DNA of 62,080 nucleotides, counting the filler, from Stramenopiles sp. TOSAG23-6 (lineage: Eukaryota), in NCBI GenBank assembly GCA_900128565.1. It is 16 parts of 16 records of this genome, joined end to end, with 100 filler letters (N's around TTAATTAATTAA, not from the genome) between each part and the next. Parts side by side here need not be neighbours in the genome. Positions count along the whole stretch, not along the records: positions 38,937 to 42,715 come from LT637381.1; 15 more parts are not named here. One strand, given 5' to 3'. A model generated the notes under the pieces. The model was not told the origin of the DNA. It saw nothing but the letters and a program-made list of their open reading frames with translations, and did not search any database. Made by a program: the position numbers and the translations under genes. Below, piece after piece: positions 1-62,080 of this stretch; positions within the stretch are counted from its first letter, which is position 1; the number at the start of each line of letters is the position of its first letter.

Positions 1-14
1 AAAAAAAAAAAAAA

Positions 15-45
<31 letters not shown>

Positions 46-70
46 CGGTAAAAAAAAAAATAAAATGTAC

Positions 71-1193
71 ATTTAAAGCATCTACAACAGTAACAAGAGT
101 ATCTAATGAAGCATAATTAGACAATGATTTCAATTCAGTTTCTGCAACAATTAGTTTTTTAACACCATTTTCAGTATGCTGATGATTCTGTGTCGTGAAA
201 AAAAACAAAATTCAAAAAATTGTCAAAATTTGTTAGGTACAAAATTTACTACAAAAAAAAATTTCAAAAAAAAATTTCAAAAAAAAATTATGAAAACAAA
301 CATCATCAACATCCATCACAAACGTCTGAGCCACTGGGAGTGGTTCACTAATACCGGTAGATTCGATGACAAGGTAATCATGTTTGTGACAAAATATTCA
401 GAATAGTAGATATATAAATATGTGTTTTTATGAAGAATGAAACAAATACTCAAAAAGAAGAAAAAAATACAAAAAAAAAATCCGAAATTTGTTAGGTACA
501 AAATTTCGTACGAAATTGTTGTAGACGTACATATTTGTTCTCAAGACTGAGACTTTTTACAGTCTTTAGCAAATCACCACGTAAAGTGCAACAAATACAA
601 CCATTGTGCATTTCAACCATTTCTGATTCTTCATGGATAAGCTTAGAATCTTTAATTTCATCTGCGTCAAGGTTGATTTCTCCCATATCGTTTACAATGA
701 CTGCAATTTTCAATTTCTCATTGTTGGGTAAATGATCATTCAATCGAAGAATCCGCTTCAATAAAGTTGTCTTTCCAGCACCAAGAAATCCAGAGAGAAC
801 AGTCACTTGGAGTTTTTTTACTGTTTCGATGATGACGCTCACCTCAGGCCTTTCCAGTTTTTGCATTTTTGACTGTTCATCTGCACTTAACTTGGCAAAA
901 GCTTCTGCACAAACGTCATACGTATCATCATCTCCTTCGCTGCGCGTATAACGAGTTCCTACAATAGGAGTCATATCCGTTACGTCACAATGTACACCGA
1001 TATGCACAGAGTCTCGCAACGCTTCATATACACGTTTGTATTGTCTTGGGGTTAGATTAGCAATATCGCAGGCATTTTTTTCATCGGTGTTCATTACAAA
1101 AGCAGAAACTACCGGCTTGTTTGTTTCCAGCAAAGTTGAATTTGTATTCCCACGCAGGCTACCAGATAAGTTAGATTTAACGTTGCTCACCAT
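71..1193 (-). CDS. CobW/ZNG1 (COG0523) metallochaperone GTPase, 3' truncated; exons 1193-531, 379-302, 187-71
   Basis: [33 protein letters not shown]; after splicing [24 protein letters not shown] and [10 protein letters not shown]. Confidence 0.92.
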
Positions 1194-1404
1194 TGTTGAT
1201 ACTGTGCCACGGACAAAAGTAAATAGTAGTATAATGTAGTTAGTAATGGTACAATATATGCAAGCCCAAAAACACAATTCTCAAAAAAAATACTACGTAG
1301 GATAAAAAAGAGTCAGCAAAAATCGTATACAAATATCCTAAATAAATCGACACATTTCGTACTTTTTATTTTCGAATCTCAAAAGTTTTATATGACCAAA
1401 GATA

Positions 1405-2821
1405 ATGATGCAGTTATCATGCAATTTGACAACTCGATTAATATCCACAACTAGATTTCATTGGAGAATACAACCCTTTACAAAACAGACTCAATTGAAA
1501 ACGTGTAAATACTTTACAAGTATAGCCAATAGTACATCCAATAGTACATCCACTGCTAAAGCGGAAACAAATACAAATCCATTTGCCTCATTTCGGAAGT
1601 TAGGAGTGTCACCGGAACTTGCCGATGGTTTGGCCAATTTAGACATAGCAAGTGACTCCTTACCAACACACATCCAAAAAGAATGCTTTGAAGTGATATT
1701 GTCTGGTAAGAATGTTGTATTGGGTGCAGAAACAGGTTCTGGAAAAACACTGGGTTATCTCATGCCAGTCATACAACGTTTGAAAGATCAACAATTACAC
1801 GGTAACGGAAGAGCTGCGCCTAAGCGTCCACATGTGATTGTCCTAACTCCTAGTCGAGAACTTTCACAACAAGTTTTTCAAGTTGCAAAAACTCTCTCTC
1901 ATTCCGCTCGATATCGTTGTGGTCTTGCGATTGGTGGTCAAAAAATGAACAAAAACGTTAAAAAGTTAATGTCAGGTGTTGATGTCCTCGTATCCAATCC
2001 AGGTAGAGTTAAAAAATTATGGGATAATGACGCACTGTATTTTTCACATGTTGAATGTGTTATAATTGATGAAGCAGATACGTTGTTGACAGAGGGATTT
2101 CAAGACGAGTTGGATTCACTTTTTAATTCACTTCAATCGCGTGCGATGCGTGGTGGTTCAGCATGTCAATATATTCTCGTAGGTGCCTCATTTTCTTCAT
2201 CTGTTCAGAAAGTTTTAAAGAAAAATTTTGTAGATTTGATTCATATTTCTTCTCCAAGTCTACACTATTTACCAAAGGGTTTACAACAGAAATTTATTAG
2301 ACCAAATGCAAATGATAAATATCCTATGTTATTAGAAGTACTTGGTTTGAATTCAAATGAAACAAATGAAACAAATGAAACAAATAAAACAAATAAAACA
2401 AATAAAACAAATAAAACAAATAAAACAAAAAACAAAACAAATAACATGAAAGAGGTTCTTCAGCCTACTATAGTATTTTGTAATAGTATCGATAGTTGTA
2501 GAGCAACTGAATATGCTTTAAGTGAAGCTGGATTTCACACGTCAGGCTTACATGTATGTTTCATTTTTTTAACAAAAAAATCGAAATTTTTTTTTTCGTA
2601 CGAAATTTTGTACCTAACAAATTTTTTAGATTTTTTTTGAAATATTTTTCCAAAATACATGGGGGGATTCCTCCACGCCTTCGACAAGATAATTACAATA
2701 ATTTTATTTTAGGAATGTCCACAATTTTAGTTGCAACAGATGTCGCTTCTCGTGGATTGGACCTTCCTAGTGTTACAAGAGTTGTAAACTTTGATTTCCC
2801 ACGTACAAGTGCCGAGTATAT
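1405..2821 (+). CDS. DEAD-box RNA helicase, probably organelle-targeted; exons 1405-2553, 2661-2821; motif VI missing
   Basis: Q motif, AETGSGKT, PSREL, DEAD, ATDVASRGLD; GLH|GGIP restored by removing 2554-2660. Confidence 0.92.
2554..2660 (+). mobile_element. Type copy of the Introner-like GT..AT intron family (about 65-70 copies in the window)
   Basis: GTATGTTT..TTTTCGTACGAAATTTTGTACCTAAC..GAAATATTTTTCCAAAATACAT; TACATG at both junctions; no AG near the 3' end; removal restores the helicase frame. Confidence 0.9.
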
Positions 2822-2942
2822 GTATGTTTTATTTTTTTTTTTTTTTCGGTAAAAAAAAAATCGATTTTTTTTTTTTTGGTAAAAAAATTTTGCACCTAAC
2901 AAATTTTTTTAGATTTTTTTGAAATATTTTTCCAAAATATAT

Positions 2943-3712
2943 CGATATGGTCGCTTACATACGAATTTTCTTGATATTAAAAAACAAATTGATACATATT
3001 TGTGGACATGGAATACATTATCCGATATACAAAAAAAGTCTGCTGAAGATCTTGGTTATAATCAATTCACTTGGAATTATTTAATAGGAAAATATGTACT
3101 TTTTTCCATTATTCTTTCATTTATTTTTTTCATTAGTTTTTCATTTATTTTTTGTATTTTTTGTATTTTTTGTAAAAACAAACACGTAAAAAACAAACAA
3201 TTAATGAATAACGTAATTTCACAAATGTCTAAAATAATTTTTTTACATTATATGATTGGGATGATCCTGAATTTTATTATTGGGAGAAGCTATCATATAT
3301 CCAAAGAACATCTTGGAAAGTTTTAGGAGTTCAAAGACCGAAATTTGAACAATGGATGTGGATTGACACAAGTCATGATATAAGTTTCATAAATACTGCT
3401 GTTTATCCTTTATTTGTTATTTCAAATAATAGTATTGAAATTTTAACTCCTGGAAGTGGTTATACCTCCGAAACAACTACAATTGTCTTTTCGTGGGAAT
3501 CTGAAACTGCGATTCAGTGGAGGATTCATTGTATAACACAGCCAAAAGCAAGCGTATCCGTAAATGGTAGTGGCGCCATTACTTCTGTTCATATTGATAA
3601 TGCAGGTCAATGTAAAGTCTTACCAACAAAAGTTGTAGTTAAATCTTCATCTGGTGGTAAAGATGCTCTTCTTGGCCCACCCACGGGAACTCCTTTCAAA
3701 ACTGGAAGTAAT
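2943..3712 (+). CDS. Internal fragment of an unknown protein with W-x-x-L-S-x-I-Q-x(6)-L-G repeats; intron 3096-3253
   Basis: WNTLSDIQKKSAEDLGY and WEKLSYIQRTSWKVLGV; frame continuous after GT..AT removal. Confidence 0.55.
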
Positions 3713-3800
3713 GTATGTTTTATTTTTTTTTACAAAAAAATCGTTTTTTTTTTCGTACGCAATTTTGTACCTAACAAATTTAAGTTTTTTTTTTTGAAAT

Positions 3801-3900
3801 NNNNNNNNNNNNNNNNNNNNNNNNNNNNNNNNNNNNNNNNNNNNTTAATTAATTAANNNNNNNNNNNNNNNNNNNNNNNNNNNNNNNNNNNNNNNNNNNN
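3801..3900. other. Artificial contig linker; others start at 7701, 11598, 15495, 19391, 23283, 27173, 31064, 34951, 38837, 42716, 46595, 50472, 54346, 58214
   Basis: N-run, TTAATTAATTAA (stops in all six frames), N-run, about 100 bp each; contig lengths decrease along the window. Confidence 0.98.
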
Positions 3901-3988
3901 AAAATATTTCAAAAAAAAACTAAAATTTGTTAGGTACAAAATTTTTATAAAAAAATAAATTCGAATTTGAAAAAAAAATAAAACATAC

Positions 3989-6771
3989 ATGTAAGGACTT
4001 CCACATCAGAAGATGCTGAATTTGTTCGAACTGATTTATTAAAAACTGAGATATCAAAACTACCAATTACACTAGGATTGAATAGGCTTGGTGCTGATAC
4101 TTGACTTGAAGAATATTTAGAGTCTTTGTCTATATAGTCTATAGAATGATCTACACTAGAAGATTCAAATGCCGAACTTAAATTTTCTACCAATGGTGGA
4201 TTTATATGAAGACAGTGCCACGTATGAATACTTCCATCTCCGGCCAAATCACGAGAAGAACCATGTATTGTGAAAAAATATTTCGAAAAAAAAACTAAAA
4301 TTTGTTAGGTACAAAATTTCGTACGAAAAAAAAATTGAAATTTTGAAATTGCGAAAACGTACACGAATCATTTGAGGTTTATAATGATTACTACTGTCTG
4401 TAACATCATCATCTTTATAATTATTTACGTTATTTTTCGTATTACTTTGAGTTAAGACTAATATCATATGATTAATAGAATTGATCCATGAACGCGCCTC
4501 ACCGACTGTTTTTGCTCGGAGAGTCAATTTCTTACCATCAATATTCAGCACAAATGTGCCTTTCTTTTTTTCTTCATCTTGGCATGATAAAACACTAGTT
4601 CCTCCACTACCATCTGCAAAATAAACATTTTTTATAGAACCGGATTTTTCTAATAAACGAAGATCAACTTGAGTTTTGGCATACGAAAATATTCCTCCAC
4701 AGTATACTGTAGATTTCGTTAAAGACGCATGAGCCCGAAAGCGAAGTTGACAAAAACGTCGTTCCCAAGTAAGCATCCCATATCGCCAAGATCGTTTCCA
4801 GAGAAAGCCTTTATTCAATATTTGTTCATGTGAAGACGTTTCAACATCTTTTTTCTCTGAGGGAGGACTATGAGACATGGAATTAGGGTTAGGGTTAGGG
4901 TTAGGCCGAAGATTTGTCCCGGATCCAAACCACTTGAAGCGTATACTTATTTTATGATCTAGATCACTTAGATTTTCTGATTTTTTATTTTTTTCTGAAT
5001 TTTTATTTACGTTTACATGCATTTCAATGATACATCGTTCGTAATCTCTACCATTAGCTGATAATTTAAACATCGGTCCTGATATTATTTGTGATTGAAG
5101 AATAGGTACTGAATGCGACATCATCGAATCTATACTATATTTTGTATTACTTTTAATGAGTTTGTTGTAATCATTATATGGTATAGTATGTGTAGTATTT
5201 GGTGATAATCTCGAAGGAATTAAAACACTAAAATATTCTGGCATTTCGTTTTTTTCTCCTTTCATTAGGGTTAGGGTTTTTTTTGTTGGTTGCATTGGCA
5301 TAGAAAAGCGTAACAAAGGAACTAGATCTCTTATTCTTTGTTTTTGTTTTCGTTTCAAAACCGTATGTATTTTGGAAAAATATTTGAAATATTTTTCGTT
5401 AGGTACAAAATTTCGTACGAAAAAAAAACTTCGAATTTGAAAAAAAATAAAACATACATTGGTATCATTATGGACTTCGTTTGCTTCTTTCGATGAAGTT
5501 GTTGAAGAATTATATGTAGGTTGTTTTGTGTGTAGATTATTAGGGTTAGGGTTTCTTTCACTCCATAAATATAAATCAAGAATTGCACCAGGTGGAATTT
5601 TCGAACATGGTAAAACACAATCAAAAGACTGAAAACGGTTACATCCACTTCCTCGAAGATGACTTTCATGAAATCCACAAAACAATTCACCACCATGTAT
5701 TGTGAACAAATATTTTTTTTTTTTTTTTGTAAAATTTGTTAGGTACGGAATTTCGTACGAAAACCAAAAAAAAATCGATTTTTTTGTTTAAAAAAAAAAA
5801 TAAAACATATATATCGAAGTTCAGGTCGAACCATTATTGGATTTTGGATCACTGAATCTGTACCAAATTTTGTACCTAACGAATTTTGTTTTTTTTGGAT
5901 TGAATCTTTTTCTAGAGAGTCATTGCCATCAATACAAGTCACTTTAAAGCAATACGTGTATGTATTATGAAAAAATATTTTTAAAAATTGTTTTGTTATT
6001 AGGTACAAAATTTCGTACGAAAAAAAATAAGCAAAAAATAAATGAAAACGTACATGCATACTCTGTATTATTAATGTCATTTCCTATATCAGATTTTGAT
6101 AATGTTCTATCTCGAGGCATCAACAAACTACTGTCAGAACTACTATCTAAAATATTTGTAGTGACGGATAAATGTGAATTTGTACCAAATTTCGTACTTA
6201 ACGAACTTCGAATTTGCTGAGTGCCAACACCCTTAGAATTACCAAAAAAGTTTCGTTGATGTTTTAACTCCCTCTGAGAAGGAGATGAAGTCATTGTAGT
6301 TTCTGTAGGTGAAGTTCTTGTAGCTTTTCTAGGTGAAGTCATTGTAGCTTTTCTAGGTGAAGTCATTGTAGCTTTTCTAGGTGAAGTTATTGTGGCTTTT
6401 CTAGGTGAAGTTATTGTAGTTTTTCTAGGTGAAGAATATGTTGAAGTAGATAATGGTTTTCGAGGAGAAGATATTTCCGTTTTATCCCAAGAGCTTAAAC
6501 CAGTTTGAGTATTATAGTAATAGACGTTTCCTTTGCCATCATCACAAGGTACCCAGGCCGATTTCAAGCTTGTGCCATTTGTTCCAACAATCCTTGATTT
6601 ACTGGGCTTGGTCCATTGTGACTCTTGTGTTATAGTATTGTACCAATAATCATTATTCTGTTCATCTGTATATTTCACCCATTCTGAGTCAGCATAAGTA
6701 CTCTCACGAGCTGTATTTCTTGGCGATTTTTGGAATCCGTTAGTACTATGCACAGACTCTATCTGATACAT
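3989..6771 (-). CDS. Signalling protein with 2 WW domains, a PI3K-type C2-like region and a PH domain, 3' truncated; introns 5960-6053, 5695-5810, 5365-5457, 4263-4362
   Basis: WVKYTDEQNNDYWYNTITQESQWTKP; WVPCDDGKGNVYYYNTQTGLSSWDK; ELRY|GGELFCG; KGFLWKR..WERRFCQL..EARSWINSI. Confidence 0.78.
6283..6434 (-). repeat. Coding 24-bp tandem repeat (SPRKATxT, about 6 units)
   Basis: AGGTGAAGTCATTGTAGCTTTTCT units on the + strand. Confidence 0.9.
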
Positions 6772-7078
6772 GTGTCAATATTCTAAACTTCTCAATTCAG
6801 GCACAGTAAATTTGACTATAGAAGCTTTGTAGCGACGTGTGTGTTGTGTGTAGTACGTACTAAATAGAAAAACAATTATTCAATAACAATAATAAAAGGC
6901 GAATCCGTATTGTGGTGGTGATTGACATTATTGGTATTGACAATATAGATATTTTCGGCCTTGTTTTGACAGCAGCAAAAACACGAAATCTAGCGAAGAC
7001 CGTTACACATACTATTGAGATTTCGGTTTCTTATCTACATCCGGTCAAACAATTTGTGAATTCATAAGGTAAATAAAT

Positions 7079-7597
7079 ATGGCTAAACTAGGTAAAGCGA
7101 AAAAAGGCAAGACGCAGGAACCTGAGGCCGAGACTGGTCCATCGGCAGCAGAGAGGCGCTTGCAGGAGAGAGTTGAAAAAATGAAAGCAAATGATCTGAG
7201 GCGTCGTTTAGCCATTCAACGTCGTGATGAGTTGAAACAAAACATGATTCGAGAACAAAAGAATTCACGTATGAACTTACTAAAGATTCAAAACCAATGG
7301 AGAAAAATCATGCGTTTGGCAAAGGTACAATCTCTCCGAAAGGATATTGATGTTCTCGCACAAAGTCATGAACGAGATGTTGATCGAAAAGATGCAATTA
7401 TTCAAATGCTTGACCGAGATCTCGAAGAGGCCGAGGAACAATACCAGATGGCTCTTCGTGTACACTTGCAAAACACAGATAAATTATTAGAGTTGCAAGA
7501 TAATCGCTTACTTGCCCTTGAAAATTCTTTTAGTACCGAATTATCTCAAATACAAGAAGATATGAACATTGAACGTAAATACATGGAGAAACAGCAT
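7079..7597 (+). CDS. CCDC65: Dynein regulatory complex subunit 2, N-terminal exon; followed by an element starting GCATGT
   Basis: KIQNQWRKIMRLAK..LRKDIDVLAQSHERDVDRKDAIIQML..DLEEAEEQYQMALRVHL. Confidence 0.9.
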
Positions 7598-8017
7598 GCA
7601 TGTTTTATTTTTATTTTTCAATTTTTTAGCTAAATATGTTTCATACGAAATTTTGTACCTAACAAATTTTTTTAGATTTTTTTTTGAAATATTTTTCCAA
7701 NNNNNNNNNNNNNNNNNNNNNNNNNNNNNNNNNNNNNNNNNNNNTTAATTAATTAANNNNNNNNNNNNNNNNNNNNNNNNNNNNNNNNNNNNNNNNNNNN
7801 AAAATAATGCAAGCAAAATTGGGAAAAATAAAAAAACAATGAAAAAATTAGNAAATAAATTTTATCATGGTATTATTCAAAAAAAACACGATTTTTTTTC
7901 CCCGAAAAAATCTAATTTCAGAATCCCAAAAATTTGAAAGTAATCGTCAAGTAGTACTAGTACTACGTAGTCAAAAAAAACAACCCAACACAGAGTCATC
8001 TTTCATTGAATCATTGA

Positions 8018-8760
8018 ATGAGATGGAGTAGTCATCGACAGTTGTGTACAATAATGACAGATCAAGTAGATAAACTTTACCCAGGAACAGCAGTGAAGCG
8101 TATGATGTCTGCTCGAGAGCGCGTTTGCTCATTTTCACCTGCTACACTTAGCAAAAGTTGGCAAGAAGTGAGACGAAGTCTATTATGGGCCGCTGGATTG
8201 AAAGATTTACCAACAGCGAGACCAGGTATGGGTTATACGGGGCATAGTTTTAATGATTGGAATCATGTAGATGCAACATGTATGCTTGGTAAAGTAACAC
8301 ATTTTGAGAATAATGGCGAAGTTCAAGGAATAGCTCTTGGTAATCGTCTTGGAAGAGGTATAGAAGTCGCTTCAATCAAAGAATTAGGCCCAGGAGGTTC
8401 ATGGAGTACCTGCATGCAAGGATGTTCTCATGAACCTCCAGCCGATGTGGCACACATACAATTTAAGTCTCGCATTGCGTTTAAGCTTGTTTGGTGTCCT
8501 CCGAACTACAAGCAATTTATACTCTGTGATGATGAAGGTACGTTTTTTTCTTTTTTTTTTTTCATTTTTCTTTTCATACGAAAATTTGTACCTAACAATT
8601 TTTTTAGAATTTTTTTGAAATATTGTCTTTTACTTTAGGACATTTTCTCAACTTTGGTGCACCTACTGGAACACTTCCTCATATAAGAGAACGTGAGAGG
8701 AACTTTAAACATGTTGAAGGTAGCAAGTATGCAAAAGAAGCGTTTGAAAGACATCCGTAA
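8018..8760 (+). CDS. Uncharacterised protein; exons 8018(or 8054)-8537, 8639-8760
   Basis: Clean ORF (PGMGYTGHSFNDWNHVDATCM, GPGGSWSTC); element copy 8538-8638 has canonical GT-AG ends. Confidence 0.7.
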
Positions 8761-9693
8761 TAAATTATATGAAAAAAATCTAAAAAAATTTGTTAGGTAC
8801 AAATTTTCGTATGAAAAAAAAACTAGGATGTGGATGATGGAGTTGACATTCTCCTACGGGCTACGTATAGGTAAATAGTAGTGTGGGATTTGAGATTTTT
8901 TTGGAAAAGCTTTGAAAAAGAAAGTGAAAATTAAGTTGAAAAGCATATTTTGTATTGTATGATAATGTATGATATTTCCGATATTTTTTGATCATTTGTT
9001 TATTCAATANAAAGCAATAAAAAAGAACTAAAACGAAATTCTTCAAATTTGTTCAAACTATTTAAAACACAGAAATATAGACAGGTACTAGTATCCAAAA
9101 CGTATATAGAAGAATGTACAAAAATACGGTAAGGGTTGTAGAGAGACACGACGTGACAAGTAAACCCTAACCTTAATACAATTGAACAATATTTATCTCT
9201 AATTTTAACACAAATAGTCCGGGTAAGTTAATCAGTCAATTTGAAGATGATGAAAGCAGTCTTCTCTGTCATATAGCATAAACTCTGAGTTCCAAAATAT
9301 TGCATTATTTATGTGTTGTTCAAGCTATTCTTCTGGTACCTGTACATTTCGATAAATTACCAATCTCTTGTCATTCACATCACACTTTTTTCGTTGGGTT
9401 TTATTTGTAAAGACAAAAACGTTGAAATGTTTGTTTAACATTTTCTTCTTTTCATTCGATATTTTGGGGTCTTTTTGGGGTCTTTTTGGGTTGTAGAGTA
9501 CACCACACAGATATCTATAATATCCGTAGTCATATATATTTTAAAGTATTATTTAATGATATTTGTTGTAAATAGTTCTTTTATTTTAATAAAAATGAAA
9601 ATTTTTCCAATTTTGGAATCGTTTCTATAACAAATAAAAGTCAGGTATCATCTATACGTTAAACACGACTTATTAATATTATTCATGGAATAC

Positions 9694-10549
9694 TTATTCG
9701 TCTAAATCATAATCAATAATATCATTGACGTCTTGCCATGAATATTTTATATAACTTTGTCTCCAATATATTACATTGTCCATGTATTGTGAAAAATGTT
9801 ACTTTGTAGTGCAAAAATTTGTTAGTATAAAATTTTCAGGAAAAAAAAAATAAAAAATCATTTTTGAAAACGTACACCGCATCTCTCATAGCAACTAATG
9901 CATCACTGGCTGGATTGCTTCGTAAGTATTGCTGTAGCGTTGCTATTGCATTATTACCGTTGCCCTTGAAAATGATCCCTGAATCGAATGTCTGAAAAAC
10001 CTTATCAATAGCGTAAAAAAGTGTGTCAGATGGAGGCTTGGCAGGGTAGAAGTTGTCCATCTTGTCGTACACATCCTTAGCCTTGATATATGCATCAAAT
10101 ATTTTGTTGACCTCATCATCAATGAAATTCCTCATTTCTTCTGTGTCTGCACAAGATTCCACTATCCCAAACACGCTTAAAGGACATTTCTCTTGAACTT
10201 TGTTTAAAAGGTCAGGCAATGTTGATCCAGTTACGTCTGTGAGTTGTGCGGCGAGTGGTTGTAGTTCGACATTGAGCGCATCATTTTTTTGTTGCCAATG
10301 TTTCCTATCAAGACGAAACTGTTCTTGTTGTTGTTTTTGTTGTATTTGCCAATCGTTAAACTTACTTCGAAGGTTTCCGACGCGAGTACGTACTACGTCG
10401 GCAGCGGAGTCATACAATTGTTGAATGCGAGCAGAGTTTTCGGGAAGAGATGCTGCTGCGTAAGCAGCAAGAGCAGCAGCAGCTCGTGGAGCATATTGTG
10501 ATGCTAAATTAACAGCTACGGTTGCTGGATCTGAAGTTGCTACTGACAT
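9694..10549 (-). CDS. Hypothetical protein; intron 9782-9875 (GT..AT)
   Basis: Long ORF from ATG; short terminal exon ends in TAA. Confidence 0.55.
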
Positions 10550-10840
10550 TGTTGAGGTGCAAGTCTAATACTGTTATAATTTATAAGTATTATAAAAGTT
10601 TTGTACACTAGAACGATTAGGATAGGATACGATTTAGATTGATTTTAAAGGTTTCGTGTTTTTTTTGCTGTTCATTCATTTTGGATTTGGATTTTGGATT
10701 TGGATTTGGAAAAAAAACGGGAAAACACGAAAAATCTGCTCGAAATTTTATCGCGAAAGTATTTTTGGAATTTTTGTTTGTTGTGAAAAATTTTAAAATT
10801 TTCAAAAACGAATGAAAAAAGTGAGATCTTTTTCATAACA

Positions 10841-11541
10841 ATGAGTGTTCAACCCGAAAGCAAAGTCACAAATATATGGGCACCAAATCCACTCTCTTGT
10901 AGGGGAGTTTGTACAGGTCATGCATGGTGTGTATATAATCTTTTGCTTGCTCCGGTTGTATTGGTTTGGAAGTCAATTTCAATTTTTTTTTGTGGCTGTG
11001 TCTGCGTTCTTTTTAACCGTGTGTTCACCAAGTTCTATCGTATATGTTGTTGTTGTTGTAAAAAAGAATATACAGACACAAAGTTCACTCCATCAAAAGC
11101 AAGTCTTGGTAATATTAAGGACTTTGATATCAACGACGTGAAATGGGAAAGAGCTTTTAACCTCGCAAAGGTCATTTCTGACATGGAGAAAGCAAAGGAT
11201 TCTCTTGTTGTTGCTGAAGAAGGAAAGACAAAGAATACAAACGATAAAGAAACAAAGGATTATGAAAAGATGATTTTATTTAAAAATATCGAATCTCGCG
11301 ACATACAACAAGGAGATTTAGGCAATTGTTGGTTACTTTCTGCTTTGAGTAGTCTTGCGGAATATCCTGATGCCATTGAAGAAATCTTTCTTACTCGGGA
11401 AGCGAATCAATACGGTAAGTACAAAATCCGTTTATTCGATCCATTTAAAAGAAAATATGTCACCGTGGTGATTGATGATTATATTCCTGTGTCTAAAGTA
11501 GATGGAACACCATGCTTTGCAAAGCCAAATGGGAATGAAAT
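10841..11541 (+). CDS. Calpain-family cysteine protease (CysPc) with Cys-rich/hydrophobic N-terminus, 3' truncated
   Basis: IQQGDLGNCWLLSALSSLAE, GKYKIRLF, VVIDDYIP. Confidence 0.92.
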
Positions 11542-11697
11542 GTACATTTTAATTTTTTTTCAATTTTTTATATAATTTTTTTTTTTTTTTGAAAAAANNN
11601 NNNNNNNNNNNNNNNNNNNNNNNNNNNNNNNNNNNNNNNNNTTAATTAATTAANNNNNNNNNNNNNNNNNNNNNNNNNNNNNNNNNNNNNNNNNNNN

Positions 11698-11752
11698 ATA
11701 CACATATTGGCACGGATTTCGTGTCAATATTCTTAATTAATATCCCAAATCG
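11698..11752 (+). repeat. 55-bp terminal direct repeat of the contig (second copy 15440-15494)
   Basis: ATACACATATTGGCACGGATTTCGTGTCAATATTCTTAATTAATATCCCAAATCG is identical at both contig ends. Confidence 0.93.
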
Positions 11753-11901
11753 GGCGTTTCTTATAATAAAAAATCGACAAAACAAGATAATAGNAAANCT
11801 NAATCATTNATTAAATGATGAGTTATTTTATAATTTACAGATAAGGTTGTTAGAACTAATGTCATAACAGAAATCATTAACCCTAACCTAATGCCAATAA
11901 T

Positions 11902-12414
11902 TTATGGATGATAATTTTCACTACTTTTACCAAAAAATTCTAATATTTGATATGTATCAGAATTTTCATTAGGGTTAGGGTTATTCCATAACGTACAGAT
12001 TACTTTTTGTTTATTTGATGTGTTGTTTGCTGTACAACTATCCTTCAGATAAAGAGTTATATTTTGTGATATATTTTCATCTACATTTTGTTTAGGGTTA
12101 TTCTTATCTTTAATCACCCAGTAACCTCCTCGTTGATTAAACCGATCCTCCTCATCATCACCAGCAACAAACGTCCACTCCTCTGCAATCCATGTACCCT
12201 TGACATCCAAATAAATACGATATCCATGTTGAGATGAAAAGCCTTCTATAGACATATTTTCGGGACTTTTCCAAGTTCCAATCAATCGATTTGGCTTTGC
12301 AGAATTAATGTCTATACCTTTACTCTTTGCAATACGTACTGTATTTTCGAAAATTGTAATATCAAGGAATATAGATAATTTATCCTGTATTTTTCTGCCC
12401 GTTAGCAATGCCAT
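11902..12414 (-). CDS. Hypothetical ORF directly downstream of, and overlapping, PEPC
   Basis: 170-codon open frame in AT-rich DNA; no recognised motif; start uncertain. Confidence 0.35.
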   Translation of the reverse strand: MALLTGRKIQDKLSIFLDITIFENTVRIAKSKGIDINSAKPNRLIGTWKSPENMSIEGFSSQHGYRIYLDVKGTWIAEEWTFVAGDDEEDRFNQRGGYWVIKDKNNPKQNVDENISQNITLYLKDSCTANNTSNKQKVICTLWNNPNPNENSDTYQILEFFGKSSENYHP

Positions 12415-15340
12415 TAATACAAATAACCAAAGAATCTTCTAGAACAGCCTTTTCGCTTTCGTCTTTGTACTTATTTTCACGAAGTCTTCGAAGTACTTCA
12501 GCCTGAAAGACATTCAATGGATCCACGTATGGATTGCGTACCAAGAGTGCGCTTTGCAAGGTTGCATTTTCTTCTTGCGGCGTGCTATATCCTCGTAAAG
12601 ACAGTAGTTCTCTTTCTGTTACGGCTAATTCGTTTCGAAGAGTTTTACCAAGATGTAGAAGCTCATCGGCATCAAATCCAGCTGTACTCTCGCCCTTCTC
12701 TAGTGTCTCCACAAGTTGTCGATCATAGTTTTCGGCTATATCACTTTCGGTTTTCGCGAGAACCATATCAACAACATCAACAAGAGCGGTGAACCATGGC
12801 CAATGAGAGTACATGTCTTGTAAAGTTTTGCGTTCTAGTGGACCAAGGGACTCAAAAGCTGTACCAATACCTAACCATGCAGTCAAGTTGAGTCTTGTCT
12901 GTGCCCAAGAGAAAACCCAAGGTATTGCACGAAGCGTTTCTACCCCTCCTGTCGGTCGCCTCTTTGCCGGTCTCGAGCCCACATTCAAAGCCGCGATTTC
13001 AAGCTCAGGTGTAGCTGAGCGAAAGTACGGAATAAATGCAGGCTCATCACGCACAATGCGACGATAGGCTTGACAGCTCCGATCACCAAGCGCATCCATG
13101 AGCAGTCGGTGCTCTTCTTTTGGTTGTCTGTTTCCTTTTGGTAAAAATTTCTCGTAAAGAATCGCAGCAATGTATGTATTTAAGTGTCGCTCTGCAATAC
13201 CAGGATTTCCATAGTTTTGTGTGATGATCTCTCCCTGCTCTGTGATTCGAAACTTACCATTGACTGTACCATAAGGTTGTGCGCATATGGCTCTGAATAC
13301 ATATGGATCACCACCGCGTGAAACTGTTCCTCCTTTGCCATGAAATAATGTTAGATCTACACCAACAGCTTGTGAAGAGTTGACTAGTTTCTCTTGTGCA
13401 ATGTATTGAGCCCATGCAGCAGCAAGTCGGCCTGCGTCTTTCGAAGAATCGGAATAGCCAAGCATGACTTCTTGTTTGGCATTAATGTCGCCCTTAAACC
13501 ATGGAATATCCCACAAAGATTGCATTATAGTAGGAGCCCTTTGCAAATCATCTAAAGTCTCGAAAAGAGGCACAACTCGCATCGGAACGGCTACACCAGC
13601 CTCGGATTGAAGCAGTCTTACCGCTAATACATCAGAGGCATTCTGTGCCATCGAGATAACATATGCTGAGAGATTCTCTGGAGGTAAAGAGGCAATCATA
13701 TCAAATGTGCCGAGCGTGTCACAAACTACAGTGGTAAACATACTGCCAAGTTTAGCATAATGTTGACCGTCGGTCCAACAATCATTATTGCTAAATCCTT
13801 TTGTCGGCAGCAATGGACGTTTTTCTGAGAGCTCTTTCAAGAGCCATCTCATTCGTGTATCTTCATCCCAATCTAAATAAGAACCAATGCCTAAATAGCG
13901 TGTTATTGCATCAAGAGCTTCACTATGCCGTACGGACTCATTTCGACAATCAAGGGGGAGAAGAGCGAGACCGAAACATTTAACTTGGCGAATGACATCA
14001 CGAAGTTTACCATCGGCAATAGTATTCCTTCCAGCTTCTATGAGAGAATTATAAGCCACCATTAATGTATTTACAAGCTCTTCGCTCGACAATAAAGGTT
14101 CAACATTATGAATCAAATCGTCTTCTTGAGATGGATAGAATCTGCCACTCTCCAAAATCGAAATTGTGGCATCGCATTGCTGGGCTAAATGATGAAATAG
14201 ATGAGCATAGGGTTGATGCTTTAAATGCTCTTGAGAATTATTCTCTTCCCTCTGTGGTAATAAGGCTAATAATTCGGGCGTGGCTTTCCTTGCACTCAAA
14301 GATAAGTTATCGCGTAAATCAATCATAGCCTCTTTGATTAATTTTGCAGCTCGTAAACGAGACATGATTGCAACTTCTCTAGTGATCTTGGGCGTAACAT
14401 TAGGATTTCCATCACGGTCGCCTCCCATCCAGCTGCCGAACTTTACTGGCGCTATATCAGGTGGAAGTGGCTTTTGAATTCCCGTCATTGAACAGAGTTC
14501 ATCATCAATTCTTCTTAAAACTTTTGGAATAGCGGGCCAGAGGCTGTTTGCCGCGATTTCAATGCCGTGAGCAGCTTCTTTGTTTGGAGTAGGTTTTGCT
14601 CTTCTAATTTCATCTGTCCACCATAGAGTCTCTACCTGACGTCGAAGCTGCTCTTCAGCCTCTTTCTTTTCGAACCATGTCATCCCTTTCCGATCTCGTG
14701 CAGCAAGTGCGTTCCCGATATCAATATGACGTCTTACCACCGTACGTCGATTCACTTCGGTCGGGTGTGCTGTTAGAATAATGTTAACCTCCTGAGTACA
14801 AAGCGCTTCGTAAATTTGTTTTGGTGACGCTGTTGCTTTTCCGACTCCCATCGGGCCCGTTGTGTATTTATTTTCTTGCACACCAAGTAGTTGTTGAAAT
14901 GTACCAAGCGTCGTGTTTAGAGGTTGGGGGTAGTCTTCAAGCGTATTAGTATTAGTTTTATCAATCTGCAAATCATCTTCGCGCCTTCGTTTTAGTCTAT
15001 GATGCGCTTCAGCCGAGTTTGCTAAAGCTAAAAAATGGGTAAATGCGCGAGCAACTTTATGTATTGCTCCAGGAGAAAGCGAAGATGAAATAGTGATAAT
15101 TTCATTTAGTTTTTCATTCTTCTGATCTTTCTTCTCCAAACGCCATTCTTTTGCCAGTCCACGCAGCTTTTCCACAGTATCATATGCAGCCTTTGACTCA
15201 TCTCGTATACAGGTTCCTAAAGCCCAACCCAAAAATTTTATGTTCTTTCGTAGATCTTCGTGTGGTGCTGTAGTAAATTGACGACATGGTGTCAAAAATG
15301 AAGAATGTTTCTTTACTGAAGCAAAAATTCGCTTCATCAT
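12380..15340 (-). CDS. ppc: Phosphoenolpyruvate carboxylase, intronless, with probable mitochondrial presequence
   Basis: LTAHPTE, SWMGGDRDGNP, VPLFETL, EVMLGYSDSSKDAG, FHGKGGTVSRGG, LRAIPWVFSWAQTR, C-terminal KNTG. Confidence 0.97.
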   Translation of the reverse strand: MMKRIFASVKKHSSFLTPCRQFTTAPHEDLRKNIKFLGWALGTCIRDESKAAYDTVEKLRGLAKEWRLEKKDQKNEKLNEIITISSSLSPGAIHKVARAFTHFLALANSAEAHHRLKRRREDDLQIDKTNTNTLEDYPQPLNTTLGTFQQLLGVQENKYTTGPMGVGKATASPKQIYEALCTQEVNIILTAHPTEVNRRTVVRRHIDIGNALAARDRKGMTWFEKKEAEEQLRRQVETLWWTDEIRRAKPTPNKEAAHGIEIAANSLWPAIPKVLRRIDDELCSMTGIQKPLPPDIAPVKFGSWMGGDRDGNPNVTPKITREVAIMSRLRAAKLIKEAMIDLRDNLSLSARKATPELLALLPQREENNSQEHLKHQPYAHLFHHLAQQCDATISILESGRFYPSQEDDLIHNVEPLLSSEELVNTLMVAYNSLIEAGRNTIADGKLRDVIRQVKCFGLALLPLDCRNESVRHSEALDAITRYLGIGSYLDWDEDTRMRWLLKELSEKRPLLPTKGFSNNDCWTDGQHYAKLGSMFTTVVCDTLGTFDMIASLPPENLSAYVISMAQNASDVLAVRLLQSEAGVAVPMRVVPLFETLDDLQRAPTIMQSLWDIPWFKGDINAKQEVMLGYSDSSKDAGRLAAAWAQYIAQEKLVNSSQAVGVDLTLFHGKGGTVSRGGDPYVFRAICAQPYGTVNGKFRITEQGEIITQNYGNPGIAERHLNTYIAAILYEKFLPKGNRQPKEEHRLLMDALGDRSCQAYRRIVRDEPAFIPYFRSATPELEIAALNVGSRPAKRRPTGGVETLRAIPWVFSWAQTRLNLTAWLGIGTAFESLGPLERKTLQDMYSHWPWFTALVDVVDMVLAKTESDIAENYDRQLVETLEKGESTAGFDADELLHLGKTLRNELAVTERELLSLRGYSTPQEENATLQSALLVRNPYVDPLNVFQAEVLRRLRENKYKDESEKAVLEDSLVICINGIANGQKNTG

Positions 15341-15594
15341 CTAACAATTTTAGTTGTAAGTAGCCACACAGACACACGAACGGTATCGATCGAATGAGGT
15401 CGATCTGCTACCATTTGAATAATGGCCAAACATCACGAAATACACATATTGGCACGGATTTCGTGTCAATATTCTTAATTAATATCCCAAATCGNNNNNN
15501 NNNNNNNNNNNNNNNNNNNNNNNNNNNNNNNNNNNNNNTTAATTAATTAANNNNNNNNNNNNNNNNNNNNNNNNNNNNNNNNNNNNNNNNNNNN

Positions 15595-15648
<54 letters not shown>

Positions 15649-15673
15649 TGAAATTTAAATGACAAAAACGTAC

Positions 15674-16245
15674 ATCATTCTTTCATGATCTTTAGATGTT
15701 TTCTGTCGAGGTGGATCAATATATATTTTCCGCCACATCGAAGCTTCTAAAGCAGTTTTTGTATAATTTCTATTTTTTGTATAATTTCTATTTTTATTCT
15801 TGCTAGGGTTAGGGTTATTCGAATATTCTCCTAAAATTTCAGCACATTTTTTATTCTGTGACATCGAGGCTAATGCTATTGGAGTTCTTCCTTGACTATC
15901 TACTATATGTGGACTTACAGCAGATTGTAAAAGAAGTGTCGTTGAGTTTTGCCAACCTTTATAGGCAGCAACATGTATTGTGAAAAAAAAAAAAAATTTT
16001 GTAATTTTTTTTGTTAGGTACAAAATTTCGTACGAAAAAAAAATAAAAATTTTACTCAAAAAAAAAAAAAAAAAATTGAAAATAATGATGAAAATATACA
16101 TGTAATGGTGTTCTTCCTTCCGCATCGGCTAGTTCAAGTGTAACTCCAGCAATATCTGATAAAAGCCCAAGACATTCAACTGTATTGTAAAACAATATTT
16201 TTGTTTTGTTTGTAAAAAACATCGTTAGGTACAAAATTTCATACT

Positions 16246-16276
<31 letters not shown>

Positions 16277-17148
16277 GTAAAAAAAAATTTTTTTTTAAAA
16301 AAAAAAAATCATAATGTCATAATGATAAGATACATGCATCACCATGTGACATGGCTACATGTGCAACATTATTTCCAGCTTCATTCACAACAAATGGATC
16401 AGCCCCATTTATTGTACAAAATATTTCCAGAATTTTTTTTTTGTTAGGTATGAAATTTTGTATGAAAAAAAAAATGTTTTTCAATTTTTTTCAATTTTTT
16501 TCAATTTTGAAAACGTATATTATCAAATAAAATTTCCATTGCTTTTGCATTACCAGAAGCAGCAGCAGCAAATAAATGTTCTGTTAAATCAATAATTTCA
16601 CGAGGTGTGTTATATAGTGTATTGTAGTTGTAGTTATAGTTATTGTGCTGACTAGAATTAGTGTAGTTCTGATGACTGTTGTTTTGATGTTTTTGTTGAT
16701 TTTGTTGATTTTGATGTTTTTTTTGATGATTTTGGTACGGATAGGAGATTTCATTCTGAGTGATTGGTATATGAAAAGAATTCCCAGAGGAGTAACCATG
16801 TCCTAGTGGAGGTGGTGGTGGGACTATAAGGGATTGTGATTGAGATGTTCTTGTTTGGTGACTTCTTTGACTACGTCTAATTAATGTATTTTGTGGTGGA
16901 GGTGGCGGAGGTACAAACGAATTGAAATCTGAACTTGAAAATTTGACGTCTTTTTTCATATTGTTGACAATCTCTTCATCCACGATATTATTATACATAT
17001 TACTATTGGATTTTGGAGTGGTAGAACGAAGCCAGTGAATGGGTAACTCATCCTCTATCGAAGTTTGTTTTGTTTTCTTTTTTGATTTTTTTGACCTTTT
17101 TTGAGATTGTCTTCGTCTCGAACGTCTTGATAATCGACTTCCTATCAT
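15674..17148 (-). CDS. Ankyrin-repeat protein, 3' truncated; introns 16407-16518, 16180-16333, 15973-16099
   Basis: Spliced: LFDN|GADPFVVNEAGNNVAHVA, GRTPLH|VAAYKG, DSQGRTPIALA. Confidence 0.85.
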
Positions 17149-17631
17149 TATTGTTTCTATATATTTATGGAATGACTTTTGAACTTAATTGAAGCACAAC
17201 AATACAACTGGTATTATGGTAAGAACAACTGATATTTTGATATTGTACAATATAGCTAGAAAAAACGAATCAGTGAAAGATGATACAGAAGTTCTACCAA
17301 AAATATACCTATATACCTATAATTTTGTTATTATGTTAAGTATTTATAGCTCGTTCCATAAGACGACGACTTTTGAAACCGTCAAAAATATAAGACATCG
17401 ATCACTTCAATCAGCTACCTAAAGTAAATTCATCAAAAATACGAGTATACTGTATATATACAACACCTACTACATGTCTCTACTATAGTATATATAGATG
17501 TGGACTTGTATTTATCAATGAATGGCTTTGATGTACGCCTTGTTTCTATACATTGAATAATTGAATACACCATTTTGATGTATATAGGCTCCTAATACTA
17601 TTCCTTCCATACCTTCTGATAGTTTTTGGAA

Positions 17632-19286
17632 ATGGATGCAGTATTTATAGGCTCACCAGTGAAAGTCACTGTACCAGCAGGAAAAAAACTAGGTATTGCC
17701 ATACAGCCAGGATGTAGCGATAATACGGGTTGTATTGTACATGCGTTTCGCCCTATATCAAGAGATCACATGGGCCCAATTGAGAGTTCTAACCGAGTCG
17801 TTGTTGGAATGTGGCTCGTAGAAATTAATGGAAAAAGTACAATGACGGAAGACTTCGATTTGATTGTAAACTTGTTGACACAATCAATTAATATTGATCG
17901 CATTCTCTTATTTGATAAGCTTCAGTTACGTGAAAATTTGCATATTACAGACAAGATGACGAATATATTGAATACTAATAGTAATAGTAATAGTAATACT
18001 AATACTAATAGTTATACTAATGGTAATACTAATAGTAATGGTAATACTAATAGTAATACTAAAAGTAATGCTGCGATACATGTAAACATTGATGAAAGTC
18101 ACCAAGTGGCAAAAACTGCATTAATCAGTCATTCAACATACATTGTTTGGGCAACTGCATTTCTTGGTGTGGGTAATTTGGGTGTCCATTTTGAAGTCCA
18201 TGGTGGTTCTTCAAGTTTAGTTGTCATGTTTAATAAAGACAATGAACATCATCTTCATCATCATCATCATCAAGAGGAAGGACATAGTAACCCTAACCCT
18301 AACCCTATAAGTAGTAATCCAAACACTCTTCAAAATATGAAAATATTAAGACATTCAGGTGTACGTACAGGAATGTTTCTAGTTCGAATCGATGATCAAA
18401 ATGTCTCTGAATTATGTAAAACACTTAAAATACCTAAAAAAAATGAAAATTCTAAAAAAATTGAAAATTCTAAAAAAATTGAAAATTCTAAAAAAATTNA
18501 AAATTCTAAAAAAAATGAAAATTCTACCCAAACTAAATCCATTCCGTCATTACAGTGGGTATTACAATTACTAGAAAGTAAAAAAACATCAAACAAAAGA
18601 TTAACTTTTTGTAGTGCTCCAAATGATTTTATTGCTCATGTACGTTTTATATGAATTTCTAATTTATTTCCAAAAAAAGATTTCATACGAAATTTTGTAC
18701 CTAACCAATTTAAAAATTTTTTTTTTGAAATATTTTTCCAAAATACATATTCATTTACAATCGTTTGCATTATCTGAACGAAATGCAATTATCCTAATAC
18801 AAAAATTAGTTCGTGGTATCCTCACTAGAACACGAATTCAAGAGAAAATTTTAGCAGCCCGTCGACAACATCAACTACAAGTATTAAAAAAAAAATGGGC
18901 TACTTATAGTATAGATAAGATAGGACACAAACACGAAATACACGAAATACACGAAATATCTTCTGAATCCAAGGATGTTTCTAAGGATCATCAAAAGAGT
19001 TATACGAAGGATAATGCTATTTGTGGAAACCCTAACCCTAATACACAAAATAGTACAGTATTACATCTACAGAAACATTCCATATCGAATTTGAAAAATA
19101 TTTTTGAGTTCCCTAACCCTAACCCTAATTCAACATCAAATTTGAAAGACATTTTTGAGTGCAGTCATTGTCATTATAAACTGAATCCAAATACTGGATT
19201 ATTTTATAACCCTAACCCTAACCCTCAAATATTGTCCACAAAATTATCAAGAGCTAAACATATATATCAAATGAAACAAAGAAAAT
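17632..19286 (+). CDS. PDZ-like and IQ-motif protein, 3' truncated; intron 18640-18748
   Basis: GKKLGIAI..VGMWLVEING; GNLGVHF..GMFLVRIDD; IQKLVRGILTR. Confidence 0.65.
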
Positions 19287-19547
19287 GTATGTTTTATTTT
19301 TTTTTTTAACAAAAAAATCGATTTTTTTTTTTACAAAAATTTTGTACCTAACAAATTTTTTTAGATTTTTTTTGAAATATTTTTCCAAAANNNNNNNNNN
19401 NNNNNNNNNNNNNNNNNNNNNNNNNNNNNNNNNNTTAATTAATTAANNNNNNNNNNNNNNNNNNNNNNNNNNNNNNNNNNNNNNNNNNNNAATTTTGTAC
19501 CTAACAAATTTTAGTTTTTTTTTTTCAAATATTTTTCCAAAAAGCAT

Positions 19548-20172
19548 CGTTGACAATGTCAGATAAAACAATAGTTGAAGTCAAAGTAGGTGAATATGTT
19601 CGTATTCCCATTAGACCAAATCATCCTCTGAGTATATACCGTATTCTTGCCATGTGGGAAATAGATGATGGTTCAATTAAAAAAAAACAAGGTTTATTTC
19701 AGGAATTTTTTCGTATATCTGATACAAATGTACGTTTCATATGAATTTCTAATTTAAGTTTTTTTTTTGGTTTTCATACGAAATTTCGTACCTAACGATT
19801 TTTTTAAAAATTTTTTTTTGAAATATTTTTTCATAATCCATCTAAATCTTGGATTTCAAGGCACTGGTGCAGAACATCTTATTGAGAATGCTTCAACAAT
19901 TAATGATAGAGAACTTTTAATATCTAATCAATCTGTCGTCATTAGTCTTTTCGAAATCGTTGATACAACTGAAGTGTTGTACTTTTCTGGTACGTATGAG
20001 GAATGTACGTTTTCAAAAAAAAAAAAAAAATTTTGAATTTTTTTTTTCATTTTTGCAACCTAAATTAGTAAATGTAAATATAACTAATGTAAATAATATA
20101 GTGCTTCTATTATACTTTACACAACAGGACAAGATAAAACGACCATACCGTGCTCCATTTGATGGCATTTAT
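19548..20172 (+). CDS. BAH-domain protein fragment; introns 19730-19841 and about 20005-20113
   Basis: VKVGEYVRI..IYRILAMWE..FFRISDT..RELLISN..IVDTTEVLY. Confidence 0.6.
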
Positions 20173-20275
20173 GTATGTTTTATTTTTTTTCAAATTTGAT
20201 TTTTTTTTGTACGAAATTTTGTACCTAACAAAAAAAGTTTTTAGATTTTTTTTGAAATATTTTTCCAAAATACAT

Positions 20276-20915
20276 GTGTATATAGTAATGGCAATTCCAA
20301 TTATTTTATCTTGTATAATATTGTGTAATGAATTCTTCAAGAATCGATTAACAATTTGTATTAATTTAATATTTTTGTTATTGGGTTGTTTTATATATAT
20401 GTTATATGTACGTTTTTATACTTTCATTTTTTTTTCAAAATTTTTTAAAAATTTTTTCAATTTTTTTTTTTCATAGTAAATTTTGTACCTAACAAAAAAA
20501 AAAACTTTGTACAATAAATGTACCAACGAAACATTTACAGTATACATCACCAAGATTGAAGCCTACTTTTAATACTTTATATAATTCGGCAGACATTGAT
20601 GAAGAAAATATTTGTTTGTTGCAAAATAGTATAAGTACAATGAGTGACGTCATTCTTGATGAAAACCCTAACCCTACTACTACTACTCAGACAAATTATA
20701 ATGTAAAAAAAAATGTAAAAAAAAATGTAAAAAAAAATGTAAAAAAAACAATAAACTATGGTACACATAACCAATATACAAGTAAACATACAAGTGTAAA
20801 TAATAGACAAAGATTAAAAAGTATGTCTATTACTGGTGATTTAATTGGGGAAAATGATATTTCAATAGAGGAACAAAAAGGAACTTTTCTCCATGAGCTT
20901 CAACAAAACCCCTAA
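20276..20915 (+). CDS. C-terminal fragment of a membrane protein; intron 20408-20519
   Basis: Two hydrophobic helices, then a polar tail; frame continuous over GT..AT. Confidence 0.45.
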
Positions 20916-21184
20916 CCCTAGCTAGAAAACACACATGTACATTGTGGATTCTTGATTAGGGTTAGGGTTCAATGATGGTCATACGTATTTGTTTAATAGT
21001 CAATAAAACTAGCCAAACATATATATATATATATACATATATATACATATATATTCACAATACAATACAAGACAATATGCATGAATAATGTTTCTTTATT
21101 TATATTTTCAATAACAAAAAAAAACAAATGAAGAAAACATGACTGTCCAATTGTACCATTTTTTCAATATATCATCTATAAAAA

Positions 21185-21886
21185 TCATCTATAAAGATGG
21201 TCAGCAGCAATATTCAAAGCTAATTGTTTTTCCCATTTATCACCATTTGCTAACAATTTAACTTTATCATAAAATAATTCCTCATGTGTCTCGGTGGCAT
21301 ATTCAAAATTGGGTCCTTCTACGATTGCATCTACAGGGCATGCTTCTTGACAAAATCCGCAAAAAATACATTTGGTCATATCAATGTCGTATCGGGTCGT
21401 TCTACGACTATTATCAGAACGTGCTTCAGCATCAATCGTAATTGCTTGTGCAGGACAAATTGCTTCACACAACTTACAAGCAATACAACGTTCTTCGCCG
21501 TTTGGATAACGACGCAAAGCGTGCTCGCCACGAAATCGAGGACTGAGTGGGCCTTTTTCAAATGGATAGTTAATTGTGTGTTTTGGAGCGAAAAAGTTTT
21601 CCATACCAATCAGAAATCCTGCGGCAATTTCTTGACAGAAAAACAAATGTGCTGATCTATCAAGGAAATCTTTCCATGATGTATTTTTAGAATCAATAAG
21701 AGCATATTTTGGCTCGACAGTGTCACTTGAAGCTGGTTTCAATGGTCGCCCTACGGCACCAGATTGAGCTTGCAACGCTCTTCTATCGTCATCTTGACTC
21801 GATGAGAAAGATCGAACTACATACTTATGACATCTATAAGATCTTCGTATGGTACAAGATGATAATGCTTTATATAAAGTATTCAT
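21185..21886 (-). CDS. NDUFS8: Complex I iron-sulfur subunit 8 (TYKY), intronless
   Basis: [18 protein letters not shown]; two CxxCxxCxxxCP motifs; presequence. Confidence 0.98.
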
Positions 21887-22291
21887 CGTTGCATCAAGAA
21901 AATGAGTAAATTCTAAATATAACTAGTTCTACAACAGTAACACACGCTCTCTTCTCTCTTCGTGTTCATTCTTTTTTTTGCGACACACACACATTGTCAC
22001 ACAACAAAAAAAATGTGGTCAACGTCAAAAAAAAAAGAAACCCTAACCCTACTCGATGCAAAATAGTGTATATTTCGTGTTATTATTTTTTCGAGAAATT
22101 TCCTTTCTTTTTCCCGAAGCGAGTTTTTTTAACAGCAGATGACAAAAAATATCCAATCAAATGCTGGCCAATCAAATCTCAAATCGATTTACTTACGTAA
22201 TAATATATACATACAAAAACAAAAACATACGAATTCGATATTTTCTTTCTCACACCAACTAAAGTTTCTTTTACATTTCACGAATATTCAG

Positions 22292-23282
22292 ATGAGATTT
22301 AATCGTAACAATGTTTGTGTTTGTGTTTCTCTGCTCTTTTATATACTCGTTGTAAATACTGTAGTAGTTTCATTTGCTTTCGACAACAATGAAGAGAGTA
22401 GACATAGAAACACTGATAACATTGTCGACTTGAACACCAAGATAAAAGACAAAAACACCTCAATACAAATGTCACGCAAACTTGCAAACAGTGATTTCAA
22501 TAACTTGAATCACATGTTAAAAGAAGTTGTATTCTCTATTCCATTACTCCCTAAAATACATCAATCAGTTTCAAAGTTTCCCCCAACAAGTCTCGATGTC
22601 ACCTTGTCTAATATGTTAATCTCAAACATTAGTATTGACGATATTACAGCTTTATTTACACCTGAACCTGAAAAACACCGGATGAAAATCAAACTGGACA
22701 TAACAAACATTCAGGCGTCGATTCATTTCCATTATGATGCAAGTTGGAGTATTTTTCATCCTATTGATGATGGGGACGCGACCTTTAAGGATAACACATC
22801 CGCTTCATTGACTTTTTACGTCGATTCAAAAAATAACGATTCTCCTCCATCTGTTATAGAAGATATACAAGGTAACGATTGTGTCGCTAATATACCCATT
22901 GATATTAACTTTGGTAAAGTCAATGGGTTTTCAACTTTTGTGCTTAAGTTGTTACGAAAAGTTGTAAGTGGGTATATTTCAGATGAACTAACAAAGTTAA
23001 GTTGCGACTCATTGCTAAAGATTTTGTTAATGTAAATGTTTTACAAAAAATCACAACTGCATTTGTAAAATATTCTTCACCATTGAAAGAAAAACCTGAT
23101 ACTATCACAGATGAAGAAACATTACAAACACTTATACCAAAAATTACTGTAAATGATGAAAATATTGTCAATATTGAAAAACACTGGCTAACACAGTTTG
23201 TCACAAACCTGTCAAACACTTTAGCTACACGAAATAAAGATTCCAAAGAGTTGGGTATAAACACAATTATTAGAAGTTTTAC
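22292..23282 (+). CDS. Secreted/membrane protein with BPI/LBP-like beta-rich region; apparent frameshift near 23012; 3' truncated
   Basis: N-terminal hydrophobic segment; LDVTLSNMLISNISI..KLDITNIQASIHFHY; frame continues in ORF 23002-23334. Confidence 0.45.
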
Positions 23283-23437
23283 NNNNNNNNNNNNNNNNNN
23301 NNNNNNNNNNNNNNNNNNNNNNNNNNTTAATTAATTAANNNNNNNNNNNNNNNNNNNNNNNNNNNNNNNNNNNNNNNNNNNNTTTGTACCTAACAATTTT
23401 TTTAAGATTTTTTTTGAAATATTTTTCCAAAATACAT

Positions 23438-23973
23438 TTATCATTGGTCAGGCAGAAAAAGCTCGCGCAATGGAAACCGAATTAGAGAAGATTTTACCAT
23501 TTGAAGATCTTTCAGAAGTATCACAATCTGAGCAAGCATTGTTGTCACAAGAAATAAACGGTATTAAGGAAGCAATACTACAGAATTCAGATCTTTTAAA
23601 GGATACAGATGGAGATGAGGTTTCTCCTTTTCATCCTGTAGCTATTGACTCTGAAGGAAACTTGGTAAATGAAACAAATTATTTAGACATCTTTTTCAAA
23701 AAGTTCAATAATGTTTTATTAGAAAAGTTGGCCGTACAACGTGAAAGGAACAGACTAGATAAGGAAAATAAAGATCTTCAATCTATTTTAAAACAATATT
23801 TAGATGGAATTTCGGTAAATGCGGATGTTATGGAAAGTAATAATCCATTATTGGTCATCAATGGAAGAGTGAGATTAAATCGCCCACCAGTGCGTCGTGG
23901 GGGGCATATTGTATCTATTGAAGGAAACCAAATGGTCAATACAGGACGGGTGAGTTCTGGTGTTGGTTTATAA
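23438..23973 (+). CDS. CCDC65: DRC2 C-terminal exon
   Basis: ETELEKILPF; FFKKFNNVLLEKLA..LQSILKQYLDGISV..NPLLVIN. Confidence 0.88.
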
Positions 23974-24058
23974 TAATTAATACAAGACGGGTGAGTTCTG
24001 GTGTTGGTTTATAATAATTAATACAAGACAGGTGAGTTCTGGTGTTGGTTTATAATAA
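23938..24058 (+). repeat. 41-bp tandem triplication spanning the DRC2 stop codon
   Basis: AATACARGACRGGTGAGTTCTGGTGTTGGTTTATAATAATT at 23938, 23979, 24020. Confidence 0.92.
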
Positions 24059-24291
24059 AAGTAGTATGAAAAACTTTTGTATGAAGTTTCATCTTTTTAT
24101 CAATTTCATAAAATTTAGGACTTCGATACTTTTTTACGAGGACTAGTGCATTGTTGATTGATGTACGAGAAAGTAGAATAATTAAAATAATTTTTCTTTT
24201 TTTTCAATTTCGAATTTATTTTCGTACAACATTTCGTACCTAACGATATTGTTTTGAAATATTTTTCCAAAATACATACTCCTATACTCCC

Positions 24292-25778
24292 TTACTTGCC
24301 ACCTTTTATCCAGCGTTGTATCATTCCAAAATAATGATAAAATGGAGTCGAACTCTCTTTACTTTTTGGTTCGTAGGGTTGAGTGTCAGTCAGATAAGGC
24401 ACATATGCAGTTCTACGAATGCTCTCTTTGCCATGAGTTGCCCCTTTCACACGATGCCATAAGCGCCCATCATGGACGGTGACGTCACCCGGGAATGTTG
24501 ACACACAAATTTCCGTCTCTTCATTATCATCATTGCTTATGAAATAAATTTTTCTAAACATGAAACCAAGTAAACTCTGATGATGTTTGTGACAAAATAT
24601 TCTGGAAAAAAAAAACGTTAGGTACGAAATTTCGTACGAAAAAAATATTCTGGAAAAAAAACGTTAGGTACGAAATTTCGTACGAAAAAAAAATATTTGA
24701 AATTTATCATCATGATAATTTACATGAGTCTTTGGTAATAAACAGAGAACAGCATCACCATTAAACTTTGAGACCTTGTCCAAATGAATTCCAAAATTGA
24801 GCATAGGACTTGGACGTCGTAAGTACGCGATATCACGAAGTGCATCTGTGTGCCAGCCTAACATTTTACGAGACCATAAAGAAGATTTATTCGCCTCAGA
24901 GCTGTAATACGCGTTCATAACAACACATGTATTTTGGAAAAATATTTCAAAAAAAATCTAAAAAAATATGTTAGGTACGAAATTTCGTACGAAAAAAACT
25001 GAATTCGATTTTTTTTTTTACCGAAAAAAAAAAAAAAATAAAACATTCCATCTTTCTCAACGTCTCCGATTCGCACTCGAGATCTTGCTTTAGGTAATAC
25101 TTGTAATACGTCAACTTCGCTTATAGAATGATCCAATATTTCTTTCTTTATAGTACTATTTGTACGTGATTTTTCATCATCGTATAAACCAAATGCATCA
25201 ACGACTATATCTTTCACGACATCGAAACGATCATTTCTTATGACATTTCGAACTGAATCGGACAAGGTAGATGTGAAGGGTATGCGGGTCAGACACTTAC
25301 GACCATTTTCACACGTCCCTTGAAATATTGGAACACCCCTAATGGATGTAACATTACGAACCAGTAAATCTTTCTCTATGCGTTGTCTTTCCGACAACAA
25401 TGTTTGAACCTCACTGGCAAGTAGAGCTCTCTCAAAACGAATGAATCCGTAGTATCTAAAAAATGATAACTGTTTGGATGTCAAGGAAGCTTCTAAATGA
25501 AAGACAGTGTCAACCGGAGGTATCTTCCCGGGGTTTATTTCTAAACCATATGTTGCGGCAAATCTAGCTTTTAGATCATTTTCATCGTATGGTGCAGTAT
25601 AATGTTTCTCATAGACATGAATCACGTGGGGTGTGATTGAACAGCCTAGTATTATAATGGTAAGCAAAGCAAGAGCACAAAACATAATACATTTAAGTGA
25701 AAACCATATCGCATTGACAAACGGTAAGTGCGGCTGCATATCTGCATTTTTCACTTTCAAAATTTTATTTGAGCTCAT
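24292..25778 (-). CDS. PhyH-like 2OG-Fe(II) dioxygenase with N-terminal TM; introns 24927-25048, 24583-24723
   Basis: GFIRFERAL, GWHTDALRD, LPKTH|HQ, PGDVTVHDGRLWHR (HxD..H triad). Confidence 0.82.
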
Positions 25779-26188
25779 GATTTTTCATCTAGCGTGTGAT
25801 AGCTTCTTGTTTGTGTAAGTTCGTATGTTTCTGCCTGACTTATGCCAAAATTGCTATTATAATTTTTAGGTATTCAAAAAATAGGGATATAAATGTGACT
25901 GTCATGACAGAGAAAATTGCTAGGGTTAGGGCTCGGGCTCTGGAAAAAAAATCCAAAAAAAAAATTGAAATCTTTTGCGCATGTTCTTTCGCTTTAAATA
26001 GTTCACTTGAAGGATTTTAGATTACTCGTATATAAATAGTGGGGTTTCAGATTCTTTTGTATAGTTAGTAATACAGTAATTATCTTGTTACAAGGCACTA
26101 GAAGCTTCTTAAAGTAGTGAACAGTAAAAATTGGTGGAAAAATAGTATATAATAGTACAAAATAGTTTTCTCATCGTATAGAGTACGG

Positions 26189-27093
26189 ATGCCGCCTTTA
26201 TCATTTAATTCTTCTGAGCTAAAGCAATCTGAAGAAGGCATAATGCTTCCAGGAATGAAGAATGTATTTAGGCGTCGCCATAAACACAAAGTTATAAACA
26301 CGGAATTTTCTCCTTTAGTAGGTCGGAGAAGAAAAATGTACCCGAAGAAAAAAGAACAAAAATCCAACGATGTGTTTGTTTCAACGTTACAACAATCAAC
26401 GCCCTCCTCCCCTACTGGTGCTACTTCTCTACCGGAAAATCTAGAAACAGCTTATTTGTCTGATTTCAATTATGCGTTAAAATGTGTTCAAGTTACGTTC
26501 CTTTTAATTGCAATGACTGTTGTTTTTGGTGTATACACTGCGTTCGGATTATTAGCTGTTTTGTGTGTTTTTTTAATAGTTGTAGAAGTTTATTTCCTGA
26601 AAGTTGTGTTATCGCGGCAACTGAAATCAATATCGGCGCCTCTACTTATATCTTATTTACCAGAAAATCTGAAGTGTGCATTATTTCAAACGACACTTGA
26701 AGATTTCCTTTTAGATAGCACTTTCTTTGATTGGTGTATTTCTATTTCTTCAGAGCTATGGCCTCTCTTCCTAGGTTTGAGTGTGCAGGAAAGGCGTAAA
26801 TTCATGTCAAACTTACGACCTGAACTACGTCAAGCTTTAATACGCCCTGGACTAATTCATGCTCTTCCTTTTCCCGTGAAGTCATTTTTATTACCAAATC
26901 TAATCGACTTTGACTCCAATACTGAAAACAACTCATCAGTGAATTTTATCCCTAACCCTAATAGAATATATAATATAGAACAGCCAATGATGGGTACGGG
27001 CGGTATGGGTTCCAGGCTCTGTAGAAATATTCATTCTTCTGGAAACAATGAAAATAATGAGTTAGTATCAGTGACAAATAATCAACGAGGCGC
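26189..27093 (+). CDS. Hypothetical 2-TM protein, 3' truncated
   Basis: Long ORF with a hydrophobic hairpin; ends at an element copy (27094). Confidence 0.6.
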
Positions 27094-27339
27094 GTACGTT
27101 TTCATTATGAATTTGAAGTTTTTTTTCGTACGAAATTTTGTACCTAACAAATTTCGAATTTAATTTTTTTTACNNNNNNNNNNNNNNNNNNNNNNNNNNN
27201 NNNNNNNNNNNNNNNNNTTAATTAATTAANNNNNNNNNNNNNNNNNNNNNNNNNNNNNNNNNNNNNNNNNNNNTCCGTTCTTTACATTCAATACTTTTAT
27301 CCTTTGCTTGTTTAACAATATATACAGCATTTTTCTCGG

Positions 27340-28374
27340 ATGCATCGTGTTAGCTCACGTACTGTTGCTTCATATCCTGGGGAAATGAAAGTTCGCGACC
27401 CTGAGTCTCCGGGTCCAAACAAGCGCATTCTCGTTACAGGCGCCACTGGTCAGATTGGCCAGGAACTTATCCCAGCGTTGCGTAAAATATATGGTGTGGA
27501 AAATGTAATTGCTTCTGATGTTAAGCAAGCTCCACGTGAATTTTCTGATGCAGGTCCATTTGTATACTGTGATGTTACTGATTACAACATGTTAGCTCGC
27601 GTAGCACTGGAGCACAATGTTGATTATATTTGTCACATGGCCTCTTTGCTCTCTGCTGTGGGAGAGAAAAACCCTTTACTTGCCATTCAAGTCAATAATC
27701 GCGGGATTGAAAACGTAATGCAGCTAGCACATGCAAATAAACTGCGTGTTTTTGCTCCTTCAAGCATTGCTGCCTTCGGACCCTCTTCGCCAAAAGTAGA
27801 TACTCCTGATGAATGCATTATGAGACCTACGACGATATATGGAGTNACTAAAGTATACACTGAACTCCTAGGCGAGTATTATAATTCACGTTACGGAGTA
27901 GATTTTAGATCTGTTCGTTTCCCAGGTATTATCTCCAACAAAGTCTTACCAGGTGGAGGTACCACAGATTATGCAGTTGATGTCTATTATTCCGCAGTAA
28001 AAAAGGATGCTAAAGATAGAAAATATTGTTGTTTCTTAGAAAAAGATGCACGACTTCCAATGATGTATATGGATGATGCTGTAAGTGCAGTGGTTGAAAT
28101 TCTTTCCGTGGATGATTCGAAGTTGACACAAAGAACATATAATATTGGATCAATGAATTTTACACCTTCGGAGTTATTTTCTGCCATACAGAAAAAAGTT
28201 CCAGACTTGAAAGTTGAATATCAACCAGACTTCAGACAAGACATTGCTTCCACTTGGCCACAGTCACTTGATGATTCAAAAGCTAGGGAAGATTGGGAAT
28301 GGAATCCACAATATGATATTGATGTAATGACTGAAGATATGCTCAATGTCCTGGGCCAGCGCGAATTGGAATAA
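27340..28374 (+). CDS. TDH: L-threonine 3-dehydrogenase (SDR type), intronless
   Basis: ILVTGATGQIGQEL, PSSIAAFG, YGxTK, PGGGTTDYA, RQDIASTWP. Confidence 0.93.
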   Translation: MHRVSSRTVASYPGEMKVRDPESPGPNKRILVTGATGQIGQELIPALRKIYGVENVIASDVKQAPREFSDAGPFVYCDVTDYNMLARVALEHNVDYICHMASLLSAVGEKNPLLAIQVNNRGIENVMQLAHANKLRVFAPSSIAAFGPSSPKVDTPDECIMRPTTIYGXTKVYTELLGEYYNSRYGVDFRSVRFPGIISNKVLPGGGTTDYAVDVYYSAVKKDAKDRKYCCFLEKDARLPMMYMDDAVSAVVEILSVDDSKLTQRTYNIGSMNFTPSELFSAIQKKVPDLKVEYQPDFRQDIASTWPQSLDDSKAREDWEWNPQYDIDVMTEDMLNVLGQRELE

Positions 28375-28566
28375 ATAAGTTAATCACCATTTGTCTAATT
28401 GAAAAAGGATCAAGCGTATATAGAGTGCATTGATCTATTATTAATTCAAAAATGTTACTTTTTTGTTCCATTTTCTAGTGGGTATAAAGATTTCAAGCCT
28501 AATTTTGTATTATATTAGAGAAATAAAGTATAAATTCTATTTTTTTATTNAAGTAAATGTGTCAAC

Positions 28567-28932
28567 TTATTTAGCTGCTATATTTTCTATGAGTGGCCTA
28601 ATTCCAAAACACGCCAGTTCAACACCAGTTTCTAACCTATTACAAATTGAACTTGGACGCAAATGCTCCGCATCAAGATTTTCGACTACCTGAATTATCG
28701 CGATACCAACCTCATCATTCGTTTTTTTCTCAGCAAAGTCATTGTATTGTTTAGTCAAGCGGGACCATTGATCCACACCAAGCTTCTGTTTGCACATTGA
28801 ACAGTATTTTGTACTAGTAAAAAGAGACCCTAAAAATGTAGCTTCCTCTGAAACTGACGCCTTGCTCATAGAATGCTTTGCTTTGTAACGGTATTCTGCA
28901 TCTTTTGTGGCAACTTCGGCGAAACTTGGCAT
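28567..28932 (-). CDS. Small hypothetical protein
   Basis: 121-aa ORF from ATG, divergent from the next gene; CxxC. Confidence 0.45.
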   Translation of the reverse strand: MPSFAEVATKDAEYRYKAKHSMSKASVSEEATFLGSLFTSTKYCSMCKQKLGVDQWSRLTKQYNDFAEKKTNDEVGIAIIQVVENLDAEHLRPSSICNRLETGVELACFGIRPLIENIAAK

Positions 28933-29126
28933 ATTGCTTTATATCAATAATATTGCTTTTTGTTTTGTTTTGTATGTCGAAGGAAAACTCGCGCTGAAGT
29001 TTTTGTTCGGATTTCGTGCACTGCAGCAAAAAACGCGATATGATATCCGGGCATCACATTTCAATATTATATCGAGAGATCTTCTTAAACCGTTTGAATA
29101 TTGTGTTGGAATTAGAGTCGTGTGCG

Positions 29127-30991
29127 ATGGACACCGGCGATACGGTTGGATTGTATAAAGAGGATGATGCCGATCATTTCGACGTTAGTGTTGATTTTGA
29201 TACTGACGAAAAAAAAGATGATCCCGTTGGCACTGACGACTGGGACCAGAAGAAAATGCGAGTCACTTCTTCTGGACGTGACATTACTGTAAGTTCAGCT
29301 GCGTCTCGCCGTCGGGAAATAGCTGTATATATTGTTAAACAAGCAAAGGATAAAAGTATTGAATGTAAAGAACGGAGATTAGTAGCAGAAGAAGAACTTA
29401 GACTTATGAGAATTGAAGCATTTGAAAAAACTCGTGCTGCTGCTGACGAAGTTAATAATGCCGAGTCACAGGTCGCTGAGTTTGAGCGTTCTCTCGAGTT
29501 AGCTCGAACACGGCTTGAGGAAGCGAATACTGCAAAAAGCATAGTTGCAAAAAAGTATCCTGAATTTGTAAGTACTCTTGTTTCAGCGCTTGATGTGCGA
29601 GTAAAGGATGAAGAAGAAGCCATTGAAGCTCTTCAAAAGGCTCAGGAAAATGAAGAAGAAGCGATCTATGAATTGTGTCAGGCTGCTGCCACGGAAGTAG
29701 CTGCTGAACAGATTCGAGAAGAAAATAAGCGTCTTAAAGAAGCCGAAGACTTTGAGAAATGGGAAGAGCAGTGTGCAGAAGACCGTGAAAATATGTACGT
29801 TTTCATCATACATTTCGAATTTCTTTCTTTTTTATTATGAAAATTTTGTACCTAACGATTTTTTTTTTTAAATATTTTTTCACTGTACATACATCCTACA
29901 AAGTGGTCCCCCAAACAGATTGGTGTCTTTATCAGTGAATTCCAACTTCCAAATAACAAACAGGTTCGTGCTAACTTTGAAAGTGCTGCTGAGGAGTCCG
30001 ATGGGCGTTGGATAAAATTATTAAAATTTGCTTCAGATGAGTCAAACAAACAGATTGACAGTATTTTGGCTGATCTTGGTATTACAAATGTTTTTCATCA
30101 GTTACGTATGCGTCGTAGACTCTCAGAACTAGTAAGTACTCGAACAAATGGAAAAACGCCAGGCCTGGTAAAAAGTAATTCGCCAAGACATTCATCAAAG
30201 TTTCAGAAAAAGAAAAGAGAACAAAATAAGCACATGTCTTTGGCTATGACAAGGGCTAATGCTACTGCAGCAGCAATTAATAAAGCCTCAAATGCTGCTG
30301 CGGCAAATGTCGAGGCACAGGATAATAGGATTCGATCTAAAGTTTTACGATATTCAATCATGGCAATGTACGTTTTCAAAATTGGATTTCAGTTTTTTTT
30401 TTCATACGAAATTTTGTAATTAACGAATATTTTAAAACCAAAAAAAAAATATTTTTTCACAATGAGTGGATGAGCTTGACAAGAATAATAATGGTTTGGC
30501 TGGGTTTCGAAATAAGGGTAGACTTGGAATCGGCTGGGGATCTAAGTACAAGTCTTTTCGTGCTTCATGTATGTTTTATTTTTTTTCAAATTTCTAATTT
30601 ATTTTCGTACGAAATTTTGTACCTAACAAATTTTAGGTTTTTTTTTTTGAAATATTTTTCCAAAATACATCAGTCTCGCCTAAAAATAGAAAACATGAAA
30701 ATATACGTGGGAAGAACAATCGAAGAAAAATGAAAACTAGTCAGTCTCTACCGTCAATGTCCCTGAAGAAATATTTAAATCGTGACACTACTATTGATAC
30801 TGAATCCTGGAAATCACCTGGTGATGATAGAATGAATGGTGAAAATTCAGTAGGTACGAAAATTAGTACACTATCAAAGAAACAACAAACTACTACAACA
30901 GTTTCTTATGCGCCACAAAATACAAATAGAATCGATAGAAAATCTTCAGACACTAAGCCACCACGGAGACGGGGGAGGTCGAATACTGTAT
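29127..30991 (+). CDS. Coiled-coil and SAM-like domain protein, 3' truncated; introns 29795-29890, 30368-30467, 30569-30670
   Basis: HPTKWSPKQIGVFI..LADLGITNVFHQLRMRRRL; frames join after element removal. Confidence 0.6.
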
Positions 30992-31163
30992 GTATGTTTT
31001 ATTTTTTTTTTGTATGAATTTTTTTTTATAGGAAATTTTGTACCTAACAATTTTTTCAATTTTNNNNNNNNNNNNNNNNNNNNNNNNNNNNNNNNNNNNN
31101 NNNNNNNTTAATTAATTAANNNNNNNNNNNNNNNNNNNNNNNNNNNNNNNNNNNNNNNNNNNN

Positions 31164-34100
31164 AATAATGAAAATAATGAAAATAATGAAAATAATGAAA
31201 ATAATGAAAATAATGAAAATAATGAAAAAGACACAATGTGGCTTGAGAATGAAAATTCAAATCAATCACAAAATTCACAGGCATCCATTGTTATTGAAGA
31301 TTTGCTTCATTGGATTTCTCAAAATCAAACTCCTGCAGAACAATCCCAGGAAAAAAAATATACACAGTTAAATGTAAAAAATAATACAATACATAAAAGT
31401 AGTAAGGAGGCTAGTGTCCATAGTACGTTAGTGAATGCTTTTTTTACCTACATTTTTTTTTATAGTCAATTTCGTACCTAACAAAACTTTTAAAAATTTA
31501 AGAAAAATATTTTTTTACCTAAATTTTTTTTGTAGTCAATTTCATACCTAACAAATTATATATATATATATATATATTTCACAATAGACCTCGCAGATGG
31601 TAGTGAAAGTGATGGTTCTTGTATAGATGAACTAAGTGATGATGACGTCAATATACATGTACGTTTTTTCCTCATCAATGTTTTTTTCAATTTCGAAGTT
31701 TTTTTTTATACGAAATTTTGTACCTAACAAAATTTTTTTTTTTTTTTGAAAAATCGTTTTGTTTTTTTTGAATCAAATTCGAGTTTTTTTTTCAAACATT
31801 TTCATCCTACACTGTGTAGTACTTAACAATTTTCAAATGTATTATATTGTTTCACAAAATATACAAATTTCACGCCACTTCATTCACAAACGTCTTTCAC
31901 AATGACACAAACATCTCAAAACGATAATATATTCAATACGAAAATTCTAGATCCTACTACCCCTAACCCTAGGATTAACCCTAACCCTACAACACCTACA
32001 CATAGGAAAAAAATATCCTTGGAATTATTGAACCCTAGCCCTGACAACAATTCAAATCAAATATATCCTACAATTCCTAAAACTCCGAAAGAATATCACC
32101 GTGAAAAAAAACGAAGAAGAAAACTAGAAGAAAGTTCTATAAGTTGGAGTATTTTAGAATCTCAATATGTCGAAGAATCATCTCAGATGAAACAAAATAT
32201 GGATATAGACCCTAACCCTAACCCTATAAATGATAACACTAATGCTCATGTAGAAGAATCATCTCAGATGAAACAAAATATGGATATAAACCCTAACCCT
32301 AATCAAAATATGGATATAGAGCGTGTTCATCCAACTATAAATGATACTACCATTGTCAATATAGAAGATATAGTTAATATAAAAACTTCAAAACAAAATA
32401 TGGATATAGAGCATGTTCATCCAACTATAAATCCTACTACGGATTATGTAAAACAAACAAATGTAAAAACACGAAATCAAAAAAATAGTCGAAAGAGACG
32501 TTTTATACAAAAAAAAAAAAAGTATAATCCAAGTGATGAAACAGAGCATTCTACCCCTAACCCTAACCCTAACCCAAATAAACGTGTTTGTGTTGACTCC
32601 TCGTCTGATTTTTGTATACCATCTATACATCAAAAACATGAAAATTCTAAAACCTCATTTCATTGTACTGATTCAATACACCTTAAAAAAAAACAAAAAA
32701 AACAAAAAAAACAAAATAATTTTACAATATAAAAAAATAGCACCGTCAATTCAGTCCTTATTATCATCTCGATTTTGTCCAAAAATGGATGAAACTGTAC
32801 AGAATGGAGCATTTTATAGTAAGTATAAAGATATTCCAATAGCGCCATATCGATTTGGAGGTTTCACACATCATCTCCCTTTTGATGTTGAACAAACATC
32901 ACAATTAAAGCCATTTCGACCTACTTTACTTTCCCCTAACCCTAAAAATGTTATAACTGAAAACATAAAAAACATAAAAAACATAAAAAACATAAAAAAC
33001 ATAAAAAACATAAAAAATTGCCCTAACCCTAAACATGGTGTAGCTGAAAACATAAAAAACATAAAAAATAGCCCTACTACCCCTACACATGAGGCTCTAA
33101 TCAATACGATACATTCTACAAATTTCACACGAAATATTCATGTCAAGAATAATACACAAAATAAACAAAACAAACAACATGAAAAAAATGTATGTTTTAC
33201 TTTTTTTTTCAATTTCGAATTTATTTTTTCATACGAAATTTTGTACCTAACGAATTTTTTTTGAAATATTTTTCCAAAATACAGATACATTATGATTTTG
33301 AATATGTAAATGTAAATAATTCAATACGAGATTATGTTATACTTGAACCTTCTATGCAACCTCCGTCAATTGAAATTGTGAATTGTTGGATGAATCAAAA
33401 CCCTAACCCTAACCCCATCAAACTACCACTGGAAAGGTCAATAATACAATCAAAGAAACAATTTTTAAAATGTACACATAAAACTGAACTAGATAGACAT
33501 GGTAGGCGTTTACCCGTACAAATATATCGGAATAAGAGCCGAGATTCGCAAATTTCAGAAGAATCGAGAACACCTGCATCACTGCAGACAACACAATCGA
33601 GTTCATCTAGTCGTGATCTTTCTAATGATCTTTCTAATGATCTTTCTAATGATCTTACTAATGATCTTTCTAAGACAACACAATCGAGTTCATCTAGTCG
33701 TGATCTTACTAATGATCTTTCTAATGATCTTTCTAATGATCTTACTAATGATCTTACTAATGATCTTTCTAATGATCTTTCTAATGATCTTTCTAATGAT
33801 CTTTCTAGTGATCTTTCTAATGATCTTTCTAATGATCTTTCTAATGATCTTTCTAATGATCATAATCATTATAATGATTGTAATGATTTTAAATCTTCAT
33901 TTCCGAATACATCCCAAGTGAATTCCCAAGATAAAAACACGAATTCTCAAGATATACAAAATTCATTACGCATGAAATTTGGTAGGAAATTAGATACGGA
34001 TTCAATGGACAATAAAAAAAATACTAGGGTTAGGGTTTCACGTCTTGATAAATATGTCGTAGTATTAAGTATAGAATTGTTATGTGCTACTCGCAATGAA

Positions 34101-34873
34101 TTATCCCCAAATTCTAATAATGATGAAATTATTGCTATTTGTTATTGTATACATACGTTTTATTTTTTTTACAAAAAAAACGAATTTTTTTTTTCGTACG
34201 AAATTTCGTACCTAACAAATTTAAGTTTTTTTTTTTGAAATATTTTTCCAAAATACACATACTTGCGGAGATAATTCTAAAAATGATACAATAGGTGTCA
34301 TTGCTGTAATAAAGAATATAAATCTTGAAAAAAATCACACGCCAAAACAATCATGTAGGTCTCCAAAATTGAATTTCTAATTTTTTTTTTTTTTTTGAAT
34401 TTTTTTTTCTTTGTAAATTTTGTACTTAACAAAAAAAAATCAAAATTTTGAAAAAATATTTTTTCATCATGTATATTTAGGTCTAGTTGATCCAACAATA
34501 GAATTGACGGTCGTTCCAACAGAAACATTACTATTAGAAGAGTTTATTAAATTAGTTCAAAAAGTAGATCCTGATATAATCGTAGGGTATGACTTAGTAA
34601 GAAGATCTTTAGGTTATATGTATGTTTTATTTTTTTTCAAATTCGATTTGTTTTTTTCGTACGAAATTTTGTACCTAACGATTTTTTTTCTGAAATATTT
34701 TTCCAAAATACATTTTATCAAGAGCATCAATTGTAGAAGATCAGTCCCCTAACCCTAATAAAGAGTCTACATCATATAACCCTAACCCAAACGAGAAAAA
34801 ACATTCCACAAAAATGATATCCTCGCTCTCACGAGTTCCTTTCGCTCCTGCCCACCAACGTGTGAATAATGAT
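31164..34873 (+). CDS. REV3: DNA polymerase zeta catalytic subunit, internal multi-exon fragment
   Basis: LSIELLCATRNELSPNSNNDEIIAICY; ETLLLEEFIKLVQKVDPDIIVGYDL..SLGYI|LSRA; LSRVP; upstream exon boundaries partly uncertain. Confidence 0.82.
33614..33860 (+). repeat. Coding 12-bp tandem repeat (DLSN)n in the REV3 linker
   Basis: GATCTTTCTAAT units. Confidence 0.93.
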
Positions 34874-35050
34874 GAATGTTTTATTTATTTTTTTAACAAA
34901 AAAATCGAATTTTTTTTTTCGTACGAAATTTTGTACCTAACAATTTTTTTNNNNNNNNNNNNNNNNNNNNNNNNNNNNNNNNNNNNNNNNNNNNTTAATT
35001 AATTAANNNNNNNNNNNNNNNNNNNNNNNNNNNNNNNNNNNNNNNNNNNN

Positions 35051-35347
35051 TACAGTAGTCTTGGCCTGTAGGAATAAAGAGAAGGCTGAAAAAGCAATCG
35101 AAGATATAAAAGATGAACTCAGAAAAGTATCAGCAATTCGAGGCAGAGAAATCGTCGAAAGATTACATTTTCTTTCTCTTGACTTGAGTGACTTAAAAAG
35201 TGTTGGTATATTTGCACAGAAGTTTTTAAAAGTATTTGGTCAATTGACTGTGTTAGTAAATAATGCAGGTCATAATATATCTGGAAGAACTAGTCAAGGT
35301 TTGCCATTAATACTCGGTGTTAACTTCGTTGGACACTTTCATCTTAC
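35051..35347 (+). CDS. SDR (retinol dehydrogenase-like) fragment
   Basis: VVLACRN, LDLSDLKSV, LVNNAG, GVNFVGHFHLT. Confidence 0.85.
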
Positions 35348-35438
35348 GTATGATTTATTTTTTTTCAAATTCGAATTTTTTTTCATACGAAATTTTGTAC
35401 CTAACAATTGTTTTTTGAAATATTTTCCCAAAATATAT

Positions 35439-36681
35439 TTGCTTATACTGTTGTTCTACTTATTTACGTCCCAGGTGCAGTGTTTGGATATATTGCATGT
35501 GGCGATTCTACAATTGATGATATTTTGGCTATTCCAGAAAAAGGTCATTATTGCTTTGCGAGCGATCCTTATCACCTTATTGAAATCTCCCAATGTTTGT
35601 TTTCATGATTCATTTGAAAATTCATTTGAAAATTCGATTTTTTTTTCGTACGAAATTTTGTACCTAACAAAAAAACATTTTGAAATATTTTTTCACAAGA
35701 TATGTATGATTGCTATCGCAGGTTTGTGTTGTTATCCATTGAACCATTTTCCAGGCAGGTCTGCGACTTTTAATATATTATTTAAAGAAAGGACGGATGT
35801 ACGTTTTTTCACTACATCTTTTNTNCTTTTTTTTTTTTTTTTTTTNTAGAAAATTGTTCACCAAACAAATTTTAAATTTTTTTGAAATATTTTCCAAAAT
35901 TATATCCACCTTTAGGACCACCGTGGCTTAGATTTGCCTTTCGGCAGAGATTTAAAATCGAGGCTATTATTTTTGTGAGTGTCACGACGTTTCTAGCTAT
36001 TAGCGTTCATAATATATCTTTAGTTTTTGAATTACTCGGTGCAACGTGTGCATGTACGTTTCATCATATATTTACTTTTTCTTTTTTCGTACGAAATTTT
36101 GTACCTAACGATTTTTTTTACTAAAACAAATATTTATTCACAATACATGTACTTTAATGTTTATTTTCCCTGCATTGATTTGCTGGCGACTTGGAAGATC
36201 TGAAGTTTCAGGTACTCAAATTTTCACAAATTCGCAAAATATAGAAGTTGGTTCTAGATTTAGATCATGTATGTTTTCATCATGAATTTCAAATTTATTT
36301 TTTTGGTACCAAATTTTATACCTAACGATTTTTTTTTACAAAAAAAAATATATTCTTTTCAATACATTCCATTCTGAGGAACATTTTCGTGACTCCATTC
36401 AAAATGTAAATGAAATAGAAAATTCTTTTGATGCCGATGGTGATACTATTGATGTGTCTGTTCGTATATGGTGGCATGCTCCAATACCATGTACGTTTTC
36501 ATTATGAATTTCAAATTTATTTATTTTTGTACAAAATTTTATACCTAACGAATTTCAAATGTAACATTTTTTTTACAATACATACGTCACTATATTCTAT
36601 TTATTTTTGGGTGTGGTACTTCTTGTATGTGGTACAACATCAAGTATTATTGATATTGTTAACAAATTAAAACATGCTTAA
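35439..36681 (+). CDS. SLC38/AAAP amino-acid transporter, C-terminal part; introns 35595-35703, 35799-35905, 36054-36148, 36269-36367, 36491-36583
   Basis: GAVFGYIACGDSTIDDIL, YPLNHFPGR, LLGATCA|CTLMFIFPAL; five consecutive GT..AT junctions keep the frame to the stop. Confidence 0.85.
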
Positions 36682-36820
36682 GGTAGAATTATACTAGAGA
36701 GGCTATATATATTTTTTTGTTTAGGAAGATAAAATCTTTTGGATAGAATTTCTAATGAAATAAAAAAACGTTTGGATAGAATTCATAATGAAATAAATAC
36801 GTGTCTCATAGAATATACTT

Positions 36821-38836
36821 TTATATTTTCATTAAATTAAGGTGATCACGAAACTCTTTTTCAGAAATAAAACCATCATTGTTTATGTCAAAATCCAGAA
36901 AATCGTCCTCGGTACCAAATCCAGCTTTTATAAACTCATTTTTAGATAACTTATCATCGTTGTTCAGATCTGCTGAGCTAAATTCAGCTTGGAATCGAAG
37001 ACCCGATATTGTCCTGGAATTTACAATAGGAGAAGTAGTTCCAAAANCCCCCGCCGCAATTTTTTGCCCAAACCTGCCAAATATTGATATTTTTTCATTA
37101 CTAGGTTTAGCCTTTGAAAATTGTTTCTTTGCAATAGGCTTAATGAATCGAATTCGTTGCAAATTGCCTGTTTTCATTGCTCTTGCTTGTGCATCTATAA
37201 GTTTAGATTGTACCTTGAGTAGCGACATTTCTGTTGTATTTATATTTCCAATGCTTGCTAAAACCATTCCTTCCACGGCACCTGCTTTTTCAATTGGTCC
37301 TGGATATCCTTGCACTGGAAAAAAACTACCAATTACAACTCCTTTACCAGGTAAAAGAATGAGGTTTATAGCAGCAGGCATAGTACCATCTAAGTCAACT
37401 ATCACTTCATTAGGCATAATTAATTTTTTATATTGTCGTATTTTGCGTTCTTTGTAATATATCTCTGTCCTTTTTGCAGATATCTTACGACGTGCTAGTT
37501 GTTTACGGAATAGGCCTTGAATAAGCGTCACTGAATCTATTTCTTGCACTCTAAATGCCGAAAGTGTCCACTGTTTCAGCAAACACTGTTTTTCCTTTTC
37601 CCACATTTTCTGGAATACTATTTTATCCTTGTTGAGAGAGCGCTCACGTTTCGACAATTTCTCACGCTTCAATCTAATCCTAGTAGCTTCCCGAAAATTG
37701 GCTTCTTCTATTTGTTTTACGTCTCTGACTAATTTTGAGAAGGGCTTCTCGATAGGTAAATCCCGGAATTCAAACCATGGGCCATCCACGTTGTTTGCAA
37801 AGCAGAAATCTAGAAATCCGGTTCGTAGTTGTTCTTCCGCATTTAAACAAAGCTTGGCAATAATTTTAGCGATAAAAGGACCCGCCACGCGGCCGTGCTT
37901 ATCTCTAAACCACCATTTAATAATATTAGTGGATTTAGTCGTACAACAAAACTGTGCAAATTCTTGTTGTAGCACACCTCGTCCTTTCATTTGTCGTTCC
38001 ATTTGTTTCTTCACTTTGATACAACGCTTTAATTCTACTTTTGCTTGTACTGTTTCACGGACAGCATGTTTAGCTTTATCTGCGAAATAGATATGTTTTT
38101 TCGACAATCTCTGAAGTTCATCTTCTGATTCCTTGCCATGGGCTTGCTCCCAAAATTCATGAGCAATTGATGCCTTTGCTGTATATCTTTTAGCCTCCAT
38201 CGTACGTCGTTTGACTTCTGTTTTCCAGCCATTAATTATTTCGTCTTGTTCATTATTAAATCTTGTTAAATCTTTCACATCTTCATCTGAAATATCAGAG
38301 TACGAATCATAATAATCATAGTCACTGTCTGAAGCCCCTTTGACACTTGCTGCCATTTGTCGAGTTTGCATTCTTTTATGTGCCATTTCAATATCTCTAT
38401 GTACTACTTTCTCCTGATGAGTATTCTGTGGTTGGTTGGGTTTCCTCTGTAGTAATCTCTTTTTTGCACCTTCGCCCCTATAACGACGAAATTTGACAGT
38501 AAATGGACGAGATGTCTTCCCAAGACGTGACTTTGTTACGTCTGTGCTACAATCTACACAAGAAATTCCCTCAATGCTTAATATTTCATCATGCANTTTC
38601 ACCCCGTTTCTTTCTGCTTGACCACCTGGTTGAAGCTTAGNCACCCAGCAACTACTAGTCGCAGNGTTTGCCTTTATTGCCATACCAAGAGAACCATCCG
38701 CAAATGTCACCGACAAAAGNTGTTTTGGGTTTTCTTTAATTGGTTGGTTGGGTTTCCTCTGTAGTAATCTCTTTTTTGCAGCTTCGCCCCTATAACGACG
38801 AAATTTGACAGTAAATGGACGAGATGTCTTCCCAAG
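36821..38836 (-). CDS. PDZ-repeat / GYF-like / IQ / EF-hand protein, 5' truncated inside a tandem PDZ repeat
   Basis: GSLGMAI..PGGQAERNGV; WWFRDKHGRVAGPF; IQGLFRKQLAR; DLNNDDKLSKNE, DINNDGFISEKE; 38431-38524 repeated at 38742-38836. Confidence 0.75.
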   Translation of the reverse strand, partial: LGKTSRPFTVKFRRYRGEAAKKRLLQRKPNQPIKENPKXLLSVTFADGSLGMAIKANXATSSCWVXKLQPGGQAERNGVKXHDEILSIEGISCVDCSTDVTKSRLGKTSRPFTVKFRRYRGEGAKKRLLQRKPNQPQNTHQEKVVHRDIEMAHKRMQTRQMAASVKGASDSDYDYYDSYSDISDEDVKDLTRFNNEQDEIINGWKTEVKRRTMEAKRYTAKASIAHEFWEQAHGKESEDELQRLSKKHIYFADKAKHAVRETVQAKVELKRCIKVKKQMERQMKGRGVLQQEFAQFCCTTKSTNIIKWWFRDKHGRVAGPFIAKIIAKLCLNAEEQLRTGFLDFCFANNVDGPWFEFRDLPIEKPFSKLVRDVKQIEEANFREATRIRLKREKLSKRERSLNKDKIVFQKMWEKEKQCLLKQWTLSAFRVQEIDSVTLIQGLFRKQLARRKISAKRTEIYYKERKIRQYKKLIMPNEVIVDLDGTMPAAINLILLPGKGVVIGSFFPVQGYPGPIEKAGAVEGMVLASIGNINTTEMSLLKVQSKLIDAQARAMKTGNLQRIRFIKPIAKKQFSKAKPSNEKISIFGRFGQKIAAGXFGTTSPIVNSRTISGLRFQAEFSSADLNNDDKLSKNEFIKAGFGTEDDFLDFDINNDGFISEKEFRDHLNLMKI

Positions 38837-38936
38837 NNNNNNNNNNNNNNNNNNNNNNNNNNNNNNNNNNNNNNNNNNNNTTAATTAATTAANNNNNNNN
38901 NNNNNNNNNNNNNNNNNNNNNNNNNNNNNNNNNNNN

Positions 38937-39854
38937 ATTAGATGATGATGAACTTGATTTTCGTTTTTTTCCACTACTACTACTACTACTACTACTATTT
39001 GATACTACATGTGGTACATTCTCATCATCATTAATATCATTAAATGGTTCCAACTTAACAGATAGTTTCGTTTCTTGTTCTTGAAATGTTTTTGTCAACT
39101 TTTTTAAACCATTCAAACGATCACTTTGTTCCTTTTGTGCTTCAATAGCTTCTTTATACTCTTTCTCAGCATCAGCAATAGCACTCTCTATTTTTTCCAT
39201 ATTCGTTTTTGCAGATTCAAGTCTTTTCTTTGCTGCTGATAATTTCTTTTTTGCCTTTTCAACTGCAATCTTAGCATTTTTTACTTTATTACTTTTTTCT
39301 TCTTTTTCAATCTTGCCTTCCAAAACAACAACGGATTCTTCATTGACTTTTCTCATTTCTTTTATTTTAGAAACTTCTTCATACGCTTTATCGGTTTTCT
39401 CTTTACATAACATGTATAATGTGCTCAAAGCAGATTCGACTTCCTTTGTAAAAGTTTTTTTATGTATAAACACAGGTTGCAACATATCCAAACTTGACTT
39501 TTGAAGGATGCACTCATCAGACTTTGTGACTAACTCTATTACCTGTGTAATAGCCTCAATGATATCTTTGGATTGTTTAGCCTGGATACATTTAAACAAT
39601 ATAGAGTCAACATTGTTTGTTTTCTTCGCTTGTTGTTCTTTCCACTCNATACATTGTGATTTACAANGAAAGTTTGTTACAAGGTTCGTGTGAGCCAACA
39701 CTTCGTTAGTTAAAGGCGAAGTATTTTTTGTATTAAAGTGTTGCACAATTGCAGTTCGTTCATACGTATGACCGTCCGCAGCAACAACTGGATCTTTAAA
39801 CAATGCACATGTTATAGGACAAATTAAATTTTCTGGTACATCATCATGTGGCAT
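38937..39854 (-). CDS. U-box and coiled-coil protein, 3' truncated
   Basis: VPENLICPITCALFKDPVVAADGHTYERTAI..SPLTNE. Confidence 0.92.
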
Positions 39855-40217
39855 TGTCTTACGCTATTATATATATGGGGAGAAATACAATTAAAAATTT
39901 GGTGCTCTCAAAATTCTTCTTCTTCTTCTGATCAATCATTTTTGACCGCGGTTCAAAACATCAAAAATCCAAAAACACCATTCATTTCATTTTCTGCGCG
40001 GTCATGTTGTTTTCACACGATACTCAACCGGGGTAAATATATTTATTCATTTTTATTACATTATACAGTTTGTTTTGTGTATTTACTTTGTTCACATTGG
40101 CATTGTTTAGGACTATATATTCCATTGTCTAATTGATTGCATTGGTACGAGACATCCATTTTATTTTGTCAATTGAATTGTATTTAAAAAGTTCAATCTT
40201 TGACAAGTCCAACCATC

Positions 40218-42522
40218 ATGGACGGAGTGTACGAAGGTGGTGAGTATCATACAGAACAATTACGTTGTTGTCAACGTTTAGGCCATTGGACAGAAGTAGA
40301 GGATGGTCCTGATGAAGGAACACGAGTTTTTATTCCTGGAGATGATAATGTTATAGGCGCTTTACGAGATATTCAAAGGTATCTCCGACGTGATAATCCA
40401 GCCCAACGTAATTTCTATCGAACTCTAGGTAAATGGAAAGTTGTCCAGACCAAGTTACTTCCTCTTGTATTACATCGTCGTGATGATCCAACTTTACTAT
40501 TTCAAGCAACAAAACTTTTAGTTATGGTAACCATGCCATTAACACCGGAACAAGATCAAGATGTTGAAAACGCATTTATTGAATCTGAATTATTGGTCGA
40601 ATATGTTGAAGCGTGTATATATTATTTTCATCATTTTTTTTTTTTCATTTTTTTTTTTCATAGAAAATTTCGTACCTAACCAATTTTTTTTTTTCAATTT
40701 TTTTTCACTCTATATGGCTTAAACAAGATATGATTGCTGTATTTTCTACAATGCTTGAAGGGCCTCTGTCTAGAATAGCTTCTCTTCACAATAATCCAAA
40801 TGCAAAAGTACCAAAACATGATCAAATGGTACTTGAATTGGTATTAACTTTATTTCGTAATTTACTGAATGTAGTCAATGTACAACGACATGTACGTTTT
40901 TCAAATTATTTTTTTTTTTTTCAAATTTTTTTTTAATACAAAATTTTGTACCTAAACAAAAAAACACAATTTTTTTTTTCAAAATTTTTTTTCAAAATTT
41001 TTTTTTAACCCATTTTGAATATTTTTATTTTTTTCACACAATACAGGCAGCAACAGCTTTGTCACATCGGTTAAATATACGTGAAAAATTAATTCAAAGA
41101 TACCACAAAGAAGATGTCATTAATTGTATTCTTTTATTTGTTGGTAATATTGACATACCTGCTTTAAAAGATTTCAATATGCTTGCGTTAGAATTAATGC
41201 ATTTATTATTTCGTGGTTTCGATCCTAAATTTCTCATTGAAATTCATAAATTACAAAATCCACAAAAAAATAAAAATGGTAAACATTCGAAATATGCACA
41301 ATCTCCATCAAGCTGTGCATATACAGTCAATGATCCAAATGATCCATTACATAAAAGTATGGTAGATGATAGAATTTTACAGAAATCAAAACGAAGTGCA
41401 ATGTATGTTTTATTTGTTTTTGATTTCTCAATATTTTGGGATATTTAGGGATATTTAGGGTTAGGGTTAGGGTTCTATATATATATTTTTTCATAGACAA
41501 TTTCATACCTAACGTTTTTTTTTTATTTTGTAAAATTCGTGTTTTTTCACAATATAGGAGTAGTCGACATTCACGATTTGGTGGTACGATGCGTATGAAA
41601 AGTGTTGGTGGCCAAAGTAGACGACAATTGGTTCATAACGCATGGAGTGATACATCAAGTAGTATGGATAAGACAGCAGCAGCGACGCGTGGAGCTTCAA
41701 AACAACAAAGGTTGATTCAATCTGAATGTGGAATTTCAGCTGATTTATTAGGATTTGGAAAAACTCCAAAAAAAAATTTTGCAGCAGTTTTGTGTGAAAC
41801 ATCAGAATTATTTATTGATACTTGTTATGGTCCATGTACTTTTGTAAATGTTTAATTTTTTTTCATTTTTTTTTTTCATTTTTTTTTTTCATTTTTTTAC
41901 AAAAAAGTTAAAATTTTTTTTTTTTTTCAAAATATTGTACCTAACAAAAAAATTTCATTTACAATATTTCTTCTCAGTCTATTAATCGCATCTCTACGTA
42001 AGGCATTTGCTACAAGTGAAGGGTATCTACCCAGTGATGAGTTATATTTACAACATTTAATTTGGTATTGTTCACGCTATCAGAGATATCGCTCTTTACA
42101 CGAAATCAAAATGTGGCAAAAAAAAAAAAAAAAAATGAAATTGAAAAATTCAGAAAAAAATGTCGGTTTTAATATTGGCACTTTGGGATGTACAATGCAA
42201 AAATGGATATTTAAGTGGTTAACTCGAGCATCTGAGAGATTTGGTGGTATTGGTGCAGATGAGAATAGATTGCATGTAGGTTAAAAATGTATCCTTTAAA
42301 AAAAATTGAAATTTTTTTTTCCTACGAAAATCTATACCTAACAAAAAAAAAAAAATGAAAAATTTAAAAAATATTTTTGTACAAATACATGTGTCTCCCG
42401 GTTCACTTGTTATAAGTGGTTGTGCACTCTCTGAAGTCATTATATTATTACAAGAAATGGTATACTCTACATGTGATACTGTTCGTGAAGCAGGTATGCG
42501 CTTACAAAAAGATGTTTTTTAT
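40218..42522 (+). CDS. TIMELESS: TIMELESS/Tof1 family protein, 3' truncated; introns 40615-40715, 40892-41046, 41403-41557, 41836-41982, 42276-42390
   Basis: LRDIQRYLRRD, LLVMVTMP, LTLFRNLL, SRHSRFGG, CYGPLIAS, QKDVFY. Confidence 0.88.
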
Positions 42523-42634
42523 GTACGTTTTTATTCTACTTTTGAATATAATTTTTTTTTTTTTTTTTTTTTTTTTTTGTAAAAAAAAAATTTTTCCTAA
42601 AAATTTTTTTTTTTTTTTAAAAATTTTTTCCCCA

Positions 42635-42665
<31 letters not shown>

Positions 42666-42868
42666 GGTAAAAAAAAAAATTTTTCCTAACAATTTTTTTT
42701 TTTCATAGTAAATTTNNNNNNNNNNNNNNNNNNNNNNNNNNNNNNNNNNNNNNNNNNNNTTAATTAATTAANNNNNNNNNNNNNNNNNNNNNNNNNNNNN
42801 NNNNNNNNNNNNNNNTTTGTACCTAACAAATTTAAGTTTTTTTTTTGAAATATTTTTCCAAAATACAT

Positions 42869-43390
42869 GGATCCAATTCATACCATCAAAATAATTCACA
42901 AGGTAATTATGGTAGTCGCCAATATCAATCAGGAGGACCTCCACCGTCAATGGCGTATCTTCAAAATCAACTTGCTGGAACACTAGACCGGTATCATCAT
43001 AATCATAACCCTAATTCAAATCAAAGAGAGCCAAATTATAATAGGAATAATGGTCCACCTCCGACTTCACAAAACTTTTCACATCAAGCACCACACCAAC
43101 AACAACAATATCGATTTGCAAATCAAAACTCTCAACATATGCGAAATAATGGATATGGTGGTGGTTATCATCAACAACAACAGCAACGTAAGTATCCACC
43201 TCCACAGAATTATCCTCCTCCGCCGCACAGCTTTAACCCTAACCCTAATATGTCTCGGTATAATAATCAGCAGCATAATCAAAATTATGGAGCACCTCAA
43301 GATTATCGGCAAGATTATCGTGGTGTACCAAAACATCAAAATGCTCAGCAATACTCTGGAAATGGCTATCATCAAAGGTATCAACGATAA
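42869..43390 (+). CDS. Terminal exon encoding a Q/N/Y/P-rich low-complexity tail
   Basis: Open frame after the element 3' end AAAATACAT; prion-like composition. Confidence 0.6.
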   Translation, partial: GSNSYHQNNSQGNYGSRQYQSGGPPPSMAYLQNQLAGTLDRYHHNHNPNSNQREPNYNRNNGPPPTSQNFSHQAPHQQQQYRFANQNSQHMRNNGYGGGYHQQQQQRKYPPPQNYPPPPHSFNPNPNMSRYNNQQHNQNYGAPQDYRQDYRGVPKHQNAQQYSGNGYHQRYQR

Positions 43391-43628
43391 AAACTCATAT
43401 AAATAGTATGAACATTTTTTTATATTTTTTGTATATAAATTGTATTAAAAGTTAAAAAACAAAAATTATCTTTTTATGACATTGTGTGGTTAAAACAAAA
43501 ACTTTAAAAACATTCCATATTGCAAGATTCTTTGCTATCGAGATAATTTCAAATTTTATTAAATTTTTTATTGTCTTGTCTTGTGTAAAAACATTTGTAA
43601 TATATTTTGAGCAATACATATTTATCTA

Positions 43629-45239
43629 TTATGGAAGAGCTCGTGGACTTAGTAAAGAGTTGAATTGTTTATCAGTCATTGGGCGTTTCATTTCATATAG
43701 CTGACGTAAAGCGGTGCGGAATGCAGCATCCAAAAGTTTTTTGCCTTCAACTTTATGTCGATTTAAATGAATCATTTCTAATATAAAGTTAGCTTTTTCA
43801 CTTTCTGAAATTAAAAGATCAACTGGATTTGGTGTATTCGTGTAGAGTAATAAGTTTCCCATGTATTCCGTGATATCCAAATCAGCTCCAAGAGCGAATG
43901 CAACTTTGGCAAAACTAAGTCTCTTTTCTGCCAATTCCAAATAATGAAGATTTTCACCGTGTTGTTTCATCTTCGATGCAATGTCTCTTTTACTTCGGCG
44001 TAAAGCTGTTGATGCTTTAACTAAATACTTGGCGTTTTTTTTTTCTCTTCGTCGTCTGAAATATTTTTCTACTCTCATTCGGTGTTTATTATATGGAGAC
44101 CCATATTCCGAAAAACAACCAAAAGACAAACAACATGTACTTAGCATTGTCAAAGTTCCAAGGACTATATCTACATCCGAATTTTTCTCAACTTTTGCCT
44201 TAGGAAAATATTTAGTATACTTTCCATCCCTTGAAGTAGACTCTATACATTTTCTTGAAAATTGGTTCCATTGAGACCATACTAAGTTGCCTCTAAAGCA
44301 TATTCTCTGCGCAACATTCAAAGCAGTGGCGTTCATCCAATGAGTGCATTTATATGTAGCGCTTGGCTTTTGTTCTCTGCTGACATTCTCTGGATATAAA
44401 TGAAACTTTTCACACTGACACAGAGTTATTTTTTTGATTCCATGTATCCGATGGATTTCAGATACACTCTTGCATTCTTGTAACTGTCCAATATCTGTCA
44501 AGAAAAAAGGATCAATAGACACTTCTTCATAATGAGCTTCTTTATCAACAAGATGCGTTAAATCCTTAGTCACCATTACCATTCCAAATGTCGGGAGAAT
44601 GTTTAAAAAGAAAAACCATAGCATACAAAAATAAATAGAAGGTAGACATGTTTCTCTATACCAGAGCTCCTTCAATTGATGAGACATCTTTATATCATCA
44701 TTTACGGGTCGCATTCCATAAAGGTTTTCATCAACTTTATTTCTTGCCGTCAAGTCTTTTTTTATTTTCTGTCGATATACTCCAGCTTTTTTATCTCTAT
44801 TTCGTTGAATTTTAGATTTTAAAGGTACTTTAGTGAGTTTCTCACTAGGTTCTTCATGTGTGTGATGTCCAGCTACCCATCCTCTCAGTACTTTAGTGAG
44901 TTCCTCCGTAGGTTCTTCATGAGTTTGATGTTCAGCTACTTCTCCCCTTGGGTCCACTACACTTTGTACGCGATACTTTTCTGGAATTTCTGTTATTCTT
45001 TCACCCCTGAGACCATTCTCTACATCTATATACTCCACCTCTTCTGTTGACGCTGGCTCTATTTCTATTTCTAGCTCAGGCTCTGGCTCTAAAAAATTTA
45101 ACACAACCGACGGCTGAAATGCTCCATCTTTAATATTTCTTTCAATATATGCTGCATGCGGAGGTCCTGCATGCAGAGGTTGAAATGTACAGACTATAAG
45201 AAATACGATATATATGATGCTACTACAAGACAAATTCAT
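43629..45239 (-). CDS. Hypothetical membrane protein with signal peptide and a short internal duplication, intronless
   Basis: 536-aa ORF; THEEPxExLTKV twice; two hydrophobic segments. Confidence 0.65.
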   Translation of the reverse strand: MNLSCSSIIYIVFLIVCTFQPLHAGPPHAAYIERNIKDGAFQPSVVLNFLEPEPELEIEIEPASTEEVEYIDVENGLRGERITEIPEKYRVQSVVDPRGEVAEHQTHEEPTEELTKVLRGWVAGHHTHEEPSEKLTKVPLKSKIQRNRDKKAGVYRQKIKKDLTARNKVDENLYGMRPVNDDIKMSHQLKELWYRETCLPSIYFCMLWFFFLNILPTFGMVMVTKDLTHLVDKEAHYEEVSIDPFFLTDIGQLQECKSVSEIHRIHGIKKITLCQCEKFHLYPENVSREQKPSATYKCTHWMNATALNVAQRICFRGNLVWSQWNQFSRKCIESTSRDGKYTKYFPKAKVEKNSDVDIVLGTLTMLSTCCLSFGCFSEYGSPYNKHRMRVEKYFRRRREKKNAKYLVKASTALRRSKRDIASKMKQHGENLHYLELAEKRLSFAKVAFALGADLDITEYMGNLLLYTNTPNPVDLLISESEKANFILEMIHLNRHKVEGKKLLDAAFRTALRQLYEMKRPMTDKQFNSLLSPRALP

Positions 45240-45518
45240 TTGAAAACTGATTTGTAATTGAGATACAACAAAGGCAGCCGTTTGAAAGAAATTATATTAA
45301 CTTTTAAAACTTTCAAAACACACCAAAAAAGAACGAGGACAGCACAGCGAAGACAGCGAATAGCAAAAATAGGTATCAAATTCAAATCATGTTGACCACG
45401 TTGACCGAGTTTTAATTAACCGTTATTATAACCGTTCGATATTGGAAAAAAAAAGTACAAAAATTTGTGTTCCATCCAAATTAAAAAGAGATCTGTTTTC
45501 GAGAAAATCTTTGTTCAT

Positions 45519-46594
45519 ATGAAAAGAATCATGATCACATCCATAATACTCATATTATATACATTCCGTTAATTGTTAGCTCTTATGCACCTTGTTTTCA
45601 GCGCTCAACAAACCGCACGGAGTTGATACTCAGTCCACGTCCACATCTCGCTGCAGGCTTTAACGTCACAAACTTACCGGTAGAGTTTGACTGGCGAAGT
45701 GAAGGACCTCCTGGTACAAATTATGTAACGATAACGCGTAATCAACATATTCCCAATTATTGTGGAGCTTGTTGGAGTTTTGCAGCAACGTCGTCTCTTT
45801 CCGATCGATATCGTATCAAGAATAAAGCGTCTTTTCCCCAGGTAGACTTATCCATGCAAGTCGTCCTTAACTGTGATAAAGATGACAACGGATGTCATGG
45901 TGGTGATCCAATATCAGCGTATGCTTGGATAAAACAAAATGGTGGTCTTCCAGATGAGACATGTCAACGATATTCTGCCACAGGACATGATCAAGGTAAC
46001 ACTTGTAAGCCCATTGACAACTGTCGAAATTGCTCACCTACTAAAGGTTGTTTTGCTGTACAATCGTATAAAAAATATCCGATTGATGAATATGGTAGTG
46101 TACATGGAACTATTCCAATGATGGCTGAAATTCATGCACGTGGTCCAATTTCATGTTCAATTTCAGTGACCAAGGAATTGGAAGCGTTCAAAGGAAGTGG
46201 TATATTCAAAGATACAACTGGAGCTACAGTTTTAGAACATTCCATTTCGGTCACTGGTTGGGGTCGTGACAAAAATGGTGTTGATTATTGGGTGATTCGT
46301 AACTCATGGGGTACATATTGGGGTGATCAAGGATGGTTTAAATTAGCAAAAGGGATCAATAATTTAGGTATTGAGACCGATTGTGCTTGGGCAAGTGTTG
46401 CTAATGATGGTCAGCCAGTAGACTATTTTGTTGACAATGATGATGAGCACGTAGAGAATATCGAACATGAAAAGCAATCTATTATTACTGCGTTGAATTC
46501 ATTTTTTCCATTGGATACAACAAATAACACAGAAAATAACAAAAATATTGAAAAAGATCTCATTGGGAGTAAAAAACAATCAAGTAAAGATTTT
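45519..46594 (+). CDS. Cathepsin Z/X-like papain protease, 3' truncated; apparent 1-nt frameshift in the signal peptide near 45567
   Basis: RNQHIPNYCGACW, HSISVTGWG, VIRNSWGTYWG. Confidence 0.92.
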
Positions 46595-46814
46595 NNNNNN
46601 NNNNNNNNNNNNNNNNNNNNNNNNNNNNNNNNNNNNNNTTAATTAATTAANNNNNNNNNNNNNNNNNNNNNNNNNNNNNNNNNNNNNNNNNNNNAATTTT
46701 GTACCTAAAAAAAAAATTCAAAATTAAAAAAAAAAAAAAGATTTTTTTTCTTAGGTACAAAATTTCGTACGAAAAAAAAATCAAAATTGAAAAAAAAAAA
46801 AAGAAAAAACATAC

Positions 46815-47846
46815 AGCAGTAAGTAAACTTTCAGAGCGTTGAGCTGCTTCATTATGAAAAACAAGATCAGGATGTACACAATCTACAATTGTCAATGCTT
46901 CTTCATTTGTAATATCTTCCATAGTGGTATGAGTCATCCATGAGATGTACTGTGAAAAAATATATACATAATTTTTTTTTAAATTTTCAAAAAATTTAAA
47001 AAAAAATTTAAAAAAAATTTAAAAAAAATTTAAAAAAAATTAAAATCATTAGGGTTAGGGTTATACCATACACAGATTTTCTAATTACTCTAGGTTTCTT
47101 CCATACAACATAACTTGCACCTGAACTTTTAGATCCATCAACACCAAGACAAAGTGATCGCATTAAGTAGTTACGGTTAGAGATTCGTTGTACCATTCCA
47201 AAAAAACTATTTATTTTTGAAAAATATTTCAAAAAAAAATTAAAAAAATTGTTAGGTACGAAATTTCCTACAAAAAAAAAAAAAAAAAAATTGAAAAAAA
47301 AAAACATACATCGATTCCCTTACCCCAATTAGCTGACATTGAGTATGGTTTTGCTCCAGCTAATGTGCAACGATTACGGATGAATAGACCGGCATCATAA
47401 CCAGCTTTGGCTTTTCCACCTTTGATTTCTCCAAAAGCAATGGTAAATGGTTTCGTATTCTTTGGTTTTTTCAATGCACGTTTCTCAGCTGCACGTTTTT
47501 TTGCAGCAATGGCATTTTGCGTTTCCGGGGATACTAGAAAAATAGTGACCCAACTATCATTGTCACAGTTACCATCATCACCACTCCAGAAGGGTGGTTC
47601 GTCTCCTGTAGTGCCCCAAGATGCCCAATCGTCGAAGTGATCAGACTGGTTACGTGCTACTATAGCAGCCGCGACTGCCTCTTCGCGAGTTGCGTGACTG
47701 GACAATGTCGTAGTGTCTGTCATTTCTTCTCGATCTTCTTCTGACATATTATAATTACAGCCATAGCTAGACGGACCTTCCGTGCAACGTAATAACCATT
47801 TGGTGGTAGTCATTGGGTCTGTCTCTTTTCTCTTGAGCGTTCCCAT
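46815..47846 (-). CDS. Hypothetical protein, 3' truncated; introns 47209-47309, 46945-47071
   Basis: Frame stays open only with ..AT 3' ends. Confidence 0.6.
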
Positions 47847-48264
47847 GCTTTCTTTTCTTCGTTAAGAGAGAAAACACTTTGCAAGAAAAAAAAAAGAGAC
47901 TCTCCAGATGACCAATTAGCAATAATTTCAGTGGGTCAGAAAATAATTGAAAATAATTGGTCATTTTTTTTGAGTCTCTTTACTTGTTAGGGTTAGGGTT
48001 GGGCGACTATGTACTACGACAAGTGTAATTAATAAACCACGAATTATCAATGATTTTTTTATTCATTTTGTTTGTCATACATTTTTATGATTTTATTTAC
48101 ATCACAAATTAGTCCAATCTTATTCAACATGTTTTCAATTTAAAATAATTTACAATACTTTTATTCAACTTATATTTATGAACAAAACTAAAGAATTAAA
48201 CAAAATTTATTTGGAATAAAAATATTCAAAAAATAAAAAAAAATGTAATTAAAAATTTACTGGA

Positions 48265-49159
48265 TTATCGAAATCTTTTCTTAATCTGATCACTAATCAT
48301 CTTCTTTGTATAATTCCTTGGATTTGGAATTTTTTGTGACATTACATCTGCCATTTGTTGATATGTTGGTCTTGGGCTCATATCATACAATTTTCTGAGA
48401 TTTTCTATTTCAATATCACTCCAAAGAGACTGTTTTTTTGTGACATCAAATCTTCTATGAATCTGTAAACTAATCATCTGCAATGTATAAATCCTTGGAT
48501 TTGGAATAATTTCTTGTGACATTATATCTATCATTTGTTGATATGTTGGTCTTGGACTCATATCATACAATTGTCTGAGCTTTTTTATTTCAATATCACT
48601 CCAACGAGACATTTTTGTGGCACCAAATCTTTTCTTAATCTGTATACCAATCATTTCACGTGTATAATTCCTTGGATTTGGAATAATTTCTTGTGACATA
48701 GTATCTGCCATTTGTTGATATGTTGGTCTTGGACTCATATCNNNNNNNNNNNNNNNNNNNNNNNNNNNNNNNNNNNNNNNNNNNNNNNNNNNNNNNNNNN
48801 NNNNNNNNNNNTCTATTAATCTGATGACTAATCATAGGACCTGTATAATTCCTTGGATTTGGAATAATTTCTTGTGACATTATATCTACCATTTGTTGAA
48901 CTGTTGGTCTTGGACTCATATCATACAATTTGCTGAGCTTTGAAATTTCAATATCACTCCAAAGAGCCTTTTTTTTTGTGACACCAAATCTTCTATTTAT
49001 CTGATTTCCAATCATAGGAATTGTATATTTCCTTGGATTTGGAATAATTTCTTGTGACATTATATCTACCATTTGTTGAAGTGTTGGTCTTGGACTCATA
49101 TCATACAATTTGCTGAGCTTTGTCAGTTCAACATCACTCCATCTTGTACACTTAACCAT
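48265..49159 (-). CDS. Protein of tandem ~60-aa helix-turn-helix/Myb-like repeats (internal gap)
   Basis: WSDIEIxKLxxLYDMSPRPTYQQMxDIMSQEIIPNPRxYTxxMIxxQIxRRF, at least 4-5 units of about 180 bp. Confidence 0.7.
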
Positions 49160-49596
49160 AGTGTAAGATGAGTATGTACTTTGTAACAACTGAATGTACG
49201 TAGCGTACAAACAACGCGTGTTGCATCTTGCTTCGGCCGACTCGTCAAAAAATTTTCAATCTATTTTTCAAGTTTTCAATTTCGTTGTCTCAAAAATCTC
49301 AAAAAAAAAAAGCAAGCAAAAACACGAAATACAAAAAAAAAATCAAGTTCATTTTTTGACCACCACCACTCGAAAAAAAAAAACAACAAATTTGATTTGA
49401 AATTCACAATTCTACAATTAAATAAAGCCAATTCTTCTTCAAAAAAGAAAAAAACAGTCAATGAATTCTGTCTATACCATTCAATGTGTCCATTGTATAT
49501 AATTTCTTGTATAGTTTCAGTGAAACAGAATTTAAATACTGCAAGTGGTATTATTCCACGGGATATCGACGTGTAGAAAGTTCTATTTTGAACAAC

Positions 49597-50444
49597 ATGG
49601 AAAAGCAATCAATTTCTCGACGTAAACAATCAAGACCAGTAAAGAAACACAAACTTTATGCTCCTTCTACTCGTTCATCATCAGCATCTGCAGTAGCTAT
49701 ATTAGCCCTACAAGGATTGCGGTCTGGTATGGAAGACGTGTATGACATTGTCGAAGATGACTCCGTCTCAAATTTATCAGAAGTTGGTGCAAAGTATTAT
49801 GCAGTGTATGATGGTCATGGAGGTAGACTTGCTGCTGAATTTTGTTCCAAACATCTTTTACAAACAATAGTAAGTCAACCTGAATTCGTCAAGGAAGCCA
49901 ACAATTCAACTAGTTTTTATACTAATTCTGCTAAACACTCAAAAAACACAAAAAACACAAAAAAGCGAAAAAGAAATTCGAAACAAGATGAAACCAATTA
50001 CAACCAAAATTACTTTTTCCGTGCAGTGACGAGAGGCTTCTTAGAAGTTGATCAAAAGTTTTGTGAACTAGCTACACAAGAACAACTCGTTGATGGTACA
50101 ACGGCAACGTCAGCTTTTGTATTTAATAGTCATATCGTTGTTGCAAACGTGGGTGATTCAAGAGCCATTTTAGTCAAAAATAATGGTCAAGTACGTTTTC
50201 AATTTTTTTTTCATTTTTTTTTTCGTACGAAATTTCGTACCTAACAATTTTTTTTTTTTTTTTTTGAAATATTTTTTCATACTACAAGTGAAATGCCTCT
50301 CTACTGATCACAAACCTGAAACTGAAGGAGAGACTGAACGTATCATCAAAATGGGAGGTACAGTGACGTATAAAAATGGTATTTCACGTGTTAGTTCAAT
50401 GCTTGCGATTACACGCGCTGTTGGTGATGCAGAATTGAAACCAT
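49597..50444 (+). CDS. Protein phosphatase 2C, 3' truncated; intron 50191-50287 (GT..AA)
   Basis: QGLRSGMED, AVYDGHGG, DGTTA, ANVGDSRA, LSTDHKP, LAITRAVGD. Confidence 0.94.
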
Positions 50445-50624
50445 GTACGTTTTGTTTTGACATTTTGAAAGNNNNNNNNNNNNNNNNNNNNNNNNNNNNN
50501 NNNNNNNNNNNNNNNTTAATTAATTAANNNNNNNNNNNNNNNNNNNNNNNNNNNNNNNNNNNNNNNNNNNNACGAAATTTTGTACCTAACGATTTTTTTT
50601 TTGAAATATTTTTCCAAAATACGT

Positions 50625-50950
50625 GCTTCACACTACTGTGGCAGCATTTAGATGGCCCATCGTCACTCGAAATACTCACAAATGATTCTTGGAAAAGTGT
50701 ACCTCCAATAGAGAATACGTTTGTAGTGAATATCGGGGATATGATGGCTCGGTGGAGTAATGATTTATTTCAATCAACGGTTCATCGGTCTCGCGTTAGT
50801 GAGAATAAGGATAGATATTCTATCGCATTCTTCAGGGCATGTAACTTTGATACAAGAATTGAAAATCTATTGAAAAACGAATCACCAAAATACGAACCAA
50901 TCCTTGCGGGTGAACACATGTTAAATAGAATATTAGATGCTAATTTATAA
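50625..50950 (+). CDS. 2OG-Fe(II) oxygenase (IPNS-like), terminal exon
   Basis: FTLLWQ, VVNIGDMMARWSNDLFQSTVHR, RYSIAFF. Confidence 0.88.
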
Positions 50951-50955
50951 TATAT

Positions 50956-51405
50956 TTATGACTTTCGTTTTTGAATGGAAGCAGCTATGCGCCGTTTAAC
51001 TATTAAAGCTGCATGGACTTTAGCATCGATAATATTCTTTTTCTGTTTTTTCTTCTGTTTACATTTCTGTCCTTGTCTTGATACTTTTACACACTTTTTT
51101 GTTATTCTTTTATCCTGTTTTAAATCCTTTTGTTTCCGCTTTGTTTTTGCAGTTGAAAGTTTACTTTTTTTCGTTTTTGACTGTTGCCCCTTCAAAGATA
51201 ACGTCCTAGTTTGAGCACGCTGCTTTACCTTTTGTTTTGCAACATTTCTTGCTCCATTTAGAGAGAATGGTAAAGGTGCGTCCACCATAGTAACATCTGT
51301 ACCAGTCTCTTTGAATTCTTCCAAACGACGGCGTTTTGGTATCAACGCAGGACTTTGACTGGTTTGCTCCATGTAATCATCCGAATTACTTCGTCGTCGT
51401 TTCAT
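50956..51405 (-). CDS. Small basic K/R-rich hypothetical protein
   Basis: ORF from ATG; NLS-like motifs. Confidence 0.5.
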   Translation of the reverse strand: MKRRRSNSDDYMEQTSQSPALIPKRRRLEEFKETGTDVTMVDAPLPFSLNGARNVAKQKVKQRAQTRTLSLKGQQSKTKKSKLSTAKTKRKQKDLKQDKRITKKCVKVSRQGQKCKQKKKQKKNIIDAKVHAALIVKRRIAASIQKRKS

Positions 51406-51838
51406 TTGTACGTCTACCCAAAAGAGTATACTTTTGAACACTACCTCAAACTAGTACTCTAGTCGCACGATTCGACAAAGGCGGACTATTACTATTACTA
51501 TAGTATTTTCATTCAGAGTTCAGGGACACAATAAAAACAACTTTGAATATTCCTTCCCCGACAAAAAAAAAGAAGCAGCGCTACGTAAAAATAACAGTTC
51601 GAGTTCCGTTAATTTTTTGAATTTTGAATTTATTTTCGAGATTTTTTTTGACCGAGAGAGAGAGAGAGTACCACCCTCAGCCAAACTCAAACAGACTTTC
51701 CGAATTATCTATTGGTGTAGATGACATTAAATTACTTCCACGTGTAGACGGAAAATTTAGAAATATTTTAGCAGTAAAAGGTAGATCAGATAATAAAAGT
51801 CCGTACACTCTGAAGTGTGGGTCGAGCAAAACGTGCCC

Positions 51839-53561
51839 ATGAAAATACTGAACTTTCTTGGGCCTCCTGAGCATCCTTCTCGCTCCCTGACATCTATATT
51901 TCATAACGTTTTCTGGGGTTCATTAATATTACAGCTGACAAACGTTATCTTTATATCTAGTTTTGCTAAATCTGATGTGTTAAAATCTGCGTCATGGGTT
52001 GTTTTATGTTCGTATTTACTTCAAATTCCTCAAGTTTTGGCTGCTTTATTTGGGAACTATTTTTTAATGAGATACTTAAACTATGCAACTTTAAAGGATT
52101 CGTGTTACATGTACATGAGTACAGTATTAGGGTTTTCAGGTGTGTATTATGCTTTACACATGTCACTTCCAAGAACCGAAAGTTTCGAGTCGAATGATCC
52201 ATATGTTTTTGAAGACCACCCGATATATCTATTTGTTACTATGTTTTATATGTCCGTGCAAACTCAAACTCTTTGTGGAATAGGGGACTTTTCTCCTGTC
52301 GGAATTGTACCAGAGCTAGTTTCGACTTTACAAATGCTTTGCGGAATTTATTATGCAGTTTTTATAATATCCCACACACAAGGACTGTTTAATCGATACC
52401 AGGAAGATTACGTTGAGGAGTCTTTTTCTACAACTTCCGAAGCTCAAGATTTTTTCTCGAAATGCAGGAAATGTTGCTCAAATAATCGGACTATCCATTC
52501 AGTACGAGTTTTTATGAGGACTTACTTATTGCTTATTAGTTTATTTATCTACGGATCAAATCTCATCTTACTTCAACGGGTATGTTGTAGTCGTCATTTT
52601 TTTTTTCGTACGAAATTCCGTACCTAACGATTTTTTTTAGAATTTTTTTTCACAATATATCTACGACCCAACGTGTTACACGACACTGAATATAAATATA
52701 GTGTTATTTTTATGGAGATTATTTTCCAAAGTCTTCAAATTTCAATTGTGTTGATTTCATCCTGGAAATTTACTCGTCATATTGAAGAAATTTCAATTAC
52801 TTTTCTAATGCAAGCCTTTGTTGCTACATGTACGTTTTCATCAAGATTTTTTTTTATTTTTTTTATTTTTATTTTTTTTTTATAGTAAATTTTGTACCTA
52901 AACAAAAAAGTTTTTTTTTTGTTTTTTGAAACTTACCTATTCTTTCATGTACTAAAGCATTCCCAAAATTGATATATTTTTTCACCATACTTGTGTAACG
53001 TTTTCAGGGCTTTATAATGTTGTATTTTTATTTAGCCCAATAGGTGATCCAAGTTTTTCTTTACCTTTACATAAAAGTGGAGGTAATGATCAATTCATTG
53101 TCAACATTAGCGAACTTTTCTTTTTTTCTGTTGGTACACAAACAGCGACTGGATTTGGGAATGTCTATCCTAGGAAGTGGTTTACTAGATTATTAGTTAG
53201 TGTGCAAATGCTTATTTCAGTTGTTTTTATAGTCGTTATTATGGGACGTGGTGTAAGTACCCTTCAAGACCGAAGAGCAATGGAGTTACAATTGGAATAT
53301 AATCATTTGAATGAGCGCGATTTGGAAATGGAAAACTCGTTTCATGATTCTATTAAGTCTGACGGTAATTTTCGAGACACGATATCTTATCAACAAAGAG
53401 CTCGTGAAGATTCAAATACATCGTGGAGTCGACATTCAAAAGCATCCTCTAAAATATCAGTCAAACATTTTCTACCCATAGACCATACTCAAAAAGATGA
53501 AGTTGATGCTGCAAACAACCATGGGAATATACTAGGAGGAGGCGGAGAATATCACTTTTAA
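51839..53561 (+). CDS. Ion-channel-like protein with two K-channel-type pore modules; introns 52580-52660 and about 52830-52992
   Basis: FYMSVQTQTLCGIGDFSP and FFFSVGTQTATGFGNVYP with flanking TM helices. Confidence 0.75.
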
Positions 53562-54445
53562 AAAACTGGTACGGTACGGTAGTGCTGACTAATAAACCTT
53601 GGTTGAATAAAATATATAAGGTGTTGAAATTTAGGGTTTTTATCCTTCATTTGGTGCATTCAGAAATTTTGTAACTCATTTTTTATTATTAAATAAGGAA
53701 AACGTATGTAATAAATAATAAATGATTTGAGTAGTCAATTTTCATTGGAGGCCTTATTGTCGGAGTAACAACTGTATCAAAAACTTAAGCTGAAGAATTC
53801 CTGAAGATTCCTTTAGGTACGGAATTTGGTACAAAAAAAGCGATGAAGCGCCAAGCGATGACGAAATTGGGTCGATGTGTTATCATTAGATGTTTTTTTG
53901 CAGTTTGATAAAGTAGTTATTTTCATTGTTTTTTGTTTTTACAAATATTTGGTATAAAAATTTCGTATAAAAATTTGGTGTATTTCTAAATTATTCTGTT
54001 AATAATAATAATGCTTGCTTTTAATTAGTCTAAAGGGTCCAGTACCTTGATGATCAATTTAAATTTACTAATCTATCGGTAAATGGTTTATTTCATTTAA
54101 TTAATCTGAAAGGTTTTGTGTTGTTACCCGGTAGCTGGACGAACGCTTAAATTTTCCAAACGTTTTCATTCAAAAATCTATATGATACAATTTCAATTTC
54201 AAATTTATTTCAAAAGATAGATCGCTTTACCCTCAATACCTTGTTACCACTTTTTACATCGTTGATTAATACCTTTGCTGTTGGAGTTTCAGGATTGTGT
54301 TCATATGAAGCTGGCAATATTTGATGAGCAATTTGAATCGAAGCTNNNNNNNNNNNNNNNNNNNNNNNNNNNNNNNNNNNNNNNNNNNNTTAATTAATTA
54401 ANNNNNNNNNNNNNNNNNNNNNNNNNNNNNNNNNNNNNNNNNNNN

Positions 54446-57400
54446 TTATTGATGTGCTTATATACAATGAAAATTTGAATGTTCGCAGTCTTGTCGCAGA
54501 TACGCTGAAAGATGCTTGTTCTCGATCAACGCGTTGTTTTCATTTTGTATTTGAGAATTTAACGTCTGAACTCCAACATCTTGATATGCTATGCCCAACT
54601 TCAGCAGAGTTTTTTTCATTACTTCAGCATCTTGGTGGGAAATCATCTCTTGCTGATTCTGAGCCTTTAGCTGCGACTTTATGTGAACGTTTAATTTCAT
54701 TTCCTCGGGATGCCGATGTACCATCTTCTACATCTGTGGCTATTACAATTGCTCCACGATCACATTTGATGTCTCCTTCATTGCCAATGTTATCCTCGAG
54801 TTTGCCAGGACGTGTCAGTACCTCAACTTCAGACTCCGAAGGTAGCGACCACGTGAATGAGTTAAGTGAAGAAAATCGATGTGTTGTTCCATTTCTAGTT
54901 GGTGCTCTTCAGATACTTCGATCCTTATGCTTACGTCAGTCTGGTGTAGTTAGTGTCAGTTTTGCGAAGTTTCTATTTGAAGAATTTTTGTTTTCTGTTC
55001 CATCACCGACGAATAAATCATATTGGCCTGTGTGTCGCACCCCTCAAACAAGACGTGCTGCATTTCAACTTCTTGGTACACTTCAAAAAAGCTCTGTAGA
55101 AATATTGACAGTTACATCCTCACTTGCGCTTGAACTTGTCAACAATGTTGCAAAATCATTGAATGATACATGGGATTTCGTGCCTTGTACGGAGCTTCGA
55201 GGAAGTCATTTATTTTCAGGCCTTCATAACCAAGGATGTACATGTTACATAAATTCACTCGTTCAACTACTTTTTATGACGAAAGCGTTTAGTCGTGGTA
55301 TCATGAAATCATGTTCAAGTATCCCTCATCAGAATGTATCAACCTTATCAGAGTATGATGGATTATGCTCTGGTGCTGACTTGGTGGGTAGACGAGTATT
55401 GATTCTATGGGAAAGTGGACATAAATATTATGCTAGGGTAGAGCGCTATATTCCATATGCAAGTGGAAAACCGGGAGGAAATCATTATATACAATATGAT
55501 GATGGAAATATATCACTATACGATATGTCGATTGGACGAAGTGGATTTGAAACGTCTACATTTCATGTTTTACCTAAATGCATTGACGAAGAAGATGGTG
55601 GTGCATTGTTTATGCGTCAAGTTCAAAGGACATTTCATTTTCTATCAGATAGTGTTTTAACTGCATTTGATCCTGTAGATTTAGTTGAATCGTGTAAAAT
55701 TTTGAACCTCAACTATAATGTACATCAACAAAACGATGCCGCAGAGTTCTTGGATAAAGTCCTTGGTGCCATTGATGACCATTTGAAAAAAAAAGGTAAG
55801 CCAAAGAATAGTTCTATTCCAAGAAATCATGTGTATGATTGTTTTGCTGTAAGTCTAGTTAAACAAAAAATCCCACACGGTTGTCCCAAGGCTCATATAG
55901 TGGAAAGAGAGGAGATTTATTTGCGCTTAGAGATGGATATTCGAGATAAAAGTAGTCTTGAAGATGCTTTAATGGCGTATACAATGGGAGAGGAAATGAC
56001 TGGGGACAACAAAGTTTTATGTGATATGTATGTTTTATTTTTTTTCAATTTCGAATTTATTTTTCGTACGAAAGTTTGTACCTAACGATTTTGAAATATT
56101 TTTCTAAAATATATGTGTGGTGAGAAAAAAAATGTTACTCTTCGCTCTGCATTTGGGAAACTTCCGAATACCCTATTAGTTCATTTAAAGCGTTTTGATC
56201 TTGATTTTACAACATTTGAACCTGTTAAATTGAATAATCGCATCGACTTCCCAGTTCGACTTAATATGAAACCGTATACGAAGGAAGGAATTGCAGAACG
56301 CGAAGCTCCACAAAGTTCACCAACATCTCCTGTAGGTTCGGATACATCGAAGGGTGATTGTGAAAATGATTCATTGAATGATGTAAATGATCTCTTGGAT
56401 TATGAATATGAATTGAGTGGTGTATTGATTCATTCTGGTGTTGCTCAAGGTGGCCATTATTATTCATTTATCAAAGACAAGGAGAGAAGTGAAAGAACTG
56501 TTGTATCCCTTCCATGCGGATCTTCAAATGACACTGGTGATTCTAATGATAATATATATTGGGATGAAGGTATCTGGTTTCGTTTTGATGATGATCGTGT
56601 TAGTCCGTTTGATGCGAAAGATATCGACCTTGAGTGTTTTGGAGGTGTTTCAACACGTAAAATTCGCGAACTTGATGGTGGTAAATACGTGGATCGAGTA
56701 ATTCAATTGCCACGGACTTCTAATGCTCTTATTATATTTTATGATAAGATTCTTCCCACCCCTCCCACAGAAGAAGATACAGTAGAAGAGAATCGACATA
56801 GAAGTGATAGTGCTAAATCACCATGTAATAAAACTCAGAAATCTTTACTTGAGAAAAAAATGGCAAACACGAAATTGCATAATGAGTCATTGAAAAGTAG
56901 AACGTTGATACCAAATGGAAGTGTCATCTCAGATAAACCTGAACCTGTTGATTATTTTTTAAAAGAAGTTTGGGAGAACAATCAAATGTTAATACGAAAT
57001 GCTTATGTACTAAGCCCAGATTTTCATAGTTTACTCTTCTCCATGTTAAATGCTCCAAATGAATTAATATATGATAGTACAAAATCTATTGAGAAACCTG
57101 ATGTGAACAAGCCCCCACCATTACCATCTAACATAAATAATAACAACTTTTCTAAGTTGACTATTTCAACTGAAACACTAAAAAACGATAAGGGAAATAC
57201 CGGTAAAGAAATATGTAATGATACTGAGTTTCTCTTAGTAAAATTAGGCACCATGTTTTTTTTAGATACTATTCTCCATGCGGCAAATAAAGTTGACATG
57301 GGTAATAATCTTCCGTCTCTAATTAGGTTATACGAAAGAAATCCAGCGTGTTGTCGATGGTTACTAGAAAAATTGATCTCTTGCGAAAGTTCAGAAGATT

Positions 57401-58213
57401 CGGCATTATCTTGTAGCTCCTGTTTACGTAAGATATTAATAGAATGTTCATCTAAAGAATCACGAATTGTAATTTTACGTCTCATTGTAGTAGCCGTTCG
57501 AACTCTTTCTAGTTTACCTGAAGAAGTTGTCATACTACAAAAAGCTACCGATGAAGCAATGCAAAGATATTCTACTCTTCCAAGTGATGAAATGAAGGGT
57601 GAGTTGGTCAATATTGCGACATCGATGCAATTAGAAAATATTTGGGATCCTCTACTAACTGGAGTATACGCAGATTGTCCAAGATCTGATCAAGGTAGTA
57701 TCATTTTGCGGTTTTTATCTCATTTAATGTCTCATCTTGAAGTTGTAGCAAAGTTTTGGAGACACATGGATACATATTTTGACCTACTTTATCAACTTGC
57801 TCAAATATCTCCAATTCGCAAATATCTATTTGTACAAGATGTAGTCGCTGTTTTGATCAATTTCTTTATGCAAGGGAATTCCCCAGTGGCAAGTATATTT
57901 CCTGCTTTACCTCAAATGGGACCCAGATCATCATCTTCTGATACTCAAGTGGTTCATAATCAAGATCAACAACAGGCTGGTCTTCGACCCGATTTTAAAA
58001 CATTATTGGAAGCTATTTCACAACTTGCAAATTCTAGTGTTAAGCCTGTCCAAAAGAAGTTACTTCGAGAAAGTAATCCTGTGATTCATTTATCTGAAGA
58101 TATAAAGTCAATAGCGGCTCTTTCTGCTGATGGTTGGAATATGCCAGAAGTAACCCCTCAAACTCCACCTCAGCTATCTATACTAGCCACCAAAGCTTTA
58201 TCAGCAATATTCG
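54446..58213 (+). CDS. Large ubiquitin-specific protease (USP9/24/34-like), internal fragment; intron 56028-56114
   Basis: GLHNQGCTCYINS, QQNDAAEF, CDM|C zinc pair, HLKRF, HSGVAQGGHYYSFI. Confidence 0.93.
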
Positions 58214-58364
58214 NNNNNNNNNNNNNNNNNNNNNNNNNNNNNNNNNNNNNNNNNNNNTTAATTAATTAANNNNNNNNNNNNNNNNNNNNNNNNNNNNNNN
58301 NNNNNNNNNNNNNACAAAATTTCGTACGAAAAAAAATTCGAATTTGAAAAAAAATAAAACATAC

Positions 58365-59175
58365 ATTTTGACTCGACATTTTTTTGTAATCCATAATAGT
58401 AAGAAAGTGAAAATACTATACTGACTACCAATGAAATATACTTGATCCAAAACTCATATCGTGTAAATTCTTCGTTGACATATTTCATTACAAATTTACC
58501 TTTGAGCTCATGAGGTTGGAATTGGTGTTTGTCTTGCGCTGCGATCTTTCCGAGGTCAGCGTGTGAGTATCGACCATCACCATTTGCGGAATATCCTTCT
58601 TCAGAAACAAGACCTGTAGACATATATGGATGGATAAAAGTAACTTCAACTTTATAGGCCGTATACTCGAGGTGATTCACAGCGAAAAGTGTTTTAGATT
58701 TGCAAAACTTTTCTCCACCTTTACAACTCATTTTCCTTGTGATATTTGACTTCTCAAAGACTGTTTCCGCTTTGTTTTCATCTGCATCAATGAGACCAGA
58801 CGCCTTGAGACTAAACGTTAATTCAAAATCGATATCTCTAGCGGTGTCTTGTGCCTCCTTACCATACTCAAATGGGTGCTCCAACAAAAATTCTAAGTAA
58901 AACACTTGATGCAATGGAGTAAGTGAAAAAAGAGATCCGTAAAACGTCGGACTGCAATCATATTTAGTACAGCTCATAATTTCAGATTCTCGTGAGACTG
59001 AAAATACATCAGGCGCTGTCGAAGGTGCTCCAATGATTGCGCATAAACATACTGACAAAAGAAACAATATAAGGAGGAACAGAAGTTTAACAGTCGAACA
59101 GCCGGGGTGGTCAATTCGAGTTTTGAAGAAACTATCGGCTTGCATAGCGCGACGACGATTTGCGACTCGGGCCAT
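58365..59175 (-). CDS. TMEM181/Wntless-like membrane protein, 3' truncated
   Basis: N-terminal TM, luminal CxxxxxxC, NEEFTRYEFWIKY before the next TM. Confidence 0.65.
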
Positions 59176-59430
59176 CTTATAATTTTTGGTTAATTTAAAA
59201 ACTATTTATAATGTTATTCGTTCGAAATTCATTCATCTCGAGTCTTCGTTCGCACTCGCCCTCCCTCTAAAATTTGATTGATGTGTGATTCTTCGCATTC
59301 GTCTCGCGGGAAGAGAAAAACGTTTTTTTTNAANAAANCNGTTTTNGGATGATAATATTGTTGTGTATTCCTTCAATTTGAAATTTATTCGAAAAAAATT
59401 CTAGTCAAAAACGAAGGGAAAAAAAGCTGT

Positions 59431-59432
<2 letters not shown>

Positions 59433-59473
<41 letters not shown>
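59433..59473 (+). repeat. (TC)n microsatellite upstream of GCP4
   Basis: Direct reading. Confidence 0.95.
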
Positions 59474-59476
<3 letters not shown>

Positions 59477-59496
59477 GATTTTCCGGAATAAGTACA

Positions 59497-60718
59497 ATGC
59501 AACATGAAATATTGCTGGCCCTTTTGGGTCACTCTGGCGAAGTGATTGTTGATCATGGAAACACCAAGGGTTTCAAAGTAGTTTCAAACTTACCTTTTCT
59601 CGCGACATCTGACCAAGAACTGATCAACCGCATTGTTAAGTGCGGGTGGCATTTCCGTGAACTAACACAGTTTATTAAATGTAACCGCGAGTATGAAAGA
59701 GGTATACCTGTTTCAGGACTATATTTGAGAGCATTTTGTGTGGGTTTAGAAAGTGTTTTGGATGACTATCGTAAGTTAATTGTTGCAGCAGAAGAAACTT
59801 TCCTGGAGGAATCTGAGCTCCCAATTGTAAAGTTATATCAACTTCTTCACGACTATAGTGTCATATTACCGGCACTTCACCGCATCATAAAACAACTAAA
59901 GAAAGATAAAATAAAGGGCCTCCAAATAGTAAATCTCTTGCACAAGGAATCTATGTGTGGATTTCCAATTTTTGAGACATGCATGGTTCGTTTGCTAGGA
60001 GGATGTCTTGGCGTCCTTTTTAACCAAATTCTTGCTTGGTGTGTGCACGGTATTCTTGTTGATAACTACGGAGAATTTTTTATTATGGAGCGACATGGTC
60101 CACCATCTCGGTCTAATGCTCCAGATGCACTTGTTGCTGAACATGAGTGGACAGCCAGTTTTAAAATTCGTTATACAATGGTGTACGTTTTCATCAATTT
60201 TTTCCCCTATATTTTGTTTCGTACGAAATTTTGTACCTAACGAATTTTTATCAAAAAAAATCCCAAATTACATGCCACACGATTTTCTGCCTACTTCAGT
60301 TGCCGAACACGTATTATTCATCGGCAAAGCTGTTCGCGTTTTAAAACGTTGTGGAAACACATCAACACCTCAAAACCGTCAAAATATGCCATCGAATGTA
60401 AATGAGACATCTACTTTATCCATTGAAGATGAAATGAAATTTACAAAAGTGCTACTAAAGCTTCGGTCTGATGCTGCTCTCTCCAATTCAAACTCTAAAA
60501 GTCTTTTTGACACTAGTATGAAGAGTAAGAATGATGCGCAACTCAATGTATTGCAAATTGAACATACTGTTGAAGCACTCCGAGTATCCATTGCAAAAAA
60601 ATTGCTTCACTTGGTTGTAAAAGACGCCGAATTGTTTCGAGTCCTCGCCTTAATTCGGCAATATTTTCTTTTGGGAGATGGTCATTTTTATCAAGAGTTC
60701 GTATCCAGTAGTCGAAGT
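59497..60718 (+). CDS. TUBGCP4: Gamma-tubulin complex component 4, partial; intron 60183-60273
   Basis: MQHEILLALLGHSG, GLYLRAFCVGL, DNYGEFFI, VAEHVLFIGKAV, YFLLGDGHFYQEF. Confidence 0.88.
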
Positions 60719-61252
60719 NNNNNNNNNNNNNNNNNNCCGAACATGATATAAAACTCGGTGCTTGGCAAAATGCTGCGTATTCTACTGGTCTTTTCTCCAG
60801 AACTAGTACAAATATAGAAAATAGAAATAGACATGTCGCTTTAGGGTTAGAATCAGAATTTGGATTTGGTATTTACGCAAAAGATATATCCCCTGTAAGA
60901 TCCAAAGAAAATATTTCTGAAAATGTTAATTATTTAAATCCTGAAAATGCTAAACATCCTGAAAATATCAATCATTATGGAATCATCGATTCCGAACACG
61001 AATATTCTCGAATGTTTGGGGATGAAAATATAAGTTCGTGTGTAGGAACTAGAATAAAAAAAGGGGTGAAAGATCAGCGAGAGTNNNNNNNNNNNNNNNN
61101 NNNNNNNNNNNNNNNNNNNNNNNNNNNNNNNNNNNNNNNNNNNNNNNNNNNNNNNNNNNNNNNNNNNNNNNNNNNNNNNNNNNNNNNNNNNNNNNNNNNN
61201 NNNNNTAACAAATTTTAGTTTTTTTTTTTTGAAATATTTTTCCAAAATACAC

Positions 61253-61977
61253 TTACTTCTCATCGGGTCAGCAGCGCATTTTATAGGCCATTCTGAAACG
61301 ACTGATGAAAAATCAGGAAATGAAAATGTTTTGACATCAAATATTGAAAGTGGGTGTAATACATTAGTAGAGGGTTGTCTGAATAATAGTGTACATACTA
61401 CGAATGATTCGCTAAGTAGTACGACTATAACTGATAATAATTTATTAGATATTCAGAGTGAAACTCCTGCGCTTCTGATTGCTACCCCACCTGCTACTGT
61501 CAACGGTATTTGGCTATCTGGTGCTGTATGGACATCATCCAAAAAAAGAATTACTTCTGGTTTTGAAACAACTTTTTGTTTTTCGGCTGGGACATCTGGT
61601 GTTGCATTTGTTGTACAGAATAATAGAGCTACAGCACTTGGAGAATACTCTGAAGGGGAAGTAAATGAGGATAGTCAAAAATCTGATGCTTATGCTTTAG
61701 GCCATAATATCCCACGATCTGTTGCAATATTATTTCAACTAACGTCTGAAGGTGGGATGAGGGTATCCATTCGTTCTGTTAGTAAAGAAAAAATATCTGT
61801 TGATTTACCTTCTGAAATGTTTGTTGTATCAGAAACTCAACAAAATAGTATTGATTGTCAGTCACAAGTAGAGTATACAATTCGAGTAAAATATATGTAT
61901 GGAGCTGAAAGAAAATGGTGTCTAAAAGTATTTATTAATGACCTACCTGACCCTGTTCTTTGTCACCATATTGACAT
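61253..61977 (+). CDS. Exon encoding an L-type lectin/ConA-like domain
   Basis: GAVWT..GFETTFCF..GVAFVVQN..LGHNIPRSVAILF. Confidence 0.6.
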
Positions 61978-62080
61978 GTTTGTTTCAATGATAAATTTCA
62001 AATATTGTTTTTTCATACGAAATTCTGTACCTAACGATTTTCTTTTTGAAATATTTTTTCATCATACATGATGCTGTTGA

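What the first reader, a model, noticed from the sequence alone, without database searches (positions are those of the whole stretch)
380..62069. Pervasive family of repeated introns with non-canonical GT..AT ends (candidate new Introner/splicing system)
Seen: about 65-70 related elements sit in the sense orientation of genes in 15 of 16 contigs. Removing them as GTAYGT..YAT restores hallmark motifs: [13 protein letters not shown] (380-530), GLH|GG (2554-2660), TPLH|VAA (15973-16099), PKTH|HQ (24583-24723), GYI|LSRA (34620-34713), CDM|C (56028-56114). Only about 7 of about 50 complete copies end in AG. Established: spliceosomal introns are almost all GT-AG, GC-AG or U12 AT-AC. Introners are known in Micromonas and Aureococcus, and non-canonical intron systems in Amoebophrya, Fritillaria and euglenids. 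I know of no genome dominated by GT-AT, but cannot search. Inference: the U2-like donor (GTAYGT) and branch (CTAAC) are retained while the terminal G is dispensable, implying altered 3' splice-site recognition.
Basis: partly seen in the sequence, partly recalled or inferred. Interest (0 to 1): 0.96.

Follow-up and report, generated by a model that had tools for sequence, protein, structure and literature searches.

The report
Repeated gene introns ending in AT
A marine protist's genes are peppered, about once per kilobase, with copies of one short mobile-looking intron that starts with the normal GT signal but mostly ends in AT where nearly all known introns end in AG, so its splicing machinery may choose intron ends differently.

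Summary
The window is 16 short AT-rich eukaryotic contigs. A profile of the element gives 65 hits in 15 of the 16 contigs. Orientation relative to flanking reading frames is 46 sense, 3 antisense and 13 undecided. Of 42 complete copies, 35 put the longest flanking frames in phase once removed (chance is one third). Pfam positions run on exactly across the PP2C junction and fit the helicase junctions. In 37 resolved copies the ends are GT..AT 26, GT..AG 6, AT..AT 2, GA..AT 1, AT..AC 1 and GT..AA 1.

Two caveats apply. The upstream exon ends in AT in 28 of these 37, so most copies can equally be read as AT..AC; six copies without that repeat, and the AG variants at the same position, favour GT..AT. 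No RNA contig shown bridges a junction. One contig from an independent run, probably DNA, lacks two elements exactly at the predicted borders and keeps another nearby.

Best reading: an introner-like spliceosomal intron family with a normal donor (GTAYGT), a CTAAC branch motif and a conserved 3' motif ending ACAT. It is a new variant of a known kind. Changed 3' splice-site recognition is plausible but untested.

The parts
188..301 (-). complete copy, GT..AG, 114 nt, in a CobW-like gene
   Evidence: in phase
380..530 (-). complete copy, GT..AT, 151 nt; cobW profile runs on to within about 1 position across it
2554..2660 (+). complete copy, GT..AT; DEAD-box helicase, next exon starts at Helicase_C position 47
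2822..2938 (+). complete copy, GT..AT; the only in-phase AT lies 4 nt before the family's usual end (2942); residue count fits helicase motif VI
3713..3800 (+). 5' part (AAT|GTATGT), cut by contig end
3902..3988 (-). 5' part (CAT|GTATGT), cut by contig end; RNA contig X6 record 7 leaves the genome exactly at 3989
4263..4362 (-). complete copy, CGT|GT..AT; absent in X3 record 1 (skip 4262-4361, same product); decides against the -2 register
5365..5457 (-). complete copy, GT..AT, 93 nt; absent in X3 record 1 exactly
5695..5810 (-). complete copy with A at +1 (ATATGT..ACAT)
5960..6053 (-). complete copy, GT..AT
7598..7700 (+). 5' part starting GCATGT, cut by contig end; X3 record 6 runs 66 nt into it (kept in that run)
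8538..8638 (+). complete copy, AAG|GT..TTTAG, canonical ends
9782..9875 (-). complete copy, GGT|GT..AT, branch motif TACTAAC
15595..15673 (-). 5' part (GAT|GTACGT), cut by contig end
15973..16099 (-). complete copy, GT..AT, inside an ankyrin repeat
16180..16333 (-). complete copy, GT..AG (ATACAG at the family's usual end)
16407..16518 (-). complete copy with A at +1 (ATACGT..AAAT)
18640..18748 (+). complete copy, GT..AT
19287..19390 (+). 5' part, cut by contig end
19491..19547 (+). 3' part ending GCAT, starts at contig end
19730..19841 (+). complete copy, GT..AT (CCAT)
20005..20127 (+). family-like intron, ends unresolved (two tandem donors, ACAG end out of phase)
20173..20275 (+). complete copy, GT..AT
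23383..23437 (+). 3' part ending ACAT, starts at contig end
24163..24277 (+). copy GT..AT between genes; gene context unclear
24583..24723 (-). complete copy, GT..AT, with the core duplicated in tandem
24927..25048 (-). complete copy starting GAATGT, ending ACAT
27094..27173 (+). 5' part (CGC|GTACGT), cut by contig end
29795..29890 (+). complete copy, GT..AT
30368..30463 (+). copy with unresolved 3' end (no AT or AG end is in phase)
30569..30670 (+). complete copy, GT..AT; in phase in the hydrophilic frame
30992..31063 (+). 5' part, cut by contig end
33190..33284 (+). complete copy, GT..AG (ATACAG)
34153..34258 (+). complete copy, ATACGT..ATACAC (A first, C last)
34620..34713 (+). complete copy, GT..AT
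34874..34950 (+). 5' part starting GAATGT, cut by contig end
35348..35438 (+). copy whose two flanks look like different genes (short-chain dehydrogenase-like before, membrane transporter-like after); probably an assembly join through the repeat
35595..35703 (+). complete copy, GTTTGT..ATAT
35799..35905 (+). complete copy, GT..AT (TATAT)
36054..36148 (+). complete copy, GT..AT
36269..36367 (+). complete copy, GT..AT
36491..36583 (+). complete copy, GT..AT
40615..40715 (+). complete copy, CGT|GTATAT..ATAT
40892..41046 (+). complete copy, GT..AG (ATACAG)
41403..41557 (+). complete copy, GT..AG (ATATAG)
42276..42390 (+). complete copy, GTAGGT..ACAT
42523..42715 (+). 5' part, long T/A runs, cut by contig end
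42816..42868 (+). 3' part ending ACAT, starts at contig end
46695..46815 (-). copy (GCT|GTATGT) running into the contig start, next to an inverted core fragment
47209..47309 (-). complete copy, GT..AT (AAAT)
50191..50287 (+). complete copy, CAA|GT..ACAA, in a PP2C gene; profile positions run on exactly (131/132 then 133-135)
50445..50471 (+). 5' part, cut by contig end
50572..50623 (+). 3' part, end not resolved
52580..52660 (+). complete copy, CGG|GT..ATAT, 81 nt
56028..56114 (+). complete copy, GT..AT, in a ubiquitin hydrolase gene (flanking frames of 526 and 699 codons)
58314..58364 (-). 5' part, cut by contig end
60183..60273 (+). complete copy, GGT|GT..ACAT, in a gamma-tubulin complex gene (profile 223 then 227)
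61206..61252 (+). 3' part after a run of N
61978..62069 (+). copy GTTTGT..ACAT at the window end; phase cannot be tested
5858..5912 (+). antisense fragment of the core lying in frame inside a coding exon of the minus-strand gene
6178..6211 (+). second antisense core fragment inside a coding exon

Best explanation
The elements are a high-copy family of short (81-155 nt, median 103) introner-like introns of a marine, probably stramenopile, protist.

Each copy carries:
- a standard major-spliceosome donor (GTAYGTTTT);
- a small conserved hairpin followed by a CTAAC branch motif;
- a T-rich tract;
- a conserved 12-nt 3' motif (TTCAMAATACAT).

I propose that they are removed from pre-mRNA by the major spliceosome, exactly from G+1 to the last letter of that motif. 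That last letter is T in about three quarters of copies, G in about one sixth, and rarely A or C. On this reading the terminal G is not needed, and the 3' end is set by the extended motif rather than by the first YAG.

Shown here: the family, its sense orientation, the exact borders that restore the genes, and a natural intron-less allele with those borders.

Inferred only: removal at the RNA level, by the spliceosome, and how the family spreads (DNA transposon with a 2-nt AT duplication, or reverse splicing into ..AT| sites).
For: 1. Family: 65 profile hits; core 17 against 0 in shuffles; an independent public metagenome contig (L001) holds a copy CAT|GTATGT..CACAATACAT|GG, and removing it gives a 225-codon frame running 178 codons before and 46 after the junction.
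2. The elements must be removed: only 2 of 35 are both a multiple of 3 and stop-free; lengths mod 3 are 10/15/10.
3. Exact borders: 16 of 20 in phase before any adjustment; 35 of 42; PP2C profile positions 131, 132 | 133-135 continuous; helicase exon 2 covers Helicase_C 47-99 and the next exon supplies the motif VI residues in the right number.
4. Sense bias: 46 to 3 (P=3e-11).
5. Logos from 35 copies. At the donor: +1 G 32, +2 T 34, +3 A 34, +5 G 31, +6 T 35. At the 3' end, -1 is T 27, G 6, C 1, A 1; -2 was required to be A when I picked the ends.
6. AG and AT variants share the same position (ATACAG against ATACAT).
7. No alternative AG: 25 of 37 have none after the branch motif.
8. Register: six AT-ending copies lack the upstream AT. 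At 4263-4362 the intron-less contig reads the GT..AT product, not the -2 product.
9. X3 record 1 joins 4261|4362 and 5364|5458 with no letters between; RNA contig X6 record 7 leaves the genome exactly at the donor of 3902-3988.
Against: - No RNA contig in the shown part bridges a junction; the tables were cut.
- All three RNA runs hold many element-bearing contigs (1,242-1,489 laid). These include contigs that run from an element's start into other, unlike sequence (loose ends at 5459: 8 each in X7 and X9). Unspliced RNA or carried-over DNA is therefore present, and retention is not excluded.
- The joined form was found in a run whose library is not on record and which looks like DNA.
- 28 of 37 copies are register-ambiguous because of the AT repeat.
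- 4 of 42 copies stay unresolved and 1 cannot be tested.
- One copy (2822) needs an AT 4 nt before the usual end.
- The single-cell-like assembly breaks at, and probably mis-joins through, the repeat (35348).
- A U at -1 is not known to support the second step of splicing in model systems (recalled, not tested here).
- No snRNA or U2AF data.
Confidence: 0.62

Rival explanations
1. Same elements and same mRNA, but the true cut sites lie 2 nt upstream. The introns would then be AT..AC (ATGTAYGT...ATAC), a known non-canonical class in which A first and C last replace G and G.
For: The upstream exon ends in AT in 28 of 37 copies, so both registers give the same product. One copy is ATACGT..ATACAC in the GT..AT register. 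The A-first/C-last pairing is established (recalled).
Against: - Six AT-ending copies have GT, TG or GG upstream and would start GT, TG or GG in this register.
- At 4263-4362 the intron-less contig has the GT..AT-register product.
- 8538-8638 is AAG|GT..TTTAG and can only be GT..AG.
- GTAYGT fits donor positions +1 to +6, whereas ATGTAYGT fits neither the U2 nor the U12 (ATATCCTT) consensus.
- The branch motif lies a median 40.5 nt from the end, too far for U12-type introns.
Confidence: 0.07
2. The elements are removed from DNA, either by programmed excision as with ciliate internal eliminated sequences or by precise transposon excision. The splice-like motifs would then be incidental.
For: - X3 record 1 (depth 6.3) lacks two elements precisely. 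X3 looks like DNA: its longest contig is 96 kb, and depth is an even 3-9 in all 30 bins, including the spacer between divergent genes.
- The ends are inverted repeats with a 2-nt direct repeat.
- The density of about 1 per kb resembles Paramecium eliminated sequences (recalled).
Against: - Sense bias of 46 to 3; DNA excision has no reason to be strand-specific.
- Conserved donor, branch motif and T tract.
- In X3 each locus shows one form only: gene A is empty, while 7598-7700 is filled with the contig running 66 nt into it. This is not a germline/soma mixture.
- The source assembly keeps the elements.
- The standard genetic code and stramenopile-like proteins do not suggest a ciliate.
Confidence: 0.06
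3. The elements are removed from RNA by a non-spliceosomal route that recognises the helix formed by the two ends. Cuts would be staggered by 2 nt, followed by ligation, as proposed for euglenid and diplonemid non-conventional introns.
For: - Exon AU plus GUAU can pair with AUACAU at the 3' end: a mean of 3.4 contiguous pairs against 0.7 with shuffled 3' ends, and 18 of 35 copies have 5 or more.
- The terminal helix is in the minimum-energy fold of 3 of 6 copies and in the centroid of a fourth.
- The 3' end is not AG.
- RNase III-type or tRNA-type routes are proposed in PMC12621601 (Discussion read).
Against: - 9 of 35 copies have no pair in that register.
- No compensating changes: C at +4 faces A; -3 T or A faces G+1; A+1 copies face C or A.
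- Fold z-scores are only -0.6 to -2.2.
- The GTAYGT and CTAAC motifs are conserved far beyond what pairing needs.
- Non-conventional introns are defined by lacking conserved borders and U1 complementarity (PMC6221363 abstract), the opposite of what is seen here.
Confidence: 0.1
4. The elements are not removed. They would be insertions in decaying genes, or artefacts of single-cell amplification and assembly.
For: The assembly is fragmentary, breaks at the repeat and has at least one probable mis-join. Element-bearing contigs are abundant in the RNA runs.
Against: - Elements occur in 15 runs of 8 studies and in an independent public contig.
- 33 of 35 would break the frame, yet the flanking frames stay open for tens to hundreds of codons and match Pfam profiles.
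- Sense bias.
Confidence: 0.03

Closest known systems
Introners of Micromonas, Aureococcus, Symbiodinium, Chrysochromulina and others (Gozashti et al. 2022, PMC9860276, passages read; Huff et al. 2016, recalled)
   Same: Many similar short introns at unrelated gene positions, AT-richer than the exons. Some families carry the donor and take the acceptor from the duplicated target. They have short inverted ends, no coding capacity, occur in marine protists, and vary in presence or absence between close relatives.
   Different: Known families end in AG (or AC). The 2025 survey accepted only AG/AC 3' ends as familiar and discarded families with unfamiliar sites unless transcripts confirmed them (PMC12130899, Methods passage read). 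Here 29 of 37 end in AT. A duplication beyond the shared AT is not demonstrable: -3 matches in 15 of 28, against about 40% expected (my arithmetic on the counts).
Amoebophrya introner elements and non-canonical introns (Farhat et al. 2021, PMC7789003, passages read)
   Same: Repeated introns with inverted repeats at the ends and short direct repeats across the borders, which make the cut site ambiguous. Non-GT-AG ends are the majority.
   Different: Amoebophrya has 8-20 nt inverted and 3-5 nt direct repeats, no preferred end dinucleotides and no clear donor consensus. Here the donor, branch motif and a 12-nt 3' motif are strongly conserved and one end pair dominates.
Fritillaria borealis non-canonical introns (Henriet 2019, recalled; Soo et al. 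2026, PMC13326754, abstract read)
   Same: [quoted passage not shown] Recognition of the 3' end was re-specified there through duplicated U2AF subunits.
   Different: That is an animal lineage in which both ends are diverse and the donor is non-canonical. Here only the last letter departs from the rule, and the introns are copies of one family.
Euglenid and hemistasiid/eupelagonemid diplonemid non-conventional introns (PMC12621601 and PMC6221363, sections and passages read)
   Same: The intron ends can pair; a transposon origin is suspected; they occur in marine flagellates.
   Different: Those introns lack conserved borders and U1 complementarity. This organism is not euglenozoan by its threonine dehydrogenase.
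U2-type and U12-type AT-AC introns; first/last nucleotide pairing (recalled: Parker and Siliciano 1993; post-catalytic spliceosome structures 2017)
   Same: The last intron letter is read together with the first. One copy here is A..C in the same register.
   Different: The known working pairs are G..G and A..C. G..U as the main pair has, to my knowledge and in seven literature searches, not been described.
Paramecium internal eliminated sequences (recalled)
   Same: Short, AT-rich, about one per kb inside genes, transposon-derived, precisely removed, and bounded by a 2-nt repeat.
   Different: Those are bounded by TA, removed from DNA, have no strand bias and no splice signals, and occur in ciliates.

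Membership tests
Introners (mobile-element-like spliceosomal introns) | Many similar intron copies at unrelated loci | tested here: met
   65 profile hits; core 17 against 0 in shuffles; a copy in an independent contig
Introners (mobile-element-like spliceosomal introns) | Sit in genes in sense orientation, and precise removal restores the coding frame | tested here: met
   46 sense to 3 antisense; 35 of 42 in phase; Pfam continuity
Introners (mobile-element-like spliceosomal introns) | Spliced out of transcripts | tested here: inconclusive
   One RNA contig leaves the genome at a donor. The only bridging contig is from a probable DNA run, and the tables were cut
Introners (mobile-element-like spliceosomal introns) | Signs of mobility: presence/absence between close genomes, target duplication, inverted ends | tested here: inconclusive
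   Two elements are absent and one is present in X3 at about 99.5-99.7% exon identity. This could be gain or loss. The AT repeat cannot be told from a site preference. Inverted ends are about 6-9 nt
U2-type GT-AG introns | Donor GTRNGT and a CTRAY branch motif | tested here: met
   G32 T34 A34 Y33 G31 T35 of 35; CTAAC-like motif in 36 of 37
U2-type GT-AG introns | 3' end YAG | tested here: not met
   AG in 6 of 37, AT in 29 of 37
U12-type AT-AC introns | Donor ATATCCTT, and branch TCCTTAAC 10-20 nt from the 3' end | tested here: not met
   The donor is GTAYGT (or ATGTAYGT in the shifted register); branch-to-end distance has a median of 40.5 nt
Euglenozoan non-conventional introns | No conserved borders, no U1-type donor, ends held together by stable pairing | tested here: not met
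   Borders are conserved; pairing is weak and absent in 9 of 35; z-scores -0.6 to -2.2
Ciliate internal eliminated sequences | TA-bounded, removed from somatic DNA, no strand bias | tested here: not met
   AT rather than TA repeat; strand bias 46 to 3; one form per locus in X3. DNA against RNA removal itself remains untested
Amoebophrya-type introner elements | 8-20 nt inverted repeats, 3-5 nt direct repeats, no preferred end dinucleotides | tested here: not met
   Direct repeat mostly 2-3 nt; one end pair makes up 70%

The most novel reading that the evidence does not exclude
This protist's major spliceosome has re-specified its 3' splice site. It would finish introns at a conserved ..AATACAT motif, with U rather than G as the usual last letter. 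A G(+1)-U(-1) contact would then replace the universal G-G contact. GT-AT would be the majority intron class genome-wide, created and spread by one introner family. This would be the first genome with a uniform, defined non-AG acceptor.
Probability: 0.45. Interest if true: 0.9.

Novelty: new variant of a known kind. Interest (0 to 1): 0.78.

Why it matters
The AG at the end of introns is one of the most constant signals in eukaryotic gene expression. The few known exceptions are rare classes, or lineages where both ends have become diverse. A genome in which a normal donor and branch site are paired with AT as the usual last two letters would give a clean natural test of how the second step of splicing reads the last nucleotide.

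It would also show that a mobile element can impose its own end on a host's splicing system. Annotation-based searches for introners, and gene predictors that require AG, would miss such genomes and mis-call nearly every gene in them. This bears on gene catalogues built from marine single-cell and metagenome assemblies.

Tried and rejected
- Diplonemid origin. This was my own hunch, from reports of non-canonical introns in single-cell diplonemid genomes. I rejected it: the threonine dehydrogenase's best named relatives are stramenopiles at 54-58% identity. Against solved structures it scores 407 bits to 6jyg, 325 to mouse and 262 to Trypanosoma brucei.
- Use of an upstream AG: rejected.
- 'First AT after the branch' rule: rejected, since 2-6 earlier ATs lie between the branch motif and the end used in the copies with a recognised CTAAC-type motif (14 in the long copy 380-530).
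- A 3- or 4-nt target duplication: not supported. The -3 match of 15 of 28 is near the roughly 40% expected (my arithmetic).
- A class of 3' ends 4 nt upstream. I first saw three cases. After reading the translations, one (30569) is in phase at the usual end, one (35348) is a probable mis-join, and only 2822 remains.
- Protein searches for joined forms: exon 29892-30365 and exon 4363-5364 found nothing, not even themselves. This says nothing either way.
- Core pattern in other collections: viral contigs 0 and prokaryote genome contigs 0. JGI metagenome contigs gave 1.
- Rfam gathering thresholds and tRNA scan of the window: nothing, so no snRNA could be inspected.
I then laid one contig only, so the other 15 contigs have no read evidence. 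Parts of contig 2 without RNA cover are not evidence of anything.
- Copy number from summed depths was not attempted, because the tool warns the figure is not a copy number.
- Supplementary files of the introner papers were not seen. They may list families or taxa that bear on novelty.

Full report
**What the window is.** It holds 16 whole contigs of 3,767-3,800 nt in order of length, joined by N/TTAATTAATTAA/N spacers. G+C is 27-42% per 2 kb. Reading frames of up to 986 codons are open under the standard code. No genome is held for it. Its threonine dehydrogenase (27340-28371) has stramenopiles as best named relatives, at 54-58% identity. Against solved structures it scores 407 bits to 6jyg, which I recall as an oomycete enzyme, 325 to the mouse enzyme and 262 to Trypanosoma brucei. 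Fifteen public runs of eight studies hold parts of contig 2. The runs outside the probable source study are labelled seawater or marine metagenomes or metatranscriptomes. I read it as a marine, probably heterotrophic stramenopile-like protist, assembled from very little data. I first suspected a diplonemid and dropped that idea.

**The observation.** Anchoring on GYACCTAA lined up 55 sites with obviously related flanks. A profile of 17 full copies found 65 hits at E<0.01, or 62 without overlaps. They lie in 15 of 16 contigs. A scan for donor-like sites found about eight further introns of the same build that the profile had missed. The 22-nt core occurs 17 times against 0 in 100 shuffles, and its 12-nt palindrome 23 times against a mean of 0.01. 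About half of all contig ends fall inside a copy, as expected if the repeat breaks the assembly. The consensus from 35 copies is: exon ..(C)AT | GTAYGTTTT(A/C) .. T-rich .. TTTCGTACGAAATTTTGTACCTAAC .. T-rich .. TTCAMAATACAT | (G/A).. exon.

**The elements have to come out, and exactly.**
- Only 2 of 35 copies are both a multiple of three and free of stops in the upstream frame. Lengths mod 3 are 10/15/10.
- Before any adjustment, removing 20 copies at the consensus borders put the longest upstream and downstream frames in phase in 16 (P=2.5e-5 against one third).
- In a curated set of 42 complete copies the automatic rule passed 35 (P=3e-11). Two of those passed only after I had moved the 3' end 4 nt upstream.
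- Reading the translations changed four calls. 30569-30670 and 35595-35703 are in phase at the usual end once the evidently coding frame is used. So is 35799-35905, once I had also corrected a 1-nt slip of mine in its start coordinate. The 'pass' at 35348 is withdrawn, because its two flanks look like different genes (dehydrogenase-like before, membrane-transporter-like after). That is most simply an assembly join through the repeat.
- Left unresolved are 20005, 24163, 30368 and 35348. Copy 61978 lies at the window end and cannot be tested.
- Pfam gives residue-level checks. In the PP2C gene, exon 1 residue 136 sits at profile position 131 and exon 2 residue 3 at 135, so the two residues between fit exactly. 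Helicase exon 2 covers Helicase_C positions 47-99 from its first to its last residue, and the next exon supplies the motif VI residues in the right number only if the intron ends at 2938. The cobW and gamma-tubulin-complex profiles run on to within one position.

**The ends.** In the 37 resolved copies they are GT..AT 26, GT..AG 6, AT..AT 2, GA..AT 1, AT..AC 1 and GT..AA 1. The AG copies read ATACAG or ATATAG where the others read ATACAT, at the same position. The -2 letter was required to be A when I picked the ends, so its constancy is not evidence.
- An upstream AG cannot be the real acceptor. At the curation stage, 25 of 37 copies held no AG between the CTAAC motif and the end. Where one exists, the tail left over is a multiple of three in 3 of 13 cases.
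- The end is not the first AT either: 2-6 earlier ATs lie in between in the copies with a recognised CTAAC-type motif.
- It is not at a fixed distance: the median from the branch motif is 40.5 nt, mostly 30-49.

What is constant is the 12-nt 3' motif.

The upstream exon ends in AT in 28 of 37 copies. Contigs from other loci in three runs stay alike through the element's first base plus exactly those two letters before diverging (loose ends at 5459). For these copies the product is the same whether the intron is read GT..AT, TG..CA or AT..AC. I favour GT..AT for four reasons:
- GTAYGT matches donor positions +1 to +6.
- Six AT-ending copies have GT, TG or GG upstream and would not start with AT in the shifted register.
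- 8538-8638 can only be GT..AG.
- At 4263-4362 (CGT|GT..AT|GG) a natural intron-less contig carries the GT..AT-register product.

Whether the shared AT is a 2-nt target duplication or a site preference cannot be told. The next position (-3) matches in 15 of 28 copies, near the roughly 40% expected from base frequencies. The introner literature treats such cases as ambiguous (PMC9860276, Methods passage).

- Run X3 has no library on record. I judge it to be DNA. Its longest contig is 96 kb, against 12-32 kb in the RNA runs. Its depth is an even 3-9 in all 30 bins, including the spacer between two divergent genes, whereas the RNA runs cover 12-22 bins.
- X3 record 1 (1,463 nt, depth 6.3) maps 4070-4261, 4362-5364 and 5458-5700 with adjacent record positions. 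It therefore lacks 100 and 93 nt exactly where elements 4263-4362 and 5365-5457 lie, at about 99.5-99.7% identity in the first two exon pieces. The state of the third element (5695-5810) is undetermined.
- X3 record 6 (depth 7.4) runs from the exon 66 nt into element 7598-7700. So the same run keeps that one.
- Each locus shows one form only.
- RNA contig X6 record 7 matches 3989-4085 without a mismatch, then carries 65 other letters starting exactly at the donor of 3902-3988. This fits a spliced transcript whose next exon lies beyond the contig end.
- No RNA contig in the shown tables bridges a junction.
- All RNA runs hold over a thousand element-bearing contigs, some of which run from an element's start into other, unlike sequence. 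Unspliced RNA or DNA carry-over is therefore present.

**How I read the intron-less allele.** A mixture of germline and somatic DNA would give both forms at a locus, and it does not. Three independent recent insertions in 1.6 kb at about 0.3% exon divergence sit badly with copies that differ from each other by 5-20% (identities). Loss of neighbouring introns through a cDNA copy, or ordinary presence/absence variation, fits better. Either way the allele shows that the gene works with exactly the GT..AT segment absent. If it arose through cDNA, it is a fossil of the spliced message.

**RNA or DNA, spliceosome or not.**
- The sense bias of 46 to 3, with 13 undecided, argues for removal from RNA. 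Two of the three antisense hits are core fragments lying in frame inside coding exons, and the third lies between genes.
- So do the conserved donor, the branch motif and the T tract.
- The two ends can pair (exon AU plus GUAU with AUACAU). The mean is 3.4 contiguous pairs against 0.7 for shuffled ends, and the helix appears in 3 of 6 minimum-energy folds.
- Against a pairing-guided mechanism: 9 of 35 copies have no such pair, no compensating changes are seen, and fold z-scores are weak. I take the pairing to be the remnant of inverted terminal repeats, not the guide for cutting.
- A 6-bp hairpin (GUACGA/UUGUAC) just before CUAAC is predicted in 5 of 6 copies. Its role is unknown.

**Comparison with what is known.** The family works like, and mostly qualifies as, an introner. 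The untested feature is splicing itself.
- It differs from described introners in its 3' end. The largest survey treated only AG and AC as familiar 3' ends (PMC12130899, Methods passage), and annotation-based screens would not see these introns.
- Amoebophrya elements have longer repeats and no preferred ends (PMC7789003).
- Fritillaria has diverse ends and re-specified U2AF (PMC13326754, abstract).
- Euglenozoan non-conventional introns lack conserved borders (PMC6221363, PMC12621601).
- Seven literature searches listed no genome in which GT-AT is a major class. For the last, I read only the listing and abstract starts of 36 of 39 papers.
- Supplements were closed, and subscription journals are not searched.

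**Verdict.**
- The reading as a new introner family is well supported.
- The claim of altered 3' splice-site recognition is a reasonable inference that still needs junction reads, lariats and the splicing genes.

Noticed in passing
25 sites, e.g. 4883-4900 (-), 19111-19128 (+), 32555-32572 (+), 41455-41472 (-); also L001 about 2290-2330: Telomere-like (CCCTAA)2 runs occur 25 times against 0 in shuffles. At the sites I looked at they lie with CCCTAA on the sense strand of genes, and those I read in coding frames encode Asn-Pro runs. Similar runs are also seen inside introns and between genes.
   Followed up: partly
5858-5912 (+) and 6178-6211 (+): Antisense fragments of the element core lie in frame inside coding exons of the minus-strand genes, giving ..L(G/S)TKFGT.. 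peptides. They look like old antisense insertions that became coding sequence.
   Followed up: no
35051-35347 against 35435 onward: A short-chain-dehydrogenase-like exon is joined through an element to what reads like an amino-acid-transporter-type membrane protein. This is probably an assembly chimera through the repeat, and a warning for all junction statistics in such assemblies.
   Followed up: partly
24583-24723 (-): One intron carries the conserved core (TTTCGTACGAAATTTCGTACCTAACG..) twice in tandem.
   Followed up: no
element core, e.g. 2594-2618: The core holds a 12-nt perfect palindrome (TTTCGTACGAAA, 23 copies). A 6-bp hairpin is predicted just before the CTAAC motif in 5 of 6 folded copies. 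Its function is unknown; it could be a protein-binding site or could help present the branch site.
   Followed up: partly
11698-15494 (contig 4): This is the only contig without an element. It holds an uninterrupted 986-codon PEP carboxylase gene at higher G+C (about 36-42% per 2 kb). It carries one telomere-like run (11969-11980), so it is probably from the same organism.
   Followed up: no
2341-2440, 33600-33800, 18000-18300 and elsewhere: Many genes carry long in-frame low-complexity repeats, such as (NETNKT)n and (SNDL)n.
   Followed up: no
contig ends, e.g. 3713-3800, 3902-3988, 7598-7700, 19287-19390, 23383-23437, 42816-42868, 58314-58364: Roughly half of the 32 contig ends fall inside an element, so the family is what limits this assembly's contiguity.
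   Followed up: partly
exon ends before introns: When the exon does not end in AT it mostly ends in GT (4 of 9). The last exon letter is therefore T in 32 of 37 copies, an unusual exon-side donor context compared with the common ..AG|GT.
   Followed up: no

Follow-up and report, generated by a model that had tools for sequence, protein, structure and literature searches.

An introner-like family of repeated introns with mostly GT...AT ends and variable first bases, predicted in a marine stramenopile

Introduction

The GT...AG rule for the ends of introns is nearly universal, and its few large exceptions, Fritillaria and Amoebophrya, are the main handles on why the rule holds. The non-canonical U2-type introns of Fritillaria borealis were reportedly described by Henriet et al. 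in 2019. In an ankyrin-like gene of the marine protist Stramenopiles sp. TOSAG23-6 (assembly GCA_900128565.1), two exons are separated by a segment that both begins and ends with AT, which raises the question of whether a segment with such ends can be an intron and, if so, what would mark the points at which it is cut.

The stretch of DNA analysed here, called the window, has 62,080 nt and consists of 16 contigs of ~3.8 kb each, linked via N44-TTAATTAATTAA-N44 spacers; positions 15595-19390 are LT637375.1. From its sequence and comparisons with homologues, the flagged segment is probably a U2-type-looking spliceosomal intron, one of a repeated, sense-oriented, introner-like family in which odd ends would be tolerated. 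In the junctions written below, a slash marks the cut and flanking exon letters are in lower case.

Results

Exact removal of an A-starting segment preserves the ankyrin repeat

The flagged segment lies at 16407..16518 on the minus strand (112 nt) and reads, in its context, gataat/ATACGTTTTC...CCTAAC...TACAATAAAT/ggggct. With ATACGT at its start and ATAAAT at its end, it is a full member of the family described below (nhmmer E 5.5e-07, model positions 3-100). The upstream exon (16519..17184, minus strand) has 222 open codons in phase 0, carries the first ankyrin-like repeat and ends in ...FAAAASGNAKAMEILFDN. The downstream exon, GADPFVVNEAGNNVAHVAMSHGDA (16334..16406, minus strand), begins exactly at the ankyrin G-x-D-P turn, and its first residue is where an alignment to the G-x-D-P of two BARD1 ankyrin repeats sets in, a weak match at E 0.08. 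Excision leaves the frame open and gives ...AMEILFDN/GADPFVVNEAG..., the product reading EHLFAAAASGNAKAMEILFDNGADPFVVNEAGN and then NVAHVAMSHGD..., with a repeat spacing of 33 residues; an earlier note on this DNA had read the same junction as ATACGT..AAT restoring LFDN/GADPF, and both the sequence and the open frame bear this out. Ankyrin Pfam matches in the neighbouring exon fall under the curated cut-offs (24.4 versus 27.3 bits, and 21.6 versus 22.7). A protein search with the ankyrin exon found no relative, and a PDB search with the last part of the first ankyrin exon returned a chance match only.

The termini of the flagged copy are AT..AT in the family register, and the equivalent placements are TA..AA, AT..AA and AA..TA. 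These four registers (0 to -3) yield an identical mRNA, and none of them has GT or AG or starts with G. The only canonical GT..AG alternatives found for this copy cost 8 or 21 residues. As judged from the predicted protein, the 33-residue repeat (LFDN/GADPF) survives only the exact removal of 16407-16518; a cut displaced by +4 retains the 33-residue spacing and is disfavoured solely because it turns GA into IP at the conserved ankyrin turn. The flagged copy starts with A yet must be excised exactly, so the terminal letters of introns seem to carry less weight than usual in this organism. The A at position -3 from its 3' end is also found in a GT-starting copy, 20408-20519. Two more family introns follow in the same gene, both on the minus strand: the next one (16180..16333; at/GTATCT...ATACAG) is GT..AG in the family register, and the third (15973..16099; at/GTATAT...ATACAT) restores TPLH/VAAYKG.

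A family of sense-oriented copies in unrelated genes

With nhmmer, 60 family matches were found at E<0.001 within 62 kb, for an element of ~100 nt, and the motif ATGTAYGTTTT occurs 29 times in the window against 0.21 expected. The host genes are unrelated and include ankyrin-like, PP2C, GCP, Timeless, DEAD-box and WW/PH proteins. On the 5' side the family has the extended motif GTAYGTTTT, followed by a small hairpin (GTACGA-AATT-TTGTAC); on the 3' side it has a branch-like CCTAAC ~40 nt from the end and a conserved motif, TTYCAMAATACAT. The start follows a U2-type 5' consensus (GTRNGT-like), with G in 42, T in 44, A in 42, Y in 43, G in 41 and T in 43 of 45 copies, and CCTAAC or a close variant, which agrees with the branch-like pattern CTRAY, is present in 44/45 at a distance of 27-49 nt from the 3' end (median 40.5). 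Folding of five copies revealed no significant structure (z -0.05 to -1.29); a 7-bp end-to-end helix was predicted in two ordinary copies and is absent from the flagged one. No Rfam family matched in a scan of the window. A core-pattern search of public metagenome contigs recovered one further locus, L001, with an ordinary copy (at/GTATGT..ATACAT/gg), while the same search of public genome contigs and viral contigs found no copy. Three public sequencing runs share small fractions of the words of the window (0.15, 0.12 and 0.07).

The 5' end could be read in 58 family copies and both ends in 43. Junctions 20005, 40892, 530 and 46814 were dropped because their 3' ends could not be fixed, and junctions 24163-24277 and 61978-62069 because one side lacked ORF support. 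The first two bases at the 58 5' ends are GT in 52, AT in 3, GA in 2 and GC in 1, that is, 6/58 starts other than GT. Termini of the 43 two-ended copies are GT-AT in 30, GT-AG in 6, AT-AT in 2, and GA-AT, GT-GT, AT-AC, GT-AA and GT-TT in 1 each. The 3' end is therefore AT in 33/43 copies and the AG of U2-type introns in 6/43, and these six AG-ending members, which share the GTAYGT start, look like ordinary GT-AG introns. In 12/44 copies one or more AGs in the stretch from CCTAAC to the 3' end are skipped, which suggests that the 3' site is not located by AG scanning. For the copy at 2822-2942 the 3' cut seems to have to fall 4 nt before the homologous end, and the site would then not be rigidly fixed; a PDB search with the ORF after 2937 gave no match.

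In 39/43 two-ended copies the strand of the element is the coding strand of both flanking ORFs, and in 39/43 the longest flanking ORFs are compatible with the family-homologous cut. The nhmmer matches included no full-length antisense copy, only core fragments. Such a bias is expected for removal at the RNA level and argues against the view that these elements are not introns, being either removed from the DNA in the manner of ciliate internal eliminated sequences or housed in unexpressed genes. What lends this view some appeal is the cut-and-paste look of short inverted ends (~6 bp, ATGTAT and ATACAT) with flanking AT repeats: the two bases preceding the intron equal its last two in 29/43 copies (mostly AT, once each AA, AC and AG), and the AT before the intron and the AT at its end look like a possible 2-bp target duplication. 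The same copies, however, have the consensus of a 5' splice site as well as a branch-like CTAAC, and six of them are ordinary GT-AG introns, so that we find the DNA-removal or unexpressed-gene view hardly credible. Frames and homology point instead to removal from RNA, which may well be carried out by the major spliceosome.

Homologues and end conservation favour the GT register

The two bases shared by the end of the intron and the exon before it make the position of the cuts ambiguous. As the earlier note had pointed out, AT is duplicated, and a cut shifted 2 nt upstream leaves the mRNA unchanged in 29/43 copies; the A-starting and TT-ending copies, which the note took to fit the shifted register, yield an mRNA that is either identical in the two registers or differs by a synonymous codon. 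The true unit might thus be an AT...AC intron (ATGTAYGT...ATAC) of the U12 type or of the U2-type AT-AC class, in which an A(+1)/C(-1) pair would explain the missing AG. Such a pair was reportedly found workable by Parker and Siliciano in 1993. In this register the copies that end in GT, TT and AG at 50624, 52992 and 33284 would all end in ..ATAC, and the copy at 5695-5810 would turn into a textbook AT..AC pair.

The sole strongly register-diagnostic junction contradicts the shift. At 24927-25048 the GT register (GA..AT in this copy) yields EKDG and the AT..AC register yields EKEC. We aligned P0001 and six more distant relatives, chosen from 92 matches, and EKDG was present in 6/6 homologues (P0003, P0004, P0005, P0006, P0008 and P0009 read GD.EKDG[VL]V), which fits the GT register and rejects the AT..AC register at this junction. 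Consensus letters occupy 158/172 end positions in the GT register compared to 140/172 in the shifted one (Fisher p 0.0066), and the base that would close an AT-AC intron is C in only 28/43 copies. Directly after the intron, the exon opens with G in 21/43 copies, against 16.5% G in the window. ATGTAY, moreover, resembles a 5' splice site poorly, whereas GTAYGT is a common U2-type consensus of protists and fungi. Removal by the U12 machinery fares no better: its 5' motif RTATCCTT, whose absence from the donors had been noted before, is at 0/58 family 5' ends (6 occurrences in the window versus 4.49 expected), and no U12 branch site TCCTTAAC lies close to the 3' end, CCTAAC being too distant at its 27-49 nt. 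U12 branch sites sit nearer the 3' end than that. The preference for the GT register that the earlier note had drawn from the DG junction and the drift of the ends is upheld, with DG right, EC wrong and the GT-register ends better conserved. The evidence favours a unit that would run from the G of GTAYGT through the final AT, and we consider the AT...AC unit improbable.

At several other copies the registers differ in the encoded residue. They would give CGT (Arg) or CAT (His) at 4263..4362 (minus strand; gt/GT..AT), GTG or ATG at 9782..9875 (minus strand; gt/GT..AT) and CGG (Arg) or CAT (His) at 52580..52660 (plus strand; gg/GT..AT). With the GT register named first, they would also part at 41403-41557 (ATG or AGG), 30368-30467 (ATG or GTG), 33190-33284 (AAT or AAG), 16180-16333 (TTT or GTT) and 188-301 (GAT or GAG). 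In a gamma-tubulin-complex gene, the flanks of 60183..60273 (plus strand; gt/GT..AT) run on contiguously after excision, both along two homologues and along the GCP_N_terminal profile (positions 223 and 227). This junction is uninformative on register, because the registers would encode Val (GTG) or Met (ATG) and both homologues have Leu there. No homologue was found among longer proteins for the Timeless exon with a Met/Arg junction at 41403-41557, and PDB alignments of an SDR-like exon end before the junction. A Thr/Ile junction at 35348-35438 was discarded, since its flanks belong to different genes with mismatched phases and it is probably a mis-join.

Copies with AT, GA and GC starts lie in open frames

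Relaxed donors (AT, GA and GC) had been proposed for this family, and the DNA suggests as much for AT and GA, which start complete copies in open frames; the GC copy is truncated and provides a candidate donor only. Besides the flagged copy, an AT start is seen in a WW/PH-domain gene at 5695..5810 (minus strand; cgatat/ATATGT...ATACAT/ggtggt), where the sequence and the join LRY/GGEL were found as the earlier note describes them. Registers 0, -1 and -2 are equivalent in this copy (AT..AT, TA..CA and AT..AC), and the exon chain stays in phase. The third AT-starting copy, at 34153..34258 (plus strand; ATACGT...ATACAC), has AT..AC ends when read in the family register, but owing to a 6-nt direct repeat (ACATAC) seven registers, GT..AC among them, are equivalent. 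The GA-starting copy at 24927..25048 (minus strand; aagatg/GAATGT...ATACAT/gtgttg) gives EKDG/VVMN in the GT register, as had been read before, and the six homologues fix this junction. The two remaining starts, GAATGT (34874) and GCATGT (7598), stand where the earlier note placed them and belong to copies whose 3' ends are lost at contig ends (34874..34950, plus strand, at/GAATGTTTTA...; 7598..7700, plus strand, at/GCATGTTTTA...).

Could these starts simply be unused, as consensus or assembly errors or as alleles of dead genes, with GT in all working copies? The assembly is fragmentary and contains single-N calls and one probable mis-join through the family copy at 35348-35438, so consensus quality around repeats is not guaranteed, and two of the six variant copies are truncated by contig ends. 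Against this, 6 changes in 116 bases (the first two positions of 58 ends) would be far above the usual consensus error, and long conserved ORFs are intact in the window, for example a PEP carboxylase-like one of 986 codons. Genes with variant copies are open on both sides, in the phase that the family cut requires, and the gene with the GA copy at 24927-25048 is conserved end to end, with relatives at 36-46% identity. We give little credence to errors or dead alleles as the source of the variant starts.

Alternatively, the second GT of the motif (GTAY/GT...) might rescue the variant copies, the 5' cut lying 4 nt deeper in the intron and the 3' cut moving by 4 nt into the following exon. A same-length +4 shift does start with GT in all four variants that have both ends. 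At 24927-25048 it (GTTTTA...GTGT) gives EKDGIVMN, compatible with the V or L of the homologues, and at 34153-34258 it leaves an identical mRNA. The shift demands, however, that the 3' cut move by 4 nt in concert, for which we know of no precedent; the resulting 3' ends (TG, GG, GT and AC) have no common motif; and at the flagged copy it converts the ankyrin G-A into I-P, the G being the residue from which exon 2 aligns to G-x-D-P in BARD1 repeats. These observations make rescue by the second GT very unlikely, and we keep to removal at the family-homologous cuts as the preferred reading.

Unusual 3' ends and annotated acceptors

The 3' ends vary as well. The copy at 30368..30467 (plus strand; ...CACAATGAGT, ..GAGT) is GT..GT: its three-exon chain is in phase only with this length, and the AG 1 nt upstream of its 3' end would bring an immediate stop codon. 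The GT..TT copy at 52830..52992 (plus strand; ...CACCATACTT, ..ACTT) gives ACA or ACT in the two registers, which are synonymous. The frame-implied acceptors of the earlier note stand for GT at 30467 and TT at 52992. The one at 50624 does not belong to a whole intron, because 50445-50624 is actually two half-introns of different genes; the 3' half-copy (50572..50624, plus strand, ..ATACGT) lies at a contig start and precedes a 2OG-Fe(II)-oxygenase-like ORF, so the one support for 50624 is the reading frame that follows it. In the PP2C gene a GT..AA copy (50191..50287, plus strand) has AA on both sides, and its excision is contiguous on PP2C structures.

An ordinary GT..AT copy at 24583..24723 (minus strand), in the same gene as 24927-25048, agrees with homologues that retain TH-x-Q-x, as the GT..AT splice predicts. 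The public model P0001 takes an AG 6 nt downstream of the end of this copy, with two residues lost. Across the conserved protein P0001 forces AG acceptors and 34 residues are missing, and the predicted proteomes of this organism are therefore likely to be wrong where the family sits.

Discussion

Our results suggest that in this family the cut points would be found through extended motifs borne by the element rather than through the terminal dinucleotides. Removal at homologous positions would then persist in copies with a mutated start (G to A; GA, GC) or a mutated end (AG, GT, TT, AA, AC). An A at +1 might be tolerated because the last base is U and not G, which is an idea only; among the copies compared, no compensation between +1 and the 3' end was seen. 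Tentatively, and with more doubt than confidence, we propose that the major spliceosome could have been re-tuned to a transposon-borne signal, in such a way that extended motifs would set both cuts, the second step would accept G(+1)/U(-1) for G/G, and neither terminal dinucleotide would be essential. If so, splicing would extend to copies with A(+1)/U(-1) or A(+1)/C(-1), and the matching rule for first and last bases would be widened. Each copy is in effect a mutant of one intron placed in a different gene.

The literature searched held no account of this element or of any family of GT-AT introns; for single-cell genomes of uncultured stramenopiles, the available text of PMC5778133 mentions introns in its methods only. 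The U12- and U2-type AT-AC introns resemble the flagged copy in that A-starting introns exist among them and depend on a matching last base, and the shifted register would be AT-AC. They differ from the family in that RTATCCTT is at 0/58 of its 5' ends, its branch-like motif lies a long way from the 3' end and the shifted register fails at the EKDG junction.

A closer likeness is found in introner elements, transposon-derived intron families that, in the portions available of bioRxiv 10.1101/2022.06.06.494994 and PMC12130899, are described from Micromonas, Aureococcus and many other eukaryotes. Like introners, the family has many near-identical, short, sense-oriented introns in unrelated genes, short inverted ends flanked by a direct repeat that contributes part of the splice site, and assembly breaks at copies. 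Introners are as a rule GT-AG, as in Aureococcus (PMC7789003, in part), whereas 30/43 copies here are GT-AT and 6/58 starts are not GT. Introners are transposon-derived, an origin that for our family is putative. In the survey of PMC12130899, as far as its available sections go, RNA support was the condition for retaining a family whose splice sites were unfamiliar. A search for transposon-derived introns that takes annotated introns as its starting point would overlook the present family.

The repeated introns of Amoebophrya (Syndiniales; Farhat et al. 2021, PMC7789003, from the excerpts at hand) likewise have inverted repeats at both ends and non-GT/AG termini, direct repeats that overlap the exon-intron borders and render the cut ambiguous, and no sign of a minor spliceosome. 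According to the same excerpts, no dinucleotide pair is dominant in Amoebophrya, whereas GT-AT dominates here; its inverted repeats are 8-20 nt long and form hairpins, whereas folding was not significant for our copies; and its direct repeats are 3-5 nt, compared to 2 nt here, where a yeast-like 5' consensus and CTAAC are kept. In Fritillaria borealis most introns escape GT/AG and are removed by a conserved major spliceosome, with no U12, and divergent U2AF paralogues that recognise non-AG 3' ends are the mechanism offered, in the portions consulted of PMC13326754. Fritillaria is an animal with other termini, and GT/AG is found in <10% of its introns (PMC13326754, same portions), whereas in the stramenopile family GT is mostly kept and it is mainly the AG that is replaced. 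With a normal-looking 5' motif and branch site, an AT end and apparent tolerance of A, GA and GC starts, this family would be a third and cleaner natural experiment beside Fritillaria and Amoebophrya.

Results

Termini of the repeated intron family

A family HMM built on 17 clear copies matched the window, which is AT-rich, gene-dense eukaryotic DNA (GC 0.27–0.42), 96 times at E ≤ 1 and 60 times at E < 0.001, and the motif ATGTAYGTTTT occurs 29 times compared to 0.21 expected. From 5′ to 3′, the copies (median length 106 nt) are composed of [at]GTAYGTTTT(A/C), a T-run, CAAATTCGAA, another T-run, TTTCGTACGAAATTTTGTACCTAAC, a T-rich stretch, and GAAATATTTTT(CCAAAATAC or TCACAATAC)AT. Among the 43 copies whose two ends fall in one contig, 39 have the element on the coding strand of the ORFs beside it, and in these same 39 copies the longest open frames on either side match a cut at the family-homologous ends; the remaining four are located at 2822–2942, 24163–24277, 35348–35438, and 61978–62069, the last at the end of the window.

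We tabulated the termini of these 43 complete copies in the GT register, which cuts from the G of GTAYGT to the final AT. The pair GT-AT was found in 30 copies, GT-AG in 6, AT-AT in 2, and GA-AT, GT-GT, AT-AC, GT-AA, and GT-TT in 1 copy each. With the addition of 15 copies showing the 5′ end only (contig ends or 3′ end unresolved), 58 5′ ends could be read, namely 52 GT, 3 AT, 2 GA, and 1 GC; adding 5 copies showing the 3′ end only brings the readable 3′ ends to 48, namely 36 AT, 6 AG, 2 GT, 2 AC, 1 AA, and 1 TT. RNA folding of five copies gave z-scores of −0.05 to −1.29, with a 6-bp hairpin directly before CCTAAC in all five; a 7-bp end-to-end helix was present in two ordinary copies and absent from the A-starting copy at 16407–16518. 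Searches of public collections recovered only one further family copy, at|GTATGT...CACAATACAT|gg, which is of the ordinary type and lies within an ORF on the minus strand of a metagenome contig (L001, ~560–665); this contig also carries degenerate telomere-like repeats further along. Three sequencing runs contained small shares of the region's words.

Contig joins at family copies

The window is not one molecule, being composed of 16 contigs of ~3.8 kb each, ordered by decreasing length and separated by N44-TTAATTAATTAA-N44 spacers (3801–3900, 7701–7800, and then approximately every 3.9 kb). Inner contig ends fall within family copies in 15 of 30 cases, the pattern that an assembler breaking at a high-copy repeat would produce; thus, the assembly breaks at the intron-family repeat. 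The copies cited in the earlier note are all present as sequence, but three are interrupted by contig joins. The GC-starting copy at 7598 and the GA-starting copy at 34874 are truncated at contig ends and have no 3′ end, while 50445–50624 joins two half-introns across a spacer, with the 5′ half belonging to a PP2C gene and the 3′ half to a 2OG-Fe(II)-oxygenase-like gene. Within 35051–35703, an SDR-like exon (Pfam adh_short) is followed, past the family copy at 35348–35438, by amino-acid-transporter-like exons with a phase misfit, probably reflecting two loci mis-joined via the repeat.

Choice of register

The suspected 2-nt ambiguity was confirmed, since a cut 2 nt upstream (AT..AC) leaves the mRNA unchanged in 29 of the 43 copies. 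Four lines of evidence favor the GT register, as had been proposed. The first is the junction at 24927–25048, a GA-starting copy (GAATGT...ATACAT) in a conserved gene, where the registers had been predicted to differ as DG versus EC. Searching the upstream exon against a representative library gave 92 matches, seven of which were aligned with both alternative spliced products. GD.EKDG[VL]V.N.Y was found in all six junction-covering homologues from other organisms (P0003, P0004, P0005, P0006, P0008, and P0009); the GT register gives EKDGVVMN, and the EKEC predicted by the shifted register is contradicted. Because all six homologues read EKDG, the unit removed would be GA..AT, or AA..TG with a 1-nt slip. 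The homologues are also compatible with a "+4" cut giving EKDGIVMN, which is a possible alternative at this copy.

The second line is end conservation: at the four end positions the consensus letter is kept 158 of 172 times in the GT register and 140 of 172 times when shifted (Fisher p = 0.0066), and just 28 of 43 copies have a C where an AT-AC intron would end. Third, in 21 of 43 copies the exon following the final AT begins with G, compared to 16.5% G in the window, and a G is usually preferred right after the 3′ splice site; a preference of the element for C-AT-G targets would produce this pattern as well. Fourth, six members are plain GT-AG introns beginning at GTAYGT, which is a standard U2-type 5′ consensus, while ATGTAY is not known as one. 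Further junctions did not separate the registers: at the GCP junction they give Val or Met and two GCP homologues have Leu; a protein search for homologues of the Timeless exon gave no matches, and both registers give synonymous codons at 52992, 50624, and 40615.

Copies with non-GT starts

The copy at 16407–16518 on the minus strand (112 nt; gataat|ATACGTTTTC...CCTAAC...TACAATAAAT|ggggct) is the firmest case of a predicted non-GT start. Its excision gives ...EHLFAAAASGNAKAMEILFDN|GADPFVVNEAGNNVAHVAMSHGD..., after which two repeats are spaced by exactly 33 residues, the ankyrin period, and the following repeats in the gene are GRTPLHVAAYKG and GRTPIALAS. In a weak alignment (E 0.08), exon 2 matches two BARD1 ankyrin repeats at their G-x-D-P turn from residue 1 onward; Pfam ankyrin matches on the last exon are under the curated cut-offs, so the repeat pattern carries the ankyrin reading no less than the scores do. 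Four registers (0 to −3; AT..AT, TA..AA, AT..AA, and AA..TA) yield an identical mRNA, and none of them has G at +1 or a terminal AG. A cut of the same length placed 4 nt further in (GTTTTC...GGGG) would preserve the 33-residue spacing but would convert the G-A of the turn to I-P, and we consider it unlikely. The only frame-keeping canonical GT..AG cuts delete 8 or 21 residues and disrupt the spacing. No compensating change was seen between +1 and the 3′ end; the A at −3 of this copy is also found in the GT-starting copy at 20408–20519.

The length of a second AT-starting copy, at 5695–5810 (ATATGT...ATACAT), is required by the exon-chain phases, with registers 0, −1, and −2 being equivalent and −2 corresponding to AT..AC. 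The copy at 34153–34258 (ATACGT...ATACAC; AT..AC in the GT register) has a 6-nt direct repeat, and seven registers, including GT..AC, yield the same mRNA, so it provides no proof of an A start. The relaxed donor proposed in the earlier note (AT, GA, or GC) is supported for AT at 16407–16518 by the ankyrin period and for GA at 24927–25048 by the homologues, but not for the A start of 34153–34258. That the variant copies would be spliced, and with what efficiency, we infer from intact frames and homology. The gene containing 24927–25048 (24292–25784, minus strand) has a 99% identical public model (P0001), which forces AG acceptors and drops 32 conserved residues at one family intron plus 2 residues at the following one.

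U12 motifs and choice of the 3′ end

The U12 consensus RTATCCTT, reported absent from the donors, is indeed found at 0 of 58 family 5′ ends; its 6 occurrences in the window versus 4.49 expected are at chance level. One perfect U12-type 5′ motif, GTATCCTT at 42289–42296 on the plus strand, lies 14 nt within the family intron 42276–42390 and, with 6 window matches for about 4.5 expected, is probably due to chance.

A branch-like CCTAAC is located 27–49 nt before the 3′ end, and at least one AG is skipped between the two in 12 of 44 copies. At 24583–24723, the homologue length agrees with the ..ACAT cut, and the AG used by P0001, 6 nt downstream, removes two residues. At 30368–30467, an AG 1 nt upstream of the family end leads to an immediate stop codon, and the family length is required by the three-exon chain. 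At 2822–2942 on the plus strand, the longest downstream ORF requires a 3′ cut at 2938, 4 nt upstream of the family end and still following AT. This cut gives SAEY-IYRYGR, which we take to resemble DEAD-box motif VI; a PDB search with the downstream ORF gave no match. The 3′ site seems to be tied to the terminal ..AT of the element and not to AG, with a rigidity that is not absolute.

Other repeats in the window

The telomere-type repeat (TTAGGG)2 occurs 40 times in the window with at most one mismatch, compared to 0.08 expected (for example at 4883–4906, 19111–19128, 32555–32578, and 41455–41472). One run lies inside the intron 41403–41557, and window proteins have many NPNPNP runs, which is what the complement of (TTAGGG)2 would encode. 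Antisense fragments of the family core at 5859–5914 and 6179–6211 (plus strand) lie within exons of a minus-strand WW/PH-domain gene, in open frame, reading SLGTKFGT[DN]S, and may be old antisense insertions turned coding.

Discussion

Family copies, variant starts, and register ambiguity are present overall as the earlier note described. Its interpretation is partly supported, namely for the non-GT starts at 16407–16518 and 24927–25048 and for the GT register; the GC copy and the second GA copy are both cut off at contig ends. From sequence features, the family would consist of transposon-like, non-canonical U2-type introns. Our literature searches, which included a term search of the uncultured-stramenopile single-cell genome paper (PMC5778133), turned up no GT-AT intron family. 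The anatomy of introners matches this family, but those described are GT-AG as a rule, unlike this GT-AT-dominated family. Systematic introner surveys begin from annotated introns and discard families with odd ends unless RNA supports them (PMC12130899). The repeated, non-canonical introns of Amoebophrya carry both inverted and direct repeats and their cut points are ambiguous, but a dominant dinucleotide pair is absent there (PMC7789003). In Fritillaria borealis, introns that are mostly non-GT/AG are excised by a conserved major spliceosome, together with divergent U2AF paralogues (PMC13326754).

Follow-up and report, generated by a model that had tools for sequence, protein, structure and literature searches.

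Nearly all introns in a 62,080-nucleotide stretch of the Stramenopiles sp. TOSAG23-6 assembly GCA_900128565.1 (the whole stretch, filler included, is referred to as the window) are best explained as derivatives of one small (∼90- to 120-nt), non-coding, high-copy mobile intron, or introner. Judged from reading frames and homologous proteins, these introns appear to be removed as GT...AT, and the 3′ splice sites of this lineage are likely to end in AT as a rule.

The window is AT-rich (GC content, ∼32%), gene-dense eukaryotic DNA in which contigs are linked via N-gaps. Genes for PEP carboxylase, a DEAD-box helicase, PP2C, ubiquitin hydrolase (UCH), a family-B DNA polymerase exonuclease domain, TIMELESS, a gamma-tubulin complex protein (GCP), and papain were recognized, and this gene content is ordinary. 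The PEP carboxylase was 89% identical to a public coding sequence labeled 'GSMAST32...' by its source and ∼47% identical to sequences of Tribonema and brown algae. On the basis of these identities, the organism is called a MAST-3-like heterotrophic stramenopile here. The assembly is fragmented and contains at least one chimeric join, and some 5′ and 3′ intron ends could be mispaired. The copy at 35348 is probably such a chimeric join, made through the repeat.

The motif GTACYTAAC was found 51 times in the window, 38 times on the plus strand and 13 times on the minus strand, and the surroundings of these occurrences align. With an nhmmer profile built from six clean copies, there were 60 non-overlapping matches at a cutoff of E < 0.01 within 62 kb. 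The focal intron matched model positions 2 to 102 (E = 2.8e-18), and its identity with the copy at 2554 was 87%. Pairwise identity over the full length was 0.84 to 0.90 in the best copies and fell steadily to ∼0.58; with a mean of 0.51 and a maximum of 0.62 in a shuffled-pair control, the most diverged copies reach the shuffled level. Two subfamilies are told apart by internal blocks that never occur together, AAATTCGAA and AAAAAATCGA. Such a pattern of full-length identity and two internal blocks is not expected from splicing signals alone. The copies are at unrelated positions, in unrelated host genes that include DEAD-box, PP2C, UCH, PolB, GCP, and TIMELESS. Within the introns at 24723-24583 and 31423-31587, the core is tandemly duplicated.

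Further evidence for a highly abundant repeat came from the assembly itself and from seawater. By the nhmmer criterion, family copies adjoined 11 of the 18 N-gaps; inspection by eye added another four. In seawater contigs from two DNA and two RNA runs, depth was ∼4,000 to 63,000 over intron bins but mostly 0 to 90, with one bin near 290, over exon bins, a 100- to 1,000-fold excess of introns over exons that, because metagenome depth pools contigs of all organisms, indicates a very abundant marine repeat rather than a copy number. A metagenome scan with a 19-nt core pattern gave four loci, of which only one (L003, on a metagenome contig) was a copy of the family. It is a related copy in which removal of GT...AT keeps the frame. 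Core-pattern scans gave no matches in viral contigs and one chance match only, in a Bacteroidales MAG, in prokaryote genomes.

The ∼60 copies are situated in genes in the sense orientation. No antisense or clearly intergenic full-length copy was present in the window, which is gene-dense and has little power to reveal intergenic copies. A truncated minus-strand copy lies at 8773-8829, downstream of the stop codon of a plus-strand gene. The initial annotation had proposed a search for a transposase or reverse transcriptase (RT); Pfam revealed no domain of a transposase, RT, or integrase in the 59 scanned of the 87 window ORFs of at least 100 amino acids. An Rfam search of the window matched no family and no snRNA. 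The family resembles introners in that many near-identical introns occupy unrelated positions and in that, as inferred from frames and homology, the introns are functional, their removal restoring the coding sequence. Common descent and high copy number are shown by these data, and a mobile, introner-like intron family is well supported and very probable.

An account without mobility, in which selection on unusually long splicing signals peculiar to the lineage, separated by T-rich filler, has preserved the likeness of old introns, would fit the observations that conservation is highest in the signals (GTAYGTTT, TACCTAAC, and the 3′ block) and that the most diverged copies are no more alike than shuffled pairs. 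However, the 84 to 90% identity of the top copies includes non-signal blocks, and the two subfamilies carry different internal blocks. The breaks in the assembly at copies, the intron depth in independent metagenomes, and the tandem duplications of the core also argue against this account, which we consider highly improbable.

For the analysis of intron ends, 45 complete introns were curated, partly by hand, leaving 44 once the copy at 35348 was dropped. The 5′ ends were set at the GTAYGT consensus and the 3′ ends by aligning the 3′ block without use of the last two bases, and the frame was then checked; frame chose among nearby alternatives in five introns (31423, 34355, 16333, 40615, and 530). 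The introns at 20005 and 52008, all gap-cut copies, and 35348 were left out of the counts. Intron lengths were 81 to 204 nt, most of them 90 to 125 nt. The features of the family follow a fixed order: the 5′ signal GTAYGTTTT, a hairpin-forming palindrome, the branch-site-like motif TACCTAAC, T-rich tracts, and a 3′ block ending in AATAC. A typical copy reads (AT^)GTAYGTTTTATTTTTTTT, internal block, TTTTTCGTACGAAATTTYGTACCTAAC, T-run, GAAATATTTTTCCAAAATACAT^, where carets mark the intron boundaries. TACYTAAC was present in 38/44 introns, and the distance from the branch-like CTAAC to the 3′ end was 27 to 49 nt, with one case of 112 nt (median, 41 nt). The 3′-block sequence GAAATATTTT occurred 25 times on the plus strand and 6 times on the minus strand of the window. 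The exact 16-nt palindrome of the focal intron was found in 16/44 introns, and a central hairpin formed in all six folds that were predicted; AUGUAU also paired with AUACAU in these folds, the z-scores of which (−0.4 to −1.9) were not exceptional.

TABLE 1 Features of the focal intron and of other family introns in the window (carets mark intron boundaries; open codons are upstream / downstream)
Feature	Position	Strand	Description
Focal intron	34153..34258	+	ATACGT...ATACAC in consensus register; family-B DNA polymerase exonuclease-domain gene
ACATAC, 5′ copy	34151..34156	+	Exon AC + intron ATAC; junction repeat length 6
ACATAC, 3′ copy	34257..34262	+	Intron AC + exon ATAC
Perfect 16-nt palindrome GTACGAAATTTCGTAC	34196..34211	+	Hairpin directly 5′ of branch-like motif
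Branch-site-like CTAAC	34212..34216	+	Inside TACCTAAC
Conserved 3′ block GAAATATTTTTCCAAAATAC and terminal dinucleotide	34237..34258	+	GAAATATTTT counts, 3′ logo
Helicase intron, AT^GTATGT...ACAT^	2554..2660	+	DEAD-box gene; best validated junction; 386 / 63 open codons
AA^GTACGT...ACAA^ intron, AA/AA mirror	50191..50287	+	PP2C gene; frame kept, 242 / 61 open codons
AG^GTACGT...TTAG^ intron, AG/AG mirror	8538..8638	+	Canonical GT-AG, diverged copy (mean top-5 identity, 0.75)
GT^GTACGT...ACAT^ intron, exon end unmirrored	60183..60273	+	Gamma-tubulin complex gene; 275 / 148 open codons
GT^GTACGT...ACAT^ intron, young, exon end unmirrored	4263..4362	-	Mean top-5 identity, 0.81
AT^GTATGT...ATAT^ intron	56028..56114	+	UCH gene; 526 / 699 open codons; junction rebuilds C-D-M-C
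Family intron, consensus 3′ end fails frame	2822..2942	+	Motif VI spacing needs 2822-2938 or 2826-2942
Copy joining short-chain dehydrogenase exon to amino-acid-transporter-like exon	35348..35436	+	Left out of counts
Young copy, ends ACAG, exon end AT	33190..33284	+	In-frame ACAT 6 nt beyond

Placed in this way, the introns began with GT in 41 of 45 cases (AT in 3 and GA in 1) and finished with AT in 34 and AG in 7, with GT, AC, AA, and TT once each. Long ORFs were found on both sides of all but three of the 45 (2822, 24163, and 35348) with consensus-placed ends. At 2822, a 4-nt shift is needed, after which helicase motif VI reads EY-IY-RYGR compared to (D/E)(Y/F)LHRxGR in homologues; the same shift is probably needed at 24163. 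The focal intron follows an exon finishing ...GTATAC at 34152, and its removal leaves an intact frame, open for 323 codons on the upstream side and for 39 on the downstream side. The spliced helicase product, SGLH^GGIPPRLR, matched the GLHGGIPP of homologues P0123 (LGLHGGIPPRLR) and P0125. The PP2C Pfam profile continued seamlessly from position 131 at residue 241/242 upstream to position 135 at residue 3 downstream, as did the GCP_N_terminal profile across the junction at 60183 (223 upstream and 227 downstream), and removal of the intron at 56028 rebuilt a CxxC motif in the UCH gene.

Most of the non-AG introns lack a usable AG nearby. No frame-keeping AG was available between branch+5 and exon+30 in 28 of the 37 non-AG introns, and in the remaining 9 the usable AG lay 6 to 21 nt inside the exon. 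Many copies have an AG ∼31 nt upstream of the 3′ end, use of which breaks the frame. The public coding sequence P0121, which is identical to the window helicase over the aligned stretches, takes the internal AG, so that GLH is replaced by FFLKYFSKIH, with FFLKYFSKIHGGIPP coming from the intron 3′ block, and the next intron is read through. A comparison of 31164-34950 with seawater contigs (two RNA runs and two DNA runs) revealed neither exon-exon joints nor intron-free DNA, with exon cover too thin to speak either way.

The position of the cut is blurred by repeats at the junctions. Because ACATAC stands at both focal junctions, seven cut registers would yield one identical mRNA. The AT..AC termini to which the initial annotation drew attention are present in the consensus register, which is one of seven equivalent choices. 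A first A together with a last C is a known compensating pair of AT-AC introns. The focal copy has this pair in the consensus register, but T is the last base of the two other copies that start with A, and thus no rule can be drawn from it.

Throughout the family, the true cut could lie 2 nt upstream at both ends, which would give AT...AC introns (ATGTAYGT...AATAC) followed by exons starting with AT. Most copies, like U12- and U2-type AT-AC introns, read AT...AC in one equivalent register, and the 27 copies with AT at both the exon end and the intron end would produce the same mRNA from GT...AT, TG...CA, or AT...AC cuts. With this shift, four of the five copies with exon AT and intron AG (33190, 40892, 16333, and 301) become AT...AC, the fifth (41403) becomes AT...AT, and the changes from G to A in 5810 and 16518 are located at +3 instead of +1; the four GT^GT copies become GT...AC. 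However, terminal conservation is weaker in the shifted register (A, 38/45; T, 38/45; C, 30/45) than in the GT...AT register (G, 42/45, and T, 44/45, at the start; A, 43/45, at −2), which favors GT...AT. In addition, the introns at 8538 and 31423 make sense only as GT...AG, and GTAYGT is a classic U2-type 5′ signal. Nor is there a U12 signature: /RTATCCTT was absent, and ATCC at +3 to +6 occurred in 0/44 introns in either register. The branch site of U12-type introns is close to the 3′ end. No TCCTTAAC branch site was found in that position, CTAAC being a median of 41 nt away, and a U12-type intron was rejected. When the gamma-tubulin-complex exon, with Val at its GT^GT...AT junction in the GT register but Met in the shifted one, was searched for homologues, there was no match. 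Overall, it seems doubtful that the AT...AC register is the true one.

The last two bases of the exon usually repeat the last two bases of the intron, as the initial annotation had observed. The two dinucleotides were identical in 30/44 introns, compared to 25.8 expected from 50,000 shuffles (P = 0.009). Most of these pairs (exon end/intron end) were AT/AT (27/44), and AG/AG, AC/AC, and AA/AA occurred once each. The non-identical pairs were AT/AG (5 introns), GT/AT (4 introns), and AT/GT, AT/TT, TA/AG, GG/AT, and TG/AT (1 intron each). The reported AC/AC pair of the focal intron with its duplicated ACATAC, the AA/AA pair at 50191-50287 with its CAA^GT repeat, and the AG/AG pair at 8538-8638 were all found on checking, as were the longer repeats TACAT^G at 2554, TACAT^GT at 16099-15973 on the minus strand, CAT^GTAC at 36054, and ATAT^GT at 56028. 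Junction repeats of at least 6 nt, for which a comparison with shuffled controls had been suggested, occurred 6 times compared to 2.8 in shuffles (P = 0.03; n = 45).

The excess of the mirror over chance is real but small. Approximately 26 of the 30 matches follow from two family-wide constants, an exon ending in AT and an intron ending in AT. The match at position −1 (36/44 versus 30.8 in shuffles; P = 0.002) was above expectation, and the match at −3 was 20/44 versus 16.6 (P = 0.12). Identical pairs other than AT numbered 3, compared to 0.29 expected from shuffles (P = 0.0008), a result that rests on three introns and stands against 11 mismatches. In favor of a duplication, AA and AC are dinucleotides unique in the set, each found at both ends of one same intron, and the PP2C junction is seamless. 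Against a strict duplication, 7 of the 10 introns with an exon end other than AT were unmirrored (GT/AT four times, GG/AT, TG/AT, and TA/AG), and two of these seven, 4362 and 25048, are young copies.

The sites occupied by the family are also distinctive. The exon ended in AT in 34/44 introns, with C at −3 in 20/44 (binomial P = 1e-5) and G as the first base of the next exon in 23/44 (P = 1e-7). The resulting logo, (C)AT^G, agrees with the YAT^G-like site that had been proposed earlier and parallels CAG^G. A target-site duplication (TSD) of more than 2 bp (CATG or TACAT) was rejected because −3 and +1 were not consistently common to the young copies. The earlier proposal that some copies drift to AG is borne out to the extent that AG-ending copies were more diverged than AT-ending copies (median mean-top-5 identity, 0.64 versus 0.76; Mann-Whitney P = 0.029), which fits either T-to-G drift at the last base or older canonical introns. 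The inverted repeat ATGTAT..ATACAT described in the initial annotation is found in the consensus, where it reaches 6 nt only with the flanking AT counted; among the individual introns, just 8/44 have a perfect 6-nt match and 14/44 a perfect 5-nt match. An end-to-end RNA helix as the cause of the mirror was rejected because fold z-scores were not significant and pairing and covariation were not above shuffles, and a palindromic whole element of the MITE hairpin type was rejected by eye, as both halves are T-rich. Tc1/mariner-Stowaway MITEs duplicate a TA target. This type was likewise rejected, since the flanks are AT rather than TA and a TA register leaves host bases absent from the spliced frame.

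The best reading, which we consider about evenly balanced against all others, is that the element moves as DNA into AT sites and that the 3′ splice dinucleotide comes from a 2-bp duplication made on insertion. The element would insert at a (C)AT^G site on the sense strand of a gene, and AT would then flank it on both sides, a 2-bp AT duplication at insertion being the simplest source of the mirrored dinucleotide. The spliceosome would remove GT...AT, i.e., the element plus one AT, and so restore the original coding sequence. At rare non-AT sites (AA, AC, and AG), the duplicated copy would become the 3′ splice site. Position −2 (A) would be nearly fixed and position −1 tolerant, and older copies would tend to gain a G at the last base, giving the canonical AG. 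The data show common descent, high copy number, the return of frame and motifs once GT...AT is removed, the site logo, and the scarcity of usable AGs; from these we infer the duplication, transposition at the DNA level, the exact cut register, and splicing itself.

Spread via RNA is the main competitor to DNA insertion. An excised intron might reverse-splice into (C)AU^G of other transcripts and be copied back into the genome, with no duplication; the exon AT would then reflect a protosplice preference of the spliceosome of this lineage, and the terminal intron AT would be part of the element. Copies that are all in genes and all sense, splice sites that coincide with the ends of the element, and a non-coding element with no transposase in the window ORFs scanned are as expected from reverse splicing. 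The two constants explain most of the mirror (25.8 of 30 matches expected by shuffling), and the six introns with AT after a different exon end fit a GT...ACAT element that can follow whatever bases end the exon. The available text of PMC9860276 (Gozashti et al. 2022) notes families without TSDs or terminal inverted repeats (TIRs) as well as a reverse-splicing proposal for fungal introners, but it favors movement as DNA for most introners outside the fungi. Reverse splicing does not predict the AA/AA, AC/AC, and AG/AG introns, and it requires later mutation of the element end in the seven introns that have AT in the exon only (intron AG five times, GT, and TT). Furthermore, the sense-only, genic distribution carries less weight in a gene-dense window with little power to show intergenic copies. 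Thus, reverse splicing seems unlikely, although it is the most credible of the alternatives to DNA insertion.

The 2-bp duplication required by insertion at AT is plausible but unproven. Introners that take a splice site from a TSD are described in the available text of PMC9860276 and of the review PMC11282704. According to the former, a match across the intron that every copy has does not allow a TSD to be told from a duplication-free site preference, and by this criterion the mirror is ambiguous. Of the initial proposal of an introner with a TSD-derived splice site, the introner-like family stands, but the mirror is not established as a TSD, there being three locus-specific introns for it and seven unmirrored ones.

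In the available text of PMC9860276, PMC12130899, and PMC11282704, the introners of Micromonas and Aureococcus and other surveyed families are, like the introns studied here, near-identical and short, at unrelated gene positions, and without coding capacity. They are also alike in that one splice site comes from the element and the other possibly from the duplicated target, in the marine protist host, and in a copy number that breaks assemblies. The present family differs from them, as they are portrayed there, in its 3′ end, which is AT rather than AG; in its candidate duplication, which is 2 bp and nearly invariant compared to 3 to 9 bp in TSD families; and in its inverted termini of 4 to 6 nt, compared to the TIR criterion of 6 nt or more in PMC9860276. 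The 2025 survey by Gozashti et al., in the part available (PMC12130899), dropped families with unfamiliar splice sites unless they were RNA-supported. No MAST or Opalozoa entry was present in the searched supplements of PMC9860276 and PMC12130899, coverage of which was partial.

Introns that escape GT-AG in other organisms resemble this family in part. In Fritillaria borealis, as outlined in the accessible portions of PMC11282704 (citing Henriet 2019) and PMC13326754, most introns escape GT-AG, are thought to be MITE-derived, and commonly end in AC or AT. However, according to the same portions, Fritillaria introns start with AG (AG-AC and AG-AT) and have diverse ends, whereas the introns in the window have a conserved GTAYGT and a yeast-like branch motif, with only the 3′ dinucleotide unusual. 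The introners of Amoebophrya, as far as the available text of PMC7789003 describes them, are similar in being repeated non-canonical introns with direct repeats at their borders, inverted repeats that may join their ends, and no internal transposase. They have inverted repeats of 8 to 20 nt, direct repeats of 3 to 5 nt, and highly variable splice motifs, in contrast to the inverted repeat of 4 to 6 nt, the direct repeat of 2 nt, and the single uniform family in the window. A nonconventional intron of the Amoebophrya or euglenid type was rejected, as GT was present in 41/45 introns, the helix was at most 6 bp with z-scores of −0.4 to −1.9, and there was no pairing covariation. None of these known cases unites a non-AG end with conservation of both GTAYGT and the branch signal. 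The literature searched, to the extent that its text was available, contained no GT-AT-dominant intron class, no account of this family, and none of MAST-3 introns. The main text of the study of single-cell genomes of these lineages (PMC5778133) mentions introns in its methods only and reports low gene counts for MAST-3.

The wider interest of these introns lies in their 3′ ends. To our knowledge, AG at the intron end is a near-universal rule with few known escapes (Fritillaria, Amoebophrya, euglenids, and diplonemids). Such escapes are informative on the flexibility of the spliceosome and on transposons as sources of introns. Because only the last base of the intron is altered here while the 5′ and branch signals are textbook, the 3′ splice-site requirement becomes directly testable, with the AT, AG, AA, and AC copies as a natural series. 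It is possible, with a probability that we place somewhat below even, that in a whole lineage of abundant marine flagellates the major spliceosome removes most introns as GU...AU, a state made and kept by an AT-site introner that copies the last two bases of the exon into the 3′ splice position. The A at −2 would then be the sole requirement, with no constraint on the final base (U > G > A, C). The misreading of the helicase in P0121 suggests that the gene catalogues of this plankton group are probably distorted. If the GU...AU reading is true, public gene sets for these organisms would be systematically wrong, and faulty annotation could account for the 'pseudogenisation' or low gene numbers that have been reported.

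The public predicted coding sequence for the DEAD-box helicase gene (P0121) was compared with the helicase region of the window (1396-3330, plus strand), and the aligned stretches were identical. P0121 lacks 7 and 36 residues of the ORF read-through, which is a low-complexity NETNKT run. Within intron 2554-2660, a member of the introner-like family, the model forces an AG, and its end is a read-through into the family intron at 2822. These differences point to gene-model errors due to the non-AG introns.

Three core-like motifs are similar to the hairpin and branch motif of the family introns but have GTACC where the introns have GTACG. Both plus-strand motifs of this type are antisense, within exons of a minus-strand gene, and their reading frames differ. 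A truncated family copy at 8773-8829 (minus strand), directly past the stop of a plus-strand gene, retains the core and T-runs without a clear 5′ signal. This copy could be intergenic, or it could be an intron within an unrecognised small gene.

Core-like motifs, core duplications and examples of telomere-like runs in the window
Feature	Position	Strand	Basis
Core-like motif TGTACCAAATTYYGTACYTAA	5860-5890	+	likeness to intron hairpin and branch motif
Core-like motif TGTACCAAATTYYGTACYTAA	6180-6210	+	likeness to intron hairpin and branch motif
Core-like motif TGTACCAAATTYYGTACYTAA	53808-53840	-	likeness to intron hairpin and branch motif
Tandem core duplication	intron 24583-24723	-	two TACCTAAC motifs
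Tandem core duplication	intron 31423-31587	+	two TACCTAAC motifs
Telomere-like hexamer run	4884-4910		
Telomere-like hexamer run	18291-18315		
Telomere-like hexamer run	32555-32580		
Telomere-like hexamer run	34025-34040		
Telomere-like hexamer run	41456-41480		

An intron copy at 35348-35436 lies between a short-chain dehydrogenase exon and an amino-acid-transporter-like exon, and this contig is probably a chimera formed via the repeat. Two domains of an NYD-SP28-type protein, the N-terminal PF14772 (7073-7630) and the C-terminal PF14775 (23383-23970), are 16 kb apart with other genes in between, and because of this split the contig order of the scaffold may be arbitrary. TTAATTAATTAA linkers are present in the gaps.

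Telomere-like runs, (TTAGGG)2-4 or the complement, occurred across the whole window (36 occurrences as an 11-mer match), many of them in frame within long ORFs and translated as RVRV, PNPN or LTLT. TAGGGTTAGGGCTCGGGCTC is common to window position 25921 and L003, a metagenome contig locus carrying one related family copy. In the minus-strand reading of L003 (560-570), the exon downstream of the family intron ends in CAAG|GTAAGT, which resembles a different, canonical type of 5′ splice site.

What the first reader, a model, noticed from the sequence alone, without database searches (positions are those of the whole stretch)
41836..41982. Available YAG acceptors are bypassed in favour of AT
Seen: in TIMELESS, CAG at 41975-41977 gives an immediate stop, while the AT at 41981-41982 gives CYGP|LIASLRK. 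The same holds for 24583-24723 (TTCCAG gives a frameshift), 46945-47071 (CACAG gives a stop), 47209-47309 (adjacent AG gives a stop) and 50191-50287 (CAAG gives TGA). Inference: the acceptor is set by position relative to the AAATATTTTTYCAMAAT box or by pairing with the donor, not by scanning to the first AG.
Basis: partly seen in the sequence, partly recalled or inferred. Interest (0 to 1): 0.85.

Follow-up and report, generated by a model that had tools for sequence, protein, structure and literature searches.

The report
Mobile introns that end in AT
The genes of this marine protist are full of copies of one roughly 100-base mobile intron that has to be cut out from GT to AT, not to the near-universal AG, passing over usable AG sites, which suggests that its splicing machinery reads intron ends by an unusual rule.

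Summary
The window is a chain of independent ~3.8-kb contigs of an AT-rich marine eukaryote. It carries 62 hits of one ~100-nt intron family: GTAYGTTTT at the start, a palindrome plus CCTAAC in the middle, and TTTTTYCAMAATACAT at the end. Of 33 curated introns, 25 are GT-AT, 5 GT-AG, 1 AT-AT, 1 AT-AC and 1 GT-AA. The A at position -2 is invariant.

Homologue alignments fix four GT-AT junctions to the codon: TIMELESS 41836-41982 (40 of 45 orthologues gap-free), TIMELESS 40615-40715, a DEAD-box helicase and a USP protease. All five "AG gives a stop or frameshift" claims reproduce.

Three claims need correction. 50191-50287 ends in AA. 24583-24723 and 46945-47071 each have an in-frame canonical alternative.

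Copies lie in the sense orientation of their host genes (54 sense, 3 antisense, 5 unclear). They carry U2-type donor and branch signals, which favours RNA splicing over DNA excision.

No spliced read across a GT-AT junction was obtained, so the RNA step is inferred. A public gene model of the helicase uses an internal AG and gains an insert that no homologue has. I found no paper describing a GT-AT-dominated intron set.

The parts
41836..41982 (+). TIMELESS intron of the finding, GT..AT, 147 nt. A degenerate family copy that the element HMM did not hit.
   Evidence: The junction CYGP[L]IASLRK is gap-free in 40 of 45 orthologues.
41975..41977 (+). Bypassed CAG, 5 nt upstream of the junction. 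It arises from an A-to-G change in the box (CACAAT to CTCAGT).
   Evidence: (use gives F-Y-stop).
41937..41945 (+). GTACCTAAC core, the branch-site-like CTAAC, 38 nt from the junction.
41963..41982 (+). 3' box AATATTTCTTCTCAGTCTAT. It has the same 20-nt length as the family consensus, with 6 substitutions by my hand alignment and no indel.
   Evidence: substitution count by eye.
40218..42522 (+). TIMELESS gene part. Exons 40218-40614, 40716-40891, 41047-41402, 41558-41835, 41983-42275 and 42391-42522. The contig ends inside the next intron.
   Evidence: Pfam PF04821 on exons 1-3.
40615..40715 (+). TIMELESS intron, GT..AT. The left flank is GT, so a 2-nt register shift is not possible without changing the mRNA.
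   Evidence: Colinear with relatives P0121 and P0122.
40892..41046 (+). TIMELESS intron, a family copy ending ACAG (GT-AG).
   Evidence: (profile positions 154|155 contiguous).
41403..41557 (+). TIMELESS intron, a family copy ending ATAG (GT-AG), with an internal TTAGGG tract.
42276..42390 (+). TIMELESS intron, GT..AT.
2554..2660 (+). DEAD-box (DDX28-like) helicase intron, GT..AT, a full consensus copy.
   Evidence: SGLH|GGIPP is gap-free in 17 of 17 homologues. The public model P0001 has a 6-residue insert.
56028..56114 (+). USP protease intron, GT..AT. Removal restores the CxxC motif.
   Evidence: Contiguous residues 222-225 in chain 5wch_A and 1789-1792 in 7yxx_A.
24583..24723 (-). Intron of the finding, GT..AT, with two tandem cores. 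A canonical CAG 6 nt downstream is also in frame.
46945..47071 (-). Intron of the finding, GT..AT, with no GTACCTAAC core. A canonical GT(-2)..CAG(-5) pair is also in frame.
47209..47309 (-). Intron of the finding, GT..AT (ends AAAT). The adjacent AG gives stops.
50191..50287 (+). PP2C intron of the finding, GT..AA. The same mRNA can also be read as TA..AG.
34153..34258 (+). Family copy with A at the first and C at the last position (AT..AC), in a family-B DNA polymerase gene.
5695..5810 (-). Family copy with AT..AT ends.
33190..33284 (+). Consensus copy ending ACAG (GT-AG). G replaces T at the same position, with the same 20-nt box spacing.
50445..50471 (+). 5' end of a further copy, cut by the contig end. 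An RNA-run contig leaves the window sequence exactly here.
   Evidence: (X9 record 32).

Best explanation
The intervals are introns that descend from one mobile, introner-like element. The element is about 90-130 nt long and has three conserved blocks: a 5' GTAYGTTTT, a hairpin-forming palindrome GTACGAAATTTYGTAC that runs into CCTAAC, and a 3' block TTTTTYCAMAATACAT.

They are removed from the pre-mRNA by a spliceosome of the major (U2) type. This spliceosome uses an ordinary GT donor and, most likely, the CTAAC as branch site. It then joins the exons after an A-T (less often A-G, A-A or A-C) that lies in fixed register with the 3' block, not after the first AG.

Shown:
- The family exists.
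- Copies lie in the sense orientation of their host genes.
- The excised interval is known to the codon at four junctions.
- A at -2 is invariant and the last base varies.
- AGs are bypassed.

Inferred:
- Removal happens at the RNA level.
- The major spliceosome does it.
- CTAAC is the branch site.
- Something beyond the last dinucleotide (the extended 3' motif or its distance) fixes the site.
For: Repeated family:
- The element HMM gives 62 hits in 60,527 non-N bases.
- Contigs break inside copies.
- 20 full copies are 61-92% identical pairwise, median 75%.
- Subfamilies share internal spacers.
- In seawater DNA run X3, summed contig depth is 14,769 in the bin holding an element copy (47199-47324), against 0-12 in the bins without element sequence.

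Strand-specific:
- 54 hits lie in sense to the flanking open frames, 3 lie antisense (2 are core-only partial hits, 1 is a boundary error) and 5 are unclear.

Splice signals in 33 curated introns:
- G1 31, T2 33, A3 31, G5 28, T6 32.
- The core CCTAAC is about 90-100% conserved.
- A at -2 in 33 of 33. The last base is T 26, G 5, A 1, C 1.

Exact junctions:
- Helicase: 17 of 17 homologues gap-free.
- TIMELESS 41835|41983: 40 of 45 gap-free.
- TIMELESS 40614|40716: colinear with P0121, and with an uninterrupted ORF on an 809-nt contig (P0122).
- USP: CxxC contiguous in 2 of the 2 chains matched by both exons.

Frame and alternatives:
- The frame is kept in 19 of 23 informative copies.
- 6 of 25 GT-AT introns have no in-frame, stop-free GY..AG alternative within 36 nt.

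RNA hint:
- A 175-nt contig of polyA metatranscriptome run X9 follows the PP2C exon to the CCAT|GTACG donor at 50445. It then runs on for 39 letters that are absent from the window.
- Read by eye, those letters keep the PP2C frame open.
Against: - No RNA read or contig bridges any GT-AT junction. In the one stretch laid (46695-50471, 3 RNA runs), none crossed 46945-47071, 47209-47309 or 50191-50287.
- RNA-run contigs also pile up on the element (depth 6,528 in X8). This fits unspliced RNA or DNA carry-over equally well.
- The X9 contig could come from an intron-less allele or from DNA.
- 4 of 23 copies did not favour the GT..AT offset. At least one of these is my misplaced donor. 35348-35438 stays unexplained: (98,26) codons against (98,128) at offset +2.
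- 19 of 25 GT-AT introns have some in-frame canonical alternative within 36 nt. For those without homologue evidence it cannot be excluded.
- The PP2C loop is one residue longer than in 4 solved PP2Cs, so that junction is pinned only to within 3 nt.
- No snRNA or splicing factor could be examined: no genome is held and Rfam finds nothing in the window.
- An AG 5 nt upstream of a used non-AG site is hard to reconcile with what I recall of major-spliceosome 3' site choice.
Confidence: 0.6

Rival explanations
1. These are the same spliceosomal introns, but the true cut sites lie 2 nt upstream. The introns are then AT..AC (first A, last C), with the AT before the GT being intronic and the final AT exonic.
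For: - 20 of 25 GT-AT introns have a direct repeat of at least 2 nt, so both readings give the same mRNA.
- Most end ACAT, which would give AT-AC.
- AT-AC is an established terminal pair (recalled).
- One copy is literally ATACG..ACAC (34153-34258).
Against: - The shifted reading is impossible without changing the mRNA in 5 of 25: 4263-4362, 40615-40715, 46945-47071, 52580-52660 and 60183-60273.
- It gives AT..CT for the orthologue-fixed TIMELESS intron, and AT..AT or AT..AA for copies ending ATAT or AAAT.
- It puts the conserved GTAYGT two bases out of register.
- 5 copies carry G instead of T at the last position, which makes plain GT-AG at the unshifted register.
Confidence: 0.1
2. The family is removed by a minor (U12-type) spliceosome that has been expanded and altered in this lineage, as in Physarum. 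There the 3' site is set by distance from the branch site and the last dinucleotide is loose.
For: - The mix of termini (GT-AT, GT-AG, AT-AT, AT-AC, GT-AA) resembles the non-canonical U12 classes reported for Physarum. There GT-AT makes up 17% of 1,014 non-canonical U12-type introns (passages).
- The 20-nt box-to-junction spacing is kept in 25 of 33 introns.
- GTAYGTTTT matches the U12 donor motif given in that paper except at positions +5 and +6.
Against: - G at +5 in 28 of 33 introns is the U2-type signature; the U12 motif has C there.
- The best branch-like motif lies 29-49 nt from the junction. In Physarum it lies 10-12 nt from the junction.
- The box itself offers a branch A only about 6-9 nt from the end.
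- No minor snRNA could be looked for.
Confidence: 0.08
3. Removal is from RNA but independent of the spliceosome, guided by pairing of the two intron ends. This would resemble the nonconventional or 'intermediate' introns of euglenids and some diplonemids.
For: - The exon AT plus GTAT can pair with the final ATACAT. A terminal helix of 5-9 bp that spans both junctions appears in 6 of 8 folds.
- Euglenid intermediate introns combine conventional and nonconventional features (abstract of PMC3935182 in the listing; passages of PMC6221363).
Against: - The borders are conserved, unlike nonconventional introns: GT in 31 of 33 and A at -2 in 33 of 33.
- The donor looks like a U1/U6 site.
- Fold z-scores are weak, from +1.2 to -2.9.
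- The TIMELESS intron shows no terminal helix.
- Positions +4 and -6 show no covariation.
Confidence: 0.08
4. The elements are cut out of DNA (precise transposon or IES-like excision), and the sequenced DNA is an unprocessed form.
For: - 24 of 33 introns have short direct repeats of 2-5 nt, usually AT, CAT or ACAT.
- The ends GTAT..ATAC are inverted repeats.
- Removing the element plus one repeat restores the gene, as in precise excision.
Against: - The sense-strand bias of 54 to 3 is not expected for DNA excision.
- No DNA contig in seawater run X3 joins across the three introns laid. This is weak evidence because cover there is thin.
- The element carries strand-specific splice signals.
Confidence: 0.04
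5. The introns are not copies of a mobile element. They are ordinary introns whose likeness comes from very strict splice signals plus T-rich filler. Such cases were noted in other genomes of this scan.
For: - The best conserved blocks are exactly the three presumed signals.
- The filler is low-complexity.
- Earlier notes on a green alga reached this verdict for look-alike introns.
Against: - A 16-nt palindrome upstream of the CTAAC is conserved beyond any known branch-site need.
- Subfamily-specific spacers are shared by 7-8 copies each and go with GTATG or GTACG starts.
- Contigs end inside copies.
- Depth on the element is more than 1,000 times that of neighbouring bins in DNA run X3.
- A relative's contig has an uninterrupted ORF across one site.
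- This rival would not remove the GT-AT oddity.
Confidence: 0.05
6. Canonical AG sites are in fact used, and the gene products carry small insertions or deletions or are decaying genes. The GT-AT pattern would then be an artefact of choosing the tidiest open frame.
For: - 19 of 25 GT-AT introns have an in-frame, stop-free GY..AG alternative within 36 nt.
- The public model P0001 was built that way.
Against: - At the four junctions with homologues, every such alternative adds or removes 2 or more residues, where the alignments are gap-free.
- 6 of 25 have no such alternative at all.
- The alternatives lie at scattered distances, as chance AGs would.
Confidence: 0.03

Closest known systems
Introners / introner-like elements (Micromonas, Aureococcus, fungi, dinoflagellates and others)
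   Same: - Many look-alike copies of a short element sit inside coding exons in the sense orientation.
- The element carries splice signals.
- Short direct repeats lie at the junctions.
- Splice sites can be partly recruited from the duplicated target.
(Passages of PMC11282704, and of 10.1101/2022.06.06.494994.)
   Different: In the passages I read, the described introners yield GT/GC..AG introns. Here the 3' end is AT in 25 of 33. The duplicated AT or CAT gives a non-AG end, and internal AGs are passed over. TIRs are only 4 nt (GTAT/ATAC) and no transposase is seen.
Non-canonical introns of Fritillaria borealis and other tunicates (MITE-derived, spliced by an altered major spliceosome)
   Same: A genome in which most introns break the GT/AG rule, are linked to small transposons, and are thought to be handled by a changed U2-type machinery. 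(Abstracts of PMC13326754 and 10.1101/2025.08.15.670264 in the listing; the 2019 paper is known to me only from reference lists and recall.)
   Different: According to those abstracts, both ends deviate there and U1 and U2AF are altered. Here the donor is a textbook GTAYGT and only the last base deviates. The lineage is unrelated.
Expanded minor (U12-type) intron system of Physarum polycephalum
   Same: GT-AT, AT-AT and AT-AA termini occur, and the 3' site lies at a fixed short distance from a conserved motif (passages).
   Different: There GT-AT is 17% of 1,014 non-canonical introns, which are themselves part of only 0.8% of all introns. The donor is [GA]TATC[CT]TT and the branch motif lies 10-12 nt from the end. 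Here G stands at +5 and the branch-like motif is 29-49 nt away.
Nonconventional and intermediate introns of euglenids and hemistasiid/eupelagonemid diplonemids
   Same: Non-AG ends, possible pairing of the intron ends, and a suspected MITE origin. (PMC12621601 abstract and passages; PMC6221363 passages.)
   Different: Those introns lack conserved borders and a U1-like donor. Here GT and A(-2) are nearly invariant. My early guess that the window is diplonemid was not borne out: the nearest named protein bears a stramenopile-type label.
Yeast-type major-spliceosome introns (GTATGT ... TACTAAC ... YAG)
   Same: The donor GTAYGT and the branch-like TAC(C)TAAC, with 29-49 nt from branch motif to 3' site, match this grammar (motifs recalled; counts).
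   Different: The 3' end is A-T, not A-G, and upstream AGs are not used.

Membership tests
Introner (transposon-derived spliceosomal intron family) | Many similar copies at unrelated sites within genes | tested here: met
   62 HMM hits in 62 kb across at least 25 different genes. Median pairwise identity is 75%. Subfamily spacers are shared.
Introner (transposon-derived spliceosomal intron family) | Copies lie in the sense orientation of the host gene and carry splice signals | tested here: met
   54 sense, 3 antisense, 5 unclear of 62. GT in 31 of 33 and the CCTAAC core about 90-100% conserved.
Introner (transposon-derived spliceosomal intron family) | Target-site duplication and terminal inverted repeats | tested here: inconclusive
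   Direct repeats of at least 2 nt in 24 of 33 introns, mostly AT, CAT or ACAT. The inverted ends are only GTAT/ATAC. No empty site was found for comparison.
Introner (transposon-derived spliceosomal intron family) | Removed from RNA by the spliceosome | tested here: inconclusive
   No RNA contig bridges a GT-AT junction in the stretch laid. One RNA-run contig leaves the genome exactly at a family donor.
Canonical U2-type GT-AG intron | GT donor with G at +5 | tested here: met
   G1 31, T2 33, G5 28 of 33.
Canonical U2-type GT-AG intron | AG at the 3' end, with the first suitable AG after the branch used | tested here: not met
   AG in 5 of 33 and AT in 26 of 33 (25 GT-AT plus 1 AT-AT). 9 of 25 GT-AT introns bypass an upstream AG. 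The TIMELESS case is fixed by 45 orthologues.
U12-type (minor) intron | Donor [AG]TATCCTT (C at +5) | tested here: not met
   G at +5 in 28 of 33 and T at +6 in 32 of 33. The motif is as given.
U12-type (minor) intron | Branch motif about 10-20 nt from the 3' end | tested here: not met
   CTAAC lies 29-49 nt from the junction in 31 introns, 104 nt in one, and is absent in one. Whether the 3' box holds a branch site was not testable.
U12-type (minor) intron | Minor snRNAs and proteins present | not testable with these tools
   No genome is held. No Rfam match in the window.
Euglenid-type nonconventional intron | No conserved borders; a stable helix joins the two ends | tested here: not met
   The borders are conserved. 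A helix appears in 6 of 8 folds, but z-scores run from +1.2 to -2.9 and there is no covariation.
DNA-level internal eliminated sequence / precisely excising transposon | Excision is independent of gene strand, and empty sites occur in DNA | tested here: not met
   Strand bias of 54 to 3. No joined form in DNA run X3 over the three introns laid, though cover there is thin.

The most novel reading that the evidence does not exclude
In this uncultured marine stramenopile-like lineage the major spliceosome has changed its 3' splice-site rule. Only the A at -2 is required. The last base is usually T. The site is fixed by an extended motif, or by its distance, and not by the first AG.

This change let an introner with AT-generating target duplications spread to roughly one copy per kilobase. 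GT-AT would then be the majority intron class of the genome. Public gene models that assume GT-AG would be wrong across the board.
Probability: 0.5. Interest if true: 0.9.

Novelty: new variant of a known kind. Interest (0 to 1): 0.8.

Why it matters
The terminal AG is among the most constant features of eukaryotic genes. From what I recall of spliceosome structures, the A at -2 is read by contact with the branch adenosine and the last G by contact with the first G of the intron.

A natural genome where the last base is mostly T, while A(-2) and the donor stay canonical, would be a ready-made experiment on how far that contact can be relaxed and what else fixes the site.

It would also be an example of a mobile element shaping, or exploiting, the splicing rule of its host.

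In practice, gene prediction that assumes GT-AG will mis-build most genes of such organisms. The one public model I could compare carries a false 6-residue insert and two further doubtful deletions. Gene counts, completeness scores and claims of gene decay for this group may need rechecking.

Tried and rejected
- Whole-genome search: no genome is held.
- Earlier notes of this scan: none for this genome or sequence. A word search gave only unrelated genomes.
- RNA evidence:
  - The stretch then laid (46695-50471; RNA runs X8, X9, X10 and DNA run X3) gave no contig across 46945-47071, 47209-47309 or 50191-50287, and thin cover of the genes. This says nothing for or against splicing.
  - The RNA runs held only 6-7% of the sampled words.
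- The loose end of the X9 contig is not elsewhere in the window.
- Solved-structure searches with the two TIMELESS exons flanking 41836-41982 found nothing useful. Pfam does not reach that junction. The exon downstream of 34620-34713 also found nothing.
- Related loci in metagenome contigs:
  - The TIMELESS exon 5 query confirmed none of 594 pattern matches.
  - The alignment of exon 1 with relatives gave 19 loci of 32-46% identity and GC 43-78%. None of the 19 holds the element. No empty or orthologous site was therefore obtained.
- Protein searches for a public model of the TIMELESS exon (longer proteins) and of the 47310-47861 exon found nothing.
- Rfam: no family in the window.
- My guess that the organism is a diplonemid with nonconventional introns was dropped.
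- Ideas considered and dropped because the sequence offers no second GT or a bulge-helix-bulge: two-step (nested) canonical splicing, and tRNA-type or IRE1-type cleavage.
Full report
**What the window is**

The window is eukaryotic and AT-rich, with 27-42% GC in 2-kb windows. It is not one locus.

Its N runs lie about every 3.9 kb. The pieces between them fall steadily in length (3800, 3800, 3797 ... 3768 nt). Each joint is 44 N, a 12-letter stop linker, and 44 N. The window is therefore a chain of independent contigs sorted by size.

Contigs often end inside the repeat described below. An apparent intron across a linker, such as 50445-50624, is an artefact.

No whole genome is held. The best named relative of one protein is a public gene model whose source label points to a marine stramenopile of the MAST-3 kind. 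I use this as a lead to the taxon only.

Public runs that hold the stretch are three small DNA runs of one organism, seawater metagenomes, and seawater polyA metatranscriptomes with 6-7% of the sampled words.

**The observation**

The five intervals are as described.

For the TIMELESS intron I built the spliced protein from six exons. I aligned it with the 45 orthologues of 900 residues or more among the best 150 hits of a profile-free search with exon 1.

- The codon split by the intron (T|TA, Leu) falls on a column holding L 32, F 5, V 4, I 1, M 1 and gap 2.
- 40 of 45 orthologues have no gap within five columns on either side.
- The only in-frame canonical alternatives there would delete 2 or 4 residues.

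The junction 41835|41983 is therefore fixed, and the CAG five bases upstream is passed over.

**Corrections to the finding**

- 50191-50287 ends AA, not AT. A five-base direct repeat (CAAGT) at both ends lets the same mRNA be written as TA..AG.
- Its junction is right in frame. But the two exons extrapolate to an overlap of one residue in four solved PP2C chains, so it is pinned only to within one codon.
- 24583-24723 has an in-frame CAG 6 nt downstream.
- 46945-47071 has an in-frame GT(-2)..CAG(-5) pair. I had no homologues for either gene, so canonical splicing cannot be excluded for these two.

**A repeated intron family**

All five introns, and nearly all other introns I could place in the window, are copies of one element.

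- The core GTACGAAATTTCGTACCTAAC has 52 matches at up to 3 mismatches, against 0 expected.
- An HMM of 20 full copies (102 positions) gives 62 hits covering 4,767 of 60,527 non-N bases.
- The TIMELESS intron of the finding and 46945-47071 are too decayed to be hit. They still keep the 3' box and, in the first, the core.
- Full copies are 61-92% identical pairwise, median 75%.
- They fall into subfamilies that share internal spacers: 8 copies with one spacer, 7-9 with another, and 4 with a third, which go with GTATG or GTACG starts.

Together with the contig breaks and a pile-up of contig depth on the element in seawater DNA (14,769 against 0-12 in bins without element sequence), this speaks for copying. 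Strict splice signals alone would not explain it. That rival was suggested by earlier notes on another genome.

**Termini**

From the 62 hits and three further introns I curated 34 introns with both ends inside one contig and a frame-consistent join. One (189-271) was mis-entered and is dropped, which leaves 33.

Left out were:

- 13 hits cut by linkers.
- About 18 partial hits or hits whose ends I could not place. Among them is 35348-35438, where GT..AT removal does not give the best frame.

The 33 are 25 GT-AT, 5 GT-AG, 1 AT-AT, 1 AT-AC and 1 GT-AA. By eye, one more AT-AT (near 16406-16503) and one more GT-AG (near 189-275) exist.

Position by position:

- G1 31, T2 33, A3 31, position 4 T 17 / C 14, G5 28, T6 32.
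- At the 3' end, A at -2 is 33 of 33. The last base is T 26, G 5, A 1, C 1.

The G-ending copies have the G at the same place as the T of the others, with the same 20-nt spacing to the box.

**Exactness of the junctions**

The frame alone fixes a junction only modulo three. GT..AT removal keeps a long frame in 19 of 23 informative copies, against 1 and 3 for the other offsets. At least one of the four misses is a donor that my pattern misplaced.

Four GT-AT junctions are fixed by homologues:

- The TIMELESS junction above.
- TIMELESS 40614|40716, colinear with a 76%-identical gene model (P0121) and with an uninterrupted ORF on an 809-nt contig of a 70%-identical relative (P0122).
- The helicase junction SGLH|GGIPP, gap-free in 17 of 17 homologues.
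- The USP junction. The upstream exon ends at chain residue 223 of 5wch_A and the downstream exon starts at 225, with the split codon between. This restores C-x-x-C. The same holds in 7yxx_A.

Six of the 25 GT-AT introns have no in-frame, stop-free GY..AG alternative within 36 nt. The other 19 have some, at scattered distances.

**Register**

In 20 of 25 GT-AT introns the exon ends in AT (often CAT or ACAT), like the intron. The cut could then equally lie 1 or 2 nt upstream.

The 2-nt shift would make many of them AT-AC. It is not possible without changing the mRNA in five copies. It gives AT-CT for the TIMELESS intron and puts GTAYGT out of register. GT-AT is the only single rule that fits 25 of 33.

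**Bypassed AGs**

Nine of the 25 GT-AT introns hold an AG between CTAAC and the junction.

- In three it lies 4-5 nt from the junction.
- Two of those (41975-41977 and the one in 46945-47071) arise from the same A-to-G change in the box.
- Several copies have TTTTTTAG about 13 nt after CTAAC.
- The public model of the helicase gene uses that site. It carries FFLKYF in place of nothing in 17 of 17 homologues.

**RNA or DNA**

Copies lie in the sense orientation of the flanking open frames in 54 of 62 hits. Three lie antisense: two are core-only partial matches to a partly palindromic core, and one is a boundary error. Five are unclear. This bias, the U1/U6-like donor and the conserved CTAAC argue for removal from RNA.

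Direct proof is lacking.

- In the one stretch I could lay, no RNA contig crosses a junction.
- RNA-run contigs also cover the element heavily, so unspliced RNA or DNA is present in those libraries.
- One 175-nt contig of run X9 follows the PP2C exon to the CCAT|GTACG donor at 50445. It then continues with 39 letters not found in the window.
- Read by eye, they keep the frame open. This fits splicing at a family donor, but also an intron-less allele.

**How the 3' site might be chosen**

- The distance from CTAAC to the junction varies from 29 to 49 nt.
- The box keeps a 20-nt distance in 25 of 33 introns, and 19-21 nt in 28 of 33, even in decayed copies.
- This fits an extended 3' motif read as a unit, but it is also what descent from one element gives.
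- End pairing (exon AT plus GTAT with ATACAT) is predicted in 6 of 8 folds with weak z-scores, and shows no compensatory change.
- A minor-spliceosome reading is tempting because of the loose last base (Physarum). It fails on G at +5 and on the branch distance.

From what I recall of spliceosome structures, the A at -2 contacts the branch adenosine and the last base contacts the first base of the intron. An invariant A(-2) with a free last base fits a relaxed second contact.

**Literature**

I searched the held library seven times. The searches used these terms:

- Non-canonical introns, transposon, AT-AC and introner.
- Diplonemid and single-cell terms.
- GT-AT, introner, marine and splice.
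- MAST-3 terms.
- GT-AT with stramenopile, which gave one unrelated paper, seen in the listing only.
- Five GT-AT phrases, which gave 7 papers. The 6 listed look unrelated by title and abstract start.

What I read:

- Passages of the Physarum preprint.
- The abstract and passages of the diplonemid paper.
- Passages of the transposon-intron review, of the Euglena paper and of the introner preprint.
- Passages of a paper on single-cell genomes of marine stramenopiles. It has 'intron' twice, and 'splice' and 'canonical' not at all, in its main text.

The 2016 diplonemid single-cell paper is not held. Supplements were closed.

Within these limits, I found no description of a GT-AT-dominated intron set.

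**Verdict**

The mechanism most likely is spliceosomal removal of an introner family at GT..AT. The RNA step and the machinery are inferred, not shown.

Noticed in passing
whole window; N runs listed: The window is a chain of about 16 independent contigs sorted by falling length (3800 to 3768 nt). They are joined by 44 N, a 12-letter six-frame stop linker, and 44 N. Neighbouring pieces are not linked in the genome, and many contigs end inside copies of the intron element.
   Followed up: yes
27 tracts, e.g. 4883-4905, 18288-18307, 19207-19225, 32555-32575, 41455-41474, 47049-47063: Short telomere-like tracts, (TTAGGG)2-4, occur 27 times in 62 kb. By eye, most have the C-rich strand on the sense strand of the gene. 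Many lie inside open frames, where they read as N-P-N-P runs. Some lie inside introns. Each C-strand unit contains CTAAC, the branch-like motif. Origin and meaning are unknown.
   Followed up: partly
1396-2942 (+), protein P0001: The public gene model of the DEAD-box helicase differs from the open frame at three places. It has a 6-residue insert made from the 3' part of the intron element, a removed RAMRGGSA stretch, and a removed N/T/K-rich stretch. GT-AG-only gene prediction seems to mis-build genes of this organism.
   Followed up: partly
element core, e.g. 24617-24632 (-), 34196-34211 (+): The 16 bases before CCTAAC (GTACGAAATTTCGTAC, often with T for the second C) are a perfect or G-U palindrome. 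They fold as a hairpin in most predicted structures. Its role is untested; it could present the branch site or be a transposition signal.
   Followed up: no
34153-34258 (+); 5695-5810 (-); near 16406-16503 (-): Three copies have A instead of G as the first base. One of them also has C as the last base (AT-AC), which is the classical co-variation of the first and last intron bases. The other two end in T.
   Followed up: partly
47199-47324 and 50097-50348: Contigs of polyA metatranscriptome runs pile up on the element (summed depth 6,528 in X8 and 2,137 in X10), as they do in a seawater DNA run (14,769). The element is thus very abundant in the sea. It is present in RNA libraries either as unspliced or excised RNA, or as DNA carry-over.
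   Followed up: no
48265-49255 (-): A gene made of tandem ~60-residue repeats (W-S-D-I-E-I ... L-Y-D-M-S-P-R-P-T). A seawater DNA contig skips 354 nt here, probably a repeat-number variant.
   Followed up: no
35348-35438 (+): This is a full family copy in a short-chain dehydrogenase-like gene. GT..AT removal does not give the longest frame: 26 codons downstream, against 128 at offset +2. It may be a different acceptor, a sequencing error or a decaying gene.
   Followed up: no
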